From Gammaproteobacteria bacterium (GTDB lineage: Bacteria > Pseudomonadota > Gammaproteobacteria > Ga0077536): 64,000 nucleotides of DNA. Positions within the stretch are counted from its first letter, which is position 1; every line of letters begins with the position of its first letter. Below are positions 1 through 64,000 of this stretch, piece after piece. The stretch lies in NCBI GenBank assembly GCA_041984235.1, contig JBHIYN010000008.1, positions 220,673 to 284,672 of the forward strand, in the 5' to 3' direction. Position numbers and translations under genes: made by a program. The notes beneath the pieces were generated by a model, which saw only the letters and a list, made by a program, of their open reading frames with translations, was not told the origin of the DNA and did no database searches.

Positions 1-142
1 TCGTTAACGAATTTGAATTGCGACACCACGCCGCGCGGTGCCGGCGCCGTTCTATGAGAATTACCTCGCAGAAGCAGGCACGGCCGCCTGATAGAAAATG
101 AAGGGGGAGGAGGGGAGTATCGCTATCGCCTGACGGGTGGCC

Positions 143-2539
143 ATGATGACCGAGAGACCAGAGAATCCCGAATCAGAGCGCTCCGCGCACGCGATCGTGC
201 CGGTCGACGACCTGTTCGAACAGCGTCTCACCCAGCGGGTGCTGGAGAAGACGCTGGGTGAATTCAGCGACCAGGAGCGCCGCGTCCTGCTCGAGCAGGT
301 CGACAGCCTCGGTCGCCGGCTCGACTCACTCATCGAGGCCACGCGCAAGGTACGCGAGCCGCTCTCGTTCGACCTCCTGCTGACCCGCCTGATGGCGCTC
401 ATTACCGAGGCCTTCGACGCCGATCGTTCTTCGCTCTTCCTCTACGATGCCGAGACTCACGAGCTGTATTCGCGCATCGCGCAGGGCGACCTGGTCGAGG
501 AGATCCGTTTCGCTGCCGACGCCGGCATCGCCGGTGCGGTGTTTCGCAGCGGCGAACCGGCGCTGATCCACAACGCTTATTCCGACAGCCGCTTCAATTC
601 CGCCATCGACGCCGAGACCGGCTATCACACGCACAACATCCTGTGCGCGCCGCTGCGCGCGCGCAGCGGCGAGATCATCGGTGTCACCGAGGTCCTCAAC
701 AAGCGTCAGGGCGATTTCTCGATGGCCGACTGCGCGTTGCTGCAGGCGTTCACCACGCACACCGCCGGGGTCATCGAGGCGGCCGAGCTCTCCGAGCGGG
801 CGCGCAACTCGCGGCGCGAGGAAGCGCGCATACTGGAGGTAACGCAGGCGGTCTCCTCGGAGCTCAACATCGAGAAGCTGCTGCGCAAGATCATCAGTAT
901 CGCGACCGACCTGCTGGAGGCGGAGCGCAGCACGCTGTTCCTGCACGACGCGACTACCGACGAGCTCTGGTCGCGCGTGGCCGAGGGCATCGCCGAGCGC
1001 GAGATCCGGATTCCGGCCGGTGTCGGCATTGCCGGCGAGTGCTTCACCTCGCGCGAGGCGATCAACATTCCCGACGCCTACGCAGACGCCCGTTTCAACC
1101 CCGAGGTCGACCGCAAGACCGGCTATCGAACCCGCTCTATTCTGTGCGTGCCGGTGGTCAACAAGCACGGCATGCCGATCGGCGTGGTCCAGGTGCTCAA
1201 CCGGCGCGGCGGGCCGTTTCGCCAGCGCGACCAGCGGCGCCTGGAGATGCTCGCCGCGCAGAGCGCGATCGCGCTGGACAATGCGCGCCTGTTCCGCGAG
1301 GTGCTGGACGAGCGCAACTACAGCGAGAACGTCCTGCGCAGCCTGTCCGATGCCGTCATCACGGTCGATACCGCCGGTAACGTTGTCAAGCTCAACGATT
1401 CGGCCTTGCGTATTCTCGGCGTACGTGCTGCCGCTGTCCTCGGCGCTTCGGCCGAGCTGGTGTTCGGACGTGGCAACGGCTGGCTGCTCGACCTCCTCGG
1501 CAAAGTCGTCGCCAGTCACGAAGCGGAGTCGATCATGGACGCGACCCTGCGCACGCGGGCCGGCGAGGACGTTTCGGTCAACGCCACCGCGACTCCGCTG
1601 GCCGACACCGAGGGTGATCCGCTCGGCTGTACCCTGATTATCGAGGACATCACCGAAGAGAAGCGCGTGCGTTCGACCATGGCCCGTTACATGACGGCAG
1701 AGGTCGCCGAGCAGGTGCTGGCCGAGGGCGAGTCGGTGCTGGGCGGCCGCTCCCAGCCGGCCACCATCCTGTTCTCCGACATCCGCGGCTTCACCACCCT
1801 GGCCGAGCAGCTCGGACCGCAGGATACGGTGTCGCTGCTGAACGAATACTTCGGCGAGATGGTCGAGATCGTATTCAGTCACAACGGCATTCTCGACAAG
1901 TACATCGGTGACGCGATCATGGCCGTGTTCGGCACGCCGTTCCCCTCGGAGCAGGATGCCGACAATGCCGTGCTGACCGCGATTCGCATGCAGCAGGCGA
2001 TCGCCGACATGAACGCGCGGCCGGACCGGGGCGCACTGCCGCCGCTGCAGATTCGCATCGGCGTCAACTCCGGCGACGTCGTTGCCGGCAACATCGGCTC
2101 GGCCCGCCGCATGGACTACACGGTCATCGGTGATGGCGTGAACACGGCCTCGCGCCTGGAGTCTGCGAACAAGCAGCTCGGCACGCAAATCCTGATCAGC
2201 GGCTCGACGCGCGAGCTGCTGCGTAACGAGTACCGCCTGCGCGAGCTCGACCGCATCCGCGTCAAGGGACGGCGCGCCCCGCTGCCGGTGTTCGAGGTGC
2301 GTGGCCTCGCGGCCGAGCCCGCGCCGGCGTGGGAGGAGACGCTGCTCGCGACGTTTGCCGCCGGGCTCGCCGCCTACCGTGCGCGCGACTGGGAGTACGC
2401 CATCGGGCGTTTCCGCGCGGTGCTTGCCGCCGATCCTCACGACCATCCGAGCCGGCTGCTGATCGCGCGCGCCAGCGGGTATTGCGAGGCACCGCCGCCG
2501 GCCGACTGGGACGGCGTCTCGGAGCTGGCGGAGAAGTAA
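143..2539 (+). CDS. Class III adenylate cyclase, GAF-GAF-PAS-CHD with TPR-like tail (CyaB1-like architecture)
   Basis: Two GAF repeats (VLNKRQGDF, VLNRRGGPF), a PAS region, and catalytic motifs ILFSDIRGFT, DKYIGDAIM and DYTVIGDGVNTASRLE. The Lys/Thr specificity residues indicate ATP. Start is ambiguous (GTG 137, ATG 143 or 146). Confidence 0.9.
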   Translation: MMTERPENPESERSAHAIVPVDDLFEQRLTQRVLEKTLGEFSDQERRVLLEQVDSLGRRLDSLIEATRKVREPLSFDLLLTRLMALITEAFDADRSSLFLYDAETHELYSRIAQGDLVEEIRFAADAGIAGAVFRSGEPALIHNAYSDSRFNSAIDAETGYHTHNILCAPLRARSGEIIGVTEVLNKRQGDFSMADCALLQAFTTHTAGVIEAAELSERARNSRREEARILEVTQAVSSELNIEKLLRKIISIATDLLEAERSTLFLHDATTDELWSRVAEGIAEREIRIPAGVGIAGECFTSREAINIPDAYADARFNPEVDRKTGYRTRSILCVPVVNKHGMPIGVVQVLNRRGGPFRQRDQRRLEMLAAQSAIALDNARLFREVLDERNYSENVLRSLSDAVITVDTAGNVVKLNDSALRILGVRAAAVLGASAELVFGRGNGWLLDLLGKVVASHEAESIMDATLRTRAGEDVSVNATATPLADTEGDPLGCTLIIEDITEEKRVRSTMARYMTAEVAEQVLAEGESVLGGRSQPATILFSDIRGFTTLAEQLGPQDTVSLLNEYFGEMVEIVFSHNGILDKYIGDAIMAVFGTPFPSEQDADNAVLTAIRMQQAIADMNARPDRGALPPLQIRIGVNSGDVVAGNIGSARRMDYTVIGDGVNTASRLESANKQLGTQILISGSTRELLRNEYRLRELDRIRVKGRRAPLPVFEVRGLAAEPAPAWEETLLATFAAGLAAYRARDWEYAIGRFRAVLAADPHDHPSRLLIARASGYCEAPPPADWDGVSELAEK

Positions 2540-2542
2540 GCC

Positions 2543-4228
<1,686 letters not shown>

Positions 4229-4285
4229 GACTCTCGCTGGCGTTCAGGGCAAAGTGGCGACGGTCGGGGCCGCCCGGGCGGCGCA

Positions 4286-4291
4286 ATTATA
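4286..4291 (-). promoter_or_regulatory. Putative sigma70 -10 (TATAAT) for glnS
   Basis: attata on the + strand reads TATAAT on the - strand, ~60 bp upstream of glnS in GC-rich DNA. Confidence 0.45.
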
Positions 4292-4372
4292 GGGCCTGGG
4301 GGCAGGTTGCCCGCGCCGCCCATTCGACCTCCGGTGCGGTGGCGCCGGGACAGATCCGCACGCACGGCCCGA

Positions 4373-4392
4373 TGGTACAATCAATTGATTGT
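4373..4392 (+). promoter_or_regulatory. Extended -10 (TGgTACAAT) overlapped by the perfect 16-bp palindrome ACAATCAATTGATTGT (candidate operator)
   Basis: Read directly: extended -10 at 4373-4381 and palindrome at 4377-4392, upstream of the 4549 gene. Confidence 0.6.
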
Positions 4393-4548
4393 GCAATGGA
4401 CAGGTAACGAGCCGGGCCATGATGGACGCGGCGCCGTCTGCCGCGCGGCTGGTCGCTGCGCCAGGATGGCATCGTACGAGGCGCGGCGCTTACCCGCATC
4501 GGGGCGGTCAAACATGGCGGACTCGCGCGCAGCGAGCAGTAACAGCCG

Positions 4549-7500
4549 ATGAGTTCGGGGCAGGGGCAGTCGGGCGGCGCCGAGCAGCGCCGCTATGTGC
4601 GCGTGCCGCTCAACCTCGACGGCCTGCTGGCGATCGGGTCGCGGCCGCCGGTACCGTGCACGGTGCGCGATTTCTGTGCCGGCGGCATGTTTATCAGCGC
4701 CGATCCGGCGCACTACGCCAGTGCCGAGGCGCAAACCCCGGCGGTGCTCTACTTCGCGCTGTTCGTCGGCGGAGAGAAACACGACTACCAGATCTCGCTG
4801 GCCATCGCGCGGGTGGTGGCCAAGGGCATCGGCGTCTCCTTCGTCGACCCCGACCAGCAGACGCTGGACCTCCTCGGCCAGCTCGCGGCGCCGGCTGCCC
4901 CGCCCGAAAGTGCTGGCACCGAGGCGCCTGGCGGGCCCGCTGACGATTTCGCCGCCCGACACGCCGAGGTCGCGGGACCGCTCAAGGCCCTGATTGCCGA
5001 GGAGGTGCGCAAGCTCGTCGAGCGCTTCATCGAGCGCGTCGACGAACAGCTCTTCCTCGCCGCACGCGACGCCGGCAACAACGTCGACGAGACACGCTTT
5101 CTCGACGGCCAGCGCGAAATGCGCGGGCGCCAGGAGCGCATCCGCGGCGAGGTGCCGGCCAATCTCGAACGCGGCGTGGAAACCCTGCGCAACCCGTTCG
5201 CCGATCAGGACAAGGACGCCTCCTCGCTCGGCATGTCCGATCTCTCGCTGATCGAGAAAGACGAGTTCGAGGATTTTCTGGCGGTCTCCGAGATGGTCTC
5301 GGAGCTGGAGCCGGAGTTCAGCGGGCCGCTGCTCGCGCTGCGCCACCGCTTGTCGTTTCTCGCCAACCGCGAGCTGGACGCCACCAACCTGCCGATCGGA
5401 CCGAACGTGCTGTGCACGGCGTTCTCGGAGTGCATCAAGGGGCTGCAATCGGATCGACCGGTCGTGGCGCGTGTGTACCGCGTGCTGCACGAGACCATGT
5501 CACGCCATCTCGACGGCTTCTACGAGCGCGTCAACGCGTTGCTCGTCGAGCACGGCATCGTGCCGGTCATCGACCCCGAGAAGCCGGTGTTCCGCAAGTC
5601 GCCGGCCGCGAGTGGTGGCTTCGACGCCGAGGCGTCGCCGCCGCCAGTGGCCGAAGAGGACGACCTGACCGACCTGATGCCGGGTCCCGAAGGCTACGAC
5701 ACGAACGCGCAGGCGCCGGCCGGCGGCGGGCCCGCGACCCCGACACCCCGCGCGGCGGGCGGGGTCCAGGCGGCGCCTCCGAACGTGCCGGCTGGCGTGC
5801 AGGCGGCGCCTCCGAACGTGCCGGCCGGCGTGCAGGCGGCGCCTCCGGGCGTAGCGGGCGGGGTGCAGGCGGCGCCACCGCGCGTACCGGGCGGCGTGCA
5901 GGCGGCGCCTCCGAGCGTACCGGGCGGGGTGCAGGCGGCGCCTCCGAACGTACCGGCCGGCGTGCAGGCGGCGCCTCCGGGTGTACCGGGCGGCGTGCAG
6001 GCGGCGCCACCGGGCGTACCGGGCGGCGTGCAGGCGGCCCCCCCGGGCGTAGCGGGCGGTGTACAGGCGGCACCGCCGGGTGTGCCGGGCGGCATACAGG
6101 CCGCACCGCCTTCGGTGCCCGGGTCGCCCGCGCTGGAGCCGCTGGAAGGCACGCAGCCGGGTGCGGACGGAGTGGTCGGCGCAGCGACGCCGGGCGGCGT
6201 GGTCGGTGGCGGCTGGGCGGCGCCCCCCGCGCAGTACGCGGCGCCGACCATGCAGCGCGCCTATTCCGCGGCCCAGACCCAGCTCGCGCTGCGCCGCGAG
6301 TTGTTGCCGGAAGGTGCCGGCACGCTGTCCGACACGGTGCGCCAGCGCGGCGCCTATTCCACCACCCAGATCGCCCAGGGGCTGTACGCCCTGCAGCAGG
6401 ACTACGCCGTTCAGGACAGCGGCGACCTGCTGGATGCCGAAGGCGTCAAGGATCGCATCACGCGCGCGCTGATCGAGGACGGTGCACCCGAGAAAACCGT
6501 CGAGGGCGAGGCGGTCGACGCCATCGAGGTCGTCGCCAACCTGTTCAACGCCCTGCTCAGGGATGCGATGCTCGCACGTAACGCGCAATCCCACCTGACC
6601 CGTCTGCAGCCCGCGGTACACCGCGCCGCACTGCTCGATCCCGAATTCTTCGAGTCCACCGATCATCCCGTGCGCCAGGTCATCAACCGCGTGTCGCGCG
6701 TACGCGACGGTGACAGCGAAGGGCAGCAGCAGCGCAACCAGCAGGTCCGTGAACTGGTATCGCGGGCCAACCGCGAGTTTCGCGACGACCTGTCGGTGTT
6801 CGACGACGTGCTCGCCGAGCTCGATGGCGTCATCGAGGCGCAGGAAGGCGAGTACCGGGCCAAGGTCGCCGACGTCGTGCAGTCGTGCGAAGAGCAGCAG
6901 CAGATCCTCGAGTCGCGCCGTGGCCACTCGCTGGAAGAAACCGATGGCGCCGGTGGCTCCGACCTGCCCGAGGAGTGGAACAAGTGGCTGGAACGGTCGC
7001 GCAAGCTCGAAGTCGGCCAGCGCGTGATGATGAACGCCAATTCACCGCGCGCCGCGGTCGCCACCCTGGTATGGAAGGAGGCACGCAACAACCTGTTCGT
7101 GTTCGTCGACGAGCAGGGCAACAAGTCGAGCACGCTCACGCTGCAACAGGTAGCGATGTACCTGCGTCGCGGCATCCTGCGCATTCTCGATCGCAGCGAG
7201 GAATCGCCGGCGCTGGAGCGCGCCATGGTGGGCGTGGTGGAGCGTCTGCATACCCAGGTCGAGGAGCACGCGACCCGCGACCCGCTGACCGGATTCCTGT
7301 TGCGCAAGTTCTTCGTCGATGCCATCGATGCCGCGCAGCCGGACACCGAGACGCAGGCAGCGCGCAACGCCGCCGTCTGTGAGATCGCCATCGAGAACCT
7401 GGCGGCCGTCGCGCAGGAGCATGGCGAAGCCGCGGGCGAAGCGCTCCGGCGGGCGCTGGCCGAGGAGTTGAAACAGGCGGTGCGGGGCCGCGACATCGTG

Positions 7501-8607
7501 TTCGGCGTACTCGCGGACAACCTGCTCGGCATCTACTGGCCGACCGGAGGAATCCAGGGCGCCTACAAGAAGATGCAGGCGACGCTGGAAGCGCTGCAGG
7601 GCTTGTCGATCAAGGTCGAGGCGGACGGCAGCATCGATGCCGACGCGACCGACATCACCGGCGAGGCGACCGACGCGCAGACCCTGGTACGCCCGTTCAA
7701 GCCGGTGCTGGTGGCCGGCATCAGCGGGGGTGACGACGGCCTGGTGCAGGCCGAGGGCCTGCTCGCCGCGGCACACGAGGCGTGCGAGACCGCGCGCGAA
7801 ATGGGGCCGGGCTCGATCTACGTCGCCGGCGGCGAGAACGAGCAGCGTCGCCAGCTCGAGCAACTGGTGGCCTGGGCCAACGGCGCGCTGGAGCGTGGCG
7901 ATCTGAGTCTGCACGGCCAGTTCGTCAGCAGCCTGTCCGACGCCGAGCTGCCGCCCTCGGTGTACGTGGCGGTCGGTACCGTCGACCGCGGCGGCAAGCC
8001 GATTCCGGCCCAGGTGTTCGCGCCGGCGGTGGCGCGCTGCGAAATGGCGGCCGAGATCGACCTATGGACGTTCCGTCGCACGCTGGCCTGGATGCTCGCC
8101 CATGAAGACGAGCTCGAGCAGTACGCACTCGTGGTCGTGCCGCTGTCGTCGGCATCGATGCGCAACGAGGACCTGCCGCACCTGATCATGAGCGAGTTCA
8201 TGGAAACACCGGTGCCGCCCGGACGCATCTGTTTCGCGATTCCCGACCACGACGTGGTCGAGAACGTGGTCGAGGCCGGGGAGCTGATCAGCACGCTCAA
8301 GGAGTTCGGCTGCCGATTCGTGCTCGACGAGTTCGGCAGCGGGCACGAGAACTACGACTACATCAAGAGCCTGGATGTCGATTTCGTCACCGTCAAGACG
8401 AGCTTCATCACCGACGCCAGCAGTGACGCCAAGGATTTCGCCATGGCCAAGTCGATCAACGAGCTCGTTCACTTCATGGGCAAGAAGACGATCGCGCGCC
8501 AGGCGCCGGGCGGTGATCTGCGCGAGGTCATGACGCGGATCGGTATCGACTTCCTGCACGATCAGACCGATCATGTGACCCTCACCCAGGGAGAGTCCGG
8601 GGCATGA
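4549..8607 (+). CDS. PilZ + DUF1631-like + low-complexity repeat + degenerate GGDEF + degenerate EAL protein (putative c-di-GMP receptor)
   Basis: N-terminal RRYVR...DFCAGG PilZ motifs and an LSLIEKDEFEDFLAV DUF1631-like segment. ATRDPLTG opens a GGDEF domain that lacks GG(D/E)EF. FVLDEFGSG...LDVDFV marks an EAL fold that lacks the ExL motif. Confidence 0.8.
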   Translation: MSSGQGQSGGAEQRRYVRVPLNLDGLLAIGSRPPVPCTVRDFCAGGMFISADPAHYASAEAQTPAVLYFALFVGGEKHDYQISLAIARVVAKGIGVSFVDPDQQTLDLLGQLAAPAAPPESAGTEAPGGPADDFAARHAEVAGPLKALIAEEVRKLVERFIERVDEQLFLAARDAGNNVDETRFLDGQREMRGRQERIRGEVPANLERGVETLRNPFADQDKDASSLGMSDLSLIEKDEFEDFLAVSEMVSELEPEFSGPLLALRHRLSFLANRELDATNLPIGPNVLCTAFSECIKGLQSDRPVVARVYRVLHETMSRHLDGFYERVNALLVEHGIVPVIDPEKPVFRKSPAASGGFDAEASPPPVAEEDDLTDLMPGPEGYDTNAQAPAGGGPATPTPRAAGGVQAAPPNVPAGVQAAPPNVPAGVQAAPPGVAGGVQAAPPRVPGGVQAAPPSVPGGVQAAPPNVPAGVQAAPPGVPGGVQAAPPGVPGGVQAAPPGVAGGVQAAPPGVPGGIQAAPPSVPGSPALEPLEGTQPGADGVVGAATPGGVVGGGWAAPPAQYAAPTMQRAYSAAQTQLALRRELLPEGAGTLSDTVRQRGAYSTTQIAQGLYALQQDYAVQDSGDLLDAEGVKDRITRALIEDGAPEKTVEGEAVDAIEVVANLFNALLRDAMLARNAQSHLTRLQPAVHRAALLDPEFFESTDHPVRQVINRVSRVRDGDSEGQQQRNQQVRELVSRANREFRDDLSVFDDVLAELDGVIEAQEGEYRAKVADVVQSCEEQQQILESRRGHSLEETDGAGGSDLPEEWNKWLERSRKLEVGQRVMMNANSPRAAVATLVWKEARNNLFVFVDEQGNKSSTLTLQQVAMYLRRGILRILDRSEESPALERAMVGVVERLHTQVEEHATRDPLTGFLLRKFFVDAIDAAQPDTETQAARNAAVCEIAIENLAAVAQEHGEAAGEALRRALAEELKQAVRGRDIVFGVLADNLLGIYWPTGGIQGAYKKMQATLEALQGLSIKVEADGSIDADATDITGEATDAQTLVRPFKPVLVAGISGGDDGLVQAEGLLAAAHEACETAREMGPGSIYVAGGENEQRRQLEQLVAWANGALERGDLSLHGQFVSSLSDAELPPSVYVAVGTVDRGGKPIPAQVFAPAVARCEMAAEIDLWTFRRTLAWMLAHEDELEQYALVVVPLSSASMRNEDLPHLIMSEFMETPVPPGRICFAIPDHDVVENVVEAGELISTLKEFGCRFVLDEFGSGHENYDYIKSLDVDFVTVKTSFITDASSDAKDFAMAKSINELVHFMGKKTIARQAPGGDLREVMTRIGIDFLHDQTDHVTLTQGESGA
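5761..6123 (+). repeat. In-frame tandem repeat, 11 x 33 bp, encoding G(V/I)QAAPPxV(P/A)(G/A)
   Basis: Units begin at 5761, 5794 ... 6091, with synonymous variation between copies. Confidence 0.95.
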
Positions 8608-9893
8608 TGGATCACAAGCCGGAGAAGGTCGGCAAGTACGACATCGTCGACGTGCTCGGCAAGGGGTCGATGGGCGTCGTCTACAAGGGTCACGACGCCT
8701 ACGTGGATCGCCCGGTGGCGATCAAGGTCGCGACCAACGCCGACGCCGACGACGATGGCGAGAACATGGCCAAGCGCATGTTCGTCAACGAGGCGCGTTC
8801 GGCCGGTCGACTCGATCACCCCAACATCCTCAAGGTCTACGAGGCCGGCGAGGACCAGGGCATGCCCTACATGGTGATGGAGTACATCGAGGGCGGCGAC
8901 ACCCTGCGCTCCTACTGCAAGCCGGACAACCTGCTGCCGGTGAAACAGGTCGTGCAGCTCATCCGGCAGTCCGCGGACGCGCTCGATTACGCGCATGCCA
9001 AGGGCGTTCTGCACCGCGACATCAAGCCGGCCAACATCATGCTGACCGAGAGCGGCGTGGCCAAGCTGGGCGACTTCGGCATCGCGCGCCGCATGGGCGT
9101 CGACCAGACGCAGATCGTCGGCTGGTTCGGCTCGCCCCTGTACATGTCGCCGGAACAGGCGCAGGACAAGGACCTCACCCCGCAGTCCGATCTCTTCTCC
9201 CTGGGATCGGTGTTCTACGAGATGCTCGCCGGCCAGCCGCCGTTCGTGGCCAAGGGGCTGTCCAGCCTGATTCAGAAAGTGGTCAACGACGAGCCGCAGC
9301 CGTTACCGGAGGTGCGCGAGGAGATCGCCGAGCCGGTGTGGCGCGTGGTCAGGAAGATGCTGACCAAGGATCTCGCCGGGCGCTACAAGACCGGTGCGGA
9401 GATCGTCGAGGATCTCGACAAGCTGATCGAGCTGCTCGACCGCTCGCCGGTGATGCTCACCGACGAGCAGAAGATCGAGAAAATGAAGGAGATGAAGTTC
9501 TTCGCCCCGTTCTCGAAGAACGAGCTGAAGGAAATCGCCAAGGTCTCGACCTGGCGTGACTATTCCGGCGGCGAGACGGTGTTCGACGAGGGCGCCAAGG
9601 AGCGCGCCTTCTACGTGCTGGCCGAGGGCTCGATCGCGGTGACCATCAACGGCACGCGGATCCGCGACCTCGAGGCCGGCGAATGCTTCGGCGAGATGGA
9701 ATACCTGTCGAACACGGGGCGCACCGCGCGCGTGCTGGCCAACCGTGATTCCACCGTGGTCAAGGTCGAGCACGATTTCAAGGAATGGGCGTCACTGCCG
9801 ACGCAGGTGCGCCTGAACCGGGTCTTCCAGGAAGTGCTGATCGAACGCCTGCAGACGACCAGCAAGGCGCTGGCCAGAGCGCTGGCCAACTAA
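8604..9893 (+). CDS. Hanks-type Ser/Thr protein kinase with C-terminal cyclic-nucleotide-binding domain
   Basis: GKGSMGVVY, VAIK, HRDIKPAN, DFG and YMSPE. C-terminal FGEMEYL...RTA phosphate-binding cassette. ATGA overlap with the upstream gene. Confidence 0.92.
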   Translation: MMDHKPEKVGKYDIVDVLGKGSMGVVYKGHDAYVDRPVAIKVATNADADDDGENMAKRMFVNEARSAGRLDHPNILKVYEAGEDQGMPYMVMEYIEGGDTLRSYCKPDNLLPVKQVVQLIRQSADALDYAHAKGVLHRDIKPANIMLTESGVAKLGDFGIARRMGVDQTQIVGWFGSPLYMSPEQAQDKDLTPQSDLFSLGSVFYEMLAGQPPFVAKGLSSLIQKVVNDEPQPLPEVREEIAEPVWRVVRKMLTKDLAGRYKTGAEIVEDLDKLIELLDRSPVMLTDEQKIEKMKEMKFFAPFSKNELKEIAKVSTWRDYSGGETVFDEGAKERAFYVLAEGSIAVTINGTRIRDLEAGECFGEMEYLSNTGRTARVLANRDSTVVKVEHDFKEWASLPTQVRLNRVFQEVLIERLQTTSKALARALAN

Positions 9894-9900
9894 ACGCGTT

Positions 9901-9920
9901 GGGTCCCGGGGCGGACCCTT
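9901..9920 (+). terminator. Possible hairpin between the convergent kinase and dgkA genes
   Basis: gggtcc-N6-ggaccc followed only by tt, so the U-tract is weak. Confidence 0.3.
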
Positions 9921-9984
9921 AAGCCGCAGGTCTGACCGCAGGAAGCGCCGCAACGCCGCACACGGCCTCCGCAGTAGTCCTGCG

Positions 9985-10356
9985 TCAGCCTGAGAAGTGC
10001 AGCCAGGCTATGGCGCCCCACACCAGCGCCACCAGCACCAGTGCCAGCAGCACCGCCGCCGAGGCGAGGTCCTTGGCACGGCCGGACAGCTCGTGCAGCT
10101 CGACGCCGACCCGATCGGTGAGCGCCTCGATGGCGGAATTGAACAGCTCCGTCACCAGCAGCAGCAGCAACACGCCGTTGAGCAGGGCGAAGTCAAGCAG
10201 GTCACGCGCGATCCAGAAGCTGGCCGGCACCAGCGCGGCCGACAGCAGCACTTCCTGGCGGAAGGCTGCCTCGTGCCGCCAGGCGGCGGCAAAGCCTTTC
10301 ATGGAGTAACCGAAGGCCTTGATCAGGCGTTCGATGCCGCGCGCCGAGTTGGCCAT
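9985..10356 (-). CDS. dgkA: Diacylglycerol kinase (integral membrane)
   Basis: RLIKAFGYSMKG..AAWRHEAAFRQE, ELFNSAIEALTD and SGRAKDLASAAV. Start reassigned to ATG 10356 (123 aa). Confidence 0.95.
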   Translation of the reverse strand: MANSARGIERLIKAFGYSMKGFAAAWRHEAAFRQEVLLSAALVPASFWIARDLLDFALLNGVLLLLLVTELFNSAIEALTDRVGVELHELSGRAKDLASAAVLLALVLVALVWGAIAWLHFSG

Positions 10357-10381
10357 GATTGCGTGTGACGGCCCGTTGCGC

Positions 10382-11410
10382 TCACAGGTTGGCGATGACG
10401 GCGTCGGCGAACGCGCGCGTACCCAGGGGCCCACCCAGGTCGCCGGTACGCGTGGCCCGGGTCTGCAGGGTCTGCAGCAAGGCACCGCGCATGCGGCCGC
10501 CCATTTCGAACAGACCGCAATGTTCCAGCATCATGGCCGCGGACAGCATCAGCGCGGTCGGGTTGGCCTTGTCCTGCCCGGCGATGTCCGGCGCCGAGCC
10601 ATGCACGGCTTCGAAGATGGCCGCGTCCTTGCCGATATTGGCGCCCGGAGCGAGCCCGAGCCCGCCGATCAGGCCGGCGATCTCGTCGGAGAGGATGTCG
10701 CCGAACATGTTGGTGGTCAGGATCATGTCGAACTGGGCCGGGTTGAGCACGAGCTGCATGGCGCAGTTGTCGACGATGCGGTCCTCCAGCTCGACCTGCC
10801 CGGCATAGGCGCGGCCGACGTCCTGCACGGTTTCCAGGAACAGGCCGGTGAGGTTCTTCAGGATGTTCGCCTTGTGCACCACGGTGACCTTGCGCCGCTG
10901 GTGCCGGACCGCGTACTCGAAGGTGAACTCGGCGATGCGACGGCAGTTCTCGCGGGTCAGGATACCGGTGGCCTCGGCGACGGCGTGCGGGTCGTCGCCG
11001 ATCGGGATGAAGTGCTCGACGCCGACATAGAAGCCGCCGGTGTTCTCCCGGACCAGCACGAGGTCGACGTCGGGGAACTTGCCGTCGGGTACGACCGAGC
11101 GCCCGGGGCGGACGTTGGCGTAGAGCTGGAAAGCCTCGCGCAGGCGTACGTTGACCGAGCGATAGCCGGAGCCGACCGGGGTGGTGAGCGGCCCCTTGAG
11201 GGCGAGCCGGGTCTGGCGGATGTCCTCGAGCGCGGCCTCGGGCAGGGGATCCGCGCCGCGTTCGGCGGCGGTGGCACCGGCGATCTGCTCGCGCCAGTCG
11301 AAAGGTGCGCCGACGGCGTCGAGCACGGCCAGGGTGGCGGCGGTGATCTCCGGGCCAATGCCGTCGCCCGGGAACAGTGTGCAGGGAATGCGGTTCGGCG
11401 TCGTAGTCAT
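10382..11410 (-). CDS. Isocitrate/isopropylmalate dehydrogenase family, likely NAD-dependent isocitrate dehydrogenase
   Basis: [26 protein letters not shown] (isocitrate-type loop), [17 protein letters not shown] and [13 protein letters not shown]. Confidence 0.85.
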
Positions 11411-11572
11411 GGGAAGGCGGTGCTCGCAGCGGGATCCGGGCCGGCGCGACGGGCAGCGGCCGGCCGTGTACGCGGGGGCTGGATGTCATGCGGCACTGCC
11501 GCAAAGCGCCGAGTATAGCGGATCGGGGCGGTCCGACCACGCTGCGCGGGAAGGCTTGAGATCACGAATAGC

Positions 11573-11604
11573 CTGTATATACTTACACCTGTTTTTTTAT
11601 ACAG
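11573..11604 (+). promoter_or_regulatory. Tandem LexA (SOS) boxes over the lexA promoter
   Basis: CTGTATATACTTACAC (11573-11588, one mismatch) abuts CTGTTTTTTTATACAG (11589-11604, perfect CTGT-N8-ACAG). TTGAGA at 11556 and TATACT at 11578 are candidate -35 and -10 elements. Confidence 0.9.
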
Positions 11605-11612
11605 GTATCACC

Positions 11613-12230
11613 ATGGTCAGCGGTCTCACCGAGCGCCAGGCGGAGATCCTCGCCCTGATCCGGGCCAGCATCCGCCGCGACGGCATGCCCCCCACCCGCG
11701 CCGAGATTGCCGCGGCGCTTGGCTTCCGCTCCGCCAACGCCGCCGAGGCGCATCTGCGTGCCCTCGAGCGCAAGGGCGTGATCGAGCTCGTGCCCGGCGC
11801 CTCGCGCGGCATTCGCGTGGTCGGTGACGATGCGCCGCGGGTCGCCGGCCTGCCGGTGGTCGGGCGGGTCGCGGCCGGGCAGCCGCTGCTCGCCGTCGAG
11901 CACATCGAGGACCACTATGCCGTCGATGCCGCGGTATTCCACCCGCGCGCCGATTACCTTCTGCGTGTGCAGGGGCAGAGCATGCGCGATGCCGGCATCC
12001 TCGACGGTGACCTGCTTGCCGTGCACACCACGCGTGAGGCGGCCAATGGCCGGATCGTGGTTGCCCGCCTGGATGACGAGGTGACCGTGAAGCGCTTCCG
12101 GCAGCGTGGTTCCAGGGTACGCCTGTTGCCCGAGAACCCCGACTTCGAACCGATCGAAGTCGACCTGGCGCGGCAGGAGCTCGTCATCGAAGGGCTGGGC
12201 GTCGGCGTCCTGCGCACGCACAGCCGATGA
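11613..12230 (+). CDS. lexA: SOS repressor LexA
   Basis: [29 protein letters not shown], the VAAG cleavage site, GQSM (Ser) and VTVKR (Lys). Start at ATG 11613. Confidence 0.97.
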
Positions 12231-12886
12231 GCCTGCAGGAGTTGATGCGCCGCGCCGGCGTCTGGCGCGCGGGAGAGCTGCCGCCGGCCGATGCGCGTGC
12301 AACCGGCTTCGCGACGCTCGACCAGGCCCTGCCCGGTGGTGGCTGGCCGCGCGTCGGTCTGACCGAGATCCTGGCGCCCACGGCGGGCATCGGCGCCCTG
12401 CGCCTGGTGTTGCCGGCGCTGGCGCGGGTGAGCGAGGAGGGCGGCTGGATCGTGTGGGTCAGCCCGCCGCACATTCCTTACCCGCCGGCGCTGCACGAGG
12501 CCGGTGTGAACCTGTCGCGCGTGCTGATCGTCGATTTACCCGACCGCTCGCCCGCGCTGCACGAAGATGTCCTGTGGGCCTGCGAGCAGGCCCTGCGCTT
12601 TGCCGACTGCAGCGCAGCCCTGTTGTGGCTGGATGACGTCAAGCCGCTGCATCTGCGCCGCCTGCAGCTCGCTGCCGAAGCCGGCGCGACCTGGGGTGTG
12701 GTCTTTCGCCCGGCACACCACGCGGTGCAGCCATCGCCGGCAGTGCTGCGGCTCGGTCTGGACGTGCCGCACGAAGATGACCGTGCCGCCGATGCACCGG
12801 ACGGGCGCACGCGCAACGCGCTCGAGGTCACGCTGCTGAAGGCGCGCGGCGCGCGTCCCGGCGCCCGTTACCGGGTCGAGACATGA
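12227..12886 (+). CDS. imuA: Translesion synthesis-associated ImuA (RecA/SulA-like)
   Basis: [16 protein letters not shown]...[14 protein letters not shown] and PSPAVLRL; overlaps the lexA stop. Confidence 0.92.
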
Positions 12887-14466
12887 ACCGTATCCTCGAT
12901 CCGGCGCGCATCCCGGCCGCACGTGGCGGCCCGGCACTGCAGGCGCTCGAACCCCTGCCGCGCCGCGCGCAGTCGCCGGCAGCGGGTGGCGCACGCGAGG
13001 CCCTGTGGCTGCATCTGCACCTGCCGCACCTGGCGCTGGAGGTCCTGCTGCGCGGCGCCGATGCCGGCAGCGCCTGCGTGCTGGCCGAGGGCGAGGGGCG
13101 CCGGCGACGGGTCGCACTGGGCAACCGGCATGCCGTGGCGCTGGGTGTACGCGCGGGCATGCCCCTGGTGGCCGCGCATGCGCTCGGCCGGCTACAGGTG
13201 CTGGAGCGCAACCCGCGCGCCGAGCAGCGTGCGCTGGAGCGCCTGTGCCAGTGGGCGATGCAGCTGACCCCGGTGGTCAGCCCGGTGGCGCCGGACGGTC
13301 TGCTGCTCGAGGTGCGCGGCAGCCTCAGGCTGTTCGGGGGTATCGATGGCCTGCTGGCACGCCTGCGGCGTGGCCTGCGGCAACTCGGGTACCGTGCCGA
13401 TTACGCGCTGGCGCCGGTGCCACTGGCGGCCTCGGTGCTGGCGCGCGCCAGGCCGCGCGAGGTGGTGCTCGATCGGCACGAGCTGCAAACCGCACTGGCG
13501 GCGTTGCCGTTGGCGGCCCTGCAGCTCGAGGCGGCGCAGCACGAGGCGCTGGGTACGCTTGGCGTGACCACCATCGGCGACTGCCGGCGGCTGCCGCGCG
13601 ACGGTCTCGCACGGCGTTTTTCCCCGGCGTTCCCGGACATGCTCGATCGCCTGTTCGGTCAGGTCCCCGACCCGCGGCCGACGATCGCCCCGTTGCAGAG
13701 CTTCGATGCCGAGATCGATCTGCCCTGGGAAGTGACCCGCTCGCAGGCCCTGCTCACGGCCGGCGAGAAACTGCTGCACGAACTCGGCGGCTACCTGATC
13801 GCCAACGCCGCGGTCACCCGCTGTCTGCGCTGGCGCCTGGTCGAACGTGACGGCGAGGTCGGGTATTTCGAGATCGGCATGGCGCGTGCCACCCGGGACA
13901 CCACGCACATGCTCGGCCTGTTGCGTGAGGCCCTGTCGCGCAGATCCCTGCGCGCACCGGTGCAGGCCATCGGGCTCAACGTCAGCGACATCAGTTTCGG
14001 TGCCGCGCCCGGCGTGCGCGATCTGTTCGACCGGCGTGAGGAAGGCGACGGCGAAGCCTGTGCCGCTTTCATCGATCGCCTGCGCTCGCGCTGCGGCGAG
14101 CAAGCGCTGCGTACGCTCGGCCTGCGTAGCGCACACCGGCCGGAGCAGGCCTGGTGCTGGCGACAGCCGGCGGTGCTGCCGCAGCGCAGGGTGGCGGGCC
14201 TGGCGCACGTCGAAGGGGCCCGCGCGCGCCGGCCGCTATGGCTGCTGAGACGCGCGGTGAAGCTCGAGGTCCGTGATCGCGCGCCCCTGTTCGACGGACC
14301 GCTGGAGCTGACCCCGGACCGCGAGCGTATCGTCAATGGCTGGTGGGACGATGCCGGTGTCGCACGCGACTATTACGTCGCGACCACGGTGCGCGGCGGC
14401 CGACTGTGGATCTATCGCGAGCTCGGTGGCGAGCGGCACTGGTACCTGCACGGGATCTTCGAGTAG
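12883..14466 (+). CDS. imuB: Inactive Y-family polymerase ImuB
   Basis: GVRAGM, TPVVS...DGLLLEVRGSLRLFGG, RPLWLL, ERIVNGWWD...RDYY and a C-terminal WYLHGIFE. Confidence 0.92.
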   Translation: MNRILDPARIPAARGGPALQALEPLPRRAQSPAAGGAREALWLHLHLPHLALEVLLRGADAGSACVLAEGEGRRRRVALGNRHAVALGVRAGMPLVAAHALGRLQVLERNPRAEQRALERLCQWAMQLTPVVSPVAPDGLLLEVRGSLRLFGGIDGLLARLRRGLRQLGYRADYALAPVPLAASVLARARPREVVLDRHELQTALAALPLAALQLEAAQHEALGTLGVTTIGDCRRLPRDGLARRFSPAFPDMLDRLFGQVPDPRPTIAPLQSFDAEIDLPWEVTRSQALLTAGEKLLHELGGYLIANAAVTRCLRWRLVERDGEVGYFEIGMARATRDTTHMLGLLREALSRRSLRAPVQAIGLNVSDISFGAAPGVRDLFDRREEGDGEACAAFIDRLRSRCGEQALRTLGLRSAHRPEQAWCWRQPAVLPQRRVAGLAHVEGARARRPLWLLRRAVKLEVRDRAPLFDGPLELTPDRERIVNGWWDDAGVARDYYVATTVRGGRLWIYRELGGERHWYLHGIFE

Positions 14467-14764
14467 CCACCCGTCGCGCAGCGTGAACGTGCGCTTAACC
14501 TGCCGCGTGTCAGGCTCCCCGGTCGTGACCTGGCGGCGATCCCGCGGTGGCGGCAGACGGCCTGCGGTGGCATCCCGGATTGCCGCGCCGGTGTTCCGCC
14601 GCGCGCTTACCAATGAAGAACTTATTGCATATCTGGCCGCAGACGACGAGAATTCGCACCACGGTCCCGGTCTCGGGACCATCCGGGGGCGAGAACCATC
14701 ACACCTCCAGCCCTGTGCTCCCGGATCAGTCACCACTGCCGCGAACTAAAGCGGAATAAAATAC

Positions 14765-14792
14765 CTGACGGATGTTACGAACGGGTTATAAT
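14765..14792 (+). promoter_or_regulatory. Putative sigma70 promoter of the sphingolipid core operon
   Basis: CTGACG-N16-TATAAT with a perfect -10 at 14787-14792, ~80 bp before ATG 14873. Confidence 0.5.
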
Positions 14793-14872
14793 CCCGGCCG
14801 CTGTATCAAGGGGGGCGACTCGCGTTCTGCGGGGGCGTTGATTCAGGCTTTTCAATTTCGATCCTATTCACG

Positions 14873-16621
14873 ATGAAAGCAACTAAAATCAATAAGTTAC
14901 TTCCTCTGCGCAACGCTTCTTTCGAGACCCTGACGGACGCACTGGAGTACGCCGCCGAAGGCGAGACCGGATACAACTTCTACGACGGGCGCGGCGAGTT
15001 GTTCGCCGTACTCAGTTACCGTGACCTGCGCGATCAGGCCCGCGCCCTGGGGCGCCGCCTGCGCGGACTCGGACTCAAGCGCGGTGCTCGCGTTGCCATC
15101 GTGGCCGAAACCGAGCCGATGTTTCATCGGTTTTTCTTCGCCTGCCAGTACGCCGGTTTCATTCCGGTATCGCTGCCGGCCGGCTTCCAGCTCGGCGCTC
15201 GCAAGGCCTACGTCGAACAGCTCGAGCGCATGCTCGACAGCTGCGGTGCCGACGTCGCCGTCGCGCCCGAATCACATGTCGGACTGCTGCGGCAGGCCGT
15301 CGAACGCCTCGACCTGGTCAAGGCGGGCACTCCGGAAGAGTTCGACCAGCTCGACGACAACGATCTCGAGCTCCAGCCGCTGGGCGCCGACGAGCCCGCC
15401 TACCTGCAGTACACCTCGGGCAGCACCCGTTTCCCGCGTGGTGTCGAGATCTCGCAGCACACCGTGATGACCAACCTGCGCGACATCGCCGTGCATGGCC
15501 TGCGCATCACCGAGCAGGATCGCATGGTGGCCTGGCTGCCGCTGTATCACGACATGGGACTGGTCGGCTTCGTGCTGTTGCCGCTCGGCAGCCAGCTTTC
15601 GGCGGACTACCTCAGCCCGCGTACCTTCGCCATGCGCCCGCGCCTGTGGCTGAAGGTGATCTCGGAGAATCGCGGCACCATTTCCTCCAGCCCGCCGTTC
15701 GGTTATGCGCTGTGCGCCAAGCGTCTGCGCCTGACCGACCAGGATCGGTACGACCTCAGCTCCTGGCGCGTCGCCTGTGTCGGCGCCGAGCGCATCCACC
15801 CGGAGCCCCTGCGCCAGTTCGCGCACGTACTGGAGCCGGCGAAGTTCGACGCGAATGCCTTCGTCGCCTGTTACGGCATGGCCGAATGCGCGCTCGCGAT
15901 CAGCTTCGCGGAACTCGGCAGCGGTATCGATTCGGTCAAGGTCGACAAGGAGAAAATGTCGGTCGAGGGCCGCGTCGAGATCGTCGCCGACAGCAATGGC
16001 GGCACCGATACCCTGACCTTCGTCGACTGCGGCAAGATTCTGCCGAGCTTCGAGTTGGCAATCCGCGATGACGACGGCCGCGACCTGCCCGACTACGAGT
16101 GCGGGCGTATCTGCCTGCGCGGTGACAGCGTGATGAACGGCTACTTCCAGAATCCCACGGCCACGGCCGAGGTCCTGTCCGACGACGGCTGGCTCGATAC
16201 CGGTGACATCGGCTATCGCGTCGGCGATCACGTAGTGGTCACGGCACGGCGCAAGGACGTCATCATCGTCAATGGCCGCAACATCTGGCCGCACGATCTC
16301 GAATACCTCGCCGAGAGCCTGCCGGGCGTACGCTTCGGCAACGTCTCCGCGTTCTCCTTCGCCGACGACAGCGGCGCAGACCAGGTCGTGATGGTGGTCG
16401 AGTCGCGCGAGACCAATCCCGCCAAGGCGCGCGAGTTGTGTGACCAGCTGCGTGCCCTGATCGTGGAGCACTTCGGCATCACCTGCCATATCGACCTGGT
16501 GCCGCCGCGAACCCTGCCGCGGACCTCTTCGGGCAAGCTGTCGCGCTCCAAGGCCAAGCAGGACTTCCTGGCGCGAGCGCAACAGGGCGTCGGCGGCATC
16601 ATCGCCGGCGCCAATGGATGA
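14873..16621 (+). CDS. Fatty acyl-AMP ligase / acyl-ACP synthetase (sphingolipid cluster)
   Basis: YLQYTSGSTRFPRGV, WLPLYHDMGLVG, CYGMAE, WLDTGDIG and PRTSSGKL. Confidence 0.9.
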   Translation: MKATKINKLLPLRNASFETLTDALEYAAEGETGYNFYDGRGELFAVLSYRDLRDQARALGRRLRGLGLKRGARVAIVAETEPMFHRFFFACQYAGFIPVSLPAGFQLGARKAYVEQLERMLDSCGADVAVAPESHVGLLRQAVERLDLVKAGTPEEFDQLDDNDLELQPLGADEPAYLQYTSGSTRFPRGVEISQHTVMTNLRDIAVHGLRITEQDRMVAWLPLYHDMGLVGFVLLPLGSQLSADYLSPRTFAMRPRLWLKVISENRGTISSSPPFGYALCAKRLRLTDQDRYDLSSWRVACVGAERIHPEPLRQFAHVLEPAKFDANAFVACYGMAECALAISFAELGSGIDSVKVDKEKMSVEGRVEIVADSNGGTDTLTFVDCGKILPSFELAIRDDDGRDLPDYECGRICLRGDSVMNGYFQNPTATAEVLSDDGWLDTGDIGYRVGDHVVVTARRKDVIIVNGRNIWPHDLEYLAESLPGVRFGNVSAFSFADDSGADQVVMVVESRETNPAKARELCDQLRALIVEHFGITCHIDLVPPRTLPRTSSGKLSRSKAKQDFLARAQQGVGGIIAGANG

Positions 16622-17564
16622 CGCGCGCTCCGGTATAGACCACGTCCTGCTGACCGGCGCCACCGGCTTCATCGGTGGCCACCTGCAGACCGCCCTGGCG
16701 GCCGCCGGGTACCGCGTCACCGCCCTGGTGCGGCCGGACTCCCCGCACCGGGACCGCGTCGCCAGCGGCGTCGGGGTGTGCGAAGCAGCGCTCGACGATG
16801 GCGCCGCGCTGACCGCGGCAGTCGCCGACGCCGACCTCGTCATCTACGCCGCGGGCGCGGTACGTGGCCGTGATACGGCTGACTTCGAGCCGGCCAATGT
16901 CGATGGTCTGCGCAACATCGTCAGCGCGGTGCGGCAGGCGCCGCGGCGTCCGGCGGTCGTCCTGATTTCGTCGCTGGCCGCGTCGCGCCCGGCGCTCTCC
17001 GCCTATGCCGCGAGCAAGGCCGCCGGCGAAGCCGTGCTGGCGGGGGTGACGGAGGTCGCCTGGACCATCCTGCGTCCGCCGGCGGTGTACGGACCCGGTG
17101 ATCGCGAGATGCGCCCGTTGTTCGAGGCCATGCGCCGCGGATTCGCATTGCGCGTCGGCCCGCGCGAACAGCGCCTGTCGCTGCTCTACGCGGTCGATCT
17201 CGCCGCCGCGGTATGCGCGGTGACCGGAGCACTGCCGCGCTGCCACGGACGGACCTTCGACCTCGACGACGGCCGCACAAACGGTTATGGCTGGCCGGAC
17301 ATCCTGGCCGCGGTCAGGGGGCAGCGGCCGGCACTGACCGTGCCGGTGCCACGCTGCCTGCTCATGATGCTGGCCGGCGCCAATCTCGCGCTGGCGCGCG
17401 TGCTGGGCTACCGCCCCATGCTCACGCCGGGCAAGGTGCGTGAACTTTCGGAGCCTGCCTGGCTCTGCAATAATCACGCGCTTTCCACGGCAACGGGTTG
17501 GGCGCCGCGCTTTACCCTAGAATCCGGAGTGCGCGCCACCTTTGCCAGCCATGGCCTGCCCTGA
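16614..17564 (+). CDS. NAD-dependent epimerase/dehydratase family; CerR-like ceramide reductase candidate
   Basis: TGATGFIG, SSLAA, YAASK (YxxxK) and RPPAVYGPGD; lies between the ligase and acp-spt, as in known ceramide clusters. Confidence 0.8.
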   Translation: MDDARSGIDHVLLTGATGFIGGHLQTALAAAGYRVTALVRPDSPHRDRVASGVGVCEAALDDGAALTAAVADADLVIYAAGAVRGRDTADFEPANVDGLRNIVSAVRQAPRRPAVVLISSLAASRPALSAYAASKAAGEAVLAGVTEVAWTILRPPAVYGPGDREMRPLFEAMRRGFALRVGPREQRLSLLYAVDLAAAVCAVTGALPRCHGRTFDLDDGRTNGYGWPDILAAVRGQRPALTVPVPRCLLMMLAGANLALARVLGYRPMLTPGKVRELSEPAWLCNNHALSTATGWAPRFTLESGVRATFASHGLP

Positions 17565-17810
17565 ATGACCGCACAAGACGCCATCGTCGAGACCCTGATC
17601 GCACTGCTGCAGAAGTCGCTGGACGCGCCGCGGGCGCTGTCGGCCGACACGGCGTTGATCGCCGATCTCGGCCTGGAGTCGATCCAGGTCATCGAGTACC
17701 TGTGCGAGGTCGAGGATCGCTTCGACCTCGCCATCAACGAGGACACCCTGGCGGACGTGCGCACCGTCGGCGACCTGGCCGCGGTGGTGCAGCGCCTGCA
17801 GGAGGCCTGA
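17565..17810 (+). CDS. Dedicated acyl carrier protein
   Basis: Acidic 81-aa protein with DLGLESIQ (Ppant Ser), EDRFDLAI and TVGDL. Confidence 0.9.
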   Translation: MTAQDAIVETLIALLQKSLDAPRALSADTALIADLGLESIQVIEYLCEVEDRFDLAINEDTLADVRTVGDLAAVVQRLQEA

Positions 17811-17816
17811 TCCGCG

Positions 17817-19016
17817 ATGGCGTTGTTCGACAAGTTCCAGCAGGCGGCCGCGACCCGCGACCTGCTCACCGCGCTGCCGGTGAATCCCACCGACATCGTC
17901 ATCGAGCAGGTACTGTCGGCGACCGAAGCGGTGGTGCGCGGCAAGCCTACCATCATGGCGGGGACCAACAACTACCTGGGCCTGACCTTCGACCCCGAAT
18001 GCATCGCCGCCGGCCAGCGTGCGCTGGCGGAAGCCGGCACCGGTACGACCGGCTCGCGCATGGCCAACGGGACCTACCAGGCGCATCTCGACCTCGAACG
18101 CGAGCTCGCGGCGTTTTTCGGTGTGCCGTACGCGATGGTGTTCTCGACCGGCTATGCCGCCAATCTCGGTTCACTGGTTGCGTTGCTGGGTGCCGGCGAC
18201 GCGGTGCTGATCGACTCCGAGGCGCACGCCAGCCTGTTCGACGGTTGCCGCATGAGCGGTGCGGACATCTTCCGCTTTCGCCACAACGATCCGGAGGGAC
18301 TGGCCAAGCGCCTGCGTCGGCTCGGCGAACGCGCGCGAGATGCCCTGATCGTGGTCGAGGGCCTGTACAGTATTCGCGGCGATCGCGCGCCGCTGAAAGA
18401 GTACGCGGCGGTGCGCGACGAGTACGGCGGCCTGCTGTTCATCGACGAGGCCCACTCGCTGGGGCTGTTCGGCGCGCACGGGCGCGGACTGGCCGAGGCC
18501 GAGGGGATCTTGGAGTCGACCGATTTCATCGTCGGCACGTTCAGCAAGAGCCTCGGTTCCATCGGCGGGTTCTGCGTCTCCCGTCATCCCGAGCTCGGCC
18601 TGTTCCGCTACGCGAGCCGGCCCTACATTTTCACCGCGTCGCCTTGCCCGTCGGTGATCGCCACCACGCGGGTCGCGTTGCGTCGACTGGCGGAGGAGCC
18701 CGCATTGCGGGAGCGGGTATGGCGTAACGCCGAGCGTCTTTACGCCGCGCTCGCGGCAATGGGGTTGTCGCTGGGACCGCACGTGAGCCCGGTGGTCGGC
18801 GTGGCCTTTGGTGAGCGCGAGCGGGCGCTGAGCTGCTGGCAGGGCCTGCTGGATGCCGGTGTGTATACCAATCTCATCCTGCCTCCCGCGGCACCCGAGG
18901 GCGGCAGTCTGATCCGCTGCAGCGTGACTGCCGCTCATAGCGATGATCAGATCGACGCCATCATCGCCGCCTTCGCGGCGGTGCACGGGGGAGCCGACGC
19001 CGGCTGCGCGGCCTGA
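17817..19016 (+). CDS. spt: Serine palmitoyltransferase (alpha-oxoamine synthase family)
   Basis: GTNNYLGLTFDP, GSRMANGT, FSTGYAANLG, DEAHS, GTFSKSLG (PLP Lys) and RPYIFTAS, all resembling Sphingomonas/Caulobacter Spt; gene context agrees. Confidence 0.85.
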   Translation: MALFDKFQQAAATRDLLTALPVNPTDIVIEQVLSATEAVVRGKPTIMAGTNNYLGLTFDPECIAAGQRALAEAGTGTTGSRMANGTYQAHLDLERELAAFFGVPYAMVFSTGYAANLGSLVALLGAGDAVLIDSEAHASLFDGCRMSGADIFRFRHNDPEGLAKRLRRLGERARDALIVVEGLYSIRGDRAPLKEYAAVRDEYGGLLFIDEAHSLGLFGAHGRGLAEAEGILESTDFIVGTFSKSLGSIGGFCVSRHPELGLFRYASRPYIFTASPCPSVIATTRVALRRLAEEPALRERVWRNAERLYAALAAMGLSLGPHVSPVVGVAFGERERALSCWQGLLDAGVYTNLILPPAAPEGGSLIRCSVTAAHSDDQIDAIIAAFAAVHGGADAGCAA

Positions 19017-19030
19017 GCGGCGCGAAAGAC

Positions 19031-20347
19031 TCAGCGGCTGCTGAGGGCGCGCCGCACGATCAAGGCGAGCGCCCCGAGCATCAGCGTATTCAACACGAGG
19101 TGAGCTACCCCGGGTGCGCTGGCGCCGATACGAGGCGCCAGGGCGACGAAAGCGCACACGTAGATCACCGCACCGGCGCCCTGCGCGGCGAGCGCGGTGC
19201 CGGCGTGCCCCAGCGTGTACGCGGCGGGGCGCAGCGGCGCCGCGGCCAGTTCCATGCCGGCCGCGGCGACGAGCCAGGTCAGCAGGGTCGCCGCCGGCAC
19301 GTAGTCGGCTCCCAGGGTTAGCCCGAGCAGGGCCTTGCCGAACCACCAGGCGACCAGGATCACTGCCGTCGCCGGCAGCGCGAGCAGGCTGACGACGCTC
19401 ACGATGACCTCGGCGAACGCGCCCTCACCCCGGTGCAGCATGCGGGCCAGGTCGGGGAAAATCGCCTGGCGTACCAGCAGGGCCGGCTTCGACACGACGT
19501 TGGCAAATTCGCGCGCGATGCGGAACAGGGCCGCGCCCTCGTTGCCGAGCAGGGCGCCGGCGAGCAGCGTGCCCAGTGCCTTGGGCACGAGATCGAGCGA
19601 GCTCTGCCAGTAGATCACATGCAGGAAATGGCCGATGCCGGGATGGCGGGCGCGCAGCGCGGGCAGATCGATCGGCGCGCGCCACTGCGGCGCCGGGATG
19701 CGGGCGCGCGCTTCGCGCCACCCGAAGACCTGCTCGGCGAGGTACTGGCCCGCCTGGGAAACCGCCCACACTGCGGCTACGGTGGTCGGTGTCGCCGTTC
19801 CCGACAGGGTAAGCGCAAGGACCCCGGCCAGTCTCAGGCCGTTGCCGAGGAGCAGGGCCGCGCTCAGCAGGTAGAAGCGATCGAAGCTGCGCAGTATCCC
19901 GCTGGCCGTGCCCTGGCCAGCGGTCAGCAGCAGCAGGCAATAGGCCATGGCGGTGTGCTCGGTCGCCGCGGTCCACACGTCGAAGGCCGTCATCAGACGC
20001 ACGCCTGCCAGTGCCACCAGCGTGCCGGTTACAGCGGAGAGCACGTCGATGACCAGGCCCGCGCGCAGCAGGCGGGCGAGCGCCGCGTGATCGCGATCCT
20101 CGATCAGCGGAACCCCGTAGCGCACGATCGCCTCGAACGGCTTCAGGTTGATCAGTCCGCGCACGGTGAGCACGTAGGCGTGCAGCAGCGCGACCAGGCC
20201 GAAACCGGCCGGACCGAGGACGCGGGCCGCGATCAGGGTCGACGACAAGGCCAGCACGGCGCCGATGGCACGCCCGCCGAGGAGCATGGCGAAATTGCGC
20301 ACGACGCGATCGAGCGCCTGGCGTGCGGCGCTGCGGCTCGCGGTCAC
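19031..20347 (-). CDS. MOP/Wzx-like (polysaccharide biosynthesis family) flippase
   Basis: Many hydrophobic segments and an N-terminal RNFAMLLGG...ARVLGPAGFG typical of Wzx. GTG 20347 overlaps the upstream TGA; ATG 20377 is an alternative start. Confidence 0.8.
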   Translation of the reverse strand: MTASRSAARQALDRVVRNFAMLLGGRAIGAVLALSSTLIAARVLGPAGFGLVALLHAYVLTVRGLINLKPFEAIVRYGVPLIEDRDHAALARLLRAGLVIDVLSAVTGTLVALAGVRLMTAFDVWTAATEHTAMAYCLLLLTAGQGTASGILRSFDRFYLLSAALLLGNGLRLAGVLALTLSGTATPTTVAAVWAVSQAGQYLAEQVFGWREARARIPAPQWRAPIDLPALRARHPGIGHFLHVIYWQSSLDLVPKALGTLLAGALLGNEGAALFRIAREFANVVSKPALLVRQAIFPDLARMLHRGEGAFAEVIVSVVSLLALPATAVILVAWWFGKALLGLTLGADYVPAATLLTWLVAAAGMELAAAPLRPAAYTLGHAGTALAAQGAGAVIYVCAFVALAPRIGASAPGVAHLVLNTLMLGALALIVRRALSSR

Positions 20348-21240
20348 CGGAAACCGCCGCGTCGATACAGGCGCCATAACAGGCCCCAGGCAAACAGCAG
20401 GGGGTGCCGGCGCTGCAACGGGGTCGGTTCCTCGCGTACGCCGCTGTGCCGCTCGACCTTCCACACGACGTAGTCGAGCGGATCGTTGAACGTGAAGGCG
20501 GCCTTGAGCAGCCGTGCCACCGACAGTGCCTTGCCGTACGCGCGCCGCAGCCACCAGCGGCGCCGGGCGCGCGCCTGCGCTCCGCCCGCGGCGCTGCGCC
20601 GCCACCGGGCGGGTCCGTCGGCTGCCAGCCCGGTGGCCGGCGCCAGTCGTGCGGTCATCGTCTGCAGCTCCTCGGCGTAACGCCGCGCCAGCTCGTCGCC
20701 GCGGCCGGGCGGCTCGCTGCGCAGCTCGCAGGCGTAGGTCGCGGCGAACGCGTGGCGCCACAGCTCCGTCGTGCTGAACGTCTCGTCGAGCAGGTCGGCG
20801 ACCTCTGTGATCATGCGTTGTGCCGCGCGCTCGCGCAGTGTCTCCAGGCGCGTTACGATCGCCGGCGAGCGGGCCTGAACGACGACGAAAGGCTGCGCGA
20901 AGCGCGCCCAGAAGTAGCCGTGGAAATCATGCGCCACCGCGTCCTCGAGGCCGGCCAGCGTCACCGTTGCGTACTTGGCTGCGACGCGTTCGCCGCCGGT
21001 GTCGAGGACCAGGTGGTAGACGTTCGGCGGCAACAGGCGATTAGACAGCGCGGCGAGGCGCGAGCCGAGCGCGTCGTAGTCGTCGAGCAGGACGTAGAAG
21101 TCGAGCACCGTGTCACGGCTGCCGCGCAGCCACGAGCCGTACAACAGCACGGCTACCATGCGGTCGCCGAAGCGTTCGGCTAAGGCCTTGGCGAAACGCT
21201 GCGGCAGGTCTTCGTCGGCGGTTGCCGCGGGATCAGTCAT
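20344..21240 (-). CDS. Nucleotidyltransferase-fold protein, Tam41-like (CpgA-like candidate cytidylyltransferase)
   Basis: AVLLYGS..R....LDFYVLLDDY (GS/DxD-type NTase), LLPPNVY, YFWARFAQP and DYVVWKVERHSG. Confidence 0.6.
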   Translation of the reverse strand: MTDPAATADEDLPQRFAKALAERFGDRMVAVLLYGSWLRGSRDTVLDFYVLLDDYDALGSRLAALSNRLLPPNVYHLVLDTGGERVAAKYATVTLAGLEDAVAHDFHGYFWARFAQPFVVVQARSPAIVTRLETLRERAAQRMITEVADLLDETFSTTELWRHAFAATYACELRSEPPGRGDELARRYAEELQTMTARLAPATGLAADGPARWRRSAAGGAQARARRRWWLRRAYGKALSVARLLKAAFTFNDPLDYVVWKVERHSGVREEPTPLQRRHPLLFAWGLLWRLYRRGGFR

Positions 21241-22423
21241 AGGCCCGGCGCGTGCCGGCGAAGGTCGTGAATGCGCGCGGGTGCTCAGCCGCGGCTTGCC
21301 GCGGATCGATCAGCCACGATTGCAGCGGTGCGCCGCGCAGCCGCAGCGCGGCTGCATAGACCAGCCGCAGCGCCATGATCGCGCTGCTGAGCACGGTCCA
21401 CGCGGCGACGCCCGCGTAGCCCAGGTCCGGGCGCCCGGCGAACGTGGCGATGGTGAGGATGATCAGGCACGGGTTGCGTCGCGCGGTGACGAGCCGGAAG
21501 TAGGCATCGAACGGGCGCCACGCGAACATGCTGCAATGGCCCAGCGTATGGAACGCGGCTTCGAGCAGGCGCCCGGCGATGTAGCCCGTGACGATCGCCA
21601 GTGCCAGTTCGCCGACGGTATAACCGCAGACCAGGCCATCCATGCCCAGGCCCAGGCCGACACCCCAGTACACGTACCAGAACGGCGGGTGCACGATGTC
21701 CATGCCGTGATCCAGCCAGTGCCCGAGGCGGCTGCTGGTCACGGTGACCCGGGCCAGCTTGCCGTCGACGGTGTCGAGCAGGGTCATCAGCCAGCCGCAG
21801 GCGAGTCCCGCCAGGTAGCCACCGGTGGCGAACAGGCCGGTTGCGATGAGTACCAGTAGCAGGCCGGTCAGCGTGACCATGTTCGGCGTGATTCCGAGCC
21901 GCGCGCACCATCCGACGAGGTAGCGTGCGGGCCGTGGCCACCACCACTTGGTCACGAGATCGGTGATGCCCTTGTAGGCGTTGCCGTAGAGCAGGGACTC
22001 GAGGGCCGCTTCGTCATTGTCGGCATAGGCGCGCAGGAGCGGCGCAGCCGATTTTCGCAGGTTGCGATCGAACGCGGCCAGGTCGGCCGGGCTGAGCACC
22101 GTGATGCCGCGCGGAACGGTGGCACTGTCGGCGCCGACCAGGCCCGCGATCGTGTCACCGGGACCGACCGCGGCCGCGACCTGCTGCGTCTCGGGACACA
22201 CCAGCACGGCGCGGTCGTGGCCGAGCAGCGCACTGAACGTGCGCGGCTCGAACAGGAAATCGGCCGCGACGGCGAGTAGCGGCGCGGCGCCGGGCGCACG
22301 CGTGGCGCCGGTGTCGATGTCGTCGATACCCACGCTGCGCAGCTGGCGCGTGATGCGTTCCACCGAGCTCAGCCCCCAGAGGCGGTGGGGACGCTCACCG
22401 ACGATCATCGCGGACTTCGTCAT
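21233..22423 (-). CDS. CDP-alcohol phosphatidyltransferase with N-terminal extension (CpgC-like)
   Basis: ITPNMVT and the signature DTVDGKLAR...G..LDHGMD. Confidence 0.9.
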   Translation of the reverse strand: MTKSAMIVGERPHRLWGLSSVERITRQLRSVGIDDIDTGATRAPGAAPLLAVAADFLFEPRTFSALLGHDRAVLVCPETQQVAAAVGPGDTIAGLVGADSATVPRGITVLSPADLAAFDRNLRKSAAPLLRAYADNDEAALESLLYGNAYKGITDLVTKWWWPRPARYLVGWCARLGITPNMVTLTGLLLVLIATGLFATGGYLAGLACGWLMTLLDTVDGKLARVTVTSSRLGHWLDHGMDIVHPPFWYVYWGVGLGLGMDGLVCGYTVGELALAIVTGYIAGRLLEAAFHTLGHCSMFAWRPFDAYFRLVTARRNPCLIILTIATFAGRPDLGYAGVAAWTVLSSAIMALRLVYAAALRLRGAPLQSWLIDPRQAAAEHPRAFTTFAGTRRAYD

Positions 22424-22514
22424 GCTACCATTCGATCTCTTGCGGTTTACGAAAAAAGCGCGTGATTATAGTAAGTTACCGGTCAGCCGGCAAAGTCTGA
22501 CCGAGGCCGCCGGC

Positions 22515-23426
22515 ATGCGCCTGGTGCACCTGAGCGACCCCCACCTGAGCTCGCTGGACGGGCTCTCGCCGTGGCGCCTGCGCGGCAAGCGCCGCTTGGG
22601 TTACCTGTCCTGGGTACGGCGGCGGCGTCACCTGCACCGCCGCGAGATACTCGAGTGCGTGACCGCTGCCGTGGCCGCCGAGGACGCTGACCTGGTCGCT
22701 GTCACGGGCGATCTCGTACAGGTCGGCCTCGCCGGGGAGCACCTCGAGGCGCGGCACTGGCTCGATCAGCTCGCGCAGCACACCGAGCTCGTACTGGTCC
22801 CCGGCAACCACGATCTCTACCAGGCCGACAGCGGTGCCTCGCTGGCGCGGCAGTGGGCACCTTACCTGCCCGCGGATGCCGGCGACCCGGCCGCTTTTCC
22901 GTACGCCCGCGACTGTCTTGGCGTGACCATCGTCGGTCTCAACTCGGCGCGTCCCGAACCGTGGTGGTCGGCTGCGGGCGCGCTCGGCGATGCCCAGGTC
23001 GAGCGCCTCGGTGCGCTGCTGTCGGCGTCGTCCGCGGCGCCGAGCTGCGTGTTGCTGCATCATCCGCCACTGACCGGCTATGCCCCGCGGCGAAAGGCAT
23101 TGCGCGACGTAGCCGCACTGCACGGCATCCTGCAGACACGCCGCGTCGATGTCATGCTGCACGGTCACCTGCACTGCAATCTCGATTACGCCGGGCCAAG
23201 CGGCTTGCGCGTGTTCGCCACGGCTTCGGCCTCGGCCTCGTACACCGGGCCCGACCGGCGTGCATCCTACCGCGTGCTCGATTTCGAACACGGGGCCGAT
23301 GGCTGGCAGGTCAGCATGACGCTGAAAACACTGAACGCAGCCGGTGACGGCGTCACCGTGCAGGCACGCGAGCGCTGGACACGGGACGATCGCAGCGGCG
23401 TCACGCCACCCGGCGAAGCGCGATGA
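22515..23426 (+). CDS. Calcineurin-like metallophosphoesterase
   Basis: HLSDPH, TGDL, PGNHD, LLHHPP and HGHLH. Start at ATG 22515. Confidence 0.9.
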   Translation: MRLVHLSDPHLSSLDGLSPWRLRGKRRLGYLSWVRRRRHLHRREILECVTAAVAAEDADLVAVTGDLVQVGLAGEHLEARHWLDQLAQHTELVLVPGNHDLYQADSGASLARQWAPYLPADAGDPAAFPYARDCLGVTIVGLNSARPEPWWSAAGALGDAQVERLGALLSASSAAPSCVLLHHPPLTGYAPRRKALRDVAALHGILQTRRVDVMLHGHLHCNLDYAGPSGLRVFATASASASYTGPDRRASYRVLDFEHGADGWQVSMTLKTLNAAGDGVTVQARERWTRDDRSGVTPPGEAR

Positions 23427-24465
23427 GCGCAACGGCGAGCACGACCAGTGCCGGAGCCAGCGCGGTCGGCGCCGGGGCGAGCTCCAGCAGCAGGGCGAGG
23501 TGGCTGGCGACCTGCTCGAAGAGGTAGAAACCGATGCCGATGGCACCACCGACGAGCGTGCGGAATCCGCCCGACCTTGTGCGTACCGAGGCCAGCGCCA
23601 GCGGCACGCCGAGCAGACCCATGGCGAGCAGGGCAAGGGGCAGACTGACCTGCTGCCAGAACAGGACCTGTTGCTCTCGCGTGTCCAGGCCGGCACCGCG
23701 ACTCTGATCGAGGTAGCGGTAGAGATCGAGTGCGGAAACGGCATCGGCCGGGCTGACGAGGGTCGCGAGCTGGTCCGGGCTGAGGAAGCTCGGCCACTCG
23801 AGCGTTGCCACCTGTCGTTGCAGAACGCGTTCGCCGTCCAGCACTTTCTCCTCCACGTCCTGCAGCAACCAGGTGCCGGCACTGACGATGTCGGCGCGGT
23901 CGGCGCGCAGCAGGTGTCGCAACCGGGCGTCCTCGTCGAGCTCGTAGATCTCCACGTTGCGCGGAATGCGCCCGAAATCGACCGCGCCGACGCGCAGCAG
24001 TCGCGCACCGCTGCGACTCCAGAACTCGGTGCTGCCGAGGGCGGTCTGCTCCAGCGTACGGGTACGGAACTCCTGCGCGCGGCGCTCCGCCATCGGCACC
24101 ACCGCCAGTTGAACGGCTGCGGCGAGCAGCGCGAGGGCCGTCGCCAGCACGAGCACGATGCCGCCCATGTGCCAGACCGACATTCCCGCCGCGCGCAGGG
24201 CGACGAGCTCACGCTGGTTGGCCAGCAGACCCAGCCCGAGCACCGAGCCCAGCAACAGGCTGACCGGCAGCAGCTCGAGCATGCGGGCCGGCGTGGTCAG
24301 CACCAGCACCGACAGGGCGTCGGCGACCGTGAATGCGCCGGTGCCGACGTCCTCCAGCGTTTCCGCGAGGTCGATGAAGCTGAACAGCGCGAGCAGCACG
24401 AGCAGCGCCAGGCCCGCAGCCCTGAGCACCGTCCAGGCAAGGTAACGGGCGGCGATACCGCTCAT
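23401..24465 (-). CDS. lptG: LptG-family permease paralogue
   Basis: YjgP/YjgQ family: LLGSVLGLGLLANQRELVALRAAGMS. Start at ATG 24465 overlaps the lptF stop. Confidence 0.85.
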   Translation of the reverse strand: MSGIAARYLAWTVLRAAGLALLVLLALFSFIDLAETLEDVGTGAFTVADALSVLVLTTPARMLELLPVSLLLGSVLGLGLLANQRELVALRAAGMSVWHMGGIVLVLATALALLAAAVQLAVVPMAERRAQEFRTRTLEQTALGSTEFWSRSGARLLRVGAVDFGRIPRNVEIYELDEDARLRHLLRADRADIVSAGTWLLQDVEEKVLDGERVLQRQVATLEWPSFLSPDQLATLVSPADAVSALDLYRYLDQSRGAGLDTREQQVLFWQQVSLPLALLAMGLLGVPLALASVRTRSGGFRTLVGGAIGIGFYLFEQVASHLALLLELAPAPTALAPALVVLAVALIALRRVA

Positions 24466-25514
24466 GTCAATCGACCGCACCGGGTCAGTGTCAACACGGC
24501 CAGTGCCGCAGCGAGCAGTGCCGGGGCCCACCACAGGGAAGGCAGGGTCTGCTGCTCGACCCAGGTGCGCCCGACGCCCACCAGGTTGAAATACAGCGCG
24601 TAGATACCGATCGCCGCGGGTACGCGCGCATAACGCGCCTGGCGCGGTCGGTGATCGGTCAGTGCCATCGCGGTCAAGGCGAGCAGCAGCGTGGAGACGG
24701 GCGTCGACAGGCGCCATTGCAGCTCGGCGCGATCGTCGGCGAGCTCCGACAGTATCAGGGCCGCGGTGTCGGCGGACTTGGTCCGGTACTCGTGATCGAT
24801 CGGTTTCAGTGCGTCCAGTGACAGGCTCAGCGTGCCGAAGCGACCGAGAAAGTCCGCCTCGTCGCGGACATTGCGGAATATGCTCGCCTCGTTCAGAACG
24901 AGGCGGTGGCTGCGTGGCGTCGCGAACGGCTCCAGCACCCCAGAGGGCGCCGTGATGATCTCGGTATCGTTCCCGTTGCGGTTGCGAATGAAGATCCCGG
25001 TCAGGCGACCGCCGTCGCGCGCGATGCGGTCGACATAGACGGCGCGTTCGCCATCGTCGTAAAGGTAGAAGCGTCCCGCCTTTATTCGATCGAGCTCCGA
25101 GGAGGCGCGCGCCGCGTCACGCAGGGTGAACAGCTCGGAGTAGGCCCACGGCCGCACGCTCAGCGAGAGGGCTGCGACCAGTGCTGCGAGCAGCACGCTC
25201 GCGACCAGCAGCGGCCGTTGCAGGCGCCCACGCCGCAATCCCCCGGCGCGCATGGCGGTGAGCTCGCTGTTGGCATTGAGGCGGCCGAAGCCGATAATGA
25301 TGCCGAAATACAGGGCCAGCGGCAGCAGCACCTCCAGCGCAATGACGCCTTTCAGCAGGGTCAGGCGCAGGACTTCGCCGCCATCGAGCAGGCCGCTGGC
25401 GGCGTCGGTCAGGAAGCGCGTCAGGCTGTAGGCAAGGAAGATGGCGACCAGTACCATGGCGACCGCGGCGAAGCTCGCGCCGATTTGTCGAAGCAGGTAA
25501 CGGTCGATTAACAC
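24462..25514 (-). CDS. lptF: LptF-family permease paralogue
   Basis: MLIDRYL, LLPLALYFG...GRLNANSELTAMRAGG and AELQWRLSTP. Confidence 0.85.
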   Translation of the reverse strand: MLIDRYLLRQIGASFAAVAMVLVAIFLAYSLTRFLTDAASGLLDGGEVLRLTLLKGVIALEVLLPLALYFGIIIGFGRLNANSELTAMRAGGLRRGRLQRPLLVASVLLAALVAALSLSVRPWAYSELFTLRDAARASSELDRIKAGRFYLYDDGERAVYVDRIARDGGRLTGIFIRNRNGNDTEIITAPSGVLEPFATPRSHRLVLNEASIFRNVRDEADFLGRFGTLSLSLDALKPIDHEYRTKSADTAALILSELADDRAELQWRLSTPVSTLLLALTAMALTDHRPRQARYARVPAAIGIYALYFNLVGVGRTWVEQQTLPSLWWAPALLAAALAVLTLTRCGRLT

Positions 25515-25587
25515 GATGCAAAGTGCGGGACGTTCACGCCGTCCGCGGCAGGTCGGACCCGGCTATCATCGATGCGCCCGTCGCACG

Positions 25588-26094
25588 GTGCAACAGCGCA
25601 TCGCGACGGCGTGCGCCGCTTGGCTGTGCCTGGCCGCCACGGCTCCCGCGCACAGCGATACCCCGCCGCTGGAGCGGGCCGCCGACGTCGTCTTCATTCG
25701 CGCGGAACGCGCCGTGCAAGCCGCCGATCGCGGATCGTTCGTGCTCGACGGGGGCCTGCGGCTGGCCGGCGAGCGCTGGGTGATTACCGCCGATCACGCG
25801 GTCGTCAGCGGTCGCCTGCAAGACCCCGACCGTATCGAGGTCAGCGGTGCGCCGGCGCGCATGACCCTGCAGCGCGAAACGCGGATGACTCCGCTGCGTG
25901 CAAGCTCGCAACACCTGGTCTTCGAACCGCGGGCCGAGCTCGTGCGGCTGCGTGGCGCCGCCACGGTAGACGATGGCGAGCAGTCCATCAGCAGCGAAGC
26001 GATCCGCTACCTGCTGAACGACGATACGTTTGCGGCCGGCTCCGACGATGGCGGCCGCGTGCGCGTCGTCACGCGGCCACGCGCAGGTCGCTGA
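25588..26094 (+). CDS. LptA/OstA-like periplasmic beta-jellyroll protein
   Basis: Signal-peptide-like N-terminus, ITADHA, SGAPARM, LRGAATV...ISSEAIRY and a C-terminal GRVRVV. GTG 25588 is preferred over ATG 25516, which abuts the lptF start. Confidence 0.7.
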   Translation: MQQRIATACAAWLCLAATAPAHSDTPPLERAADVVFIRAERAVQAADRGSFVLDGGLRLAGERWVITADHAVVSGRLQDPDRIEVSGAPARMTLQRETRMTPLRASSQHLVFEPRAELVRLRGAATVDDGEQSISSEAIRYLLNDDTFAAGSDDGGRVRVVTRPRAGR

Positions 26095-26101
26095 CGAATA
26101 G

Positions 26102-26542
26102 TCAGCGTCCGACTTCGGGCCAGGCGTCGAGCAGGTGCTCGCGCAGCGCCTCGAAGTCTCCGGCGGCGAGGGTCGCGGCATGGTCCAGTCGCGGGGGCCC
26201 CGGCCAGCCCGGGTCGTCGAAATCGCTCGTGCCGAAACGCGTCGTCGCCGCGTAGCGCGGCAGAACGTGAAAATGGACGTTGGGATCGACCATCATGAGC
26301 ATGAGGTAGTTGATCTTGTCGTAGCCGAACGCGCTGCCCAGCGTCGACTCGATGTCGCGTACCACCCGGCTCATCTCGCGGGTGGCCTCGGCCGAGATGT
26401 CACCGAAAGCTTCGGCGTCCTCCTTGCAGGCGAGGATCAGTGCGCCCAGGGTCGCCTGTTGCGGACGCAGCAGCACCACCCAGTGGTCGTACTCACTGAC
26501 CAGGGTTCCCGGGTAGCCGAATTTCTCGATGGTTACGTTCAC
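26102..26542 (-). CDS. HIT-family nucleotide hydrolase
   Basis: KINYLMLMMVDPNVHFHVLPRY (variant HIT motif); GGAGA RBS before GTG 26542. Confidence 0.85.
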   Translation of the reverse strand: MNVTIEKFGYPGTLVSEYDHWVVLLRPQQATLGALILACKEDAEAFGDISAEATREMSRVVRDIESTLGSAFGYDKINYLMLMMVDPNVHFHVLPRYAATTRFGTSDFDDPGWPGPPRLDHAATLAAGDFEALREHLLDAWPEVGR

Positions 26543-26555
26543 GCGTGTTCTCCAA

Positions 26556-27314
26556 TCAGGCCAGGTCCGACTGTGGCTGCCCGGCCGGCTGGTGCCAGCC
26601 GTCGACCACCACCGCGGCATGCGCGAGATCCTCGCGGTCGTCGATCTCGCACCAGCTCAGGCCGTCGATGGGGCAGGTCGCGACGATGGACTCACCGGCG
26701 AGCGCGTCGATTGCCGACAAGTACCACTGCTTGAGCCCGGTGCCGTAGCGCATCATGTGTTCGACCTGGCGGCGGAAGCGCGCGGCGCCGTTGGCGTCGA
26801 AGTGAATCATGCCGATGGACTCGCCACTGACACCGGTGCGATCGAGCTGCTTGCCGATGCGGCGCAGGCGTCCGTTCTCGACTACGACCTTCATGTCGTC
26901 ATCGTCGTAAACCGCCTTGCTGTCCGTCACCAGCGTGATTGGGGCTGACCCGCGTGCAGCGAGCAGGCGCTGCAGGATGGCTGCTTCGAACAGGGTGTCG
27001 CCGTTGATGATGACGAACGGCGCGTCCATCTCGTGCCGTGCGACCCAGCAGGTACCCAGGTTGTCGCTCTGCGCATAGAACGGATTGTAGAGCGCGCGCG
27101 TCGGCACCTGGCGGTTGGCGGCAACGATGCGGTCGATGTGATCCGCGCCGAAGCCGGTAACCACCACGACTTCGTCGATCGCGCACTGGCTGATCTCGTT
27201 GATCTGCCATTCGAGCACGCTGATACGGCCGACCGGCAGCGCCGCCTTGGGTTGCTCGGCGGTCAGGGGAAGCAGGCGGCGCCCCTGTCCGGCACTCAGT
27301 ATGATCGCTTTCAT
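26556..27314 (-). CDS. LicC/phosphocholine cytidylyltransferase-like NTP transferase (CpgD-like)
   Basis: MKAIILSAGQGRRL.P...PK, YNPFY, INGDTLF, DDDDMKV, GESIG and WCEIDD. Confidence 0.85.
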   Translation of the reverse strand: MKAIILSAGQGRRLLPLTAEQPKAALPVGRISVLEWQINEISQCAIDEVVVVTGFGADHIDRIVAANRQVPTRALYNPFYAQSDNLGTCWVARHEMDAPFVIINGDTLFEAAILQRLLAARGSAPITLVTDSKAVYDDDDMKVVVENGRLRRIGKQLDRTGVSGESIGMIHFDANGAARFRRQVEHMMRYGTGLKQWYLSAIDALAGESIVATCPIDGLSWCEIDDREDLAHAAVVVDGWHQPAGQPQSDLA

Positions 27315-27439
27315 CCGTTCGTCCGGGCTGCTCGCCGCCCGTGAAAGGCGCGCGACTCTAGCACGTTTGCCCGCGCGGTTCGACCGCACTGCCGCGTGAC
27401 AGGGGAGATGCCGGCGGTGGTCGCTTCGGCGCGGTGCGC

Positions 27440-28210
27440 TCAGTCGTCCGCCGCGGCACCGCGGCGTTCGGCGAGGCGCCGATTCCAGTCGGCCAGATTG
27501 CGCAGGGGGTCGCGCACGTAGTGGGTCGCCTGCATCAGGCGCAGAATGGCGCGATTGAAGCGCGTGCCCAGCGCGTCCATGGGGCGGTCGATGTCAAGGA
27601 ACAGCACCGCGCGGTACTCCCGCGTGTCGTTCAGCACCTCGTGCTCGTAGGTGTCATCGAACAGCAGGCACTCGCCTTCGCGCCAGGTGTTGATGGTCTG
27701 GTCGACGCGCAGCCAGCATCGCTCGCGCTCGGCCGGCACGCGCAGTCCGAGATGGCAGCGCACCAGCGCACGGGTCGGGCCGCGGTGCGCCGGGATGTGG
27801 TAGCCGGGTGCGAGGATCGAGAACCAGGCGTTCTGCAGGCCGGGCAGGCCGGCGAGCAGCGCGGCAGTGTGCGGACATTCGCGGCAGTTGGGTTCGACCG
27901 CCTGACCGAAGATGTACAGCGCGTAGGTCTTCCAGTTCGAACCCTTGGAAATGCGGGCCTGGTCGGGCGAGATCTGGTGGAATGCCGGAATGTCTTCGGG
28001 GTGCTGCCAGACCTGGTCGAACTCTGCGCGCACTTGTGGCCAGGCGGCTTCGAGGCGTGGCACCCAGTCGAAGGTGGCGTTATCGAGCACCGGTGTGGTC
28101 GGGATGAGCGAGTGACGCGCCTGGAAATCGCCGATGGCGCGCAGGAAACGCTTGCCCGCGCGATGCACGATACCGCGCAGTGCACCGCGCAGCGGGCCGC
28201 GCTCAGCCAT
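27440..28210 (-). CDS. Aspartyl/asparaginyl beta-hydroxylase (AspH/LpxO-family) Fe(II)/2-oxoglutarate dioxygenase
   Basis: FSILAPG.HIPAHRGPT...RCHLGL, WREGECLLFDDTYEHEV.N and RAVLFLD. Confidence 0.88.
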   Translation of the reverse strand: MAERGPLRGALRGIVHRAGKRFLRAIGDFQARHSLIPTTPVLDNATFDWVPRLEAAWPQVRAEFDQVWQHPEDIPAFHQISPDQARISKGSNWKTYALYIFGQAVEPNCRECPHTAALLAGLPGLQNAWFSILAPGYHIPAHRGPTRALVRCHLGLRVPAERERCWLRVDQTINTWREGECLLFDDTYEHEVLNDTREYRAVLFLDIDRPMDALGTRFNRAILRLMQATHYVRDPLRNLADWNRRLAERRGAAADD

Positions 28211-28997
28211 GACCAACGACCTCGCGGGCGAGGGCGAGGTCGGCGGCCGAGTCGACGTCGACCGCGGCGCGGGCGTGTTCCAGGCAGACGAACCCGATCG
28301 CCGCGCCGCTGCGCGCCGACAGCGCCGCGAACGCCTGCGCCGTGCTCAGCCGGCCAGCGAGGTATCGCAGCAGCACGGCAGGTCCGATGCGCGCGGCCAG
28401 TCGCCACGGCCGTTTGCGCTGCGCTTCGCAGGCGCGCCAGAAGGCGAGCGCCCGGCGTGCCAGCGCGGTGCGCAGCAGGAACAGGTTGCTGCCGCACCAG
28501 GTCGCGTCGCTGAAGCGCAGGCGGGTGCGGCGTGATGCGGGAAAGGCGCGCTGGACGGTGCCGTAGGGCACGAGGCCGACCACGAAGTCCGCCTCGCTCT
28601 CGCCGGCCGCAGTGCAGAACGCGTCGACGATGGCGGGGGTCAGCAGCGCGTGGTCCCCGGCGGTCAGCAGCAGCGGGACTTCGTCCAGCTTCTCGACACC
28701 GGCGAGGGCGCTGGCGGAAGGGCCGTCTGCGGGAGCCAGCCATTCGAAATCGCCACGGTCGAGCAGTGCGCGCACGCGCGCATCCGTTTGCGGCAGCGGT
28801 GCGCCCGGTCCGACCAGGACCCCGCCGGCGATGGCGTGGCTGGCGCGCAGTGCCGCGACGACGCGCTCCAGGCAGGTCGCTCCCCCGACTTCGGCGAGCA
28901 CGCCCGCCGCCAGCCCCAGGCTGCGCGCCAGCGCGTTGCCGCCCGGGCGTTCGCCGGCCAGCACCACCGCGCGCATGGTCGGGCGCGGAGCGCTCAC
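28203..28997 (-). CDS. MobA-like NTP transferase family protein
   Basis: AVVLAGER, GPSAS, LLTAGDHALL, SRRTRLRFSD..WCGSNLF and AVDVDS..DL. GTG overlaps the upstream TGA. Confidence 0.8.
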   Translation of the reverse strand: MSAPRPTMRAVVLAGERPGGNALARSLGLAAGVLAEVGGATCLERVVAALRASHAIAGGVLVGPGAPLPQTDARVRALLDRGDFEWLAPADGPSASALAGVEKLDEVPLLLTAGDHALLTPAIVDAFCTAAGESEADFVVGLVPYGTVQRAFPASRRTRLRFSDATWCGSNLFLLRTALARRALAFWRACEAQRKRPWRLAARIGPAVLLRYLAGRLSTAQAFAALSARSGAAIGFVCLEHARAAVDVDSAADLALAREVVGHG

Positions 28998-30130
28998 GCC
29001 AGTGCTTTCTCGTACACGCGATAGCGTTTCGACTGGCGACCGCCGAGCGTGTCGATGATGTTCTTCATCGCCGCGTTGCTTTCCAGGATCCAGGACATCT
29101 CCACGTCCTCTATGCCCTTGCCGACGCCGGGTGCGCGCAGTGCCTGCACCACCGACAGAGCGAGTCCCGGACCCAGACGGGTGTGGTGGAAGCGCCGCCG
29201 CACGCCCATCAGCGGTATGCGCGCGGTGCTCGGGTAGCCCAGCTTGAGGCGGGCCAGCAGTCGCAGCCAGCCGGTCGGCCACAGGCGGCCGTCGAGATCG
29301 GCGATGATCTCGTTGACGTTCGGCAGCAGCACGATGAAGGCCACGGGCTCGCCGCGCATCTCCGCGATCTGGATGAAGTCGGGCGGCATCAGCATCAGCA
29401 TCTCCTGCCCGATGGTGCGGAATTCGCGCTTTGTGAACGGCACGAAGCCCCAGTTGTCGGCCCACGCGTCGTTGAAGATGTCACGCAGGATATCGAGGTC
29501 GCGATCGCGGTTTTTCGGATCGAGCGGACGGATGCTGACCGTGCGGCTAAGGCGCTCGAAGAGCGCCGCCATGACCGGCGGCGGATCGAAGCGCGCCTTG
29601 ATCAGGTAGGCAAACAGGTCGACAGCCTTGGCATAGCCGCACGCTTCGATCGCCGCACCGTAATACGGCAGGGCGTGCGTCATCATGAAATAAGGCGGCG
29701 TATCGAAGCCGTCGACCAGCAGACCGACTTCCTGGTTGACGTTGAAGCTCAGCGGCCCGCGCACGCGGGTCATGCCGCGCGCGCTCAGCCAGCTTTCGGC
29801 GCTGTCGAACAGTGCCGCGAACACCTCGGCGTCGTCGGCCGCCTCGATGAAGCCGAAGAACCCGGTGGCGTCAGCGTAGCGGTCGAGGTGCAGCTGGTCG
29901 ACCTGCGCGCTGATGCGTCCGACCGGGGTATCGCCACGGTACGCGACCCAGCCCTGCCACTGGAGATGTTCGAACACCGGCTGCTTCGGCGAGAGCGCCT
30001 GTTTGCGTTCGAACAGCAGCGGCGGCACCCAGTTCGGATCGTCTCCGTACAGCGACCACGGCACGCGGACGAAATCGTCCAGACGGTGGCGGTCGTCGGC
30101 CGGGCGGATGCTGAGTACGCCTGTGTTCAT
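28994..30130 (-). CDS. Tandem GNAT-fold N-acyltransferase; bacterial ceramide synthase (bCerS) candidate
   Basis: Y.DDPNWVPPL, GRISAQVD, GFFGF, RGPLSFNVNQEVGLLVDGFDTPP..MM.H, FNDAWADNWGFVP and EMSWILESN; gene context agrees. Confidence 0.8.
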   Translation of the reverse strand: MNTGVLSIRPADDRHRLDDFVRVPWSLYGDDPNWVPPLLFERKQALSPKQPVFEHLQWQGWVAYRGDTPVGRISAQVDQLHLDRYADATGFFGFIEAADDAEVFAALFDSAESWLSARGMTRVRGPLSFNVNQEVGLLVDGFDTPPYFMMTHALPYYGAAIEACGYAKAVDLFAYLIKARFDPPPVMAALFERLSRTVSIRPLDPKNRDRDLDILRDIFNDAWADNWGFVPFTKREFRTIGQEMLMLMPPDFIQIAEMRGEPVAFIVLLPNVNEIIADLDGRLWPTGWLRLLARLKLGYPSTARIPLMGVRRRFHHTRLGPGLALSVVQALRAPGVGKGIEDVEMSWILESNAAMKNIIDTLGGRQSKRYRVYEKALA

Positions 30131-30301
30131 CGCTCCCCTCTGCTCGGTGCGAACCGCGCACGCCGGCTGCGGCCCGCGCCGCGGCATGGTAGCCAAGTCA
30201 TGCTTCGCGCGAAACTGCCGCGCGACTCGTGTACGTGTACCACGGTCGCGCTTGGCCTGCCGTGCTCTATACTGACGCCGTTCAAGTACGAGGGGAGTGT
30301 C

Positions 30302-30748
30302 ATGAAGCCCAAGGTCGAGCAGGAATACGTACAGATTCAGGACGTCGACTGGCAGCCGTTCCCGGAGGCTTTCTCCGAGGGCGGGATTCGCTGGAAGCTG
30401 TTACACGTGTCACCGGAGGTGGGTGCCTGGACGGCGATATTCGATTGCCCCCAGGGGTCCTCGTTCGCCGCACATATCCACATCGGCCCCGGCGAGTACC
30501 TGCTCACGCGCGGCAAGATGGAGGTACGTGGCGGTGTCGACGAGGGCGGCGCGACCGCGCTCGCGCTGGGTTACGGCTACGAGTCGTGCAATGCACGCCA
30601 CGACAAGACCTATTTCCCGCAGGACAGCGAGTTCTACATGACCTTTCTCGGGCCGCTGCAATTCATCGAACCCGACGGCAGCGCGCGCGCCGTAGTTGGC
30701 TGGGAGCAGGCGCAGGAGCTGTGGGCGGCGCAGACCGCGGGTAGCTGA
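30302..30748 (+). CDS. Dke1-like beta-diketone (acetylacetone)-cleaving cupin dioxygenase
   Basis: PFPEAFSEGGI.W.LLH, WTAIFDCPQGSSFAAHIH.GPGEY.LT.GKMEVRGG, H.KT.FP and FYMTFLGPL closely match Acinetobacter Dke1 as recalled. GGGAG RBS. Confidence 0.85.
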   Translation: MKPKVEQEYVQIQDVDWQPFPEAFSEGGIRWKLLHVSPEVGAWTAIFDCPQGSSFAAHIHIGPGEYLLTRGKMEVRGGVDEGGATALALGYGYESCNARHDKTYFPQDSEFYMTFLGPLQFIEPDGSARAVVGWEQAQELWAAQTAGS

Positions 30749-30772
30749 CCCGCGGCGTTGCGTCGGCGCAAC
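30735..30772 (+). terminator. Two adjacent hairpins at the end of the cupin gene
   Basis: ccgcgggt-N5-acccgcgg and gttgcg-N4-cgcaac; no clear U-tract. Confidence 0.3.
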
Positions 30773-30845
30773 AGGGCTGGCGCCTTTGTCGCGCCGCTGC
30801 GACCGTGGAATAATGGGCAGCCTGACCCGACCAGGTAACCGAGCC

Positions 30846-32201
30846 GTGAAACGCCTGTTCTGCACAGCGCTCTTGCTCGCCCTGTTCGGCCCGGTGGCCC
30901 ATGCCGTCGACGAGGCCGTACTGCGCGAAGCGAAATCCTTCATCGACGCGGGGCAACCGCAGCAGGCCTACGACCTGCTCAAGCCGCGCGAGGACGAGGA
31001 GGCGGGCAACGCCGCCTTCGATTACCTGCTCGGCCTCGCCGCGCTCGACCTCGGCCGACGTACGGAGGCGATCTTTGCCCTGCAGCGCGCGGTCGACGTC
31101 GATCCACAGAACGGGCCGGCGCGTGCCGAGCTGGCGCGGGCGCTGATGCAGGTCAACGAGACCGACGCGGCCCGGCGCGAGCTGGAAACGGCACAGGCAC
31201 AGCAGCCGCCGGAGGATGCGCGCGTCGTCATCGATCGCTACCTCGCCGCCATCGACCAGTACCACGGCGCTTATCGCACGTCCTTCCAGCGCTACGTCAA
31301 GGCCGGGCTCGGTTTTGACAGCAATATCAACAGCGCCACCGACAGCGGCGGGCGTATTGCGACGCCGGGCCTCGGCGGCCTGCCCTTCGTGCTGCTGCCT
31401 AGTAACGCGCGTGAGCAGTCCAGTGCGGTATGGAACGTCGGCGCCGGGTTCACCTTTACCTCGCCGCTGCAGGAAGGACTGCGGCTGGTCGGCGGCATCG
31501 ACTTCGACTATCGACTGACGCCGCAGGATGCCGACTTCAGCACCGCCTTCGCGCGTGGCCATGGCGGGCTGCAATGGACGCGCGGGCGTAACCAGTACAG
31601 CCTCATCGGGCAGGGCGAACGGTTCTTCGTCGACGGCGGCTCGCGTACTGACAGCGATCGCCAGGTCGGTGGTGCCACCCTGCAGTGGCGGCATACGCTG
31701 AACGCGCGTACGCAGTTCAGTGTTTTCGGCCAGGGCTCGATGATCCGGTTCCCGGACCAGGATGCCCGCAACGTCAACCGCTTCGTGGGCGGCGCCGCGC
31801 TGGCCCATGCACTGCCCCACCTGGACGGCGCGCCCGTCGTGTTCCTGAGCGCCTTCGGGGGCACCGAGGACAGCCAGGACAACGGCACCGGCCTGGGTGG
31901 CGGACGCCAGTACGACCGCGAGTTGTACGGCCTGCGCATTGGCGGCGAACGCCAGCTCGGTGCGCGCGGGCGCCTGTTCGGCTCGTTCACGTGGCAGGCC
32001 AGTGACTATAACGGGGCGGTGCCGCTGTTCGGCGTCGCGCGCGATGACGACTTCCTCGATTTCTCGCTCGGTTATCGCTATCGCTACGATCGCAACTGGA
32101 GCGTGACGCCGACCCTGTCATACATCAACAACGACTCCAACGTGGTCCTGAACGACTACGACCGGGTCGAGTTCATGGTGGTGATTCGCAATGATTTCTG
32201 A
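30846..32201 (+). CDS. TPR + outer-membrane beta-barrel protein (Slam/DUF560-like, type XI secretion)
   Basis: Signal peptide, TPR helices (FDYLLGLAALD...AIFALQRA...PQNGPARAELARA), GFDSNINSA, and amphipathic beta-strands ending NDSN...YDR...NDF (terminal Phe). Confidence 0.75.
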   Translation: MKRLFCTALLLALFGPVAHAVDEAVLREAKSFIDAGQPQQAYDLLKPREDEEAGNAAFDYLLGLAALDLGRRTEAIFALQRAVDVDPQNGPARAELARALMQVNETDAARRELETAQAQQPPEDARVVIDRYLAAIDQYHGAYRTSFQRYVKAGLGFDSNINSATDSGGRIATPGLGGLPFVLLPSNAREQSSAVWNVGAGFTFTSPLQEGLRLVGGIDFDYRLTPQDADFSTAFARGHGGLQWTRGRNQYSLIGQGERFFVDGGSRTDSDRQVGGATLQWRHTLNARTQFSVFGQGSMIRFPDQDARNVNRFVGGAALAHALPHLDGAPVVFLSAFGGTEDSQDNGTGLGGGRQYDRELYGLRIGGERQLGARGRLFGSFTWQASDYNGAVPLFGVARDDDFLDFSLGYRYRYDRNWSVTPTLSYINNDSNVVLNDYDRVEFMVVIRNDF

Positions 32202-33762
32202 GCGTCGTGCAGTCCCGCGATGCGGCCGGTCCTGCCTGGTCGCCTGCCTGCTGTTGTGCCTGAGCGTTCCGTGTGCGGCGGCGAGCCAGGCCGGCAAGGT
32301 GGTGTTCGCTTTCGGTGACGTCAGTGCCACGGCGGCCGACGGCAGTCGCCGTGCGCTGGCCCGCGGTGACGCCATCGCCGCCGGCGACACCGTAATCACC
32401 GGCCGCGGGCGTGCGCAAATCCGTCTTACCGACGGTGGCTTCGTTGCCCTCAACCCGGAAACCGAGTACGCACTCGAAGACTATGCTTTCGATGATGCCG
32501 CGCCGGCGTCCGGGCGCAGTTTCTTCAACCTCGTACGCGGCGGCGTGCGCATGGTGACCGGCGCGATAGCGCGCGCCAACCGTTCCAACTGGCGTATGCG
32601 CACCGCGGTCGCAACCATCGGTATTCGCGGCAGCGGCGGCTACTTTCGCTACGTGTCACCGCCGGGCTCGCCCGAGCCCTCGCTCGCCGTCAACGTCGAT
32701 TTCGGCGGCTTTACGGCGACCGACCCGTTCGGCAACCTGGTCGAGCTGGGGCCGGGCGTGAATTACCTGTGTGCACCCACCTGCGCACCGGTCGACGGCG
32801 CCGGGCCGCAAGAGGATCTGACCTTCGTCGAGATCCCGGAGGAAGAGCGCTTCCTGTCCGGCGAGCGCCTGTTCGCCGACGACAACATCATCGAGCTCGA
32901 CAACAGCCCGATCCTGCCGGGCGAGGCCCCGGATGGCACCCACATCAGCGTTGCCTGGTCGATTACCGAGCCGTTCTTCTCGCCACCGCCGACACTCATC
33001 CTGAACAGCTTCGCGGACGGCGCGACCACCGATGGCGTCGACAATCTCGCCGAGTTCGGCTCGCTGCTGATGTTCGAATGGTTCACCGGCTTCCCGTGCG
33101 AGCCCTGCGTATTCCTGGCCAACGATGCGGAGCACATCGTGGATGCCGCGCCGGACGGCTCGACCTTCAATACTGAACTGCAGGCCGAATGGGGGCGCGT
33201 CACGGGCGGCTACACGGTCAGCGACCTCGGCACTCACACCCCGGTCGGCCAGTTCCACTGGGTCGCCAGCACCGACCCGACGCCGGATGCCGAGCTGCCC
33301 ACCAGTGGCCTGCTGATTTACGACAACGACGTCGGCGGCACCCTGGCGACCCACACCTACGGCACCGCCGGCAAGACTGAAGTCGCGACCGCGCGCAGCC
33401 AGGTGCGCATCGCGATCGATTACGGCAACGGCGGCGCGGTCGACGACTTCCGCATCACCGGTGGCTTCCCCAGCGGCACTACCTACGTGCTGCAGAGCGC
33501 CGACCCCAGCGGTGCGACCATCCAGGACGGCTTTATCTCCTTCGACGGCGCGCTGTCCTCGATCACGGTTCCGGTCGGGTCCGCGCCGGCGCTGGAGACC
33601 AGCTCCACGATGTGCTCGGGCGGCTGCACCTTCTTCGGCACGTCCGTGTTCGGTGCCGCGGGTGCCGATGCCATCGGCATCACCGGCAGCTTCCAGGGCA
33701 ACACCTCGCAGCCGTCCTACCCGGCGCATTCGGTCACGGGTACCTTCGTACTCGAGCGCTGA
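32191..33762 (+). CDS. Secreted FecR-domain protein with a C-terminal beta-rich (TbpB-barrel-like) domain
   Basis: Signal peptide, AGKVVFAFGDV, AQIRLTDGG and TAVATIGIRGS (FecR-like). Distal HWV...TP...LP...Y and a terminal VTGTFVLER strand. Confidence 0.65.
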   Translation: MISERRAVPRCGRSCLVACLLLCLSVPCAAASQAGKVVFAFGDVSATAADGSRRALARGDAIAAGDTVITGRGRAQIRLTDGGFVALNPETEYALEDYAFDDAAPASGRSFFNLVRGGVRMVTGAIARANRSNWRMRTAVATIGIRGSGGYFRYVSPPGSPEPSLAVNVDFGGFTATDPFGNLVELGPGVNYLCAPTCAPVDGAGPQEDLTFVEIPEEERFLSGERLFADDNIIELDNSPILPGEAPDGTHISVAWSITEPFFSPPPTLILNSFADGATTDGVDNLAEFGSLLMFEWFTGFPCEPCVFLANDAEHIVDAAPDGSTFNTELQAEWGRVTGGYTVSDLGTHTPVGQFHWVASTDPTPDAELPTSGLLIYDNDVGGTLATHTYGTAGKTEVATARSQVRIAIDYGNGGAVDDFRITGGFPSGTTYVLQSADPSGATIQDGFISFDGALSSITVPVGSAPALETSSTMCSGGCTFFGTSVFGAAGADAIGITGSFQGNTSQPSYPAHSVTGTFVLER

Positions 33763-33862
33763 TCGGCGGGGTAGCGGTTACCGACAGCGCGCGCTCGTTC
33801 CCGTCACGGGCGCTGCCGCAGCCCGGGCATCGGGCGATCAGTTATCATGGCGGGGCACTGAC

Positions 33863-33949
<87 letters not shown>

Positions 33950-34002
33950 AAAGAGGTGCGCAATCTACCCATTCCACCTGAGCGAGTCAATGCGTCGAAG
34001 CG

Positions 34003-36246
34003 ATGCACAAACCCGGCGTGCCGCGCCGAAGAGTCAGTCCCGTGGCGAGTAGTAAACGGCGGCAGCGCCGCTCGCCCGACCCGGACTTCGAACACGTAGC
34101 CGACCTGCCGTCGCGGGCCGACATCCGCGAGGCCCTGGCCGGGATCGGCGAGCCCTGCGCGCTGGCGGACCTGGGCGCGAAGCTCGGGGTCAAACGCCGG
34201 GCGGCTCGCGCAGCGCTCGAGCGCCGGGTGCAGGCGATGTTGCGCGACGGTCAGCTCATCCAGACACGCAGCGGTCGCTTCGGCCTGTCCGAGGAAATGG
34301 ATCTGCTCGCCGGCCACGTGCTGGCGCATCGCGACGGCTTCGCTTTCGTGCGGCCGGAAAAGGGCGGTGAGGATGTCTACCTTGCGCCGCGCGAAGCGCG
34401 CCGTACGCTGCACGGTGACAAGGTGCTGGTGCGTGTCGCCGGTCTCGACCGGCGCGGGCGACCCTATGGCAACCTGGTGGAGGTGCTCGAACGCGCCAAC
34501 GAGCAGGTCGTCGGCCGCTATTTTCGCGAGCACGGCATCGGCGTCGTGGTACCCGACAACCGCCGGCTCAACCAGGACATCCTGATCCCCGAGGGCGCCG
34601 AGGCCGGCGCGGCGGATGGTCAGATCGTGGTTGCCACCATCGACCGGCAGCCCGATCGCCGCTCGCAGCCGATCGGTCGGGTGGTGGAGATCCTCGGCGA
34701 GCACATGGCGCCGGGCATGGAGATCGAAGTCGCGATACGCAGCCACGGCCTGCCGGCGGACTGGCCCGAGGAAGCGCTGGCGGAGGCCGGCCGCGTACCC
34801 GATGCACCGCGCAAGGCGGACCTGCGCGGGCGCGAGGACCTGCGCGAGCTGCCGCTGGTCACCATTGACGGCGCCGACGCGCGTGATTTCGACGATGCCG
34901 TGTATGCACGCCGCACGGCGCGCGGGTTCATGCTCTACGTCGCGATTGCCGACGTGGCCCACTACGTGCGGCCCGGGTCGGCGCTGGACGGCGAGGCAGT
35001 ACATCGCGGAACGTCGGTTTATTTCCCGGATCGGGTCATCCCGATGCTGCCCGAGAAGCTGTCCAACGGCATCTGTTCGCTGGTGCCACGCAGCGATCGG
35101 CTGGCGATGGTGTGCGAGATGAACATCAGCGCCAGCGGCGAAGTGCGGCGCGCACGCTTCTACGATGCGGTCATCCGCTCGCACGCGCGCCTCATCTACG
35201 AGGACGTGCAGGCCTGGGTCGACGGACAGATTGACGCCCCGCGCGGGGTCGACGGCAGCGTCGGCGAGAGCCTGCACACGCTCTACGATCTCTACCACGC
35301 GCTGCGTGCCGCGCGCGAGACGCGCGGTGCGCTGGACATCGACACGGTAGAGCCCCTGTTTCTCTACGATCAGCACGGCAAGATCGAGCGCGTGGAATCA
35401 CGTCGCCGGGTCGACGCCCATCGGCTGATCGAGGAATGCATGATCGCGGCCAACGTCGCTGCCGCCCGCTTCCTGCTGCGGCACAAGCAGCCGGCCCTGT
35501 ATCGGATCCACGAGACACCGGACGAGGAGCGGGTCGAGGAGCTCGGCCAGTTTCTGCGCGAGCTGGGGCTGGAGTTCTCGGCCCGGGGGCAGGCGGACAA
35601 CGGGGATTTCGCGCGCGTGCTGGCGGCGGCGCGCGGTCGCCCCGATCAGCGTCTGATCGAAACCGTGGTGCTGCGCAGCCTCAAGCTCGCGGTCTACAGC
35701 GAGACCAACTCCGGGCACTTCGGTCTGGGGCTGGCGGCCTATACCCACTTCACCTCGCCGATCCGCCGTTATCCGGACCTGGTCGTCCATCGCGCGCTGA
35801 AGGCGGCCATCGCCCGGCAGGACGAGCCGTCGGAAGAAGCTGAGCAGGCCATGGCCGAGATTGCCGCGCGCTGCTCGATGTGCGAACGTCGCGCCGACGA
35901 CGCCACGCGTGAAGCGGTCGCCTGGCTCAAGTGCGAGTTCATGCTCGACAAGGTCGGCGATCGTTTCCCCGGCATCATCGCGGGCGTCGCCGAGTTCGGC
36001 ATCTTCGTCGAGCTCGACGACATCTTCGTCGAAGGGCTGGTCCATGTCAGCGAGCTACCCGGTGACTATTACCAGTACGACGCCAGGCGTCACGTCCTGC
36101 AGGGACGTGCCCAGGGCCGCGAATTCCACATCGGGCAGGCGGTCGAGATCACCGTAGCGCGGGTCGACCTGGACGAACGCAAGATCGATTTCACCCTGGT
36201 CGACGCGCCGGCCCGGGGCCGACGCGGACGCCGGCGACGCCGCTGA
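34003..36246 (+). CDS. rnr: Ribonuclease R
   Basis: HRDGFAF, VTIDGADARDFDDA, HRLIEECMIAAN, YTHFTSPIRRYPDL, an S1 domain and a basic tail. Confidence 0.97.
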   Translation: MHKPGVPRRRVSPVASSKRRQRRSPDPDFEHVADLPSRADIREALAGIGEPCALADLGAKLGVKRRAARAALERRVQAMLRDGQLIQTRSGRFGLSEEMDLLAGHVLAHRDGFAFVRPEKGGEDVYLAPREARRTLHGDKVLVRVAGLDRRGRPYGNLVEVLERANEQVVGRYFREHGIGVVVPDNRRLNQDILIPEGAEAGAADGQIVVATIDRQPDRRSQPIGRVVEILGEHMAPGMEIEVAIRSHGLPADWPEEALAEAGRVPDAPRKADLRGREDLRELPLVTIDGADARDFDDAVYARRTARGFMLYVAIADVAHYVRPGSALDGEAVHRGTSVYFPDRVIPMLPEKLSNGICSLVPRSDRLAMVCEMNISASGEVRRARFYDAVIRSHARLIYEDVQAWVDGQIDAPRGVDGSVGESLHTLYDLYHALRAARETRGALDIDTVEPLFLYDQHGKIERVESRRRVDAHRLIEECMIAANVAAARFLLRHKQPALYRIHETPDEERVEELGQFLRELGLEFSARGQADNGDFARVLAAARGRPDQRLIETVVLRSLKLAVYSETNSGHFGLGLAAYTHFTSPIRRYPDLVVHRALKAAIARQDEPSEEAEQAMAEIAARCSMCERRADDATREAVAWLKCEFMLDKVGDRFPGIIAGVAEFGIFVELDDIFVEGLVHVSELPGDYYQYDARRHVLQGRAQGREFHIGQAVEITVARVDLDERKIDFTLVDAPARGRRGRRRRR

Positions 36247-37007
36247 TGGCCGCCGACGGTTTGGTCGTCGGCGGCTGGCACGCCGTGTCCAGCGCGCTCG
36301 AACACGCTCCGGGTGATTGCCTGGAGCTGTGGCTGCGCGCCGGCCTCGACAGTGCCGAGGCGCAGGCCGTGCAGCGCCGCGCGGCGCCACTGGGACTCGC
36401 GGTGCGCGCCGCCGAAGGCAGCACGCTCGAACGGATATACGGCGACAGCCATCACCAGGGCGTCGTGCTGCGGCGCCGGGCGCCGGCGCCGCAGACCCTG
36501 GATGACGTGCTGGCACGTGCCGGGACCGCCGCCCGCCCGCCGTTGCTGCTGGTGCTGGACAGCGTGCAGGACCCGCGCAATTTCGGCGCCTGCCTGCGCG
36601 TGGCCGACGGGGCGGGTGCGGACGGCGTGATCTTCGCGCGCGACAAGAGTGCCCGGCTCGGCAACGTGGTCGCCAAGGCCGCCAGCGGTGCCATCGACAC
36701 CGTCGCCCTGGTCGCCGTGGCCAACCTGGCGCGGGCACTAAAGGCGCTGCAGGCGGCCGGCGTATGGATCACCGGTACCGCGGCAGACGCGGACGAGTCG
36801 CTCTACGCGGTCGATTTCCGTGCCGCGAGTGCCCTCGTGCTCGGCAACGAAGGCAGCGGCCTGCGGCGCCTGACGGCCGCTCGCTGTGATCGCCTGGTCA
36901 GCATTCCCATGGCGGGGCAGCTGGCCAGCCTCAACGTCGCGAGCGCGGCCGCGGTGTGCCTGTTCGAGGCCCGGCGGCAGCGCCTCGCCGGTGCCGCGGG
37001 TACCTGA
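36246..37007 (+). CDS. rlmB: 23S rRNA Gm2251 methyltransferase
   Basis: [31 protein letters not shown] and IPMAG..ASLNV; follows rnr. Confidence 0.95.
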
Positions 37008-37018
37008 GCCGGGGTATT

Positions 37019-37047
37019 TTGCTTCGCGGCAGGGCTTTCCTTACAAT
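37019..37047 (+). promoter_or_regulatory. rpsF promoter
   Basis: TTGCTT-N17-TACAAT followed by a GC-rich discriminator. Confidence 0.65.
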
Positions 37048-37075
37048 ACGCGGCCCGCCGCAAGCGGCGACATAA

Positions 37076-37122
37076 CTCCTTGCCTCACCGCACAGTGCGG
37101 GAGGCTGTCAATCCACGAGGAG
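37076..37122 (+). ncRNA. S6:S18 ribosomal-protein leader (cis-regulatory RNA)
   Basis: ctcctt/gaggag basal stem sequestering the RBS, with gcctc/gaggc and ccgcac/gtgcgg upper stems, directly before rpsF. Confidence 0.65.
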
Positions 37123-37128
37123 CTCATT

Positions 37129-37626
37129 TTGCGACACTATGAAATCGTGTTTCTGGTCCACCCTGACCAGAGCGAGCAGGTCGGCGCGATGATCGAGCGC
37201 TACCGCTCGATGATCGAGGGCGCCGGCGGCCAGATCCACCGGCTCGAGGACTGGGGCCGGCGCCAGCTCGCCTATCCCATCCACAAGGTGCACAAGGCCC
37301 ACTACGTGCTCATGAACGTGGAGTGCGGGGCCGAAGCGCTGGAAGAACTGACCAGTGCCTTCCGCTTCAACGACGCGGTGCTGCGCAACCTGGTCGTCAA
37401 GCGCGACCACGCCATCGTCGAACCGTCCCCCATCGCCCAGGCGAAGGAGGACCAGTCCGATCGCGACGACGACCGCAAGGGCCGCTCGCGCGACAACCGT
37501 GACCGTGACCGTGATTCGTCCGCCCGCGGCGGCGATGGGCGCGCGGACGCGCGCGCAGACAGTGAGCCGGCGAAGGACGACGCGTCGTCGCGCCAGGCCG
37601 AGCAGACCGAAGGCGAGAGCGCCTGA
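37129..37626 (+). CDS. rpsF: 30S ribosomal protein S6 with long charged C-terminal extension
   Basis: [17 protein letters not shown] and [13 protein letters not shown]; TTG start after GAGGAG. Confidence 0.97.
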
Positions 37627-37645
37627 GCAGCGGGAGTAAGCACAC

Positions 37646-37870
37646 ATGGCAAAATTCTACAGGCGGCGACGCTACTGCAAGTTCACGGCCGAGGGCGTCG
37701 AGGAGATCGATTACAAGGACCTCGCCACGCTCAAGGCCTACGTGACCGAGAACGGCAAGATTGTGCCCAGCCGTATTTCCGGCACCAAGGTGCGCTACCA
37801 GCGTCAGCTCTCGACCGCGGTCAAACGCGCCCGATACCTGGCCCTGATTCCCTACTGCGACGCGCACTGA
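37646..37870 (+). CDS. rpsR: 30S ribosomal protein S18
   Basis: [18 protein letters not shown] and [14 protein letters not shown]. Confidence 0.97.
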
Positions 37871-37882
37871 CCAGCGGCGGCA

Positions 37883-37918
37883 GCGCCCGATACACGCCGC
37901 GCGGCGTGTGCCGGGCGC
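37883..37918. other. Long inverted repeat/hairpin between rpsR and the DUF2232 gene
   Basis: gcgcccg-at-acacgccgc|gcggcgtgt-gc-cgggcgc, with an 18-bp perfect palindromic core at 37892-37909. Confidence 0.7.
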
Positions 37919-37986
37919 CAGCCGGGGTCGAGCGCAAGGGTGCGCCGGGCGCGCCGCGGCGGCCCATCCGGCAGGATTGCTGAATC

Positions 37987-38901
37987 ATGCGTTTCATCGC
38001 ACGCCTGGCGATGCGCGGGCCTTACCATGCCGCCGGCGTGGCGGCCGTGGCGTTGCTGGGCTCAGGCGCGATCGGCCTGCTGATCATCATCGCGGGTGCG
38101 GTCGTTGCGCTCGCGACCCTGCGCCACGGCAGCCGCGAAGGGTTGCGCGTGATGTTGCTGGCGGGCGTGGTCGCGACTGCCGCACGCCTGCTGACCGGCA
38201 ACGATGCGTTGCCGGTGCTGGTGCTCGGACTGGTGGTGTGGCTGCCTTCGTGGCTGCTGGCTGCCAACCTGCGCCGCTCGCGCCGGCAGGCGCTGCCGTT
38301 GACCATGATCGGGGTACTGGTGGTGTGTTACGCCGCGGCCATCCGCGCTGCGGTCGGCGATGTCACGGCGTTCTGGGTGTCGCACCTCACGCCGCTGTTC
38401 GAGCTGCTCGCCCGGCAGGGCGGGGCGCGACTGAGCGAAGCCCAGATCGGCCTGGTGGCCGCGCAGATCCACATCTGGTCGCTGGTCGCGATCTTCGCAA
38501 TCCTGGCTTCGATGCTGTTGCTCGCACGCTGGTGGCAGGCAGCCTTGTTCAACCCGGGCGGCTTTGGCTCCGAGTTTCGCGAACTGCGCCTGCCGCCGGC
38601 GGCGCTTGTGGTTGCCGCACTGGCCGCGGTGCTGCTGGTCGCCGACCGCGCCGCCGGTCTCGGGTTGGCTCTGGCCGGTGACGTGTTCGTGGTCGTAGTG
38701 GTATTGTTCGCGTTCCAGGGGCTGGCGCTCATCCACCACCGCGCACGCCGCGTGTCCCTGTCCGGCGGCTGGCTGGCCGGCCTGTACGTGATGTTGCTGT
38801 TGTTGCCACAGGTCGTGGGGCCGCTGCTGGCGACCGTCGGCGTGGCCGACGGTATGGCCGATTTCCGGCGTCTAGGCGCGCGCAGCGGCGCAGACGAATA
38901 G
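37987..38901 (+). CDS. DUF2232/YybS-like membrane protein
   Basis: Polytopic, with LARWWQAALFNPGGFGSEF..LRL; conserved position between rpsR and rplI. Confidence 0.8.
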   Translation: MRFIARLAMRGPYHAAGVAAVALLGSGAIGLLIIIAGAVVALATLRHGSREGLRVMLLAGVVATAARLLTGNDALPVLVLGLVVWLPSWLLAANLRRSRRQALPLTMIGVLVVCYAAAIRAAVGDVTAFWVSHLTPLFELLARQGGARLSEAQIGLVAAQIHIWSLVAIFAILASMLLLARWWQAALFNPGGFGSEFRELRLPPAALVVAALAAVLLVADRAAGLGLALAGDVFVVVVVLFAFQGLALIHHRARRVSLSGGWLAGLYVMLLLLPQVVGPLLATVGVADGMADFRRLGARSGADE

Positions 38902-38979
38902 GGGACGGGTAGGGGTCCTGTGGGCGTGACGGCGTGATCGTGGTCACCCGGCGCCCGCCAATTTGAGAGGAAACAGAGA

Positions 38980-39444
38980 ATGGAAGTAATCCTGCTTGAG
39001 AAGATTCATCGTCTCGGCGAGCTCGGCGACAAGGTCCGGGTGCGTTCGGGCTACGGCCGCAACTACCTGATACCGCAGCACAAGGCGGTGCCGGCGACAC
39101 CCGAGAACGTCGAGAAGTTCGAGCAGCAGCGGGCCGAGCTCGAAGCGGCCCAGGCCGAGGCCCTGGGCGCCGCGCAGAAGCGCGCCGAGGCGATGGTCGA
39201 CCTCGAAGTGTCGATCGCCGCGCGCGCCGGCACCGAGGGCAAGCTGTTCGGCTCGGTCGGTACCAGCGACATCGCGGATGCCGTCACCAGTGCCGGCGTC
39301 GAGCTCGAGAAACGCGAAGTCCGCCTGCCGAACGGGCCGTTGCGCGAGGTCGGCGAGTACGACATCGAGATCCACCTGCATGCCGATCTCGACACCACGA
39401 TCAAGGTCATCGTGCGTCCCGAAGACACCCTGCCGGCGGCCTGA
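38980..39444 (+). CDS. rplI: 50S ribosomal protein L9
   Basis: [16 protein letters not shown] and GKLFGSV. Confidence 0.97.
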
Positions 39445-39500
39445 GGGCGGCCACCCGGCATGGTCAACGGGCACCCGCCAGCGGTGATGGTCGGGCCGGC

Positions 39501-40895
39501 GTGGCACTAGAGACGGCTGCCCGGCCACCCTCCGACAGCGCCACCGAAGCGCTCAAGGTCCCGCCGCATTCGATCGAGGCCGAGCAGGCCGTCCTCGGCG
39601 GCCTGATGCTGGACAACGAGGCCTGGGTACAGGTCTCCGACCGCATCACCGCGGAGGACTTCTACCGTCGCGACCACGGCGCGGTGTTCCGTGCCGTGGA
39701 AATGCTGGCCAACGAGAGCAAGCCGTTCGACGTCGTCACGCTCGCCGAGTGGCTGGAGAACCACGAGCAGCTCGATGCCGTGGGCGGCATGGGCTACCTC
39801 GCGCAGCTCGCCGAGAACACGCCCAGCGCCGCGAACATCGCCTCGTATGCCGACATCGTGCGGCAGCGCGCAATCCTGCGCCAGCTGGTTTCGGCGGGTA
39901 CGCAGATCACCGAGAGCGCGTTTCGCACCGAGGGCCGCAGCCCGGACGAGCTGCTCGACGTCGCCGAGAGCCTGGTGTTCGAGATCGCCGAGCGCGAGTC
40001 GCGTGGTCGGCGTGGTTTCCGTCCGATCAAGGAGCTGCTGGTCGATGCGCTGGATCGCATCGACCACCTGTTCCAGCGCGACAACCCGATCACCGGAGTC
40101 GCCACCGGGTTTTACGATCTCGACACCATGACGTCAGGTCTGCAACGCTCCGATCTCGTGATCATTGCCGGGCGCCCGTCGATGGGCAAGACCGCGTTCG
40201 CGCTCAACGTCGCGCAGAACGCCGCCATCAAGGAGCAGTTGCCGGTCGCCATTTTCAGCATGGAGATGCCCAGCGAGCAGCTCGCGATGCGCATGATGTC
40301 GTCGCTTGGCCGCATCGACCAGCACAAGGTCCGTACCGGGCGCCTGTCGGACGACGACTGGCCACGCCTGACGCACTCGGTCGGTATCCTCTCTGAAGTG
40401 CAGATGTTCATCGATGACACGCCGGCACTGACGCCCGGCGATCTGCGCGCGCGCTGCCGGCGGCTGGCGCGGGAGCATGGCCTGGGTCTGATCGTGATCG
40501 ACTACCTCCAGCTCATGCAGGTCCCGGGCACGAAGGAGAACCGGGCGACCGAGATTTCCGAGATCTCGCGCTCGCTGAAAGCGCTGGCCAAGGAACTCGA
40601 CTGTCCGGTGGTCGCGCTCTCGCAGTTGAACCGCAGCCTGGAGTCCCGCAACGACAAGCGCCCGGTGATGTCCGACCTGCGCGAGTCCGGCGCCATCGAG
40701 CAGGATGCCGACGTCATCATGTTCATCTACCGCGACGAGGTCTACGACGACGAGTCCGTCGACAAGGGCATCGCCGAGATCATCATCGGCAAGCAGCGTA
40801 ACGGCCCTATCGGCATGCGCAAGCTGCGCTTCTTCGGCGAGTACACCCTGTTCGAGAACCTCTCGCACGACGACTACGACGGGGCCCGCGAGTGA
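39501..40895 (+). CDS. dnaB: Replicative DNA helicase
   Basis: PPHSIEAEQAVLGG, GRPSMGKT, IDYLQLM, SDLRESGAIEQDAD and KQRNGP; no intein. Confidence 0.97.
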   Translation: MALETAARPPSDSATEALKVPPHSIEAEQAVLGGLMLDNEAWVQVSDRITAEDFYRRDHGAVFRAVEMLANESKPFDVVTLAEWLENHEQLDAVGGMGYLAQLAENTPSAANIASYADIVRQRAILRQLVSAGTQITESAFRTEGRSPDELLDVAESLVFEIAERESRGRRGFRPIKELLVDALDRIDHLFQRDNPITGVATGFYDLDTMTSGLQRSDLVIIAGRPSMGKTAFALNVAQNAAIKEQLPVAIFSMEMPSEQLAMRMMSSLGRIDQHKVRTGRLSDDDWPRLTHSVGILSEVQMFIDDTPALTPGDLRARCRRLAREHGLGLIVIDYLQLMQVPGTKENRATEISEISRSLKALAKELDCPVVALSQLNRSLESRNDKRPVMSDLRESGAIEQDADVIMFIYRDEVYDDESVDKGIAEIIIGKQRNGPIGMRKLRFFGEYTLFENLSHDDYDGARE

Positions 40896-41962
40896 CGCGG
40901 CCGGCGCGGGTGCTGATCGACCCGCGGGCAGCCAGCTACAACCTCTCGCTCGTCCGCCGCCTCGCACCCGCGGCGCGGGTGATGGCCGTGATCAAGGCCG
41001 ATGCCTATGGTCACGGCGTGCAGCGCATGGCCGCGATGTTCGAGCCGCAGGCGGATGCCTTCGCCGTGGCCTCGCTGGAGGAGGCGGTGGCGCTGCGTGA
41101 CGCCGGCATCCGCAAGCCGGTAGTCCTGCTCGAAGGTCCGTTCGAGGCGACCGAGCTGGCGACCATCGCCGGGCTCGGACTGGAGGTCGTGGTGCACACC
41201 GACGAGCAGGTCGCGATGCTGTGCGAGGCGCGGCGGCGGCTGCCCGTGTGGCTCAAGGTCGACACCGGCATGCACCGCCTGGGCTTCGCGCCGGCGCGCT
41301 TCGCGCAGGCGCGATCGGCGCTCGCCGAGGTTGCCGCGCCGCTGCGCTTCATGACGCATTTCGCCAACGCGCACCGGCGTGGCGATGCCAGCGTTGCGGT
41401 CCAGGCCGAGCGCTTCGGTACGCTGCTCGAGGGGATCGGCGGCGAGCGCAGCCTGGCCAACTCGGGCGCGCTACTGACGGCACCGGCGACGCACGCGGAC
41501 TGGGTACGCCCCGGGCTCATGCTCTACGGCGTGTCGCCCCTGGCCGGTGAGAACGGCGCGGACCTCGGCCTGCGCCCGGTGATGGCGCTGCGCTCGCGCC
41601 TGATTGCCGTGCGCCGGGTAGCCGCCGGCGAGGCGGTCGGCTACGGCGGCGCCTTCGTGTGCCCGGAAGAGATGCCGGTCGGTGTAGTCGCCTACGGTTA
41701 CGGCGACGGTTACCCGAGGCATGCCGGCACCGGTACCCCGGTGCTGGTCAATGGCGTTCGCACCCAGGTGATCGGCGAGTGTTCCATGGACATGATGACG
41801 GTCGATCTGCGCCCGGTACCGACGGCGCGTTTCGGGGACCCGGTGACGCTGTGGGGCGAGGGTCTTCCTATTGAGGACGTCGCACGCGCGTCCGGTACCA
41901 TCCCCTACGAGCTGCTATGCCGCGTGCGCATGCGGGCGCACTACGAGTACGGCGAGGCATGA
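40892..41962 (+). CDS. alr: Alanine racemase
   Basis: AVIKADAYGHG, KVDTGMHRLG, RPGLMLYG and GYGDGYPR. Confidence 0.96.
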   Translation: MTRPARVLIDPRAASYNLSLVRRLAPAARVMAVIKADAYGHGVQRMAAMFEPQADAFAVASLEEAVALRDAGIRKPVVLLEGPFEATELATIAGLGLEVVVHTDEQVAMLCEARRRLPVWLKVDTGMHRLGFAPARFAQARSALAEVAAPLRFMTHFANAHRRGDASVAVQAERFGTLLEGIGGERSLANSGALLTAPATHADWVRPGLMLYGVSPLAGENGADLGLRPVMALRSRLIAVRRVAAGEAVGYGGAFVCPEEMPVGVVAYGYGDGYPRHAGTGTPVLVNGVRTQVIGECSMDMMTVDLRPVPTARFGDPVTLWGEGLPIEDVARASGTIPYELLCRVRMRAHYEYGEA

Positions 41963-43317
41963 AGCAGAAGAAGCACTACCAGTGCGAGCAATGCGGCGCG
42001 ACCGCCAGCAAGTGGGCCGGGCAGTGCGCCGAGTGCGAGGCATGGAACACGCTGGTCGAACGTGTCGTCAGTCGTGCCGACGACAAGCGCCAGCGTTTCA
42101 CCGCTGGTGGCGCGGCCGCGCGCGTGCAGAGCGTGGCGGAGGTCGAGGTGGCGGAGCAGCCGCGTCTCGCCACCGGCCTGGCCGAGCTCGACCGCGTGCT
42201 CGGCGGCGGCCTGGTGCCCGGCTCGGTGGTCCTGCTCGGCGGCGACCCCGGCATCGGCAAGACCACGTTGCTGCTACAGAGCCTGGCCGCGGCGCGCAAG
42301 CTCAACGGGGTCGAGGCGCTGTATGTCAGCGGCGAGGAATCCGCGGCCCAGATTGCGCTGCGCGCCGAGCGTCTGCACCTGCCGGTCGCCGATCTCAAGC
42401 TGCTGACCGAGACCCATGTCGAGCGTATCCTCGCCGCGGCCAGCGAGGCGCGCCCGGCCATGCTGGTGGTCGACTCGGTGCAGACCGTCTACTCCGAGGA
42501 CCTGCAATCGCCGCCCGGCAGCGTGGCACAGGTGCGCGAGTGCGCCAGCCGGCTGGTCAGCTTCGCCAAGTCACGCGGAGTCGCGCTCTACCTCATCGGG
42601 CACGTGACCAAGGACGGCTCGATCGCGGGGCCGCGGGTGCTCGAGCACATGGTCGATGCCACGCTCTACTTCGAAGGCGATCCGGACGGACGCTACCGCA
42701 TGATCCGCGCGATCAAGAACCGCTTTGGCGCGGTCAACGAGCTTGGCGTGTTCCAGATGACCGACGGTGGCCTGCGCGAAGTCGCCAATCCCAGCGCCAT
42801 TCTGCTCTCGCGGCACGACGCGCCGGTGCCCGGCAGTGTGATCATGGTGACCCGCGAGGGCACGCGGCCGATGCTGGTCGAGGTACAGGCGCTGGTCGAC
42901 GAGAGCCAGCTCGGCAACCCGCGCCGTGTCACCGTGGGGCTGGACCAGAACCGGCTGTCGATGCTGCTCGCGGTGCTCAATCGACACGGCGGGGTGTCGA
43001 CGGCCGGCTGCGACGTGTTCGCGAACATCGTCGGCGGCGTGCGCGTCACCGAGACCGGCGCCGATCTCGCGATCGTGCTCGCGGTGCTCTCGAGCCTGCG
43101 CGATCGACCGCTGCCGCACGACCTGGTCGCTTTCGGCGAGCTCGGCCTGGCCGGTGAGATCCGTCCGGTTCCGGGCGGACCGGAACGCCTGCGCGAGGCG
43201 GCCAAGCATGGCTTCACGCGCGCCATCGTGCCGCGCGGCAACGTGCCCAAGCCGCTGCCCGAGGGCATGCAGGTCACCGTCGTCTCACGGCTGGGTGAAG
43301 CCTTGCAGGCGGTTTGA
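41959..43317 (+). CDS. radA: DNA repair protein RadA/Sms
   Basis: C4 zinc finger (CEQC/CAEC), GDPGIGKT and KNRFG. ATG 41959 overlaps the alr stop. Confidence 0.96.
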   Translation: MKQKKHYQCEQCGATASKWAGQCAECEAWNTLVERVVSRADDKRQRFTAGGAAARVQSVAEVEVAEQPRLATGLAELDRVLGGGLVPGSVVLLGGDPGIGKTTLLLQSLAAARKLNGVEALYVSGEESAAQIALRAERLHLPVADLKLLTETHVERILAAASEARPAMLVVDSVQTVYSEDLQSPPGSVAQVRECASRLVSFAKSRGVALYLIGHVTKDGSIAGPRVLEHMVDATLYFEGDPDGRYRMIRAIKNRFGAVNELGVFQMTDGGLREVANPSAILLSRHDAPVPGSVIMVTREGTRPMLVEVQALVDESQLGNPRRVTVGLDQNRLSMLLAVLNRHGGVSTAGCDVFANIVGGVRVTETGADLAIVLAVLSSLRDRPLPHDLVAFGELGLAGEIRPVPGGPERLREAAKHGFTRAIVPRGNVPKPLPEGMQVTVVSRLGEALQAV

Positions 43318-43405
43318 GACGCCGACATCGCGGGCGTGGCGGATGTCACGCCGGCGTCGCCCGCGTATAGTCCTGTTCCGTTCCCGATCGCAGCCAGGAG
43401 TCGCC

Positions 43406-43867
43406 ATGAGCGCCAAAGCCGCCGCCCAACCCGCCTTCGACCTCTACGACCATGCCATTGACTGGCAGCCCTTCGCCGGTATCGAGAACCTCGAGCTGAC
43501 CTTGTGCGATGTCGACGAGGAGCGCCAGATCGTCGACCTGCTGGTGCGTTTCGCCCCCAACAAGACGGTCACGATGCACAACCACCTGGCGCAGACCAAC
43601 ATGTTCATCGTGCAAGGCGAGCTGCGCATGTACGAGCCGGACGGCAGCGTGCGGGAAGTCCGGCCGGCGGGCAATTACTATCGTGGCCGCCGCGACGATG
43701 CGCACAGTGAAGGCGGCGGTCCGGACGGTGCGGTGGTGTTCTACAGCGTGCGTGGCCACGGTGCGCCCGAGATCCTGCAAATCATGGACGACGAGGCCAA
43801 CGTCCTCGCCACCCTCGACATGGACGACATCCGCGCCGCCTGGAACGCCCAGCATGACCGCGCCTGA
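43406..43867 (+). CDS. Cupin protein (ChrR/DAD/Dke1-like, 3-His)
   Basis: IDWQPF, MHNH, VQGEL and AHSEGG; AGGAG RBS. Confidence 0.7.
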   Translation: MSAKAAAQPAFDLYDHAIDWQPFAGIENLELTLCDVDEERQIVDLLVRFAPNKTVTMHNHLAQTNMFIVQGELRMYEPDGSVREVRPAGNYYRGRRDDAHSEGGGPDGAVVFYSVRGHGAPEILQIMDDEANVLATLDMDDIRAAWNAQHDRA

Positions 43868-43903
43868 CGGCCACCCGGGAACGGCGCCCCGCGGCTGCCC
43901 GGC

Positions 43904-45208
43904 TCAGCCGTCGCCCGCGTCCGGGATCGCGGCTTCTTCCGCGGCGTCGCTGCCGATGACGGTCAGCCGGGCAGTCTTCACCGCGCGCTCGTAGGTCTGC
44001 ACGATCTCGATCGTAATCTCGCCGAGCCGGAACGCGGTGCCGGTCACCGGGATGTCCTCCAGCGTCTCGAGGATCAGGCCGTTGATGGTCTTGGGTCCGT
44101 CGGTGGGCAGGCCGAAGCCGTAGGCGCGATTGATCTCACGGATATTGGCGCTGCCGTCGACCAGGAAACTGCCGTCGTCCTGCGGATACACGTCACGCAC
44201 GTGGATCTGCGGATCGGTAGTGAACTCGCCGATGACCTCCTCCAGCAGGTCTTCCAGCGTAACCAGGCCGACGATGTCGCCGTATTCGTCGACGACGAAG
44301 GCGAAGCGCTGGCGTTGCTTCTGGAAGTTCAGCAGCTGCACGTACAAGTCCGTCGTCAGCGGAACGAAGTAGGGCTCGCTCAGCATGCCGCGCAGGGCCT
44401 CGACGTCGAAATCGTCACCGGCGCGCAGCGTGCGCGTAACGCGCTTGAGGTGCAGCACGCCCTGGATGTCGTCCAGATTGCCGGCATAGCAGGGTACGCG
44501 CGTATGCCGACAGGACACGAGCTGGTCGACGATCTCGGCCCACTCGTCTTGCAGGTCGATGCCGTTGATCTCAGCGCGCGGCACCATGATGTCCTCCACC
44601 GTCGCACTCTCCAGGTCGAGGATGCCGAACAGCATCTCGCGGTGCTTGTTCGGGATCATCGCGCCGGCCTCCTTGACCACGGTGCGCAGCTCTTCGCGAC
44701 TGAGCGGGTCTTCGGAACGGCCGATCTCCTTGACCCCGAGCACGCTCAGGATGCCGTTGGACAGCTTGTTCAGTGCCAGTACCAGCGGGTAGAACAGCCA
44801 CATCAGTACCCGCAGCAGCAGCGAGGAAGGGAAGGCGACGCGCTCGGGATGGATGGCGGCGAGCGTCTTCGGCACGACCTCGGCGAAGATCAGCACCACC
44901 GCGGTGAGGGCGAAGGTCGAGGCGATCAGCCCGCGTTCACCGATCAGCTCCAGGGTCAGAACGGTTGCGATCTGGGCGGCGAGGATGTTGACGAAATTGT
45001 TGCCGAGCAGGATCAGGCCGATCAGGCGATCGGGCCGGTCGAGCAGCTTCTGCGCGCGCCGTGCACCGGCGTGCTCGCGCTCGGCAAGGTGTTTGAGACG
45101 ATAGCGGTTGAGCGCCATCATCGCCGTCTCGGAGCTGGAGAAGTAGGCCGACGCCACGATCAGGGCGATCAGCGCGACGACCAGCGGGATCAGGGGGAAC
45201 TCTGGCAT
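43904..45208 (-). CDS. HlyC/CorC (CNNM + CBS) family transporter, YfjD-like
   Basis: SAYFSSSETAMM, ILLGNNFVN, FAEVVPK and VVDEYG..GLVTLEDLLEE. Confidence 0.92.
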   Translation of the reverse strand: MPEFPLIPLVVALIALIVASAYFSSSETAMMALNRYRLKHLAEREHAGARRAQKLLDRPDRLIGLILLGNNFVNILAAQIATVLTLELIGERGLIASTFALTAVVLIFAEVVPKTLAAIHPERVAFPSSLLLRVLMWLFYPLVLALNKLSNGILSVLGVKEIGRSEDPLSREELRTVVKEAGAMIPNKHREMLFGILDLESATVEDIMVPRAEINGIDLQDEWAEIVDQLVSCRHTRVPCYAGNLDDIQGVLHLKRVTRTLRAGDDFDVEALRGMLSEPYFVPLTTDLYVQLLNFQKQRQRFAFVVDEYGDIVGLVTLEDLLEEVIGEFTTDPQIHVRDVYPQDDGSFLVDGSANIREINRAYGFGLPTDGPKTINGLILETLEDIPVTGTAFRLGEITIEIVQTYERAVKTARLTVIGSDAAEEAAIPDAGDG

Positions 45209-45223
45209 GGGACGCGCGGCCGA

Positions 45224-46021
45224 TCAGGCGCGCTGCAGGATGAGTTCGAGCGCGATCTTCGAACCAAAGAAGCCGACGGCGAGGAAGGTGGTGCCGACGA
45301 TAACGTACTTGACCGCGCGGCGCCCGCGCCAGTGCGCCAGGCGGCGCCCGGCAACGAGCACCGCGAACGTCGCCCACGCCAGCACCGAGAACACGATCTT
45401 GTGCGCAAGGTGCTGTCCGCGGATGTCCTCGACGTAGGCGCCGCCCAGCACCAGGCCGATGCTCAGCAGCACGAACGCGATGCCAGTGAGCTGGAACATC
45501 AGGCCCTCCATCACCGGCAGCGGCGGCAGGAAACCCATCACGGGCACATGCTGCTTGAGCCGGTGCTCGGCGAAGGCGAGGTAGATCGCCTGCAGGGCGG
45601 CAATCGCGAACAGGCTGTAGGCAACCAGCGAGAGCGCGATGTGCAGGGCCAGTCCCGGTGAGTGGCGCACCAGGTGCTGGTGGGAGAAGACCAGCGAGAG
45701 TGCGATGATCAGCGCCGCGAAGGGCAGTATGACCACCGCCAGGCTGGCCACCGGTCGCCGCAGCGTGGCCAGTACCGCCACGCCGGCGACGATCCAGGCG
45801 ACCAGCGAGGCGGCGGTGAAGATGCCCAGGTTGATGCCGCCGCTGGTGATCGCCATCGGGTACAGGGTGAAGGCGTGGGCGGTCAGCGCGAGCAGGGCCA
45901 GCAGGCCGGTCGCCGAGCGCAGGGAGAAGCTCCCGTGGTCGGCAGCGACGCGCGCGGACGAGCGCACGGCGACCGCGATATACAGCGCGATCGCGACGAC
46001 ACCGGAAAAAACGACGTTCAT
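45224..46021 (-). CDS. Cytochrome c assembly family membrane protein, YpjD-like
   Basis: HIALSLVAY, LPPL..ME, HKIVFS and YFGSK-like FFGSK; divergent from ffh. Confidence 0.85.
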   Translation of the reverse strand: MNVVFSGVVAIALYIAVAVRSSARVAADHGSFSLRSATGLLALLALTAHAFTLYPMAITSGGINLGIFTAASLVAWIVAGVAVLATLRRPVASLAVVILPFAALIIALSLVFSHQHLVRHSPGLALHIALSLVAYSLFAIAALQAIYLAFAEHRLKQHVPVMGFLPPLPVMEGLMFQLTGIAFVLLSIGLVLGGAYVEDIRGQHLAHKIVFSVLAWATFAVLVAGRRLAHWRGRRAVKYVIVGTTFLAVGFFGSKIALELILQRA

Positions 46022-46138
46022 GGGTACGCGCGGCAGGCCACAGGGAGCGTTGATGATGGCATAATTGCCGATGCTTATGAAGCGCGCCGGTCGCGCGCTT
46101 TTTCCCTTTTCAATCAATACCTTCATCCCGTATCAGCC

Positions 46139-47503
<1,365 letters not shown>

Positions 47504-47587
47504 TCGCGTCGCGCCGGGTGCGGCCCGCGCGCGGTGCGGGCCGAATCGCAATCGTGCAAATCCGCGCCCAGGCGCGAGAGGCAGGCC

Positions 47588-49882
47588 ATGAACAAGAAAG
47601 ACGAGAACCTGTACGAGCGCGCGCTGGAATACCACGTGTTTCCGCGGCCCGGCAAGATCGAGATCGCCCCGACCAAGCCGCTCGCCAACCAGAACGACCT
47701 CGCGTTGGCGTATTCGCCGGGGGTCGCTGCACCGTGCGAGGCGATCGCGGCCGACCCGGGCACCGCGCCGCTGTACACCGACCGCGGCAACCTGGTCGCC
47801 GTCATCACCAACGGCTCCGCGGTGCTCGGTCTCGGCAACATCGGGCCGCTGGCAGCCAAGCCGGTCATGGAAGGCAAGGCGGTGCTGTTCAAGAAGTTTG
47901 CCGGCATCGACGTGTTCGATATCGAGATCGACGAATCGGATCCCGATCGCCTGGTCGACATCATCGCCAGCCTGGAGCCCACGTTCGGCGGCATCAACCT
48001 CGAGGACATCAAGGCACCCGAGTGTTTCTTCGTCGAGCAGAAGCTCAAGGACCGCATCAAGATCCCCGTCTTCCACGACGATCAGCACGGTACCGCCATC
48101 ATTGCCGCCGCCGCCATCCTCAACGCGATGGAGTTGGTCGGCAAGGACCTCGGCCAGGTGCGGCTGGTCGCGTCCGGTGCCGGCGCCGCGTCCATCGCCT
48201 GCCTGCGCCTGCTCGATTCGCTGGGTCTGCCGCGCGACAACATCCTGGTCACCGATCGCGCCGGTGTCATCTACGAGGGGCGCGTCGAGCAGATGGACGA
48301 GCACAAGGCCTTCTTTGCGCGCGAGACCCCGCATCGCACGCTGGCCGAGGCCATCGCCGGCGCCGACATTTTTCTCGGGCTGTCGGGCCCCGGCGTGCTC
48401 AGCGGCGAGATGGTGGCGGACATGGCCGACAAGCCGTTGATCCTGGCGCTGGCCAATCCGACGCCGGAGATCATGCCGGAGGAGGCACGCCGCGCACGTC
48501 CCGATGCCATCATCGCCACCGGCCGTTCGGATTATCCGAACCAGGTCAACAACGTCCTCTGTTTTCCCTACCTTTTCCGCGGCGCGCTGGATGTCGGCGC
48601 GACGACCATCAACGAGGACATGAAGCTGGCCTGCGTGCGTGCGCTGGCGCGCCTTACGCGCCAGGAGGCGTCAGACGTGGTGCTGGCGGCCTACGGCGGC
48701 AAGGCGCTCAGTTTCGGCCCCGAGTACCTCATTCCCAAGCCGTTCGATCCGCGCCTGATCACCGAGCTGGCGCCGGCAGTGGCCGAGGCGGCGATGGCGA
48801 GCGGGGTCGCGACCCGGCCGATTGAAGACCTGCGCGAGTACCGCGCCAGCCTGTCCAAGTTCGTGTTCCAGTCGGTGCTGCTGATGCGGCCGATGTACGA
48901 GAAAGCGAAGCTGTCGAAGAAGCGCGTTGCCTATGCTGACGGTGAGAACCCTACCGTGCTGCGCGCCGTGCAGACGGTGGTCGACGACGGCATCGCCCAG
49001 CCGGTGCTGATCGGACGACCGCGGGTCATCGGCAAGCGGATTCGCGAGCTCGGGCTGCGCATGCAGTCCGGCGTCGACTTCGAGGTCGTCAACCCGGAAT
49101 CGGATCGACGCTATCGCGAGTACGCTGATTTCTACCACGAGATCATGAAGCGCAAGGGCATCACTCCGGCCGACGCGCGTGACGTATTGCGTGCCAACAC
49201 GACCGTCATCGCCGCGTTGCTGGTGCGCAAGGGCGCAGCCGACGCCATGCTTTGCGGCCTGGCCGGGGAATACCACGATCACCTGGTGCACGTGCGCGAC
49301 ATCCTCGGCGCGCGCGACAGCGGTGTGGACATGGCGGCGATGAACGTGCTGGTCCTGCGCAAGGGCACGTTTTTCGTGTGTGACGCCTACGTGCATCCGG
49401 AGCCGACCGCTGCACAGCTCGCCGCCATGACCGTGCTCGCCGCCGAACGCGCGCGCCAGTTCGGTGTCGAGCCCAAGGCGGCACTGCTGTCACATTCGAA
49501 TTTCGGTACCAGCCACACGCCGGCTGCGCTGCGCATGCGCGAGGCGCTGAACCTGATCCGGCAGACCGCGCCCGATCTCGAGATCGACGGCGAAATGCAT
49601 GCCGACGCTGCGCTGATCCCGGCGATCCGCGAGCAGGCCCTGCTCGACTCGACCCTGCACGGGCAGGCCAATCTGCTGGTCATGCCGGGCATGGACGCAG
49701 CCAACATCGCGCTCAACCTGCTGACGGTACTCGGTGAAGGCGTCGCGGTCGGCCCGATCCTGCTCGGCTGCCGCTACGCCGCCCATATCCTGACCCCGTC
49801 GGCGACCGTGCGTCGCGTGATCAACATGAGCGCGGTAGCCGTCGTCGACGCCCAGCTGGCGGCGGCGGCCGCCTCCGCCTGA
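47588..49882 (+). CDS. maeB: NADP-dependent malic enzyme with phosphotransacetylase-like domain
   Basis: [36 protein letters not shown] and a C-terminal PTA domain (IDGEMHAD). Confidence 0.95.
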
Positions 49883-49883
49883 C

Positions 49884-50411
49884 TCAGGGGGACGTGGTGC
49901 TCACCGCCGTGTTGTCGCGGCCGTGCGCGGCGAGGAAGGCGTCGAGCAGCTCGTCGACATAGCCGTACATGCGTCGCAGGTCGGTCGGATTGATGACCCC
50001 GTTGCGGCCCTGCGACCACACGGTATCGGAGATGAAGGCACCGCTACCGGCCGGCAGCGGCAGCTTGCGGGCGAGGCGCAGGGCGAGGCTGTAGGAGTAG
50101 AGGCCGTACGGATCCTGGTTGGTGTGCAGCCTGACCGTGAGCCGGCTGGCGTCGTCGTCCGCCGCGGCGGCGTCCTCGAGCACCGTCAGTCCGACGCCGG
50201 TCAGCCGGTCGCGCACCCGTTGCCGAAGCTCTGCAGCCTGCAGGCCATAACGGGCGAAGTCGTCCGGTACGCCTTCGACGTGCACTTCCACGCGCGCTAC
50301 GCCGCGCAGCGCGCCGGCGCTGAAGCCGGGGTCGGCGGCGAAGCAGGCGCCGGCCAGCAGCATGGCGGTGCCGGCGAGCAGGCAGAGGGCGGAAAAGCGC
50401 AGACCGGACAT
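49884..50411 (-). CDS. Hypothetical exported protein
   Basis: Signal-peptide-like N-terminus, GGAG RBS and typical codon usage; co-oriented directly after dsbB. Confidence 0.6.
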   Translation of the reverse strand: MSGLRFSALCLLAGTAMLLAGACFAADPGFSAGALRGVARVEVHVEGVPDDFARYGLQAAELRQRVRDRLTGVGLTVLEDAAAADDDASRLTVRLHTNQDPYGLYSYSLALRLARKLPLPAGSGAFISDTVWSQGRNGVINPTDLRRMYGYVDELLDAFLAAHGRDNTAVSTTSP

Positions 50412-50423
50412 GGCAGATCTCCT

Positions 50424-50966
50424 TCAGGCCGCCGCCGGCCGCGTCGTTCGCCATACGAGCCAGGCGGCATGGGCGATGAACATCAGCGCGAAGCACAACA
50501 ACGACCACTCCGCGATCGAGGCGCCGAGGAAGGTCCAGTCCACCGTCGCGCATTCCCCGGTCCCCCTGAGTGCGGTCCTGATGACCTCGGCCAGCGGGTA
50601 GACCTCGAGCATGAATTCGAGCCCGGGACCACATTCCGGCACGCGGTCCTCGGGCAGGTGCTGCAGCCATACCTGGCGCGCGGCGATGGCGGCGCCGAGC
50701 GCGGCGAACAGCATGACCGCAGCGCCATAGATGCGGGTGCCGATGTGGCCCGGAGCATGCACGGCACCCACCACACCGACCGCGGCGATCGCCATGTAGC
50801 ACAGGCGCTGGAATACACACATGGGACACGGCTCCAGGCCGTCGTGGAACTGCAGATAGTAGCCGTAGCCGAGCAGCGCGATACACGCCAGGGCGGTCGC
50901 GGCGAGGAACCAGCGGGGCTGAAAAATGAACACGAGCGGGTGCTTCACGTCGGTCACAGCGGACAT
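50424..50966 (-). CDS. dsbB: Disulfide bond formation protein B
   Basis: EPCPMCVFQR, a second Cys pair (PECG...GECA) and four TM helices. Confidence 0.92.
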   Translation of the reverse strand: MSAVTDVKHPLVFIFQPRWFLAATALACIALLGYGYYLQFHDGLEPCPMCVFQRLCYMAIAAVGVVGAVHAPGHIGTRIYGAAVMLFAALGAAIAARQVWLQHLPEDRVPECGPGLEFMLEVYPLAEVIRTALRGTGECATVDWTFLGASIAEWSLLCFALMFIAHAAWLVWRTTRPAAA

Positions 50967-50977
50967 TCTAGCGCCGA

Positions 50978-51970
50978 TCAGCGTTGCTCGAAGCCGCGCA
51001 GGTGCTCGACCAGGCGGCGGTCCAGCCAGTAGCGCGGTCCCCGCGCAGCGACGAAACCGACATGCCCGCCGCGCGCGCTGAGCTCCAGCGTGACCGCGCC
51101 GGACAGCTCACTGGCGTGCGGAACCGCGTGGCGCGGGACGAAGGGATCGTCCTCGGCGTGAACGATCAGGGTCGGTGTGGCGATGCGTGAGAGCCACGGG
51201 CGGCTGCTCGCGCGGTCGTAGTAGTCGACCGCGTCTCGAAAGCCGTGCAGCGGTGCGGTGACCGCATCGTCGTAGCTGCGGAAGTTGCGCAGCGCGCCGA
51301 TGTCGCCGACGCTGATGGGCGGCGCACGACGGGCGAACTTGGCGCGGAACCTGGCACGCATGGAGCTGAGCAGCCGGTGCTGGTAGAGGCGCGAGAAGCC
51401 CTGGTCGAGGCGGTCGGCACAGGCGCCGAGATCGAAGGGCACCGAGACCGCCGCCGCGGTTGCCAGCGGGTTGTCGGGGCCGGTTTCGCCCAGCCATTTC
51501 AGGAGCACGTTGCCGCCGAGCGAGAACCCGATGGCGGCGAACGGCGCGGCGCCCGTGCGCCTGGTCAGCGTGTCGACGACGAAGGCCAGGTCGCCGGTGT
51601 CGCCGGAGTGGTAGCTGCGGTCGAGTCGGTTCGGCTCGCCGCTGCAGCCGCGGAAGTGCATCAGCACGCCGCGGTAGCCGGACGTATCGAGAGCGGCGAG
51701 CAGTGCACGCGCGTAGCTCGATTCGTGGCTGCCCTCGAGTCCGTGCAGGATCAACACCAGCGGCCCGCTGCGCGCGCCGCTCCAGGCGAGGTCGAGAAAA
51801 TCGCCGTCGGGCAGCTCGAGACGCTCGAAGCGCAGCGCGGAACGCGGCACACGGCGGCATGCGCTGGCCCAGATCGTCGGCAGGTGGGGGCCCGGCAGCC
51901 AGGGCGCCGGGCGGAAATCGCGCGGCGCGACGATCCGGCCATGGGGCGCCGCGGAGGCGTCAGTCGACAA
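50978..51970 (-). CDS. YheT-like alpha/beta hydrolase
   Basis: LELPDGDFLDL, HGLEGS, FRGCSGEPN, GFSLGG, DDPF and GGHVGF; start uncertain. Confidence 0.88.
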   Translation of the reverse strand: MSTDASAAPHGRIVAPRDFRPAPWLPGPHLPTIWASACRRVPRSALRFERLELPDGDFLDLAWSGARSGPLVLILHGLEGSHESSYARALLAALDTSGYRGVLMHFRGCSGEPNRLDRSYHSGDTGDLAFVVDTLTRRTGAAPFAAIGFSLGGNVLLKWLGETGPDNPLATAAAVSVPFDLGACADRLDQGFSRLYQHRLLSSMRARFRAKFARRAPPISVGDIGALRNFRSYDDAVTAPLHGFRDAVDYYDRASSRPWLSRIATPTLIVHAEDDPFVPRHAVPHASELSGAVTLELSARGGHVGFVAARGPRYWLDRRLVEHLRGFEQR

Positions 51971-52877
51971 GGTCGCCGGCGAGCGGCAGACGTCGTGGCG
52001 CGACCTGTGGTGCATCGGCCAGGCTCACGGTGCCCGCGTCGCAATCCAGCACGACCAGCGCTTCGCAGTCGGTGCCGTCGCTGCGCGCGGTGAACAGCAC
52101 GGTGCCGCGCGTGCGCCCGTCATCGTCGACCAGCCGCGCGCCGGCCGGGAGCGCCGCCTCGCAGGTGAGCGCGAAGCGCGCCAGGCGGCGCTTGACGCTG
52201 CCGCGGAAGCGTACCCGTGCAACAATCTCCTGGCCCGGGTAGCAGCCCTTCTCGAAGCTGACGCCGGCGCGGCGATCGAGATCGAGCTCCTGCGGCAGGA
52301 AGGTGTCGGCGAGGGTCTGCTCGAGGCGCGGCTCGCCGCGCCGAATGTCACTCAGCGCCACGGCGTTGGCGTCGAGGGCCGGCAGCTCGAGCCGCTGCCA
52401 GTAATCGGCGAGTGCCTGCTTCGGTCCGGCCAGCCAGGCCTGGTCACGTTCGCGGCCACACTCGATGACGCCGTCCATGGCGGGCAGCTCGCCCGTCCCG
52501 TCGCAGCGCAGGACGCCGTGCGTGGCCGAGCGATCCTCGATGGTGACCGCCGCGCGTAATACGTACATGCGCAGACGCCTGCAGAACGCCTCGGACTGCG
52601 CGGCTGGCAGCAGCACCAGCACACCCGTGGCGGTGCGCAGCAGGCGCAGCAGGAACAGCACGCGGCCCTTGGGCGAGCACCACGCGGCGAGGCGGCTGTC
52701 GCCGGGCGCCATCGCCGCGACGTCGGTGGTGAACTGGCCGTGCAGGAAGGGGACCGCGTCGTCGCCACCGATCGCAATTGGCGCGATATCGGTCAGCGCG
52801 GCACGGGCACCGGCAGCTGCCGCGCGCAGCGCACCCGGCGCGTCACCGGGCGGTGGCCACGACACCGCGTCACTCAT
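51960..52877 (-). CDS. ygfZ: Folate-binding Fe-S/tRNA-modification protein YgfZ
   Basis: FLHGQFTTD and the signature KGCYPGQE. Confidence 0.9.
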   Translation of the reverse strand: MSDAVSWPPPGDAPGALRAAAAGARAALTDIAPIAIGGDDAVPFLHGQFTTDVAAMAPGDSRLAAWCSPKGRVLFLLRLLRTATGVLVLLPAAQSEAFCRRLRMYVLRAAVTIEDRSATHGVLRCDGTGELPAMDGVIECGRERDQAWLAGPKQALADYWQRLELPALDANAVALSDIRRGEPRLEQTLADTFLPQELDLDRRAGVSFEKGCYPGQEIVARVRFRGSVKRRLARFALTCEAALPAGARLVDDDGRTRGTVLFTARSDGTDCEALVVLDCDAGTVSLADAPQVAPRRLPLAGDLVD

Positions 52878-53122
52878 GCCGGCGGCGGCGCGCCGAGACG
52901 ATCGACCAGGGCGGCAAAATCCGGGTCGGTCGGGCGCGAGCGCCCGGTTACCCAGGCGTAGAGATCCATGTCACTGCTGTCGAGAAAGCGCTCGAACAGC
53001 GCGAGTTCAGTGGCCGACAGGTCGTTCGCGTTGCGTTCCAGCCAGCTCTCGAGCACGAGATCGAGCTCGCGCATGCCTCGCCGGCAGCGCCAGCGCAGCC
53101 GATTGATGGCGCCGGCCGCCAT
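52874..53122 (-). CDS. sdhE: Succinate dehydrogenase flavinylation factor SdhE
   Basis: RLRWRCRRGMRELD (RGxxE motif). Confidence 0.93.
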   Translation of the reverse strand: MAAGAINRLRWRCRRGMRELDLVLESWLERNANDLSATELALFERFLDSSDMDLYAWVTGRSRPTDPDFAALVDRLGAPPPA

Positions 53123-53125
53123 CAC

Positions 53126-53908
53126 TCACAGGCTGCGCTGGACCATCATCTTCTTGATCTCGGCGATGGCCTTGGCCGGATTGAGACCCTTGGGGCAGGT
53201 CTTGGCGCAGTTCATGATCGTGTGGCAGCGATAGAGGCGGAACGGATCCTCGAGGTTGTCCAGCCGCTCGCCGGTGGCCTCGTCGCGACTGTCGACCAGC
53301 CAGCGATGCGCCTGCAGCAGGATTGCAGGGCCGAGGTAACGATCGCTGTTCCACCAGTAGCTCGGGCAACTCGTCGAGCAGCACGCGCACAGGATGCACT
53401 CGTAGAGGCCGTCGAGCTTCTCACGGTCTTCCGTGGACTGCAGGCGTTCCTTGTCCGGCGGCGCCGGCGTCTGTGACTGCAGCCAGGGCTTGATCGAGGC
53501 GTACTGGGCGTAGAAGTGCTTGAGATCCGGCACCAGGTCCTTGACCACCTGCATGTGCGGCAGCGGGTAGATCTTCACGTCGCCCTTTACCTCGCTGATT
53601 GCCTTGGTGCAGGCCAGCGTGTTGGTACCGTCGATGTTCATCGCGCACGAGCCGCAGATTCCCTCGCGGCAGGAACGGCGGAAGGTCAGGGTCGGGTCGA
53701 TCTCGTTCTTGATGTAGATGATCGCGTCCAGCACCATCGGTCCGCACTTGTCGAGATCGATGTGGTAGGTGTCGACGCGCGGGTTCTCGCCGCTGTCGGG
53801 CTCCCAGCGGTAGATGCGGAACGTGGCCGAGCGTTTGGCACCGTTGGCATGGTCGAACGTCTTGCCGGTGCCAATCTGTGAGTTCTTGGGTAGTGTGAAT
53901 TGCGCCAT
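53126..53908 (-). CDS. sdhB: Succinate dehydrogenase iron-sulfur subunit
   Basis: [22 protein letters not shown] and CHTIMNC...CP. Confidence 0.97.
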
Positions 53909-53923
53909 GGGGATGACCGTCGC

Positions 53924-55714
53924 TCAGTAAACGCGTTTCTTGGGCGGCACGACTTCGACGTCGTCGCTCAGGGTGTAGAGATGCACGGGGCGGTAGCCGA
54001 AGGTGACCTTGCCGCCGTCGCCGAGCCAGGTCAGGGTGTGCTTCATCCAGTTCTCGTCGTCGCGGTCCGGATAGTCCTCGCGCGCGTGCGCGCCGCGGCT
54101 CTCGGTGCGGTTGGCGGCGGCATCGATGCTGACCAGCGCGCTGCCGAGCAGGTTCTCGAGCTCCAGTGTCTCGACGAGATCGGTGTTCCAGACCATCGAG
54201 CGGTCGCTGACCTTGACGTGCTGGAAGGCCTGGTAGACCTCGCGCAGTTTGGCCTGTCCTTCGGCGAGCGTCTCGCCGGTACGGAATACGGCGGCGTGGT
54301 TCTGCATGGTGCGCTGCATGTCGTCACGCAGCTTGGCGGTCGACTCCGAGCCGTCGGCGTGGCGCAGGGCGTCGAAACGCGACAGGATGCGGTCGATGGC
54401 GTCGCCACGCACCGCCGGCTGGGTTGCACCGGGCTTGACGATCTCCGCGCAGCGCTTGGCCGCCGCGCGCCCGAACACCACGAGGTCGAGCAGCGAATTC
54501 GATCCCAGTCGATTGGCGCCGTGCACCGAGACGCAGGCGGCTTCGCCGATCGACATCAGGCCGGGGACCACCGTGTCCGGGTTGTCGTCCTTGAGCGTGA
54601 CCACCTCGCCGAGGTAGTTGGTCTGGATGCCCCCCATGTTGTAGTGAACCGTCGGCAACACCGGAATGGGCTCGCGGGTGACGTCGACGCCGGCGAAGAT
54701 CGCGGCCGACTCGGCGATGCCGGGCAGGCGTTTGTTGATGACGTCTGCGCCGAGGTGCTCGAGATGCAGGTGGATGTGGTCCTTGTGCTCCCCGACGCCG
54801 CGGCCTTCGCGGATCTCGATGGTCATCGAGCGCGAGACGACGTCACGCGAGGCGAGGTCCTTGGCGTTCGGGGCGTAGCGCTCCATGAAGCGCTCGCCGT
54901 CGGAGTTGGTCAGGTAGCCACCCTCGCCGCGCACCCCCTCGGTGATGAGACAGCCGGCGCCATAGATGCCGGTGGGGTGGAACTGGGTGAATTCCATGTC
55001 CTGCAGCGGCAGCCCGGCGCGCAGCACCATGCCGTTGCCGTCGCCGGTGCAGGTATGGGCCGAGGTGCAGGAGAAGTAGCTGCGGCCATAACCGCCGGTG
55101 GCCAGCACGACCATCTGCGCGCGGAACAGGTGCAGGGTGCCGTCTTCGAGGTTCCACGCAACGACCCCGCGGCAGGTGCCGTCGTCGTCCATCACCAGGT
55201 CGATGGCGAAGTACTCGATCATGAACTCCGCGTCGTGTTTGAGCGACTGCTGGTAGAGCGTATGCAGAATGGCATGGCCGGTACGGTCGGCGGCGGCGCA
55301 GGTACGCTGCGCGATGCCCTCGCCGAAATTGGTCGTCATGCCGCCGAACGGGCGCTGGTAGATTTCGCCGCTCTCGGTGCGCGAGAACGGCACGCCGTAG
55401 TGCTCCAGCTCGATCACCGCCGGAATGGCCTCGCGGCACATGTACTCGATCGCATCCTGGTCGCCGAGCCAGTCGGAGCCCTTGATGGTGTCGTACATGT
55501 GCCAGCGCCAGTCGTCCGGCCCCATGTTGCCCAGCGCCGCGCTCATGCCGCCCTGGGCGGCGACGGTGTGGCTGCGGGTCGGGAACACCTTGGTGATGCA
55601 GGCGGTGGCGAGGCCCTCGGCCGCCATGCCGAAGGTGGCGCGCAGCCCTGCACCACCGGCGCCGACGACGACGACGTCGTAAGTGTGTTCGATCAGTTGA
55701 TATTCAGCGGGCAT
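53924..55714 (-). CDS. sdhA: Succinate dehydrogenase flavoprotein
   Basis: [22 protein letters not shown] and HGANRLG. Confidence 0.97.
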
Positions 55715-55726
55715 GAGGGTGTCCGT

Positions 55727-56110
55727 TCAGGCGGTGGCAAAGGAGATTTTCAGAATCGCGACGACGCCGAGCAGCGCGCCGAAGGCGAGTGCCAGCTTCA
55801 TCACGATGAGTGCCGCCACCTTGGTGAACTCGGCGTGCACGTAGTCCTCGATGACCACCTGCAGGCCGAGCGCGGCGTGGTAGAAGACGCTCAGCACGAG
55901 CCCGATCAGCAGTACCGTTACGAACGGGGAGCCGATCCAGCTCACGATTTCGGCATGGCTGTCGCCGAGATGACCGAGGATGGTCGTGGCGAACCACAGC
56001 GCCAGCGGGATCAGCGCGATGGCGCTGAGGCGCTGGTGCCACCAGTGATGGGATCCGCTCTTGGCCGAGCCGAGTCCGCGTACGCGGCCGAGATCGCTGC
56101 GCAGGCTCAT
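55727..56110 (-). CDS. sdhD: Succinate dehydrogenase membrane anchor
   Basis: GLGSAKSGSHHWWHQR and HAALGLQVVIEDYVH. Confidence 0.95.
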   Translation of the reverse strand: MSLRSDLGRVRGLGSAKSGSHHWWHQRLSAIALIPLALWFATTILGHLGDSHAEIVSWIGSPFVTVLLIGLVLSVFYHAALGLQVVIEDYVHAEFTKVAALIVMKLALAFGALLGVVAILKISFATA

Positions 56111-56496
56111 GCCGCGCCTCCCTGGGCCAGTACACAGCCCCAGGTCAGCGCCGTGAGCGCGATGCAGCCGACGAGGACCGCGATGCCGGTCTTGTCGGCG
56201 GTGTCGAGCGCGAAACCCCGGCCGGTGTCCCACAGCAGGTGGCGAATACCGTTCAGCAGATGGTAGTAGAAGGCCAGCGTCCAGCCGAACAGTACGATCT
56301 GCGCCGGCAGCGATGCGAGACAGGTGCGCGCCTGCTCGTAGGCCTCGGCGCCGAGCGCGGCCGCGACCAGCCAGTACAGCAGGAGCAGCGTGCCCAGTGC
56401 GAGGAAAACGCCGGTCGCGCGGTGCGTGATCGACAGCTTCGCGAGCAACGGCAGCCGGTAGACCTGCAGGTGCGGTGAAAGAGGGTTGTCAGGCAT
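56107..56496 (-). CDS. sdhC: Succinate dehydrogenase cytochrome b556 subunit
   Basis: PLSPHLQVYR, SITHRATG and HLLNGIRHLLWD. Confidence 0.95.
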   Translation of the reverse strand: MPDNPLSPHLQVYRLPLLAKLSITHRATGVFLALGTLLLLYWLVAAALGAEAYEQARTCLASLPAQIVLFGWTLAFYYHLLNGIRHLLWDTGRGFALDTADKTGIAVLVGCIALTALTWGCVLAQGGAA

Positions 56497-56647
56497 GGGC
56501 TAACCGCTCGTCATGTTCGGGTGGTACACAATCGCCGGCGACGGATCGCGTCCGGCAGGTATTTCGGTCACCGCGCCGCCCGGACCGCGCGGCCGGGTGC
56601 TTCGATGGCGGGCGACATGTCGGCGCTGGCGTTGCCGTCAGCGCACT

Positions 56648-56818
56648 TCAGAAATCGATACAGCGTCCCTTGCGTTCCCAGTCACCGTAACGGGTCGGCT
56701 CCGGACCCTTGGGTCCGCCAATCTCCTTCGGCCCGACCTTTGGCGGCCGCTCCTGCCCGTTGTCTTCGGGGGAGATCTCGGGCGCGTCGGAGGGCGGGTC
56801 TTGATGCTTGTCGGACAT
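56648..56818 (-). CDS. Succinate dehydrogenase assembly factor 4 (SdhAF4/Sdh8, DUF1674); absent from the ORF track
   Basis: Hand translation: MSDKHQDPPSDAPEISPEDNGQERPPKVGPKEIGGPKGPEPTRYGDWERKGRCIDF* (56 aa), carrying the EIGGP.GPEPTRYGDWE.KGR..DF signature. Confidence 0.93.
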   Translation of the reverse strand: MSDKHQDPPSDAPEISPEDNGQERPPKVGPKEIGGPKGPEPTRYGDWERKGRCIDF

Positions 56819-56919
56819 GGTTCGTGGCGCTGCGTCTGCGCAGATCGTCAGCCCGTAAGTATCTGGCCCCGACGCATCAATTTCAAGCGCGCTCCGGGCG
56901 CGCTATGCTGGCTCGCGCG

Positions 56920-57366
56920 ATGGGTGCGTTCGATGGACCGATACACCTTCACGTCGGGCGTTCACGCCGCCTGCTCGGCGCCGTGCTGTTGGCACACGGC
57001 GCGGCGCTGGGCTGGACGCTGCTCATGTTCGCGCCGGGCTGGGCATACGGGGCGGTCGCGGCTGCGCTGGCGGCCAATGCACTGCGCTGCGTGCTGCTGC
57101 ACGGCCGCCGGCGGGACGACGATGTCGTCGCGTTGCTGCTCAAGGCGAGCGGCCGCTGGCAGGTGACCCTGCGCGACGGGCGCGTGCTGAACGCGGAGCT
57201 GACCGGCGCGCCGCTGGTCAGCGTGGCGGTGATCTGTCTCAGCCTGCGGCTGGGCAGCGGGCAGCGGCGCGACCTGGCCCTGCTCGGCGACAACGTCGCA
57301 GCGGCGGCGCACCGGCGGCTGCGCGTGCGCCTGCGCCATGTGCGGCGCCCTGCGGTGCGCTCGTGA
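56920..57366 (+). CDS. YgfX/CptA-like inner membrane protein
   Basis: SRRL..VLLAH, two TM helices and a C-terminal D......HRRLRVRLR. Confidence 0.7.
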   Translation: MGAFDGPIHLHVGRSRRLLGAVLLAHGAALGWTLLMFAPGWAYGAVAAALAANALRCVLLHGRRRDDDVVALLLKASGRWQVTLRDGRVLNAELTGAPLVSVAVICLSLRLGSGQRRDLALLGDNVAAAAHRRLRVRLRHVRRPAVRS

Positions 57367-57376
57367 GCTTGCATCG

Positions 57377-58201
57377 TCAGCCGAGACGCGCACTGCGCCA
57401 GGCCAGGTAGAGCTTGTGCACCGGGGTCGGCTCGACGCGTCGCTCGATCACGCTGCAGTCGTCGTCCAGGGTCAGTCGCAGGGCGTGCAGACGGATGCGG
57501 GCGAGCGTCGTGAACAGCCGCTGGCGGCGGCGCAGGGCGCGCGGCAGGGCGGCGACGCACGCAGCGAGTTGTTCGTGCACGGTGCCGAGCTCCTCGCGCA
57601 GGAGCACACGCAGGGCGTCGGAGCTGGTCGCCGTACGGATGTCCTCGACGTGCAGGCGGTGCCGGGCGAGCGCGTCGTCGGCGAGGTAGAGCGTGCCGCC
57701 GGCACGGTGATGGCGCAGGTCGCACAGCGCGTAGGCGAGCTCGGTCAGCGCGCACAGACGCTGCGGAGGTATGGCTTCGGCGTGCGGCTGCGCGCCCGCT
57801 AGCGCCGTCCACACCTCGCCGTGCAGCGCGGAGATTGCCGCAATGACCGCCGCTCGATCGGCGAGGCGGGGCTCGAGCAGGCTCGCATCGACAGCGTCGA
57901 CCAGCCGCACGAAGACCGCGCGCAGCGTCGGCTCTTCGGCCAGCAGCGGCGCGGCCGCGCGGGTTAGCGGGTGCCGCGCGGACGCGCCACCGTCAGCGCT
58001 CAGCTCTTCGCGCCACCAGGCCAGCTTGACATGGGCCACGCCGCGGTCGCTGCAGCTTGCCGGGATCCGTGCGAGCTCGCGGTGCAGGGCCTCGATGATG
58101 CGCGCCCGCTCGCGCGCGGCGGCGTCCAGGTAGTGACTGGCGTAGTAGAAATCACTGCCCGGCGCGGGCGTCACCGCGGCCCTGGCCTGCGCGTCGTTCA
58201 C
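57377..58201 (-). CDS. Squalene/phytoene synthase-fold protein (HpnD-like, degenerate)
   Basis: GSDFYYA, VAHVKLAWWREE, HPLT, LYL and PVHKL.LAW; the Asp-rich motifs are absent. Confidence 0.7.
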   Translation of the reverse strand: MNDAQARAAVTPAPGSDFYYASHYLDAAARERARIIEALHRELARIPASCSDRGVAHVKLAWWREELSADGGASARHPLTRAAAPLLAEEPTLRAVFVRLVDAVDASLLEPRLADRAAVIAAISALHGEVWTALAGAQPHAEAIPPQRLCALTELAYALCDLRHHRAGGTLYLADDALARHRLHVEDIRTATSSDALRVLLREELGTVHEQLAACVAALPRALRRRQRLFTTLARIRLHALRLTLDDDCSVIERRVEPTPVHKLYLAWRSARLG

Positions 58202-58854
58202 AGCCAGTCGAGCAGCTCGTGCGGGGCGTGCACGCTGCCGTCGCCACCCCAGGTGTGTGGTTGCTCGTCGGGCGCGATGTAGCCGTACAGCGCGACCACC
58301 ACCGGCATGCCGGCCGCCGTCGCGGCCTGCACGTCGCGTTCCGCGTCACCGACATAGAGGCACGAGGCCGGCGGTTGCCCGAGCGCATCCGAGGCCGCCA
58401 GCAGGGGATCGGGATGCGGCTTGGCGCGTGCCGTGGTGTCGCCCGAAACGACACAGGCGGCACGCCCGGCGAGGTTCAGCGCGGCGAGCAGCGGCGTCGT
58501 CAGCCAGCCCGGCTTGTTGGTGACGATACCCCACGGACGGCGACTGGCCTCGATGCGTTCCAGTACCGCGGCGATGCCGGCGAACAGGCGGGTCTCGCAG
58601 GCGACGTCGTCGCGGTAGACGTCGAGCAGTCGCTGACGGCGGTCGGCGAAAGCCGTGCTGTCCTCGGCGTAGTCGAAGCCGAGCCGGACCAGGGCCAGCG
58701 AGCCATGCGACACCCACGGCCGGATGCTGGCATAGGGCAGGGGGGCAAGGCCGTCTTCGGCGCGTACTCGGTTGAGCGCCCGCGCCAGGTCGGGCGCAGT
58801 GTCGAGCAGGGTACCGTCGAGGTCGAACAGGACCGCGCGGGGCGCTGCTCTCAT
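58198..58854 (-). CDS. HAD-family phosphatase (Gph/MupP-like)
   Basis: FDLDGTLLDT, VTNK, KPHPDP and YVGDAERD; follows ubiG. Confidence 0.9.
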   Translation of the reverse strand: MRAAPRAVLFDLDGTLLDTAPDLARALNRVRAEDGLAPLPYASIRPWVSHGSLALVRLGFDYAEDSTAFADRRQRLLDVYRDDVACETRLFAGIAAVLERIEASRRPWGIVTNKPGWLTTPLLAALNLAGRAACVVSGDTTARAKPHPDPLLAASDALGQPPASCLYVGDAERDVQAATAAGMPVVVALYGYIAPDEQPHTWGGDGSVHAPHELLDWL

Positions 58855-59573
58855 CGGGGGGCCGGGTCGCCGCGCCGCAGGCGCGCGAGGTAGTTGACCC
58901 GCGGCGCACCGCCGAGGCGGGCACGCCGCGTGATCGGGTTGTAACGCATGCCACTGACATCGAGCAGCTCGAGGCCGTGCCGTCGCGCACAGCGTGCGAG
59001 CTCGGCCGGGCGCAGGAAGCGCTCGTAGTCATGGGTGCCGCGCGGCAGCAGACCGAGCACGTACTCGGCGCCGAGAATCGCCGTGACGTAGGCGGCGGGC
59101 GTGCGGTTCAGGGTCGACACCACCAGCTCGCCGCCATCACGCAGCAGTTGCGCACAATCGCCGATCAGGGCGTCGACGTCGGGCACGTGCTCGACCAGCT
59201 CCATGCACACGACCAGGTCGAAGGCCCGCGGTTCACGCGTTGCGAGGGCGGCGCACAGCTCGGCGCGGTAATCGATGTCCAGACCATGTGCCTTGCCGTG
59301 CGCGCGCGCGACCTCGATCAGCTCGGGCGCCGCGTCGATGGCCGTCACCTGCGCGCCGCGCGCGGCCAGGGCCGTGCTCAACAAGCCGCCCCCGCAGCCG
59401 ATGTCCGCCACCCGACGGCCGTCGAGCGGGCAGGCAGCGGCAATGTATTCGAGGCGGCACGGATTGATGTCGTGCAGGGTACGCAGCGGGCCATCCGCAT
59501 CCCACCACTGCGCGGCGAGCGTCGCGAAGCGGTCGCGTTCGTCGCCGTCGAGATTGGGCGTGTCCGTGGCCAC
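58851..59573 (-). CDS. ubiG: Ubiquinone biosynthesis O-methyltransferase
   Basis: WWD.DGPLRTLHDINP.R, DIGCGGG, CMELVEHVPD, STLNRT and LLPRGTHDY; GTG start inferred. Confidence 0.94.
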   Translation of the reverse strand: MATDTPNLDGDERDRFATLAAQWWDADGPLRTLHDINPCRLEYIAAACPLDGRRVADIGCGGGLLSTALAARGAQVTAIDAAPELIEVARAHGKAHGLDIDYRAELCAALATREPRAFDLVVCMELVEHVPDVDALIGDCAQLLRDGGELVVSTLNRTPAAYVTAILGAEYVLGLLPRGTHDYERFLRPAELARCARRHGLELLDVSGMRYNPITRRARLGGAPRVNYLARLRRGDPAPR

Positions 59574-59601
59574 GGGTCGCGGGGGTCGGCTCCTGCCGCG
59601 C

Positions 59602-61350
59602 TCAGTTCTCGATGGCGCGGACGACGCGGAAGCCGGTGTAGACGTCGCTCGCCGAGGCGTCCAGCGAGGTGCGCGCCGCGGAGCGCAGCGCGTCGGCACC
59701 ATCGGCATAGCTGCCACCACGCACGACCCGCGGTCCGGCGTTGCCGACGATGCGCGCGCTGCCGTTGCCGTGAGCGCCGTGGTAATCCTCGAACCAGGTG
59801 TCCTCGACCCACTCGCGGACGTTGCCGACCATGTGGTAGAGGCGGAAATCATTGCGGTTGATGGTGCGATCGTTGGCTGCCAGCGGACGCTCTTCGGCGC
59901 CGCGGAAGCTGAAACGCGCATGCGTCGGCAGCAACTCGTCGCCGAAGGGATAGGGTGTGGTGGTGCCGGCACGCGCCGCGTATTCCCACTCGGCTTCGCT
60001 CGGCAGGCGGTAGCGCGCCCCGGTGACCTCGGACAGCCAGGCGGCGTAGTCGCGCGCCGTCTGCCAGCTCACGTTGACCGCCGGCAGGGCCGGGTCGTTC
60101 CACGGTTGCGCCGGGCAGTCGCGCCCGGCGTGCCGGCACCAGGACGCCAGTTCCGCGCCACTGATCTCGAACATGCCGATGGCGAGCGGATAATCGATGC
60201 GCACGGTGTGGCGCGGCTGTTCCTGCGCCTGTTCGCCACCCATGGTGAATTCGCCCGGCGGCAGCACCACCAGTACCGGCCCCTTGATGCCGGAGTCCAT
60301 GATGTCGATGCAATAGGGGCGGCGCTCGCGGGCCAGCTCGGCCTTGCAGTTGCTGCGCCGGCTACTGGCTTTCGCGGGCGCCGTAACCGCGGCGGCCGCC
60401 GGCGCTGCGGTTACCGCCGCCCGGGTTGCTGCGGCGGGTTCGGCCGGCGCGGTCGCGGCCGGCGCCTCCGCGCTCGGGGCATCCGCGGCGGCCTCGTCCG
60501 CAGCCTCCGGTGGCTCGACCACGTCTTCCGCGACCGGTTCCGCCTCCTCTGCGTCCGTTTCGGGTTCCTGCGGCACCGCCTCGTCGGCCGCGGGCGGCTC
60601 CTGCACCGCGGGTGCCACATCGGGTTCGAAGGGCATCTCGGGCGCGCGCTCTCCGGCGATGCCGAGGTGCTCCTCGCGGGCATCCACCCACACCTCGCGC
60701 GCGCGACGGAAGCGTTCATCGGTAATGCCGAGGTGCTCGGCGAGGTCGAGCAGCTCGGCCTGCGCATCGAGTGCTTCCTCGGCGTCGCCGATCCCCAGCA
60801 ACGCGCGCTCGGAGCCGATTTGTCGCAACAGGGCATCACCCATGCGGCGCAGGGAGTCGCTGCCCGCGAGTGCCGCGCGACCATCGGGAGCGAGGTCGTC
60901 GTAGGCTCGGCGCAGCGCGGCGAGGCTGGCCGAGGTCCAGGAATTGTCGGCGAGGAACCGCTCGAGCAGGTCTTTCTCGATCACCGCCGGGACCGGCACG
61001 GCGGGGGGCTCGCCGCCGTCGTCACGTGCCAGCCACTGCAGCGCGCCCCAGGCGACCGCGGCGACCACCGCCAGGGTGACCAGCACCGTCAGCCATGGGA
61101 AGCCGCGCGCTTCGTCGGCGCCGGCGGCCGTAGCCACTGCGGGCATGATCTCCTGCGTGGTGTCGCCGTCGTCCTCGTCGTAAGGGAACACCGTCGGCGC
61201 TTCCGGCTCCGGCGCCCGCCACGCGACCACCGGCGCTTCGCCGGCGACGATGCGTTCGATCAGCTCGCGCCGCTTGACGCGGTAGGATTCGCGGTCGAGG
61301 TCGCCGGCGGCATAGGTCCGCGACAGTTCGCGCAGGGTTTCGGAGCTCAT
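59602..61350 (-). CDS. Single-pass membrane protein with Ala/Pro/Glu linker and C-terminal FGE-sulfatase (SUMF1)-like domain
   Basis: TM helix WLTVLVTLAVVAAVAWG, RLPSEAEWEYAARAG, GNVREWV, RVVRGGSY and GFRVVR. Confidence 0.85.
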   Translation of the reverse strand: MSSETLRELSRTYAAGDLDRESYRVKRRELIERIVAGEAPVVAWRAPEPEAPTVFPYDEDDGDTTQEIMPAVATAAGADEARGFPWLTVLVTLAVVAAVAWGALQWLARDDGGEPPAVPVPAVIEKDLLERFLADNSWTSASLAALRRAYDDLAPDGRAALAGSDSLRRMGDALLRQIGSERALLGIGDAEEALDAQAELLDLAEHLGITDERFRRAREVWVDAREEHLGIAGERAPEMPFEPDVAPAVQEPPAADEAVPQEPETDAEEAEPVAEDVVEPPEAADEAAADAPSAEAPAATAPAEPAAATRAAVTAAPAAAAVTAPAKASSRRSNCKAELARERRPYCIDIMDSGIKGPVLVVLPPGEFTMGGEQAQEQPRHTVRIDYPLAIGMFEISGAELASWCRHAGRDCPAQPWNDPALPAVNVSWQTARDYAAWLSEVTGARYRLPSEAEWEYAARAGTTTPYPFGDELLPTHARFSFRGAEERPLAANDRTINRNDFRLYHMVGNVREWVEDTWFEDYHGAHGNGSARIVGNAGPRVVRGGSYADGADALRSAARTSLDASASDVYTGFRVVRAIEN

Positions 61351-61394
61351 AGCGTCGTTGTGTCAGCCGTTGCAGCCGGGGCCATCGCGTGGCG

Positions 61395-64000
61395 CTATCC
61401 CGATCCGAGTTCGAGCAGGACGCGGAAGCCGGTGGCGTTGTCCGCGCTGCCATCGTGCGGTTTCTCGAGCGAGACCTCGCACTTGCTGAACACGTCCTCG
61501 AAGGCACCGCCGCGCGCACTCACGCCGCCGTCGGTGGTGACCAGCTCCTGGGCGTTACCGACATAGTTGTACAGGCCCCAGCCGTTGGCCTTGCCGGTGT
61601 TGACGCCCATCAGGCCCTGGCCCTTGAGGAGCTGCCCGTTCATTTCCACCCGGCAGTTGTGATCGGGCTTCGGTTGATCGCCGCCGGCGTTGGCGGCGTA
61701 GCTCCACTCGGCCGCGGACGGCAGGCGGAAGCTGAGTCCGGTGCGCTGCGACAGCCACTCGACGTAGGCGCGTGCCTGCTCCAGCGTGATGCCCGTGATC
61801 GGCAGCCGGCCCTCCTGTCCCTTGACCGGTTCGCAGCTGCGCGACAGCGCGCAAAAGCGGTTGTAGTCGGACACGGTGACCTCGTACTTGCCGATTGCGA
61901 ACGGCCGCTCGAAGCCTTCGCCGGCCGGCACCACCACCATCAGCGGGCCGCGCTGGTTGCCGGCCACGAAATAGAAGCAGGTGCCTTTCTTGCGCTTGCC
62001 ATGTCCGGCGAGCCGCGCTTCACACGGATTGGTCGGCGGCAGGGCGTCGGGAATGGTGAACTCCTCGCTGACCAGGCCGCCCGAGTCGTCGGTCAGGGTG
62101 CTGAGCTTGGCCACCACGCGCGCATGCTCCTTCTTGAACGTGGAGCTGTCGGCCCACACGTCGAGCGCCTGCTCCATGGTCTTCAGTGCGCTCTCGTAGT
62201 CGCCGCCCTTGTACTGCGACTTGTAGCTGTCGTAGAGCGCCTTGGCTTCCTTGACGCGGGCGTTGTAAGCGCCTTTCAGGCGCACGATGTCGGGATGCTC
62301 AGCCTCGCTCTCGTTGGCCTGCTTGAGCAGATCGCGCGCCGCGCCCAGCAGCGCCTTGTCCATCGCCGCGTTGACCTCGGCGGCGTAGCGCGACGGCGCC
62401 ACTTCCAGCGTCACCGGCTCGATCGCGGCGATCACCTGGTTGCCGGCGAACAACTCCTTGGCCTGCTCGATGACCTCGTTGGCGCCGGTGCCGGCGCTCT
62501 CCTTGAGCGCTTCCAGGCGTGCGCTGACCGCTTCGGCCCACTGTGGCTCCGAGGACGAGAACACGCCGGGATCGAGGACCTGGACTTCGGAGATCTTGGC
62601 CATGACCTCGCCGAGGTCGAAGTCGCCCCCGCGCGAGAAGATCTTCTGCAGGTCCTGCTTGTTGCCGTCGACGGTGTAGTCGCGCACCGCGTTCTTGCAC
62701 TCCAGGCGGTTCGGCTGCAAATCGGCACAGGCGCGCGCGAAGCGCAGCGCCGCCGCGAAGTCGTTGGCCACCGCACGCTGGGTAGCGAGCTTGTAGTAAG
62801 CGGCGGCAAGCAGACGCGGCGCGTCGCGGGTGACGAAGGGATCCTCGGCCTCGCCGGTTTCCTCGCGCAGCGCGTCCAGCGTCTTGGTCGCGTTGGCGAC
62901 ATCGTTCGCACGCGCCTGGGTTTCGAAGGTGCGCTTGAGTCCCTCGATGCGCGCCAGCCGCGCCTGCTCGGCCTGCTCGCGCTCGAACGCCTCGGTGGCG
63001 ATGGCCAGGGCCTCGCGCTCCTCGCTCAGCCCCGGCGTGTCGGCGGCGAAACGTTCGGCGTCGGCGAGCAGGTTGGCGCCCTCGGCGAGACGCTGCGCCT
63101 TGCGCATCTCGATCGCGCGCTCGAGGTAGACCGCCGCGATGCGCGCACCGACCTCGTCGAGCCAGGCGTCGCCGGGCTCGCCCAGTGCGGCGACCGTTTC
63201 CATCTTCTGGCGCACGCTGGCACGCCAGTCGCGATCGGCGACCGGATCTTCCAGCAGTTGCTCGACCTCGCGCTTGGAGTCGGCGACGAGCTTCTTCTGC
63301 TGTTCGATCAGCGCCTGCTTGCGCGACTGCTCGAGGTCGACCAGCTGGCCGGACAGCTCGCTCGCCTGCGGCACGTTGACCAGCGCCTGGCGGGTGACGT
63401 CGACGGCATCGTCCCAGCGGCCGTCCGTGCCCATCGTGGCGGCGCCGCGGCTGACCGCGGCGGCGAGCGCGAGCTCGGCCTCGCCGATGCGTGGATCGGC
63501 CGGCGCGAGCGGGCGCAGTTCGTCGAGACGTGCGAACGCGGTGTCGAAGGCGGCGCGGTCGGCGCCGAGCTGCTCGAGGCTCGCGGCGTAGGCCGGGAAC
63601 TCGGCATCGAAGCTCGCCCTGCGCTGCGCGGCGACCTCGGCGCGCGCGGCGTCGTCGAGCTCGCGCAGGGCCGCGAGACGTTCGCCCTCGGCGTCGACCA
63701 GGGTCTGCACGCCGGCGGCGGGCGGGACCTCGGCGGCGGCCGCCAGGGCTTTACCGGCGGCATCGAAGTCGCCGCTGGCGCGTGCCGCCTCGGCGTCCTT
63801 GAGCCACGCCTTGGCAACCTGGTTGCGGGCGTTTTCCGTGCGCGGACTACGCGGCGCTATGGCCACCAGCCGCGCCAGGCGCTCGCGCGCTTCGGGCGCG
63901 AGCTGGTCAGCGGCAACCGCCTCGGTCACCGCGCCGCGCGCCTCGGCCACGACCTCGTCGAACTGCTCGCCGAGTGGCTTGGCGCGCGCGTTCAGCCCGT
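61395..64000 (-). CDS. Large helical-repeat protein with C-terminal FGE-sulfatase-like domain (5' end beyond the window)
   Basis: FAIGKYEVT, RLPSAAEW.YAA, GNAQE, RGGAF and GFRVL. The frame stays open from 63950 to the window edge. Confidence 0.8.
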   Translation of the reverse strand, partial: GLNARAKPLGEQFDEVVAEARGAVTEAVAADQLAPEARERLARLVAIAPRSPRTENARNQVAKAWLKDAEAARASGDFDAAGKALAAAAEVPPAAGVQTLVDAEGERLAALRELDDAARAEVAAQRRASFDAEFPAYAASLEQLGADRAAFDTAFARLDELRPLAPADPRIGEAELALAAAVSRGAATMGTDGRWDDAVDVTRQALVNVPQASELSGQLVDLEQSRKQALIEQQKKLVADSKREVEQLLEDPVADRDWRASVRQKMETVAALGEPGDAWLDEVGARIAAVYLERAIEMRKAQRLAEGANLLADAERFAADTPGLSEEREALAIATEAFEREQAEQARLARIEGLKRTFETQARANDVANATKTLDALREETGEAEDPFVTRDAPRLLAAAYYKLATQRAVANDFAAALRFARACADLQPNRLECKNAVRDYTVDGNKQDLQKIFSRGGDFDLGEVMAKISEVQVLDPGVFSSSEPQWAEAVSARLEALKESAGTGANEVIEQAKELFAGNQVIAAIEPVTLEVAPSRYAAEVNAAMDKALLGAARDLLKQANESEAEHPDIVRLKGAYNARVKEAKALYDSYKSQYKGGDYESALKTMEQALDVWADSSTFKKEHARVVAKLSTLTDDSGGLVSEEFTIPDALPPTNPCEARLAGHGKRKKGTCFYFVAGNQRGPLMVVVPAGEGFERPFAIGKYEVTVSDYNRFCALSRSCEPVKGQEGRLPITGITLEQARAYVEWLSQRTGLSFRLPSAAEWSYAANAGGDQPKPDHNCRVEMNGQLLKGQGLMGVNTGKANGWGLYNYVGNAQELVTTDGGVSARGGAFEDVFSKCEVSLEKPHDGSADNATGFRVLLELGSG

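What the first reader, a model, noticed from the sequence alone, without database searches (positions are those of the whole stretch)
14873..30130. Complete ~15-kb sphingolipid synthesis, decoration and export cluster in a probable Gammaproteobacterium
Seen: 16 contiguous genes, namely acyl-AMP ligase, SDR reductase, ACP, Spt-like enzyme, flippase, Tam41-like NTase, CDP-alcohol phosphotransferase, metallophosphoesterase, LptG/LptF/LptA paralogues, HIT, LicC-like NTase, AspH-type hydroxylase, MobA-like NTase and a double GNAT. Established: Caulobacter makes ceramide with Spt, bCerS and CerR plus a dedicated ACP and ligase, and adds phosphoglycerate with CpgA-D. Inference: this organism makes modified outer-membrane sphingolipids. 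The gene set differs from the Caulobacter model as I recall it: there is a 2OG hydroxylase and no soluble ceramide kinase. The product may therefore be an undescribed lipid in a class where sphingolipids are little studied.
Basis: partly seen in the sequence, partly recalled or inferred. Interest (0 to 1): 0.85.

Follow-up and report, generated by a model that had tools for sequence, protein, structure and literature searches.

The report
Sphingolipid synthesis and export gene cluster
This is a real 16-gene cluster for making, decorating and exporting an outer-membrane sphingolipid; it is a relative of the known Caulobacter cluster, but it lacks the ceramide kinase and adds a lipid hydroxylase.

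Summary
The Tam41-like and double-GNAT calls, which no sequence library made, were confirmed by predicted fold.

The cluster has the same families in nearly the same order as the published 17-gene Caulobacter locus CC_1152-CC_1168. That locus covers ceramide synthesis, ceramide (di)phosphoglycerate head-group genes, a flippase and second copies of LptF/LptG. Papers of 2022-2026 describe those parts and report contiguous orthologous clusters in Gammaproteobacteria.

Three differences are real:
- No DAGK_cat (CpgB-type) kinase anywhere in this 100%-complete genome.
- An LpxO/OlsC-family hydroxylase inside the cluster.
- A secreted LptA-like protein where Caulobacter has anchored LptC2.

This layout is not unique to the window. 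Of 80 related loci, 62-66 keep the head-group/Lpt core. Only 9 of the 36 near-complete clusters hold a kinase gene.

Most likely product: a hydroxylated, anionic phosphosphingolipid like ceramide phosphoglycerate, exported by LptF2G2. The route to the first phosphate is open.

Verdict: new variant of a known kind, moderate interest. The scan had noted an spt/lptG-like junction in another genome (e1-116761).

The parts
14873..16621 (+). g01 fatty acyl-AMP ligase, AasR-like acyl-ACP synthetase (582 aa)
   Evidence: NF006624 scores 737 bits against a cut-off of 600. It is 44% identical to the ligase of the E. coli spt cluster and 42-47% identical to the gene at the CC_1165 position in alpha-type clusters.
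16614..17564 (+). g02 NAD-dependent epimerase/SDR, CerR-like reductase (316 aa)
   Evidence: Pfam Epimerase scores 78.9 bits. It is 38% identical to the E. coli cluster gene and 32-39% identical to genes in other-class clusters. It overlaps g01 by 8 bases.
17565..17810 (+). g03 dedicated acyl carrier protein, AcpR-like (81 aa)
   Evidence: PP-binding scores 42 bits. It lies directly upstream of spt, as described for Rhodobacteria in the abstract and passages of PMC9386255.
17817..19016 (+). g04 serine palmitoyltransferase (399 aa)
   Evidence: The NF047599 equivalog scores 579.6 bits against a cut-off of 500. The best solved relatives are Sphingomonas SPTs at 412 bits, against Kbl at 210 and BioF at 186, and the FSKS lysine motif is kept. 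In the tree it sits inside a 41-row Spt clade.
19031..20377 (-). g05 MOP/Wzx-type flippase candidate (about 448 aa; start uncertain)
   Evidence: Polysacc_synt scores 18.3 bits, below its cut-off. It has homologues in the E. coli cluster, at the CC_1166 position of L115 and in 39 of 80 related loci.
20344..21240 (-). g06 Tam41-like lipid-phosphate cytidylyltransferase candidate, at the CpgC/CC_1161 position (298 aa)
   Evidence: There is no sequence-family hit. The predicted fold matches Tam41 best. The nearest Atlas clusters are named phosphatidate cytidylyltransferase. Homologues occur in 66 of 80 related loci, and it is 36-42% identical to the gene between spt and the kinase in three alpha-type clusters.
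21233..22423 (-). g07 CDP-alcohol phosphotransferase with an N-terminal cytoplasmic domain, at the CpgA/CC_1159 position (396 aa)
   Evidence: PF01066 scores 34.6 bits. The full motif D217..D220 G221..A224 R225..G234..D238..D242 is invariant in 14 of 14 sequences. The profile matches AF2299 (4o6m) over residues 13-244, E 1.1e-10.
22515..23426 (+). g08 metallophosphoesterase, at the CC_1158 position (about 303 aa)
   Evidence: Metallophos scores 53.7 bits. It is present in 64 of 80 related loci and lies next to the CDP-alcohol transferase in alpha-type clusters.
23401..24465 (-). g09 LptG paralogue, LptG2 (354 aa)
   Evidence: TIGR04408 scores 294 bits against a cut-off of 240. A second LptG lies on contig C12 (376.8 bits) and is 34% identical.
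24462..25514 (-). g10 LptF paralogue, LptF2 (350 aa)
   Evidence: TIGR04407 scores 284 bits against a cut-off of 230. A second LptF lies on contig C23 (271 bits) and is 28% identical.
25516..26094 (+). g11 secreted LptA-like (OstA-fold) protein (about 170-192 aa)
   Evidence: PF03968 scores 31.5 bits and TIGR03002 scores 51 bits, below its cut-off of 71.7. The window protein and the homologues printed (22) mostly carry an N-terminal hydrophobic stretch ending in an Ala-X-Ala-type site, read by eye. The LptC family PF06835 hits only contig C12.
26102..26542 (-). g12 HIT-family protein (about 146 aa)
   Evidence: PF01230 scores 24 bits. PDB sequence hits are HIT proteins. The motif NVHFHVLPR is read. 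Homologues at 50-57% identity sit between the phosphoesterase and LptF2 in 2 of 3 alpha-type clusters.
26556..27314 (-). g13 LicC/IMPCT-like cytidylyltransferase, CpgD-like (252 aa)
   Evidence: NTP_transf_3 scores 50 bits and NTP_transferase 40 bits. The best PDB sequence hit is LicC 1jyk, E 3.6e-11. NCBIfam matches the inositol-1-phosphate cytidylyltransferase part of NF041135. CpgD is described as IMPCT-like in PMC12275187.
27440..28210 (-). g14 Fe/2OG lipid acyl hydroxylase of the LpxO/OlsC family (256 aa)
   Evidence: Asp_Arg_Hydrox scores 172 bits. OlsC scores 209 bits (cut-off 450) and LpxO 118.5 bits (cut-off 500). It is the only member of the family in the genome. It keeps the same position in 25 of 80 related loci.
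28203..28976 (-). g15 MobA-like nucleotidyltransferase, at the CC_1153 position (257 aa)
   Evidence: NTP_transf_3 scores 39 bits. The only PDB sequence hit is 2dpw. Homologues lie next to bCerS in other-class clusters at 37-41% identity.
28994..30130 (-). g16 tandem-GNAT N-acyltransferase, bCerS/YghO family (378 aa)
   Evidence: The predicted fold matches tandem GNATs. It is 48% identical to E. coli YghO over its full length, E 7e-122. PMC9386255 lists yghO with CC_1154 as the acyltransferase required for dihydroceramide.

Best explanation
The 16 genes are a homologue of the Caulobacter phosphosphingolipid locus. Together they build a ceramide, give it an anionic phospho head group and send it to the outer membrane.

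Ceramide core (inferred from homology with characterised enzymes):
- The ligase g01 loads a fatty acid on the dedicated ACP g03.
- Spt g04 condenses acyl-ACP with serine to 3-oxosphinganine.
- The tandem-GNAT g16 N-acylates it and the SDR g02 reduces the keto group. This order of steps is recalled from Stankeviciute et al. 2022 and was not read here.

Decoration (inferred):
- The LpxO/OlsC-type enzyme g14 hydroxylates an acyl chain.
- The CpgD-like g13 makes a CDP-activated donor, most likely CDP-glycerate.
- The AF2299-like CDP-alcohol phosphotransferase g07 transfers the phospho-alcohol to the lipid.
- The Tam41-like g06 activates a lipid phosphate with CTP.
- g15, g08 and g12 are accessory nucleotide or phosphoester enzymes.

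Because no CpgB-type kinase exists in the genome, the first phosphate has two possible sources. Either the housekeeping DgkA phosphorylates ceramide, or g07 transfers the phospho-alcohol directly onto ceramide.

Export (inferred from the Caulobacter work): the flippase g05 flips the lipid, LptF2G2 (g10, g09) extracts it using the housekeeping LptB, and the secreted LptA-like g11 passes it on towards LptD.

The confidence of 0.8 is for the statement that this is a sphingolipid synthesis, phospho-head-group and Lpt-type export cluster homologous to the Caulobacter locus. For the specific product (a hydroxylated ceramide phosphoglycerate-type lipid) I would give about 0.5.
For: Spt identity: NCBIfam equivalog above its cut-off, best solved relatives are SPTs, and the tree places it in an Spt clade.

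bCerS: tandem-GNAT fold and 48% identity to YghO, which PMC9386255 lists with CC_1154.

Tam41 fold of g06. PMC11324152 section 13 says CC_1161 carries a CDP-DAG synthase domain.

g07 has the complete catalytic motif and AF2299 architecture.

g13 is LicC/IMPCT-like. Purified CpgD of that type makes CDP-glycerate (PMC12275187).

Two full LptF/LptG sets exist in the genome. LptF2/G2 are needed once anionic sphingolipid is made in Caulobacter and they bind LptB (preprint).

Collinearity: three clusters from another class show FAAL-SDR-ACP-Spt-Tam41-like-DAGK-CDP-OH transferase-phosphoesterase-(HIT)-LptF2-LptG2-bCerS-NTase. That is the published order CC_1165 to CC_1152.

Conservation across 80 related loci: g06 in 66, phosphoesterase in 64, LptG2 in 64, LptF2 in 62, Spt in 45 and bCerS in 34. 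Many loci are cut by contig ends, so these are lower bounds. Gene order is the same in all 11 loci printed.

Other checks:
- LpxC, LptA, LptC and LptD are present elsewhere, so the lipid would coexist with LPS.
- DgkA is present in the own genome and in 5 of 5 other genomes with kinase-less clusters that were examined.
- No inositol-1-phosphate synthase was found.
Against: No lipid was measured and no enzyme was assayed.

Named Caulobacter sequences could not be fetched. The link to CpgA, CpgC and CpgD therefore rests on family, fold, gene order and unnamed other-class clusters, not on reciprocal best hits.

The CpgB-type kinase that Caulobacter needs for any phospho-ceramide is absent from the genome, so the pathway cannot be identical.

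DgkA lies 4.4 kb upstream, but its neighbour is lexA, as in E. coli (recalled). Its nearness is probably ordinary synteny. DgkA also occurs in 3 of 5 genomes whose clusters do carry a kinase, so its presence does not discriminate.

The substrate of g13 is unknown.

The hydroxylase scores below the OlsC and LpxO equivalog cut-offs. The genome also holds one Acetyltransf_5 gene, so an aminolipid substrate is not excluded.

The flippase call rests on a sub-threshold Pfam score.
Confidence: 0.8

Rival explanations
1. The ceramide core and export are as above, but the head group is not phosphoglycerate. The LicC/IMPCT-like g13 would activate another phospho-alcohol, such as glycerol phosphate, phosphoethanolamine or phosphocholine. 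The CDP-alcohol phosphotransferase g07 would then transfer it directly to ceramide without any kinase, as choline/ethanolamine phosphotransferases do with diacylglycerol.
For: No DAGK_cat kinase exists in this genome or in two of the nearest relatives.

g07's profile also matches choline/ethanolamine phosphotransferases, which use a CDP-alcohol donor and a lipid acceptor.

g13's best solved relative by sequence is the phosphocholine enzyme LicC.

Related clusters differ in accessory genes: a GMC oxidoreductase is present in 25 of 80 loci and a kinase in 23 of 80. That fits head-group diversity.
Against: The Tam41-like, CofC/MobA-like and phosphoesterase genes, which are specific to the Caulobacter phosphoglycerate pathway, are all kept and in the same order. 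A simple one-step transfer would not need them.

Inositol is unlikely, since the genome has no inositol-1-phosphate synthase.
Confidence: 0.3
2. The LptF/LptG/LptA-like genes are ordinary LPS export genes that merely lie next to a sphingolipid operon. The '16-gene cluster' would then be several unrelated operons.
For: Both permeases pass the NCBIfam equivalog cut-offs for LPS LptF and LptG. The genes lie in six transcription units on both strands.
Against: A second LptF and a second LptG exist on other contigs. The LptG copy on C12 scores higher on the LptG model (376.8 against 294 bits), while the LptF copy on C23 scores slightly lower than g10 (271 against 284 bits).

The canonical lptC-lptA pair is on contig C12.

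The Lpt pair sits inside the cluster, at the same position, in 62-64 of 80 loci from several classes.

The same arrangement is shown experimentally to matter for sphingolipids in Caulobacter.
Confidence: 0.03
3. The PLP enzyme is a BioF/Kbl/CqsA-type enzyme and the cluster makes a different amino lipid or signal, such as a sulfonolipid made from cysteate.
For: The family is broad. Cysteate-C-fatty acyltransferase (28eh) and CqsA-type models also give hits.
Against: The Spt equivalog scores 579.6 bits and is above its cut-off. bioF (312), Kbl (289) and the CqsA-type model (193.5) are all below theirs.

Solved SPTs score 412 bits against 168 bits for the cysteate enzyme.

The only other family member in the genome lies on a very long branch.

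The ACP, ligase and bCerS partners match the sphingolipid system.
Confidence: 0.03

Closest known systems
Caulobacter crescentus phosphosphingolipid locus CC_1152-CC_1168 (ccna_01210-01226): ceramide synthesis, CpgA-D, flippase, LptF2/G2/C2
   Same: The two loci share the same protein families: AasR ligase, CerR-type SDR, AcpR, Spt, bCerS, a Tam41-like protein, a CDP-alcohol phosphotransferase, a metallophosphoesterase, two nucleotidyltransferases, a flippase and a second LptF/LptG pair. The order phosphoesterase, CDP-OH transferase, Tam41-like, Spt, ACP, SDR, ligase is shared.
   Different: No CpgB (DAGK_cat) kinase is present in the cluster or the genome. The flippase lies between the Tam41-like gene and spt. 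An LpxO/OlsC-family hydroxylase is inside the cluster, whereas Caulobacter is reported to use a DesA-type enzyme encoded elsewhere. A secreted LptA-like protein takes the place of membrane-anchored LptC2. Named Caulobacter sequences were not compared directly.
Contiguous clusters reported in Azotobacter vinelandii and Pseudomonas luteola (PMC11324152, section 9)
   Same: These are gammaproteobacterial, contiguous clusters, said to hold at least 13 of the 17 Caulobacter genes.
   Different: Those clusters are reported to lack the CC_1158 phosphoesterase and the CC_1166 flippase, both of which are present here. Since only four orthologues are reported missing, they retain CC_1160 (the kinase). 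Their gene lists are in supplementary tables that I could not open, and neither genome was among the 80 loci fetched.
E. coli yghO-spt-lptG-lptF cluster (strains such as BL21 and UTI89)
   Same: The FAAL-SDR-ACP-Spt operon matches at 44, 38, 36 and 53% identity. YghO is 48% identical to g16. There are an Lpt permease pair and a flippase-like gene.
   Different: The E. coli cluster has no Tam41-like gene, CDP-alcohol transferase, phosphoesterase, nucleotidyltransferase, HIT or hydroxylase gene. It therefore has no comparable head-group module.
LPS transport machine LptB2FGC-LptA-LptDE
   Same: g09 and g10 pass the LptG and LptF equivalog cut-offs, and g11 has the LptA/LptD_N domain.
   Different: They are second copies, 28-34% identical to the genome's other LptF and LptG. 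The cluster holds no lptB, lptC, lptD or lptE.
LpxO (lipid A) and OlsC (ornithine lipid) acyl 2-hydroxylases
   Same: g14 belongs to the same Pfam family, Asp_Arg_Hydrox, at 172 bits.
   Different: It scores below both equivalog cut-offs. It is embedded in a sphingolipid cluster at a conserved position. One full-text search for sphingolipid, ceramide, LpxO and OlsC listed no paper tying this family to bacterial ceramide (listing only).

Membership tests
Serine palmitoyltransferase (alpha-oxoamine synthase subfamily) | Scores above the curated Spt equivalog cut-off and below those of BioF, Kbl and HemA | tested here: met
   NF047599 scores 579.6 against a cut-off of 500. bioF scores 311.8 (cut-off 426.45), Kbl 288.6 (cut-off 460) and ALAS 227.7 (cut-off 338.55).
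Serine palmitoyltransferase (alpha-oxoamine synthase subfamily) | PLP-binding lysine in the conserved T-F-S-K-S stretch; closest solved relatives are SPTs | tested here: met
   The alignment to 2x8u shows GTFSKS conserved. SPTs score 412 bits against 210 bits for Kbl. That this lysine binds PLP is recalled.
Serine palmitoyltransferase (alpha-oxoamine synthase subfamily) | Condenses L-serine with an acyl thioester | not testable with these tools
   This needs an enzyme assay.
AasR/AcpR acyl-ACP supply for rhodobacterial Spt | A dedicated ACP gene directly upstream of spt, with an acyl-AMP ligase gene in the same operon | tested here: met
   The gene order is g01-g02-g03-g04 with gaps of -8, 0 and 6 bases. 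The families are given. The rule is stated in the abstract of PMC9386255.
Bacterial ceramide synthase (bCerS / YghO / CC_1154) | Homology to the acyltransferase required for dihydroceramide, with a GNAT-type fold | tested here: met
   g16 is 48% identical to E. coli YghO over 374 residues. It is 39-48% identical to genes in the sampled clusters from other families and another class. The fold is a tandem GNAT. yghO is listed with CC_1154 in PMC9386255.
CpgC / Tam41-type lipid-phosphate cytidylyltransferase | Tam41 fold (a nucleotidyltransferase domain plus a winged-helix/helical domain) | tested here: met
   The Foldseek top five hits are all Tam41, E 9e-8 to 7e-7, TM 0.51-0.58. Pfam Tam41_Mmp37 itself gave no hit.
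CpgC / Tam41-type lipid-phosphate cytidylyltransferase | Orthology to Caulobacter CpgC (CC_1161) | tested here: inconclusive
   g06 is 36-42% identical to the gene between spt and the kinase in three clusters of another class that have the published gene order. No named Caulobacter sequence was available.
CDP-alcohol phosphotransferase (CpgA / AF2299-like) | Motif D-x2-D-G-x2-A-R-x8-G-x3-D-x3-D | tested here: met
   D217, D220, G221, A224, R225, G234, D238 and D242 are invariant in 14 of 14 aligned sequences. The motif definition is recalled.
CpgB ceramide kinase (DAGK_cat / LCB5) | A DAGK_cat domain protein in the cluster or the genome | tested here: not met
   PF00781 gives 0 matches in the 100%-complete genome, while the Caulobacter control rings. 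tblastn with a cluster-borne kinase finds none in the window.
CpgD phosphoglycerate cytidylyltransferase (COG1213, IMPCT-like) | IMPCT/LicC-type nucleotidyltransferase domain | tested here: met
   The best PDB sequence hit is LicC 1jyk, E 3.6e-11. NF041135 cytidylyltransferase part, model positions 1-214, scores 60.5 bits.
CpgD phosphoglycerate cytidylyltransferase (COG1213, IMPCT-like) | Uses CTP and phosphoglycerate | not testable with these tools
   This needs an assay like that in PMC12275187.
Sphingolipid LptF2/LptG2 | A second LptF/LptG pair encoded inside the sphingolipid locus, beside a housekeeping pair | tested here: met
   There are four LptF_LptG genes in the genome: two in the window, one on C12 and one on C23.
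Sphingolipid LptC2 | A membrane-anchored LptC-family protein in the locus | tested here: not met
   PF06835 hits only C12. g11 matches LptA/LptD_N and has a signal-peptide-like N-terminus, as do most of the 22 homologues printed, read by eye.
LpxO / OlsC lipid acyl 2-hydroxylases | Scores above the equivalog cut-off | tested here: not met
   OlsC scores 209 against a cut-off of 450, and LpxO scores 118.5 against 500. Only the family-level Pfam criterion is met.

The most novel reading that the evidence does not exclude
Most gammaproteobacterial clusters of this type may make their anionic sphingolipid without any ceramide kinase. The AF2299-like CDP-alcohol phosphotransferase would put the first phospho-alcohol (phosphoglycerate) directly on a 2-hydroxylated ceramide. 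A dedicated secreted LptA paralogue, rather than an anchored LptC2, would then hand the lipid from LptF2G2 to the outer membrane. If so, natural kinase-less clusters such as this one would show what CpgA and the Tam41-like CpgC really do, a question the Caulobacter work leaves open.
Probability: 0.25. Interest if true: 0.6.

Novelty: new variant of a known kind. Interest (0 to 1): 0.4.

Why it matters
Bacterial phosphosphingolipids can partly stand in for LPS. In Caulobacter they are the colistin target (passages of PMC9393093).

This window shows that the whole Caulobacter-type tool kit occurs as one compact, conserved cluster in a large group of mostly uncultured Gammaproteobacteria. At least 592 species-level genomes encode the cluster's transferase.

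The common form of the cluster lacks the kinase that starts the pathway in Caulobacter. It carries a different hydroxylase and an LptA-like component. That gives experimenters natural variants for working out the unresolved CpgA and CpgC steps and the periplasmic leg of sphingolipid export.

It does not reveal a new kind of system.

Tried and rejected
- Named Caulobacter, A. vinelandii or P. luteola sequences could not be obtained.
S1 Text and S2 Table of PMC11324152 may state what CC_1157 is and list the gammaproteobacterial orthologues.
- Pfam, NCBIfam and PDB sequence searches gave nothing for g06 and g16. Fold prediction resolved both.
- Inositol phosphoceramide was considered, because g07 and g13 hit DIPP-synthase-type models. 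I rejected it as unlikely, since the genome has no inositol-1-phosphate synthase.
- DgkA as a cluster member was considered, because it lies in the window. I rejected it as a member: it is separated from the cluster by the isocitrate dehydrogenase, lexA and imuA/imuB-like genes, and dgkA-lexA adjacency is ordinary (recalled).
- The DgkA presence test does not discriminate: 6 of 6 genomes with kinase-less clusters have it (own genome included), against 3 of 5 genomes whose clusters carry a kinase.
- The careful tree search did not finish, so a quick tree with SH-aLRT support was used.
- Earlier scan notes by place and by sequence gave nothing relevant.

Full report
**What is there**

The window has about 69% G+C. 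Codon-position G+C and ORF listing resolve 16 genes between 14873 and 30130. Gaps run from -34 to +125 bases and 98.8% of the span is coding. The genes form six transcription units:
- g01-g04 on the + strand.
- g07-g06-g05 on the - strand.
- g08 on the + strand.
- g10-g09 on the - strand.
- g11 on the + strand.
- g16-g15-g14-g13-g12 on the - strand.

The window is contig C34:220673-284672 of a 5.3-Mb genome in 35 contigs, 100% complete.

**Family assignments**

Pfam and NCBIfam confirm these:
- An acyl-AMP ligase (NF006624, 737 bits, cut-off 600).
- An epimerase-type SDR.
- An ACP.
- A serine palmitoyltransferase (NF047599, 579.6 bits, cut-off 500; bioF, Kbl and ALAS are all below their cut-offs).
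- A CDP-alcohol phosphotransferase.
- A metallophosphoesterase.
- LptG and LptF, both above their equivalog cut-offs.
- An LptA/LptD_N-domain protein.
- A HIT protein.
- Two NTP_transf_3 nucleotidyltransferases.
- An Asp_Arg_Hydrox enzyme (172 bits). It scores 209 on the OlsC model and 118.5 on LpxO, both below their cut-offs.

Further support for individual genes:
- Spt. The best solved relatives are Sphingomonas SPTs (412 bits), against Kbl (210) and BioF (186), and the FSKS lysine stretch is kept. The genome has only one other member of the family, at 32% identity. In a quick tree it lies on a very long branch, while the window's Spt sits in a 41-row clade with SH-aLRT 100.
- The 298-aa protein (g06). 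No sequence library recognises it. Its model (pLDDT 91.4) matches Tam41 CDP-DAG synthases first. The nearest Atlas clusters are named phosphatidate cytidylyltransferase.
- The 378-aa protein (g16). Its model (pLDDT 90.7) is a tandem GNAT. The protein is 48% identical to E. coli YghO.
- The transferase g07. Its full catalytic motif is invariant in 14 of 14 homologues. Its profile matches AF2299 from residue 13, so the N-terminal cytoplasmic domain is shared too.
- g13. Its best solved relative by sequence is LicC.

**Is it a unit?**

Nearly all are uncultured Gammaproteobacteria, with some from beta, delta, Nitrospirota and Methylomirabilota.

tblastn of the 16 window proteins against these 80 loci gave the following counts:

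| Gene | Loci with a match (of 80) |
|---|---|
| g06 Tam41-like | 66 |
| Phosphoesterase | 64 |
| LptG2 | 64 |
| LptF2 | 62 |
| NT1 | 53 |
| Spt | 45 |
| NT2 | 43 |
| SDR | 41 |
| Ligase | 40 |
| ACP | 39 |
| Flippase | 39 |
| bCerS | 34 |
| LptA-like | 33 |
| HIT | 25 |
| Hydroxylase | 25 |

Many loci are cut short by contig ends, so these are lower bounds. Three loci hold all 16 genes and 36 hold 12 or more.

The order is the same in all 11 loci printed: bCerS, NT2, (kinase), hydroxylase, (GMC oxidoreductase), NT1, HIT, LptA-like, LptF2, LptG2, phosphoesterase, CDP-OH transferase, Tam41-like, flippase, Spt, ACP, SDR, ligase.

Within the window's own GTDB family, 15 of 24 other genomes have a g06 homologue, and the window's genome is the only one of its genus.

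Among the loci printed or tabulated, L016, L021, L036 and L058 share the flanks on both sides, an ImuB-like gene on one and a ChrR-cupin ORF plus RNase R on the other. Others share them in part. The cluster is therefore inherited vertically in this lineage.

**Comparison with what is known**

PMC11324152 (sections 9 and 13 read in full, passages of section 8) describes 17 Caulobacter genes, CC_1152-CC_1168:
- Six genes for ceramide diphosphoglycerate: the CC_1160 kinase, CC_1161 with a CDP-DAG-synthase domain, the CC_1159 CDP-alcohol transferase, the CC_1158 phosphoesterase, the CofC-like CC_1153 and the LicC-like CC_1152.
- A flippase, CC_1166.
- LptC2, LptF2 and LptG2.

The paper reports contiguous orthologous clusters in A. 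vinelandii and P. luteola.

PMC12275187 (first quarter of the text, through the early Results, and passages) shows that purified CpgD (CC_1152) makes CDP-glycerate. [quoted passage not shown]

The preprint 10.64898/2026.04.12.717747 (parts 1-2 read) shows that lptF2, lptG2 and lptC2 can be deleted only when anionic sphingolipid is not made. It also shows that LptF2 and LptG2 bind each other and LptB.

I could not fetch named Caulobacter DNA. Instead I sampled 400 further genomes of the phylum (401 searched with the window's own genome) for Spt (27 of 401 matched) and fetched 20 kb around ten of the hits.

Three clusters from another class have exactly the published order: ligase, SDR, ACP, Spt, Tam41-like, DAGK, CDP-OH transferase, phosphoesterase, (HIT), LptF2, LptG2, bCerS, NTase. 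One of them has a flippase upstream of the ligase. Identities to the window's proteins are 36-42% for g06, 39-42% for g07 and 45-46% for bCerS in the two clusters whose fetched stretch reaches it. The window's cluster is therefore a homologue of that locus.

The E. coli yghO-spt-lptGF cluster shares only the ceramide and export parts.

**What differs**

1. No CpgB-type kinase.
   - PF00781 has no match anywhere in the genome, while the Caulobacter control rings.
   - Two of four near relatives checked also lack it genome-wide.
   - By tblastn a kinase gene is present in 23 of 80 loci and in 9 of the 36 near-complete clusters, where it lies between NT2 and the hydroxylase. In the window those two genes overlap by 8 bases.
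2. The hydroxylase.
   - It is the genome's only Asp_Arg_Hydrox gene.
   - It is present at the same position in 24 of the 36 near-complete clusters.
   - Caulobacter is reported to use a DesA-type enzyme encoded elsewhere.
3. The LptA-like protein g11.
   - The window protein and most of the 22 homologues printed have a short hydrophobic N-terminus ending in an Ala-X-Ala-type site, read by eye.
   - The LptC family hits only the canonical lptC next to lptA on contig C12.
   - It therefore looks like a secreted LptA paralogue rather than LptC2.
4. The flippase lies between the Tam41-like gene and spt.

The HIT gene is not a difference. It sits where CC_1157 would be in two of the three other-class clusters, at 50-57% identity. 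The main text of PMC11324152 calls CC_1157 probably unrelated and does not name its family. The supplement that may name it was closed.

**Mechanism**

The ceramide core follows from homology with characterised enzymes, and so does Lpt-type export. The genome also makes LPS, since LpxC, LptA, LptC and LptD are present, so the lipid would share the outer membrane with it.

For the head group, the conserved set of CpgD-like NTase, AF2299-like transferase, Tam41-like enzyme, MobA-like NTase and phosphoesterase points to a phosphoglycerate-type anionic head group.

The first phosphate is the open step. There are two options:
- DgkA supplies ceramide-1-phosphate. It is present once in the genome, at window 10009-10311, and in 5 of 5 other genomes with kinase-less clusters. 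That E. coli DgkA phosphorylates ceramide is recalled, not tested.
- g07 transfers the phospho-alcohol directly to ceramide.

Inositol is unlikely, because the genome has no inositol-1-phosphate synthase.

**Verdict**

This is a new variant of a known, recently described system, and it is widespread in uncultured Gammaproteobacteria. It is of moderate interest, chiefly as a natural kinase-less form that could help to resolve the CpgA and CpgC steps.

Noticed in passing
window 9985-10530 (-), domain hit at 10009-10311: This is the genome's only DgkA-type lipid kinase (PF01219, 106.5 bits). It lies 4.4 kb upstream of the cluster and is separated from it by an isocitrate dehydrogenase gene and a lexA plus imuA/imuB-like cassette. 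In the relative G001 it also lies about 2.6 kb beyond the ImuB-like gene.
   Followed up: partly
window about 30320-30748 (+): A ChrR-cupin domain ORF (PF12973, 99 bits) lies divergent from bCerS. The same ORF sits beside bCerS in 8 of the 80 loci, all close relatives. It may be a regulator of the cluster or may only be a conserved neighbour.
   Followed up: partly
related loci, e.g. L018:3156-4823 and L018:1396-2415: Many related clusters carry a GMC-family FAD oxidoreductase between the hydroxylase and NT1 (25 of 80 loci). Some also carry a DAGK_cat kinase between NT2 and the hydroxylase (23 of 80). The window has neither. The oxidoreductase is not part of the published Caulobacter gene set as read here.
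   Followed up: partly
L111:13781-14203, L115:15007-15381: In clusters from another class, the HIT gene is the best conserved accessory gene (50-57% identity, against 36-42% for the Tam41-like gene). It occupies the position of CC_1157, which the literature treats as unrelated to the pathway.
   Followed up: partly
window 14873-16621 against L010, L015, L016, L021, L036, L058: The acyl-AMP ligase is 83-86% identical in these relatives, while most other cluster genes in them are 45-65% identical, with the Spt, ACP, NT1, hydroxylase and bCerS genes in between at 57-81%. This is unusually strong conservation for one member of the cluster.
   Followed up: no
window 30696-33762 (+): A TPR protein whose C-terminal end resembles a PEP-CTERM-associated outer-membrane protein, and a protein with a LapA-like retention module, lie between the cluster and RNase R (33982-36246). 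In relatives RNase R follows the ChrR-cupin ORF directly, so this stretch looks like an insertion.
   Followed up: no
G000 C12:274619-275659 and C23:244638-245666: The genome's other LptG and LptF genes lie on different contigs and are therefore not adjacent, unlike the pair in the window.
   Followed up: no
L089 (E. coli NZ_CP195804.1) 13961-26934: The E. coli spt cluster also holds a YtfJ-family gene, two hypothetical genes and two dTMP-kinase-like genes (yghS, yghT) beside lptG/lptF. None of these has a counterpart in the window.
   Followed up: no
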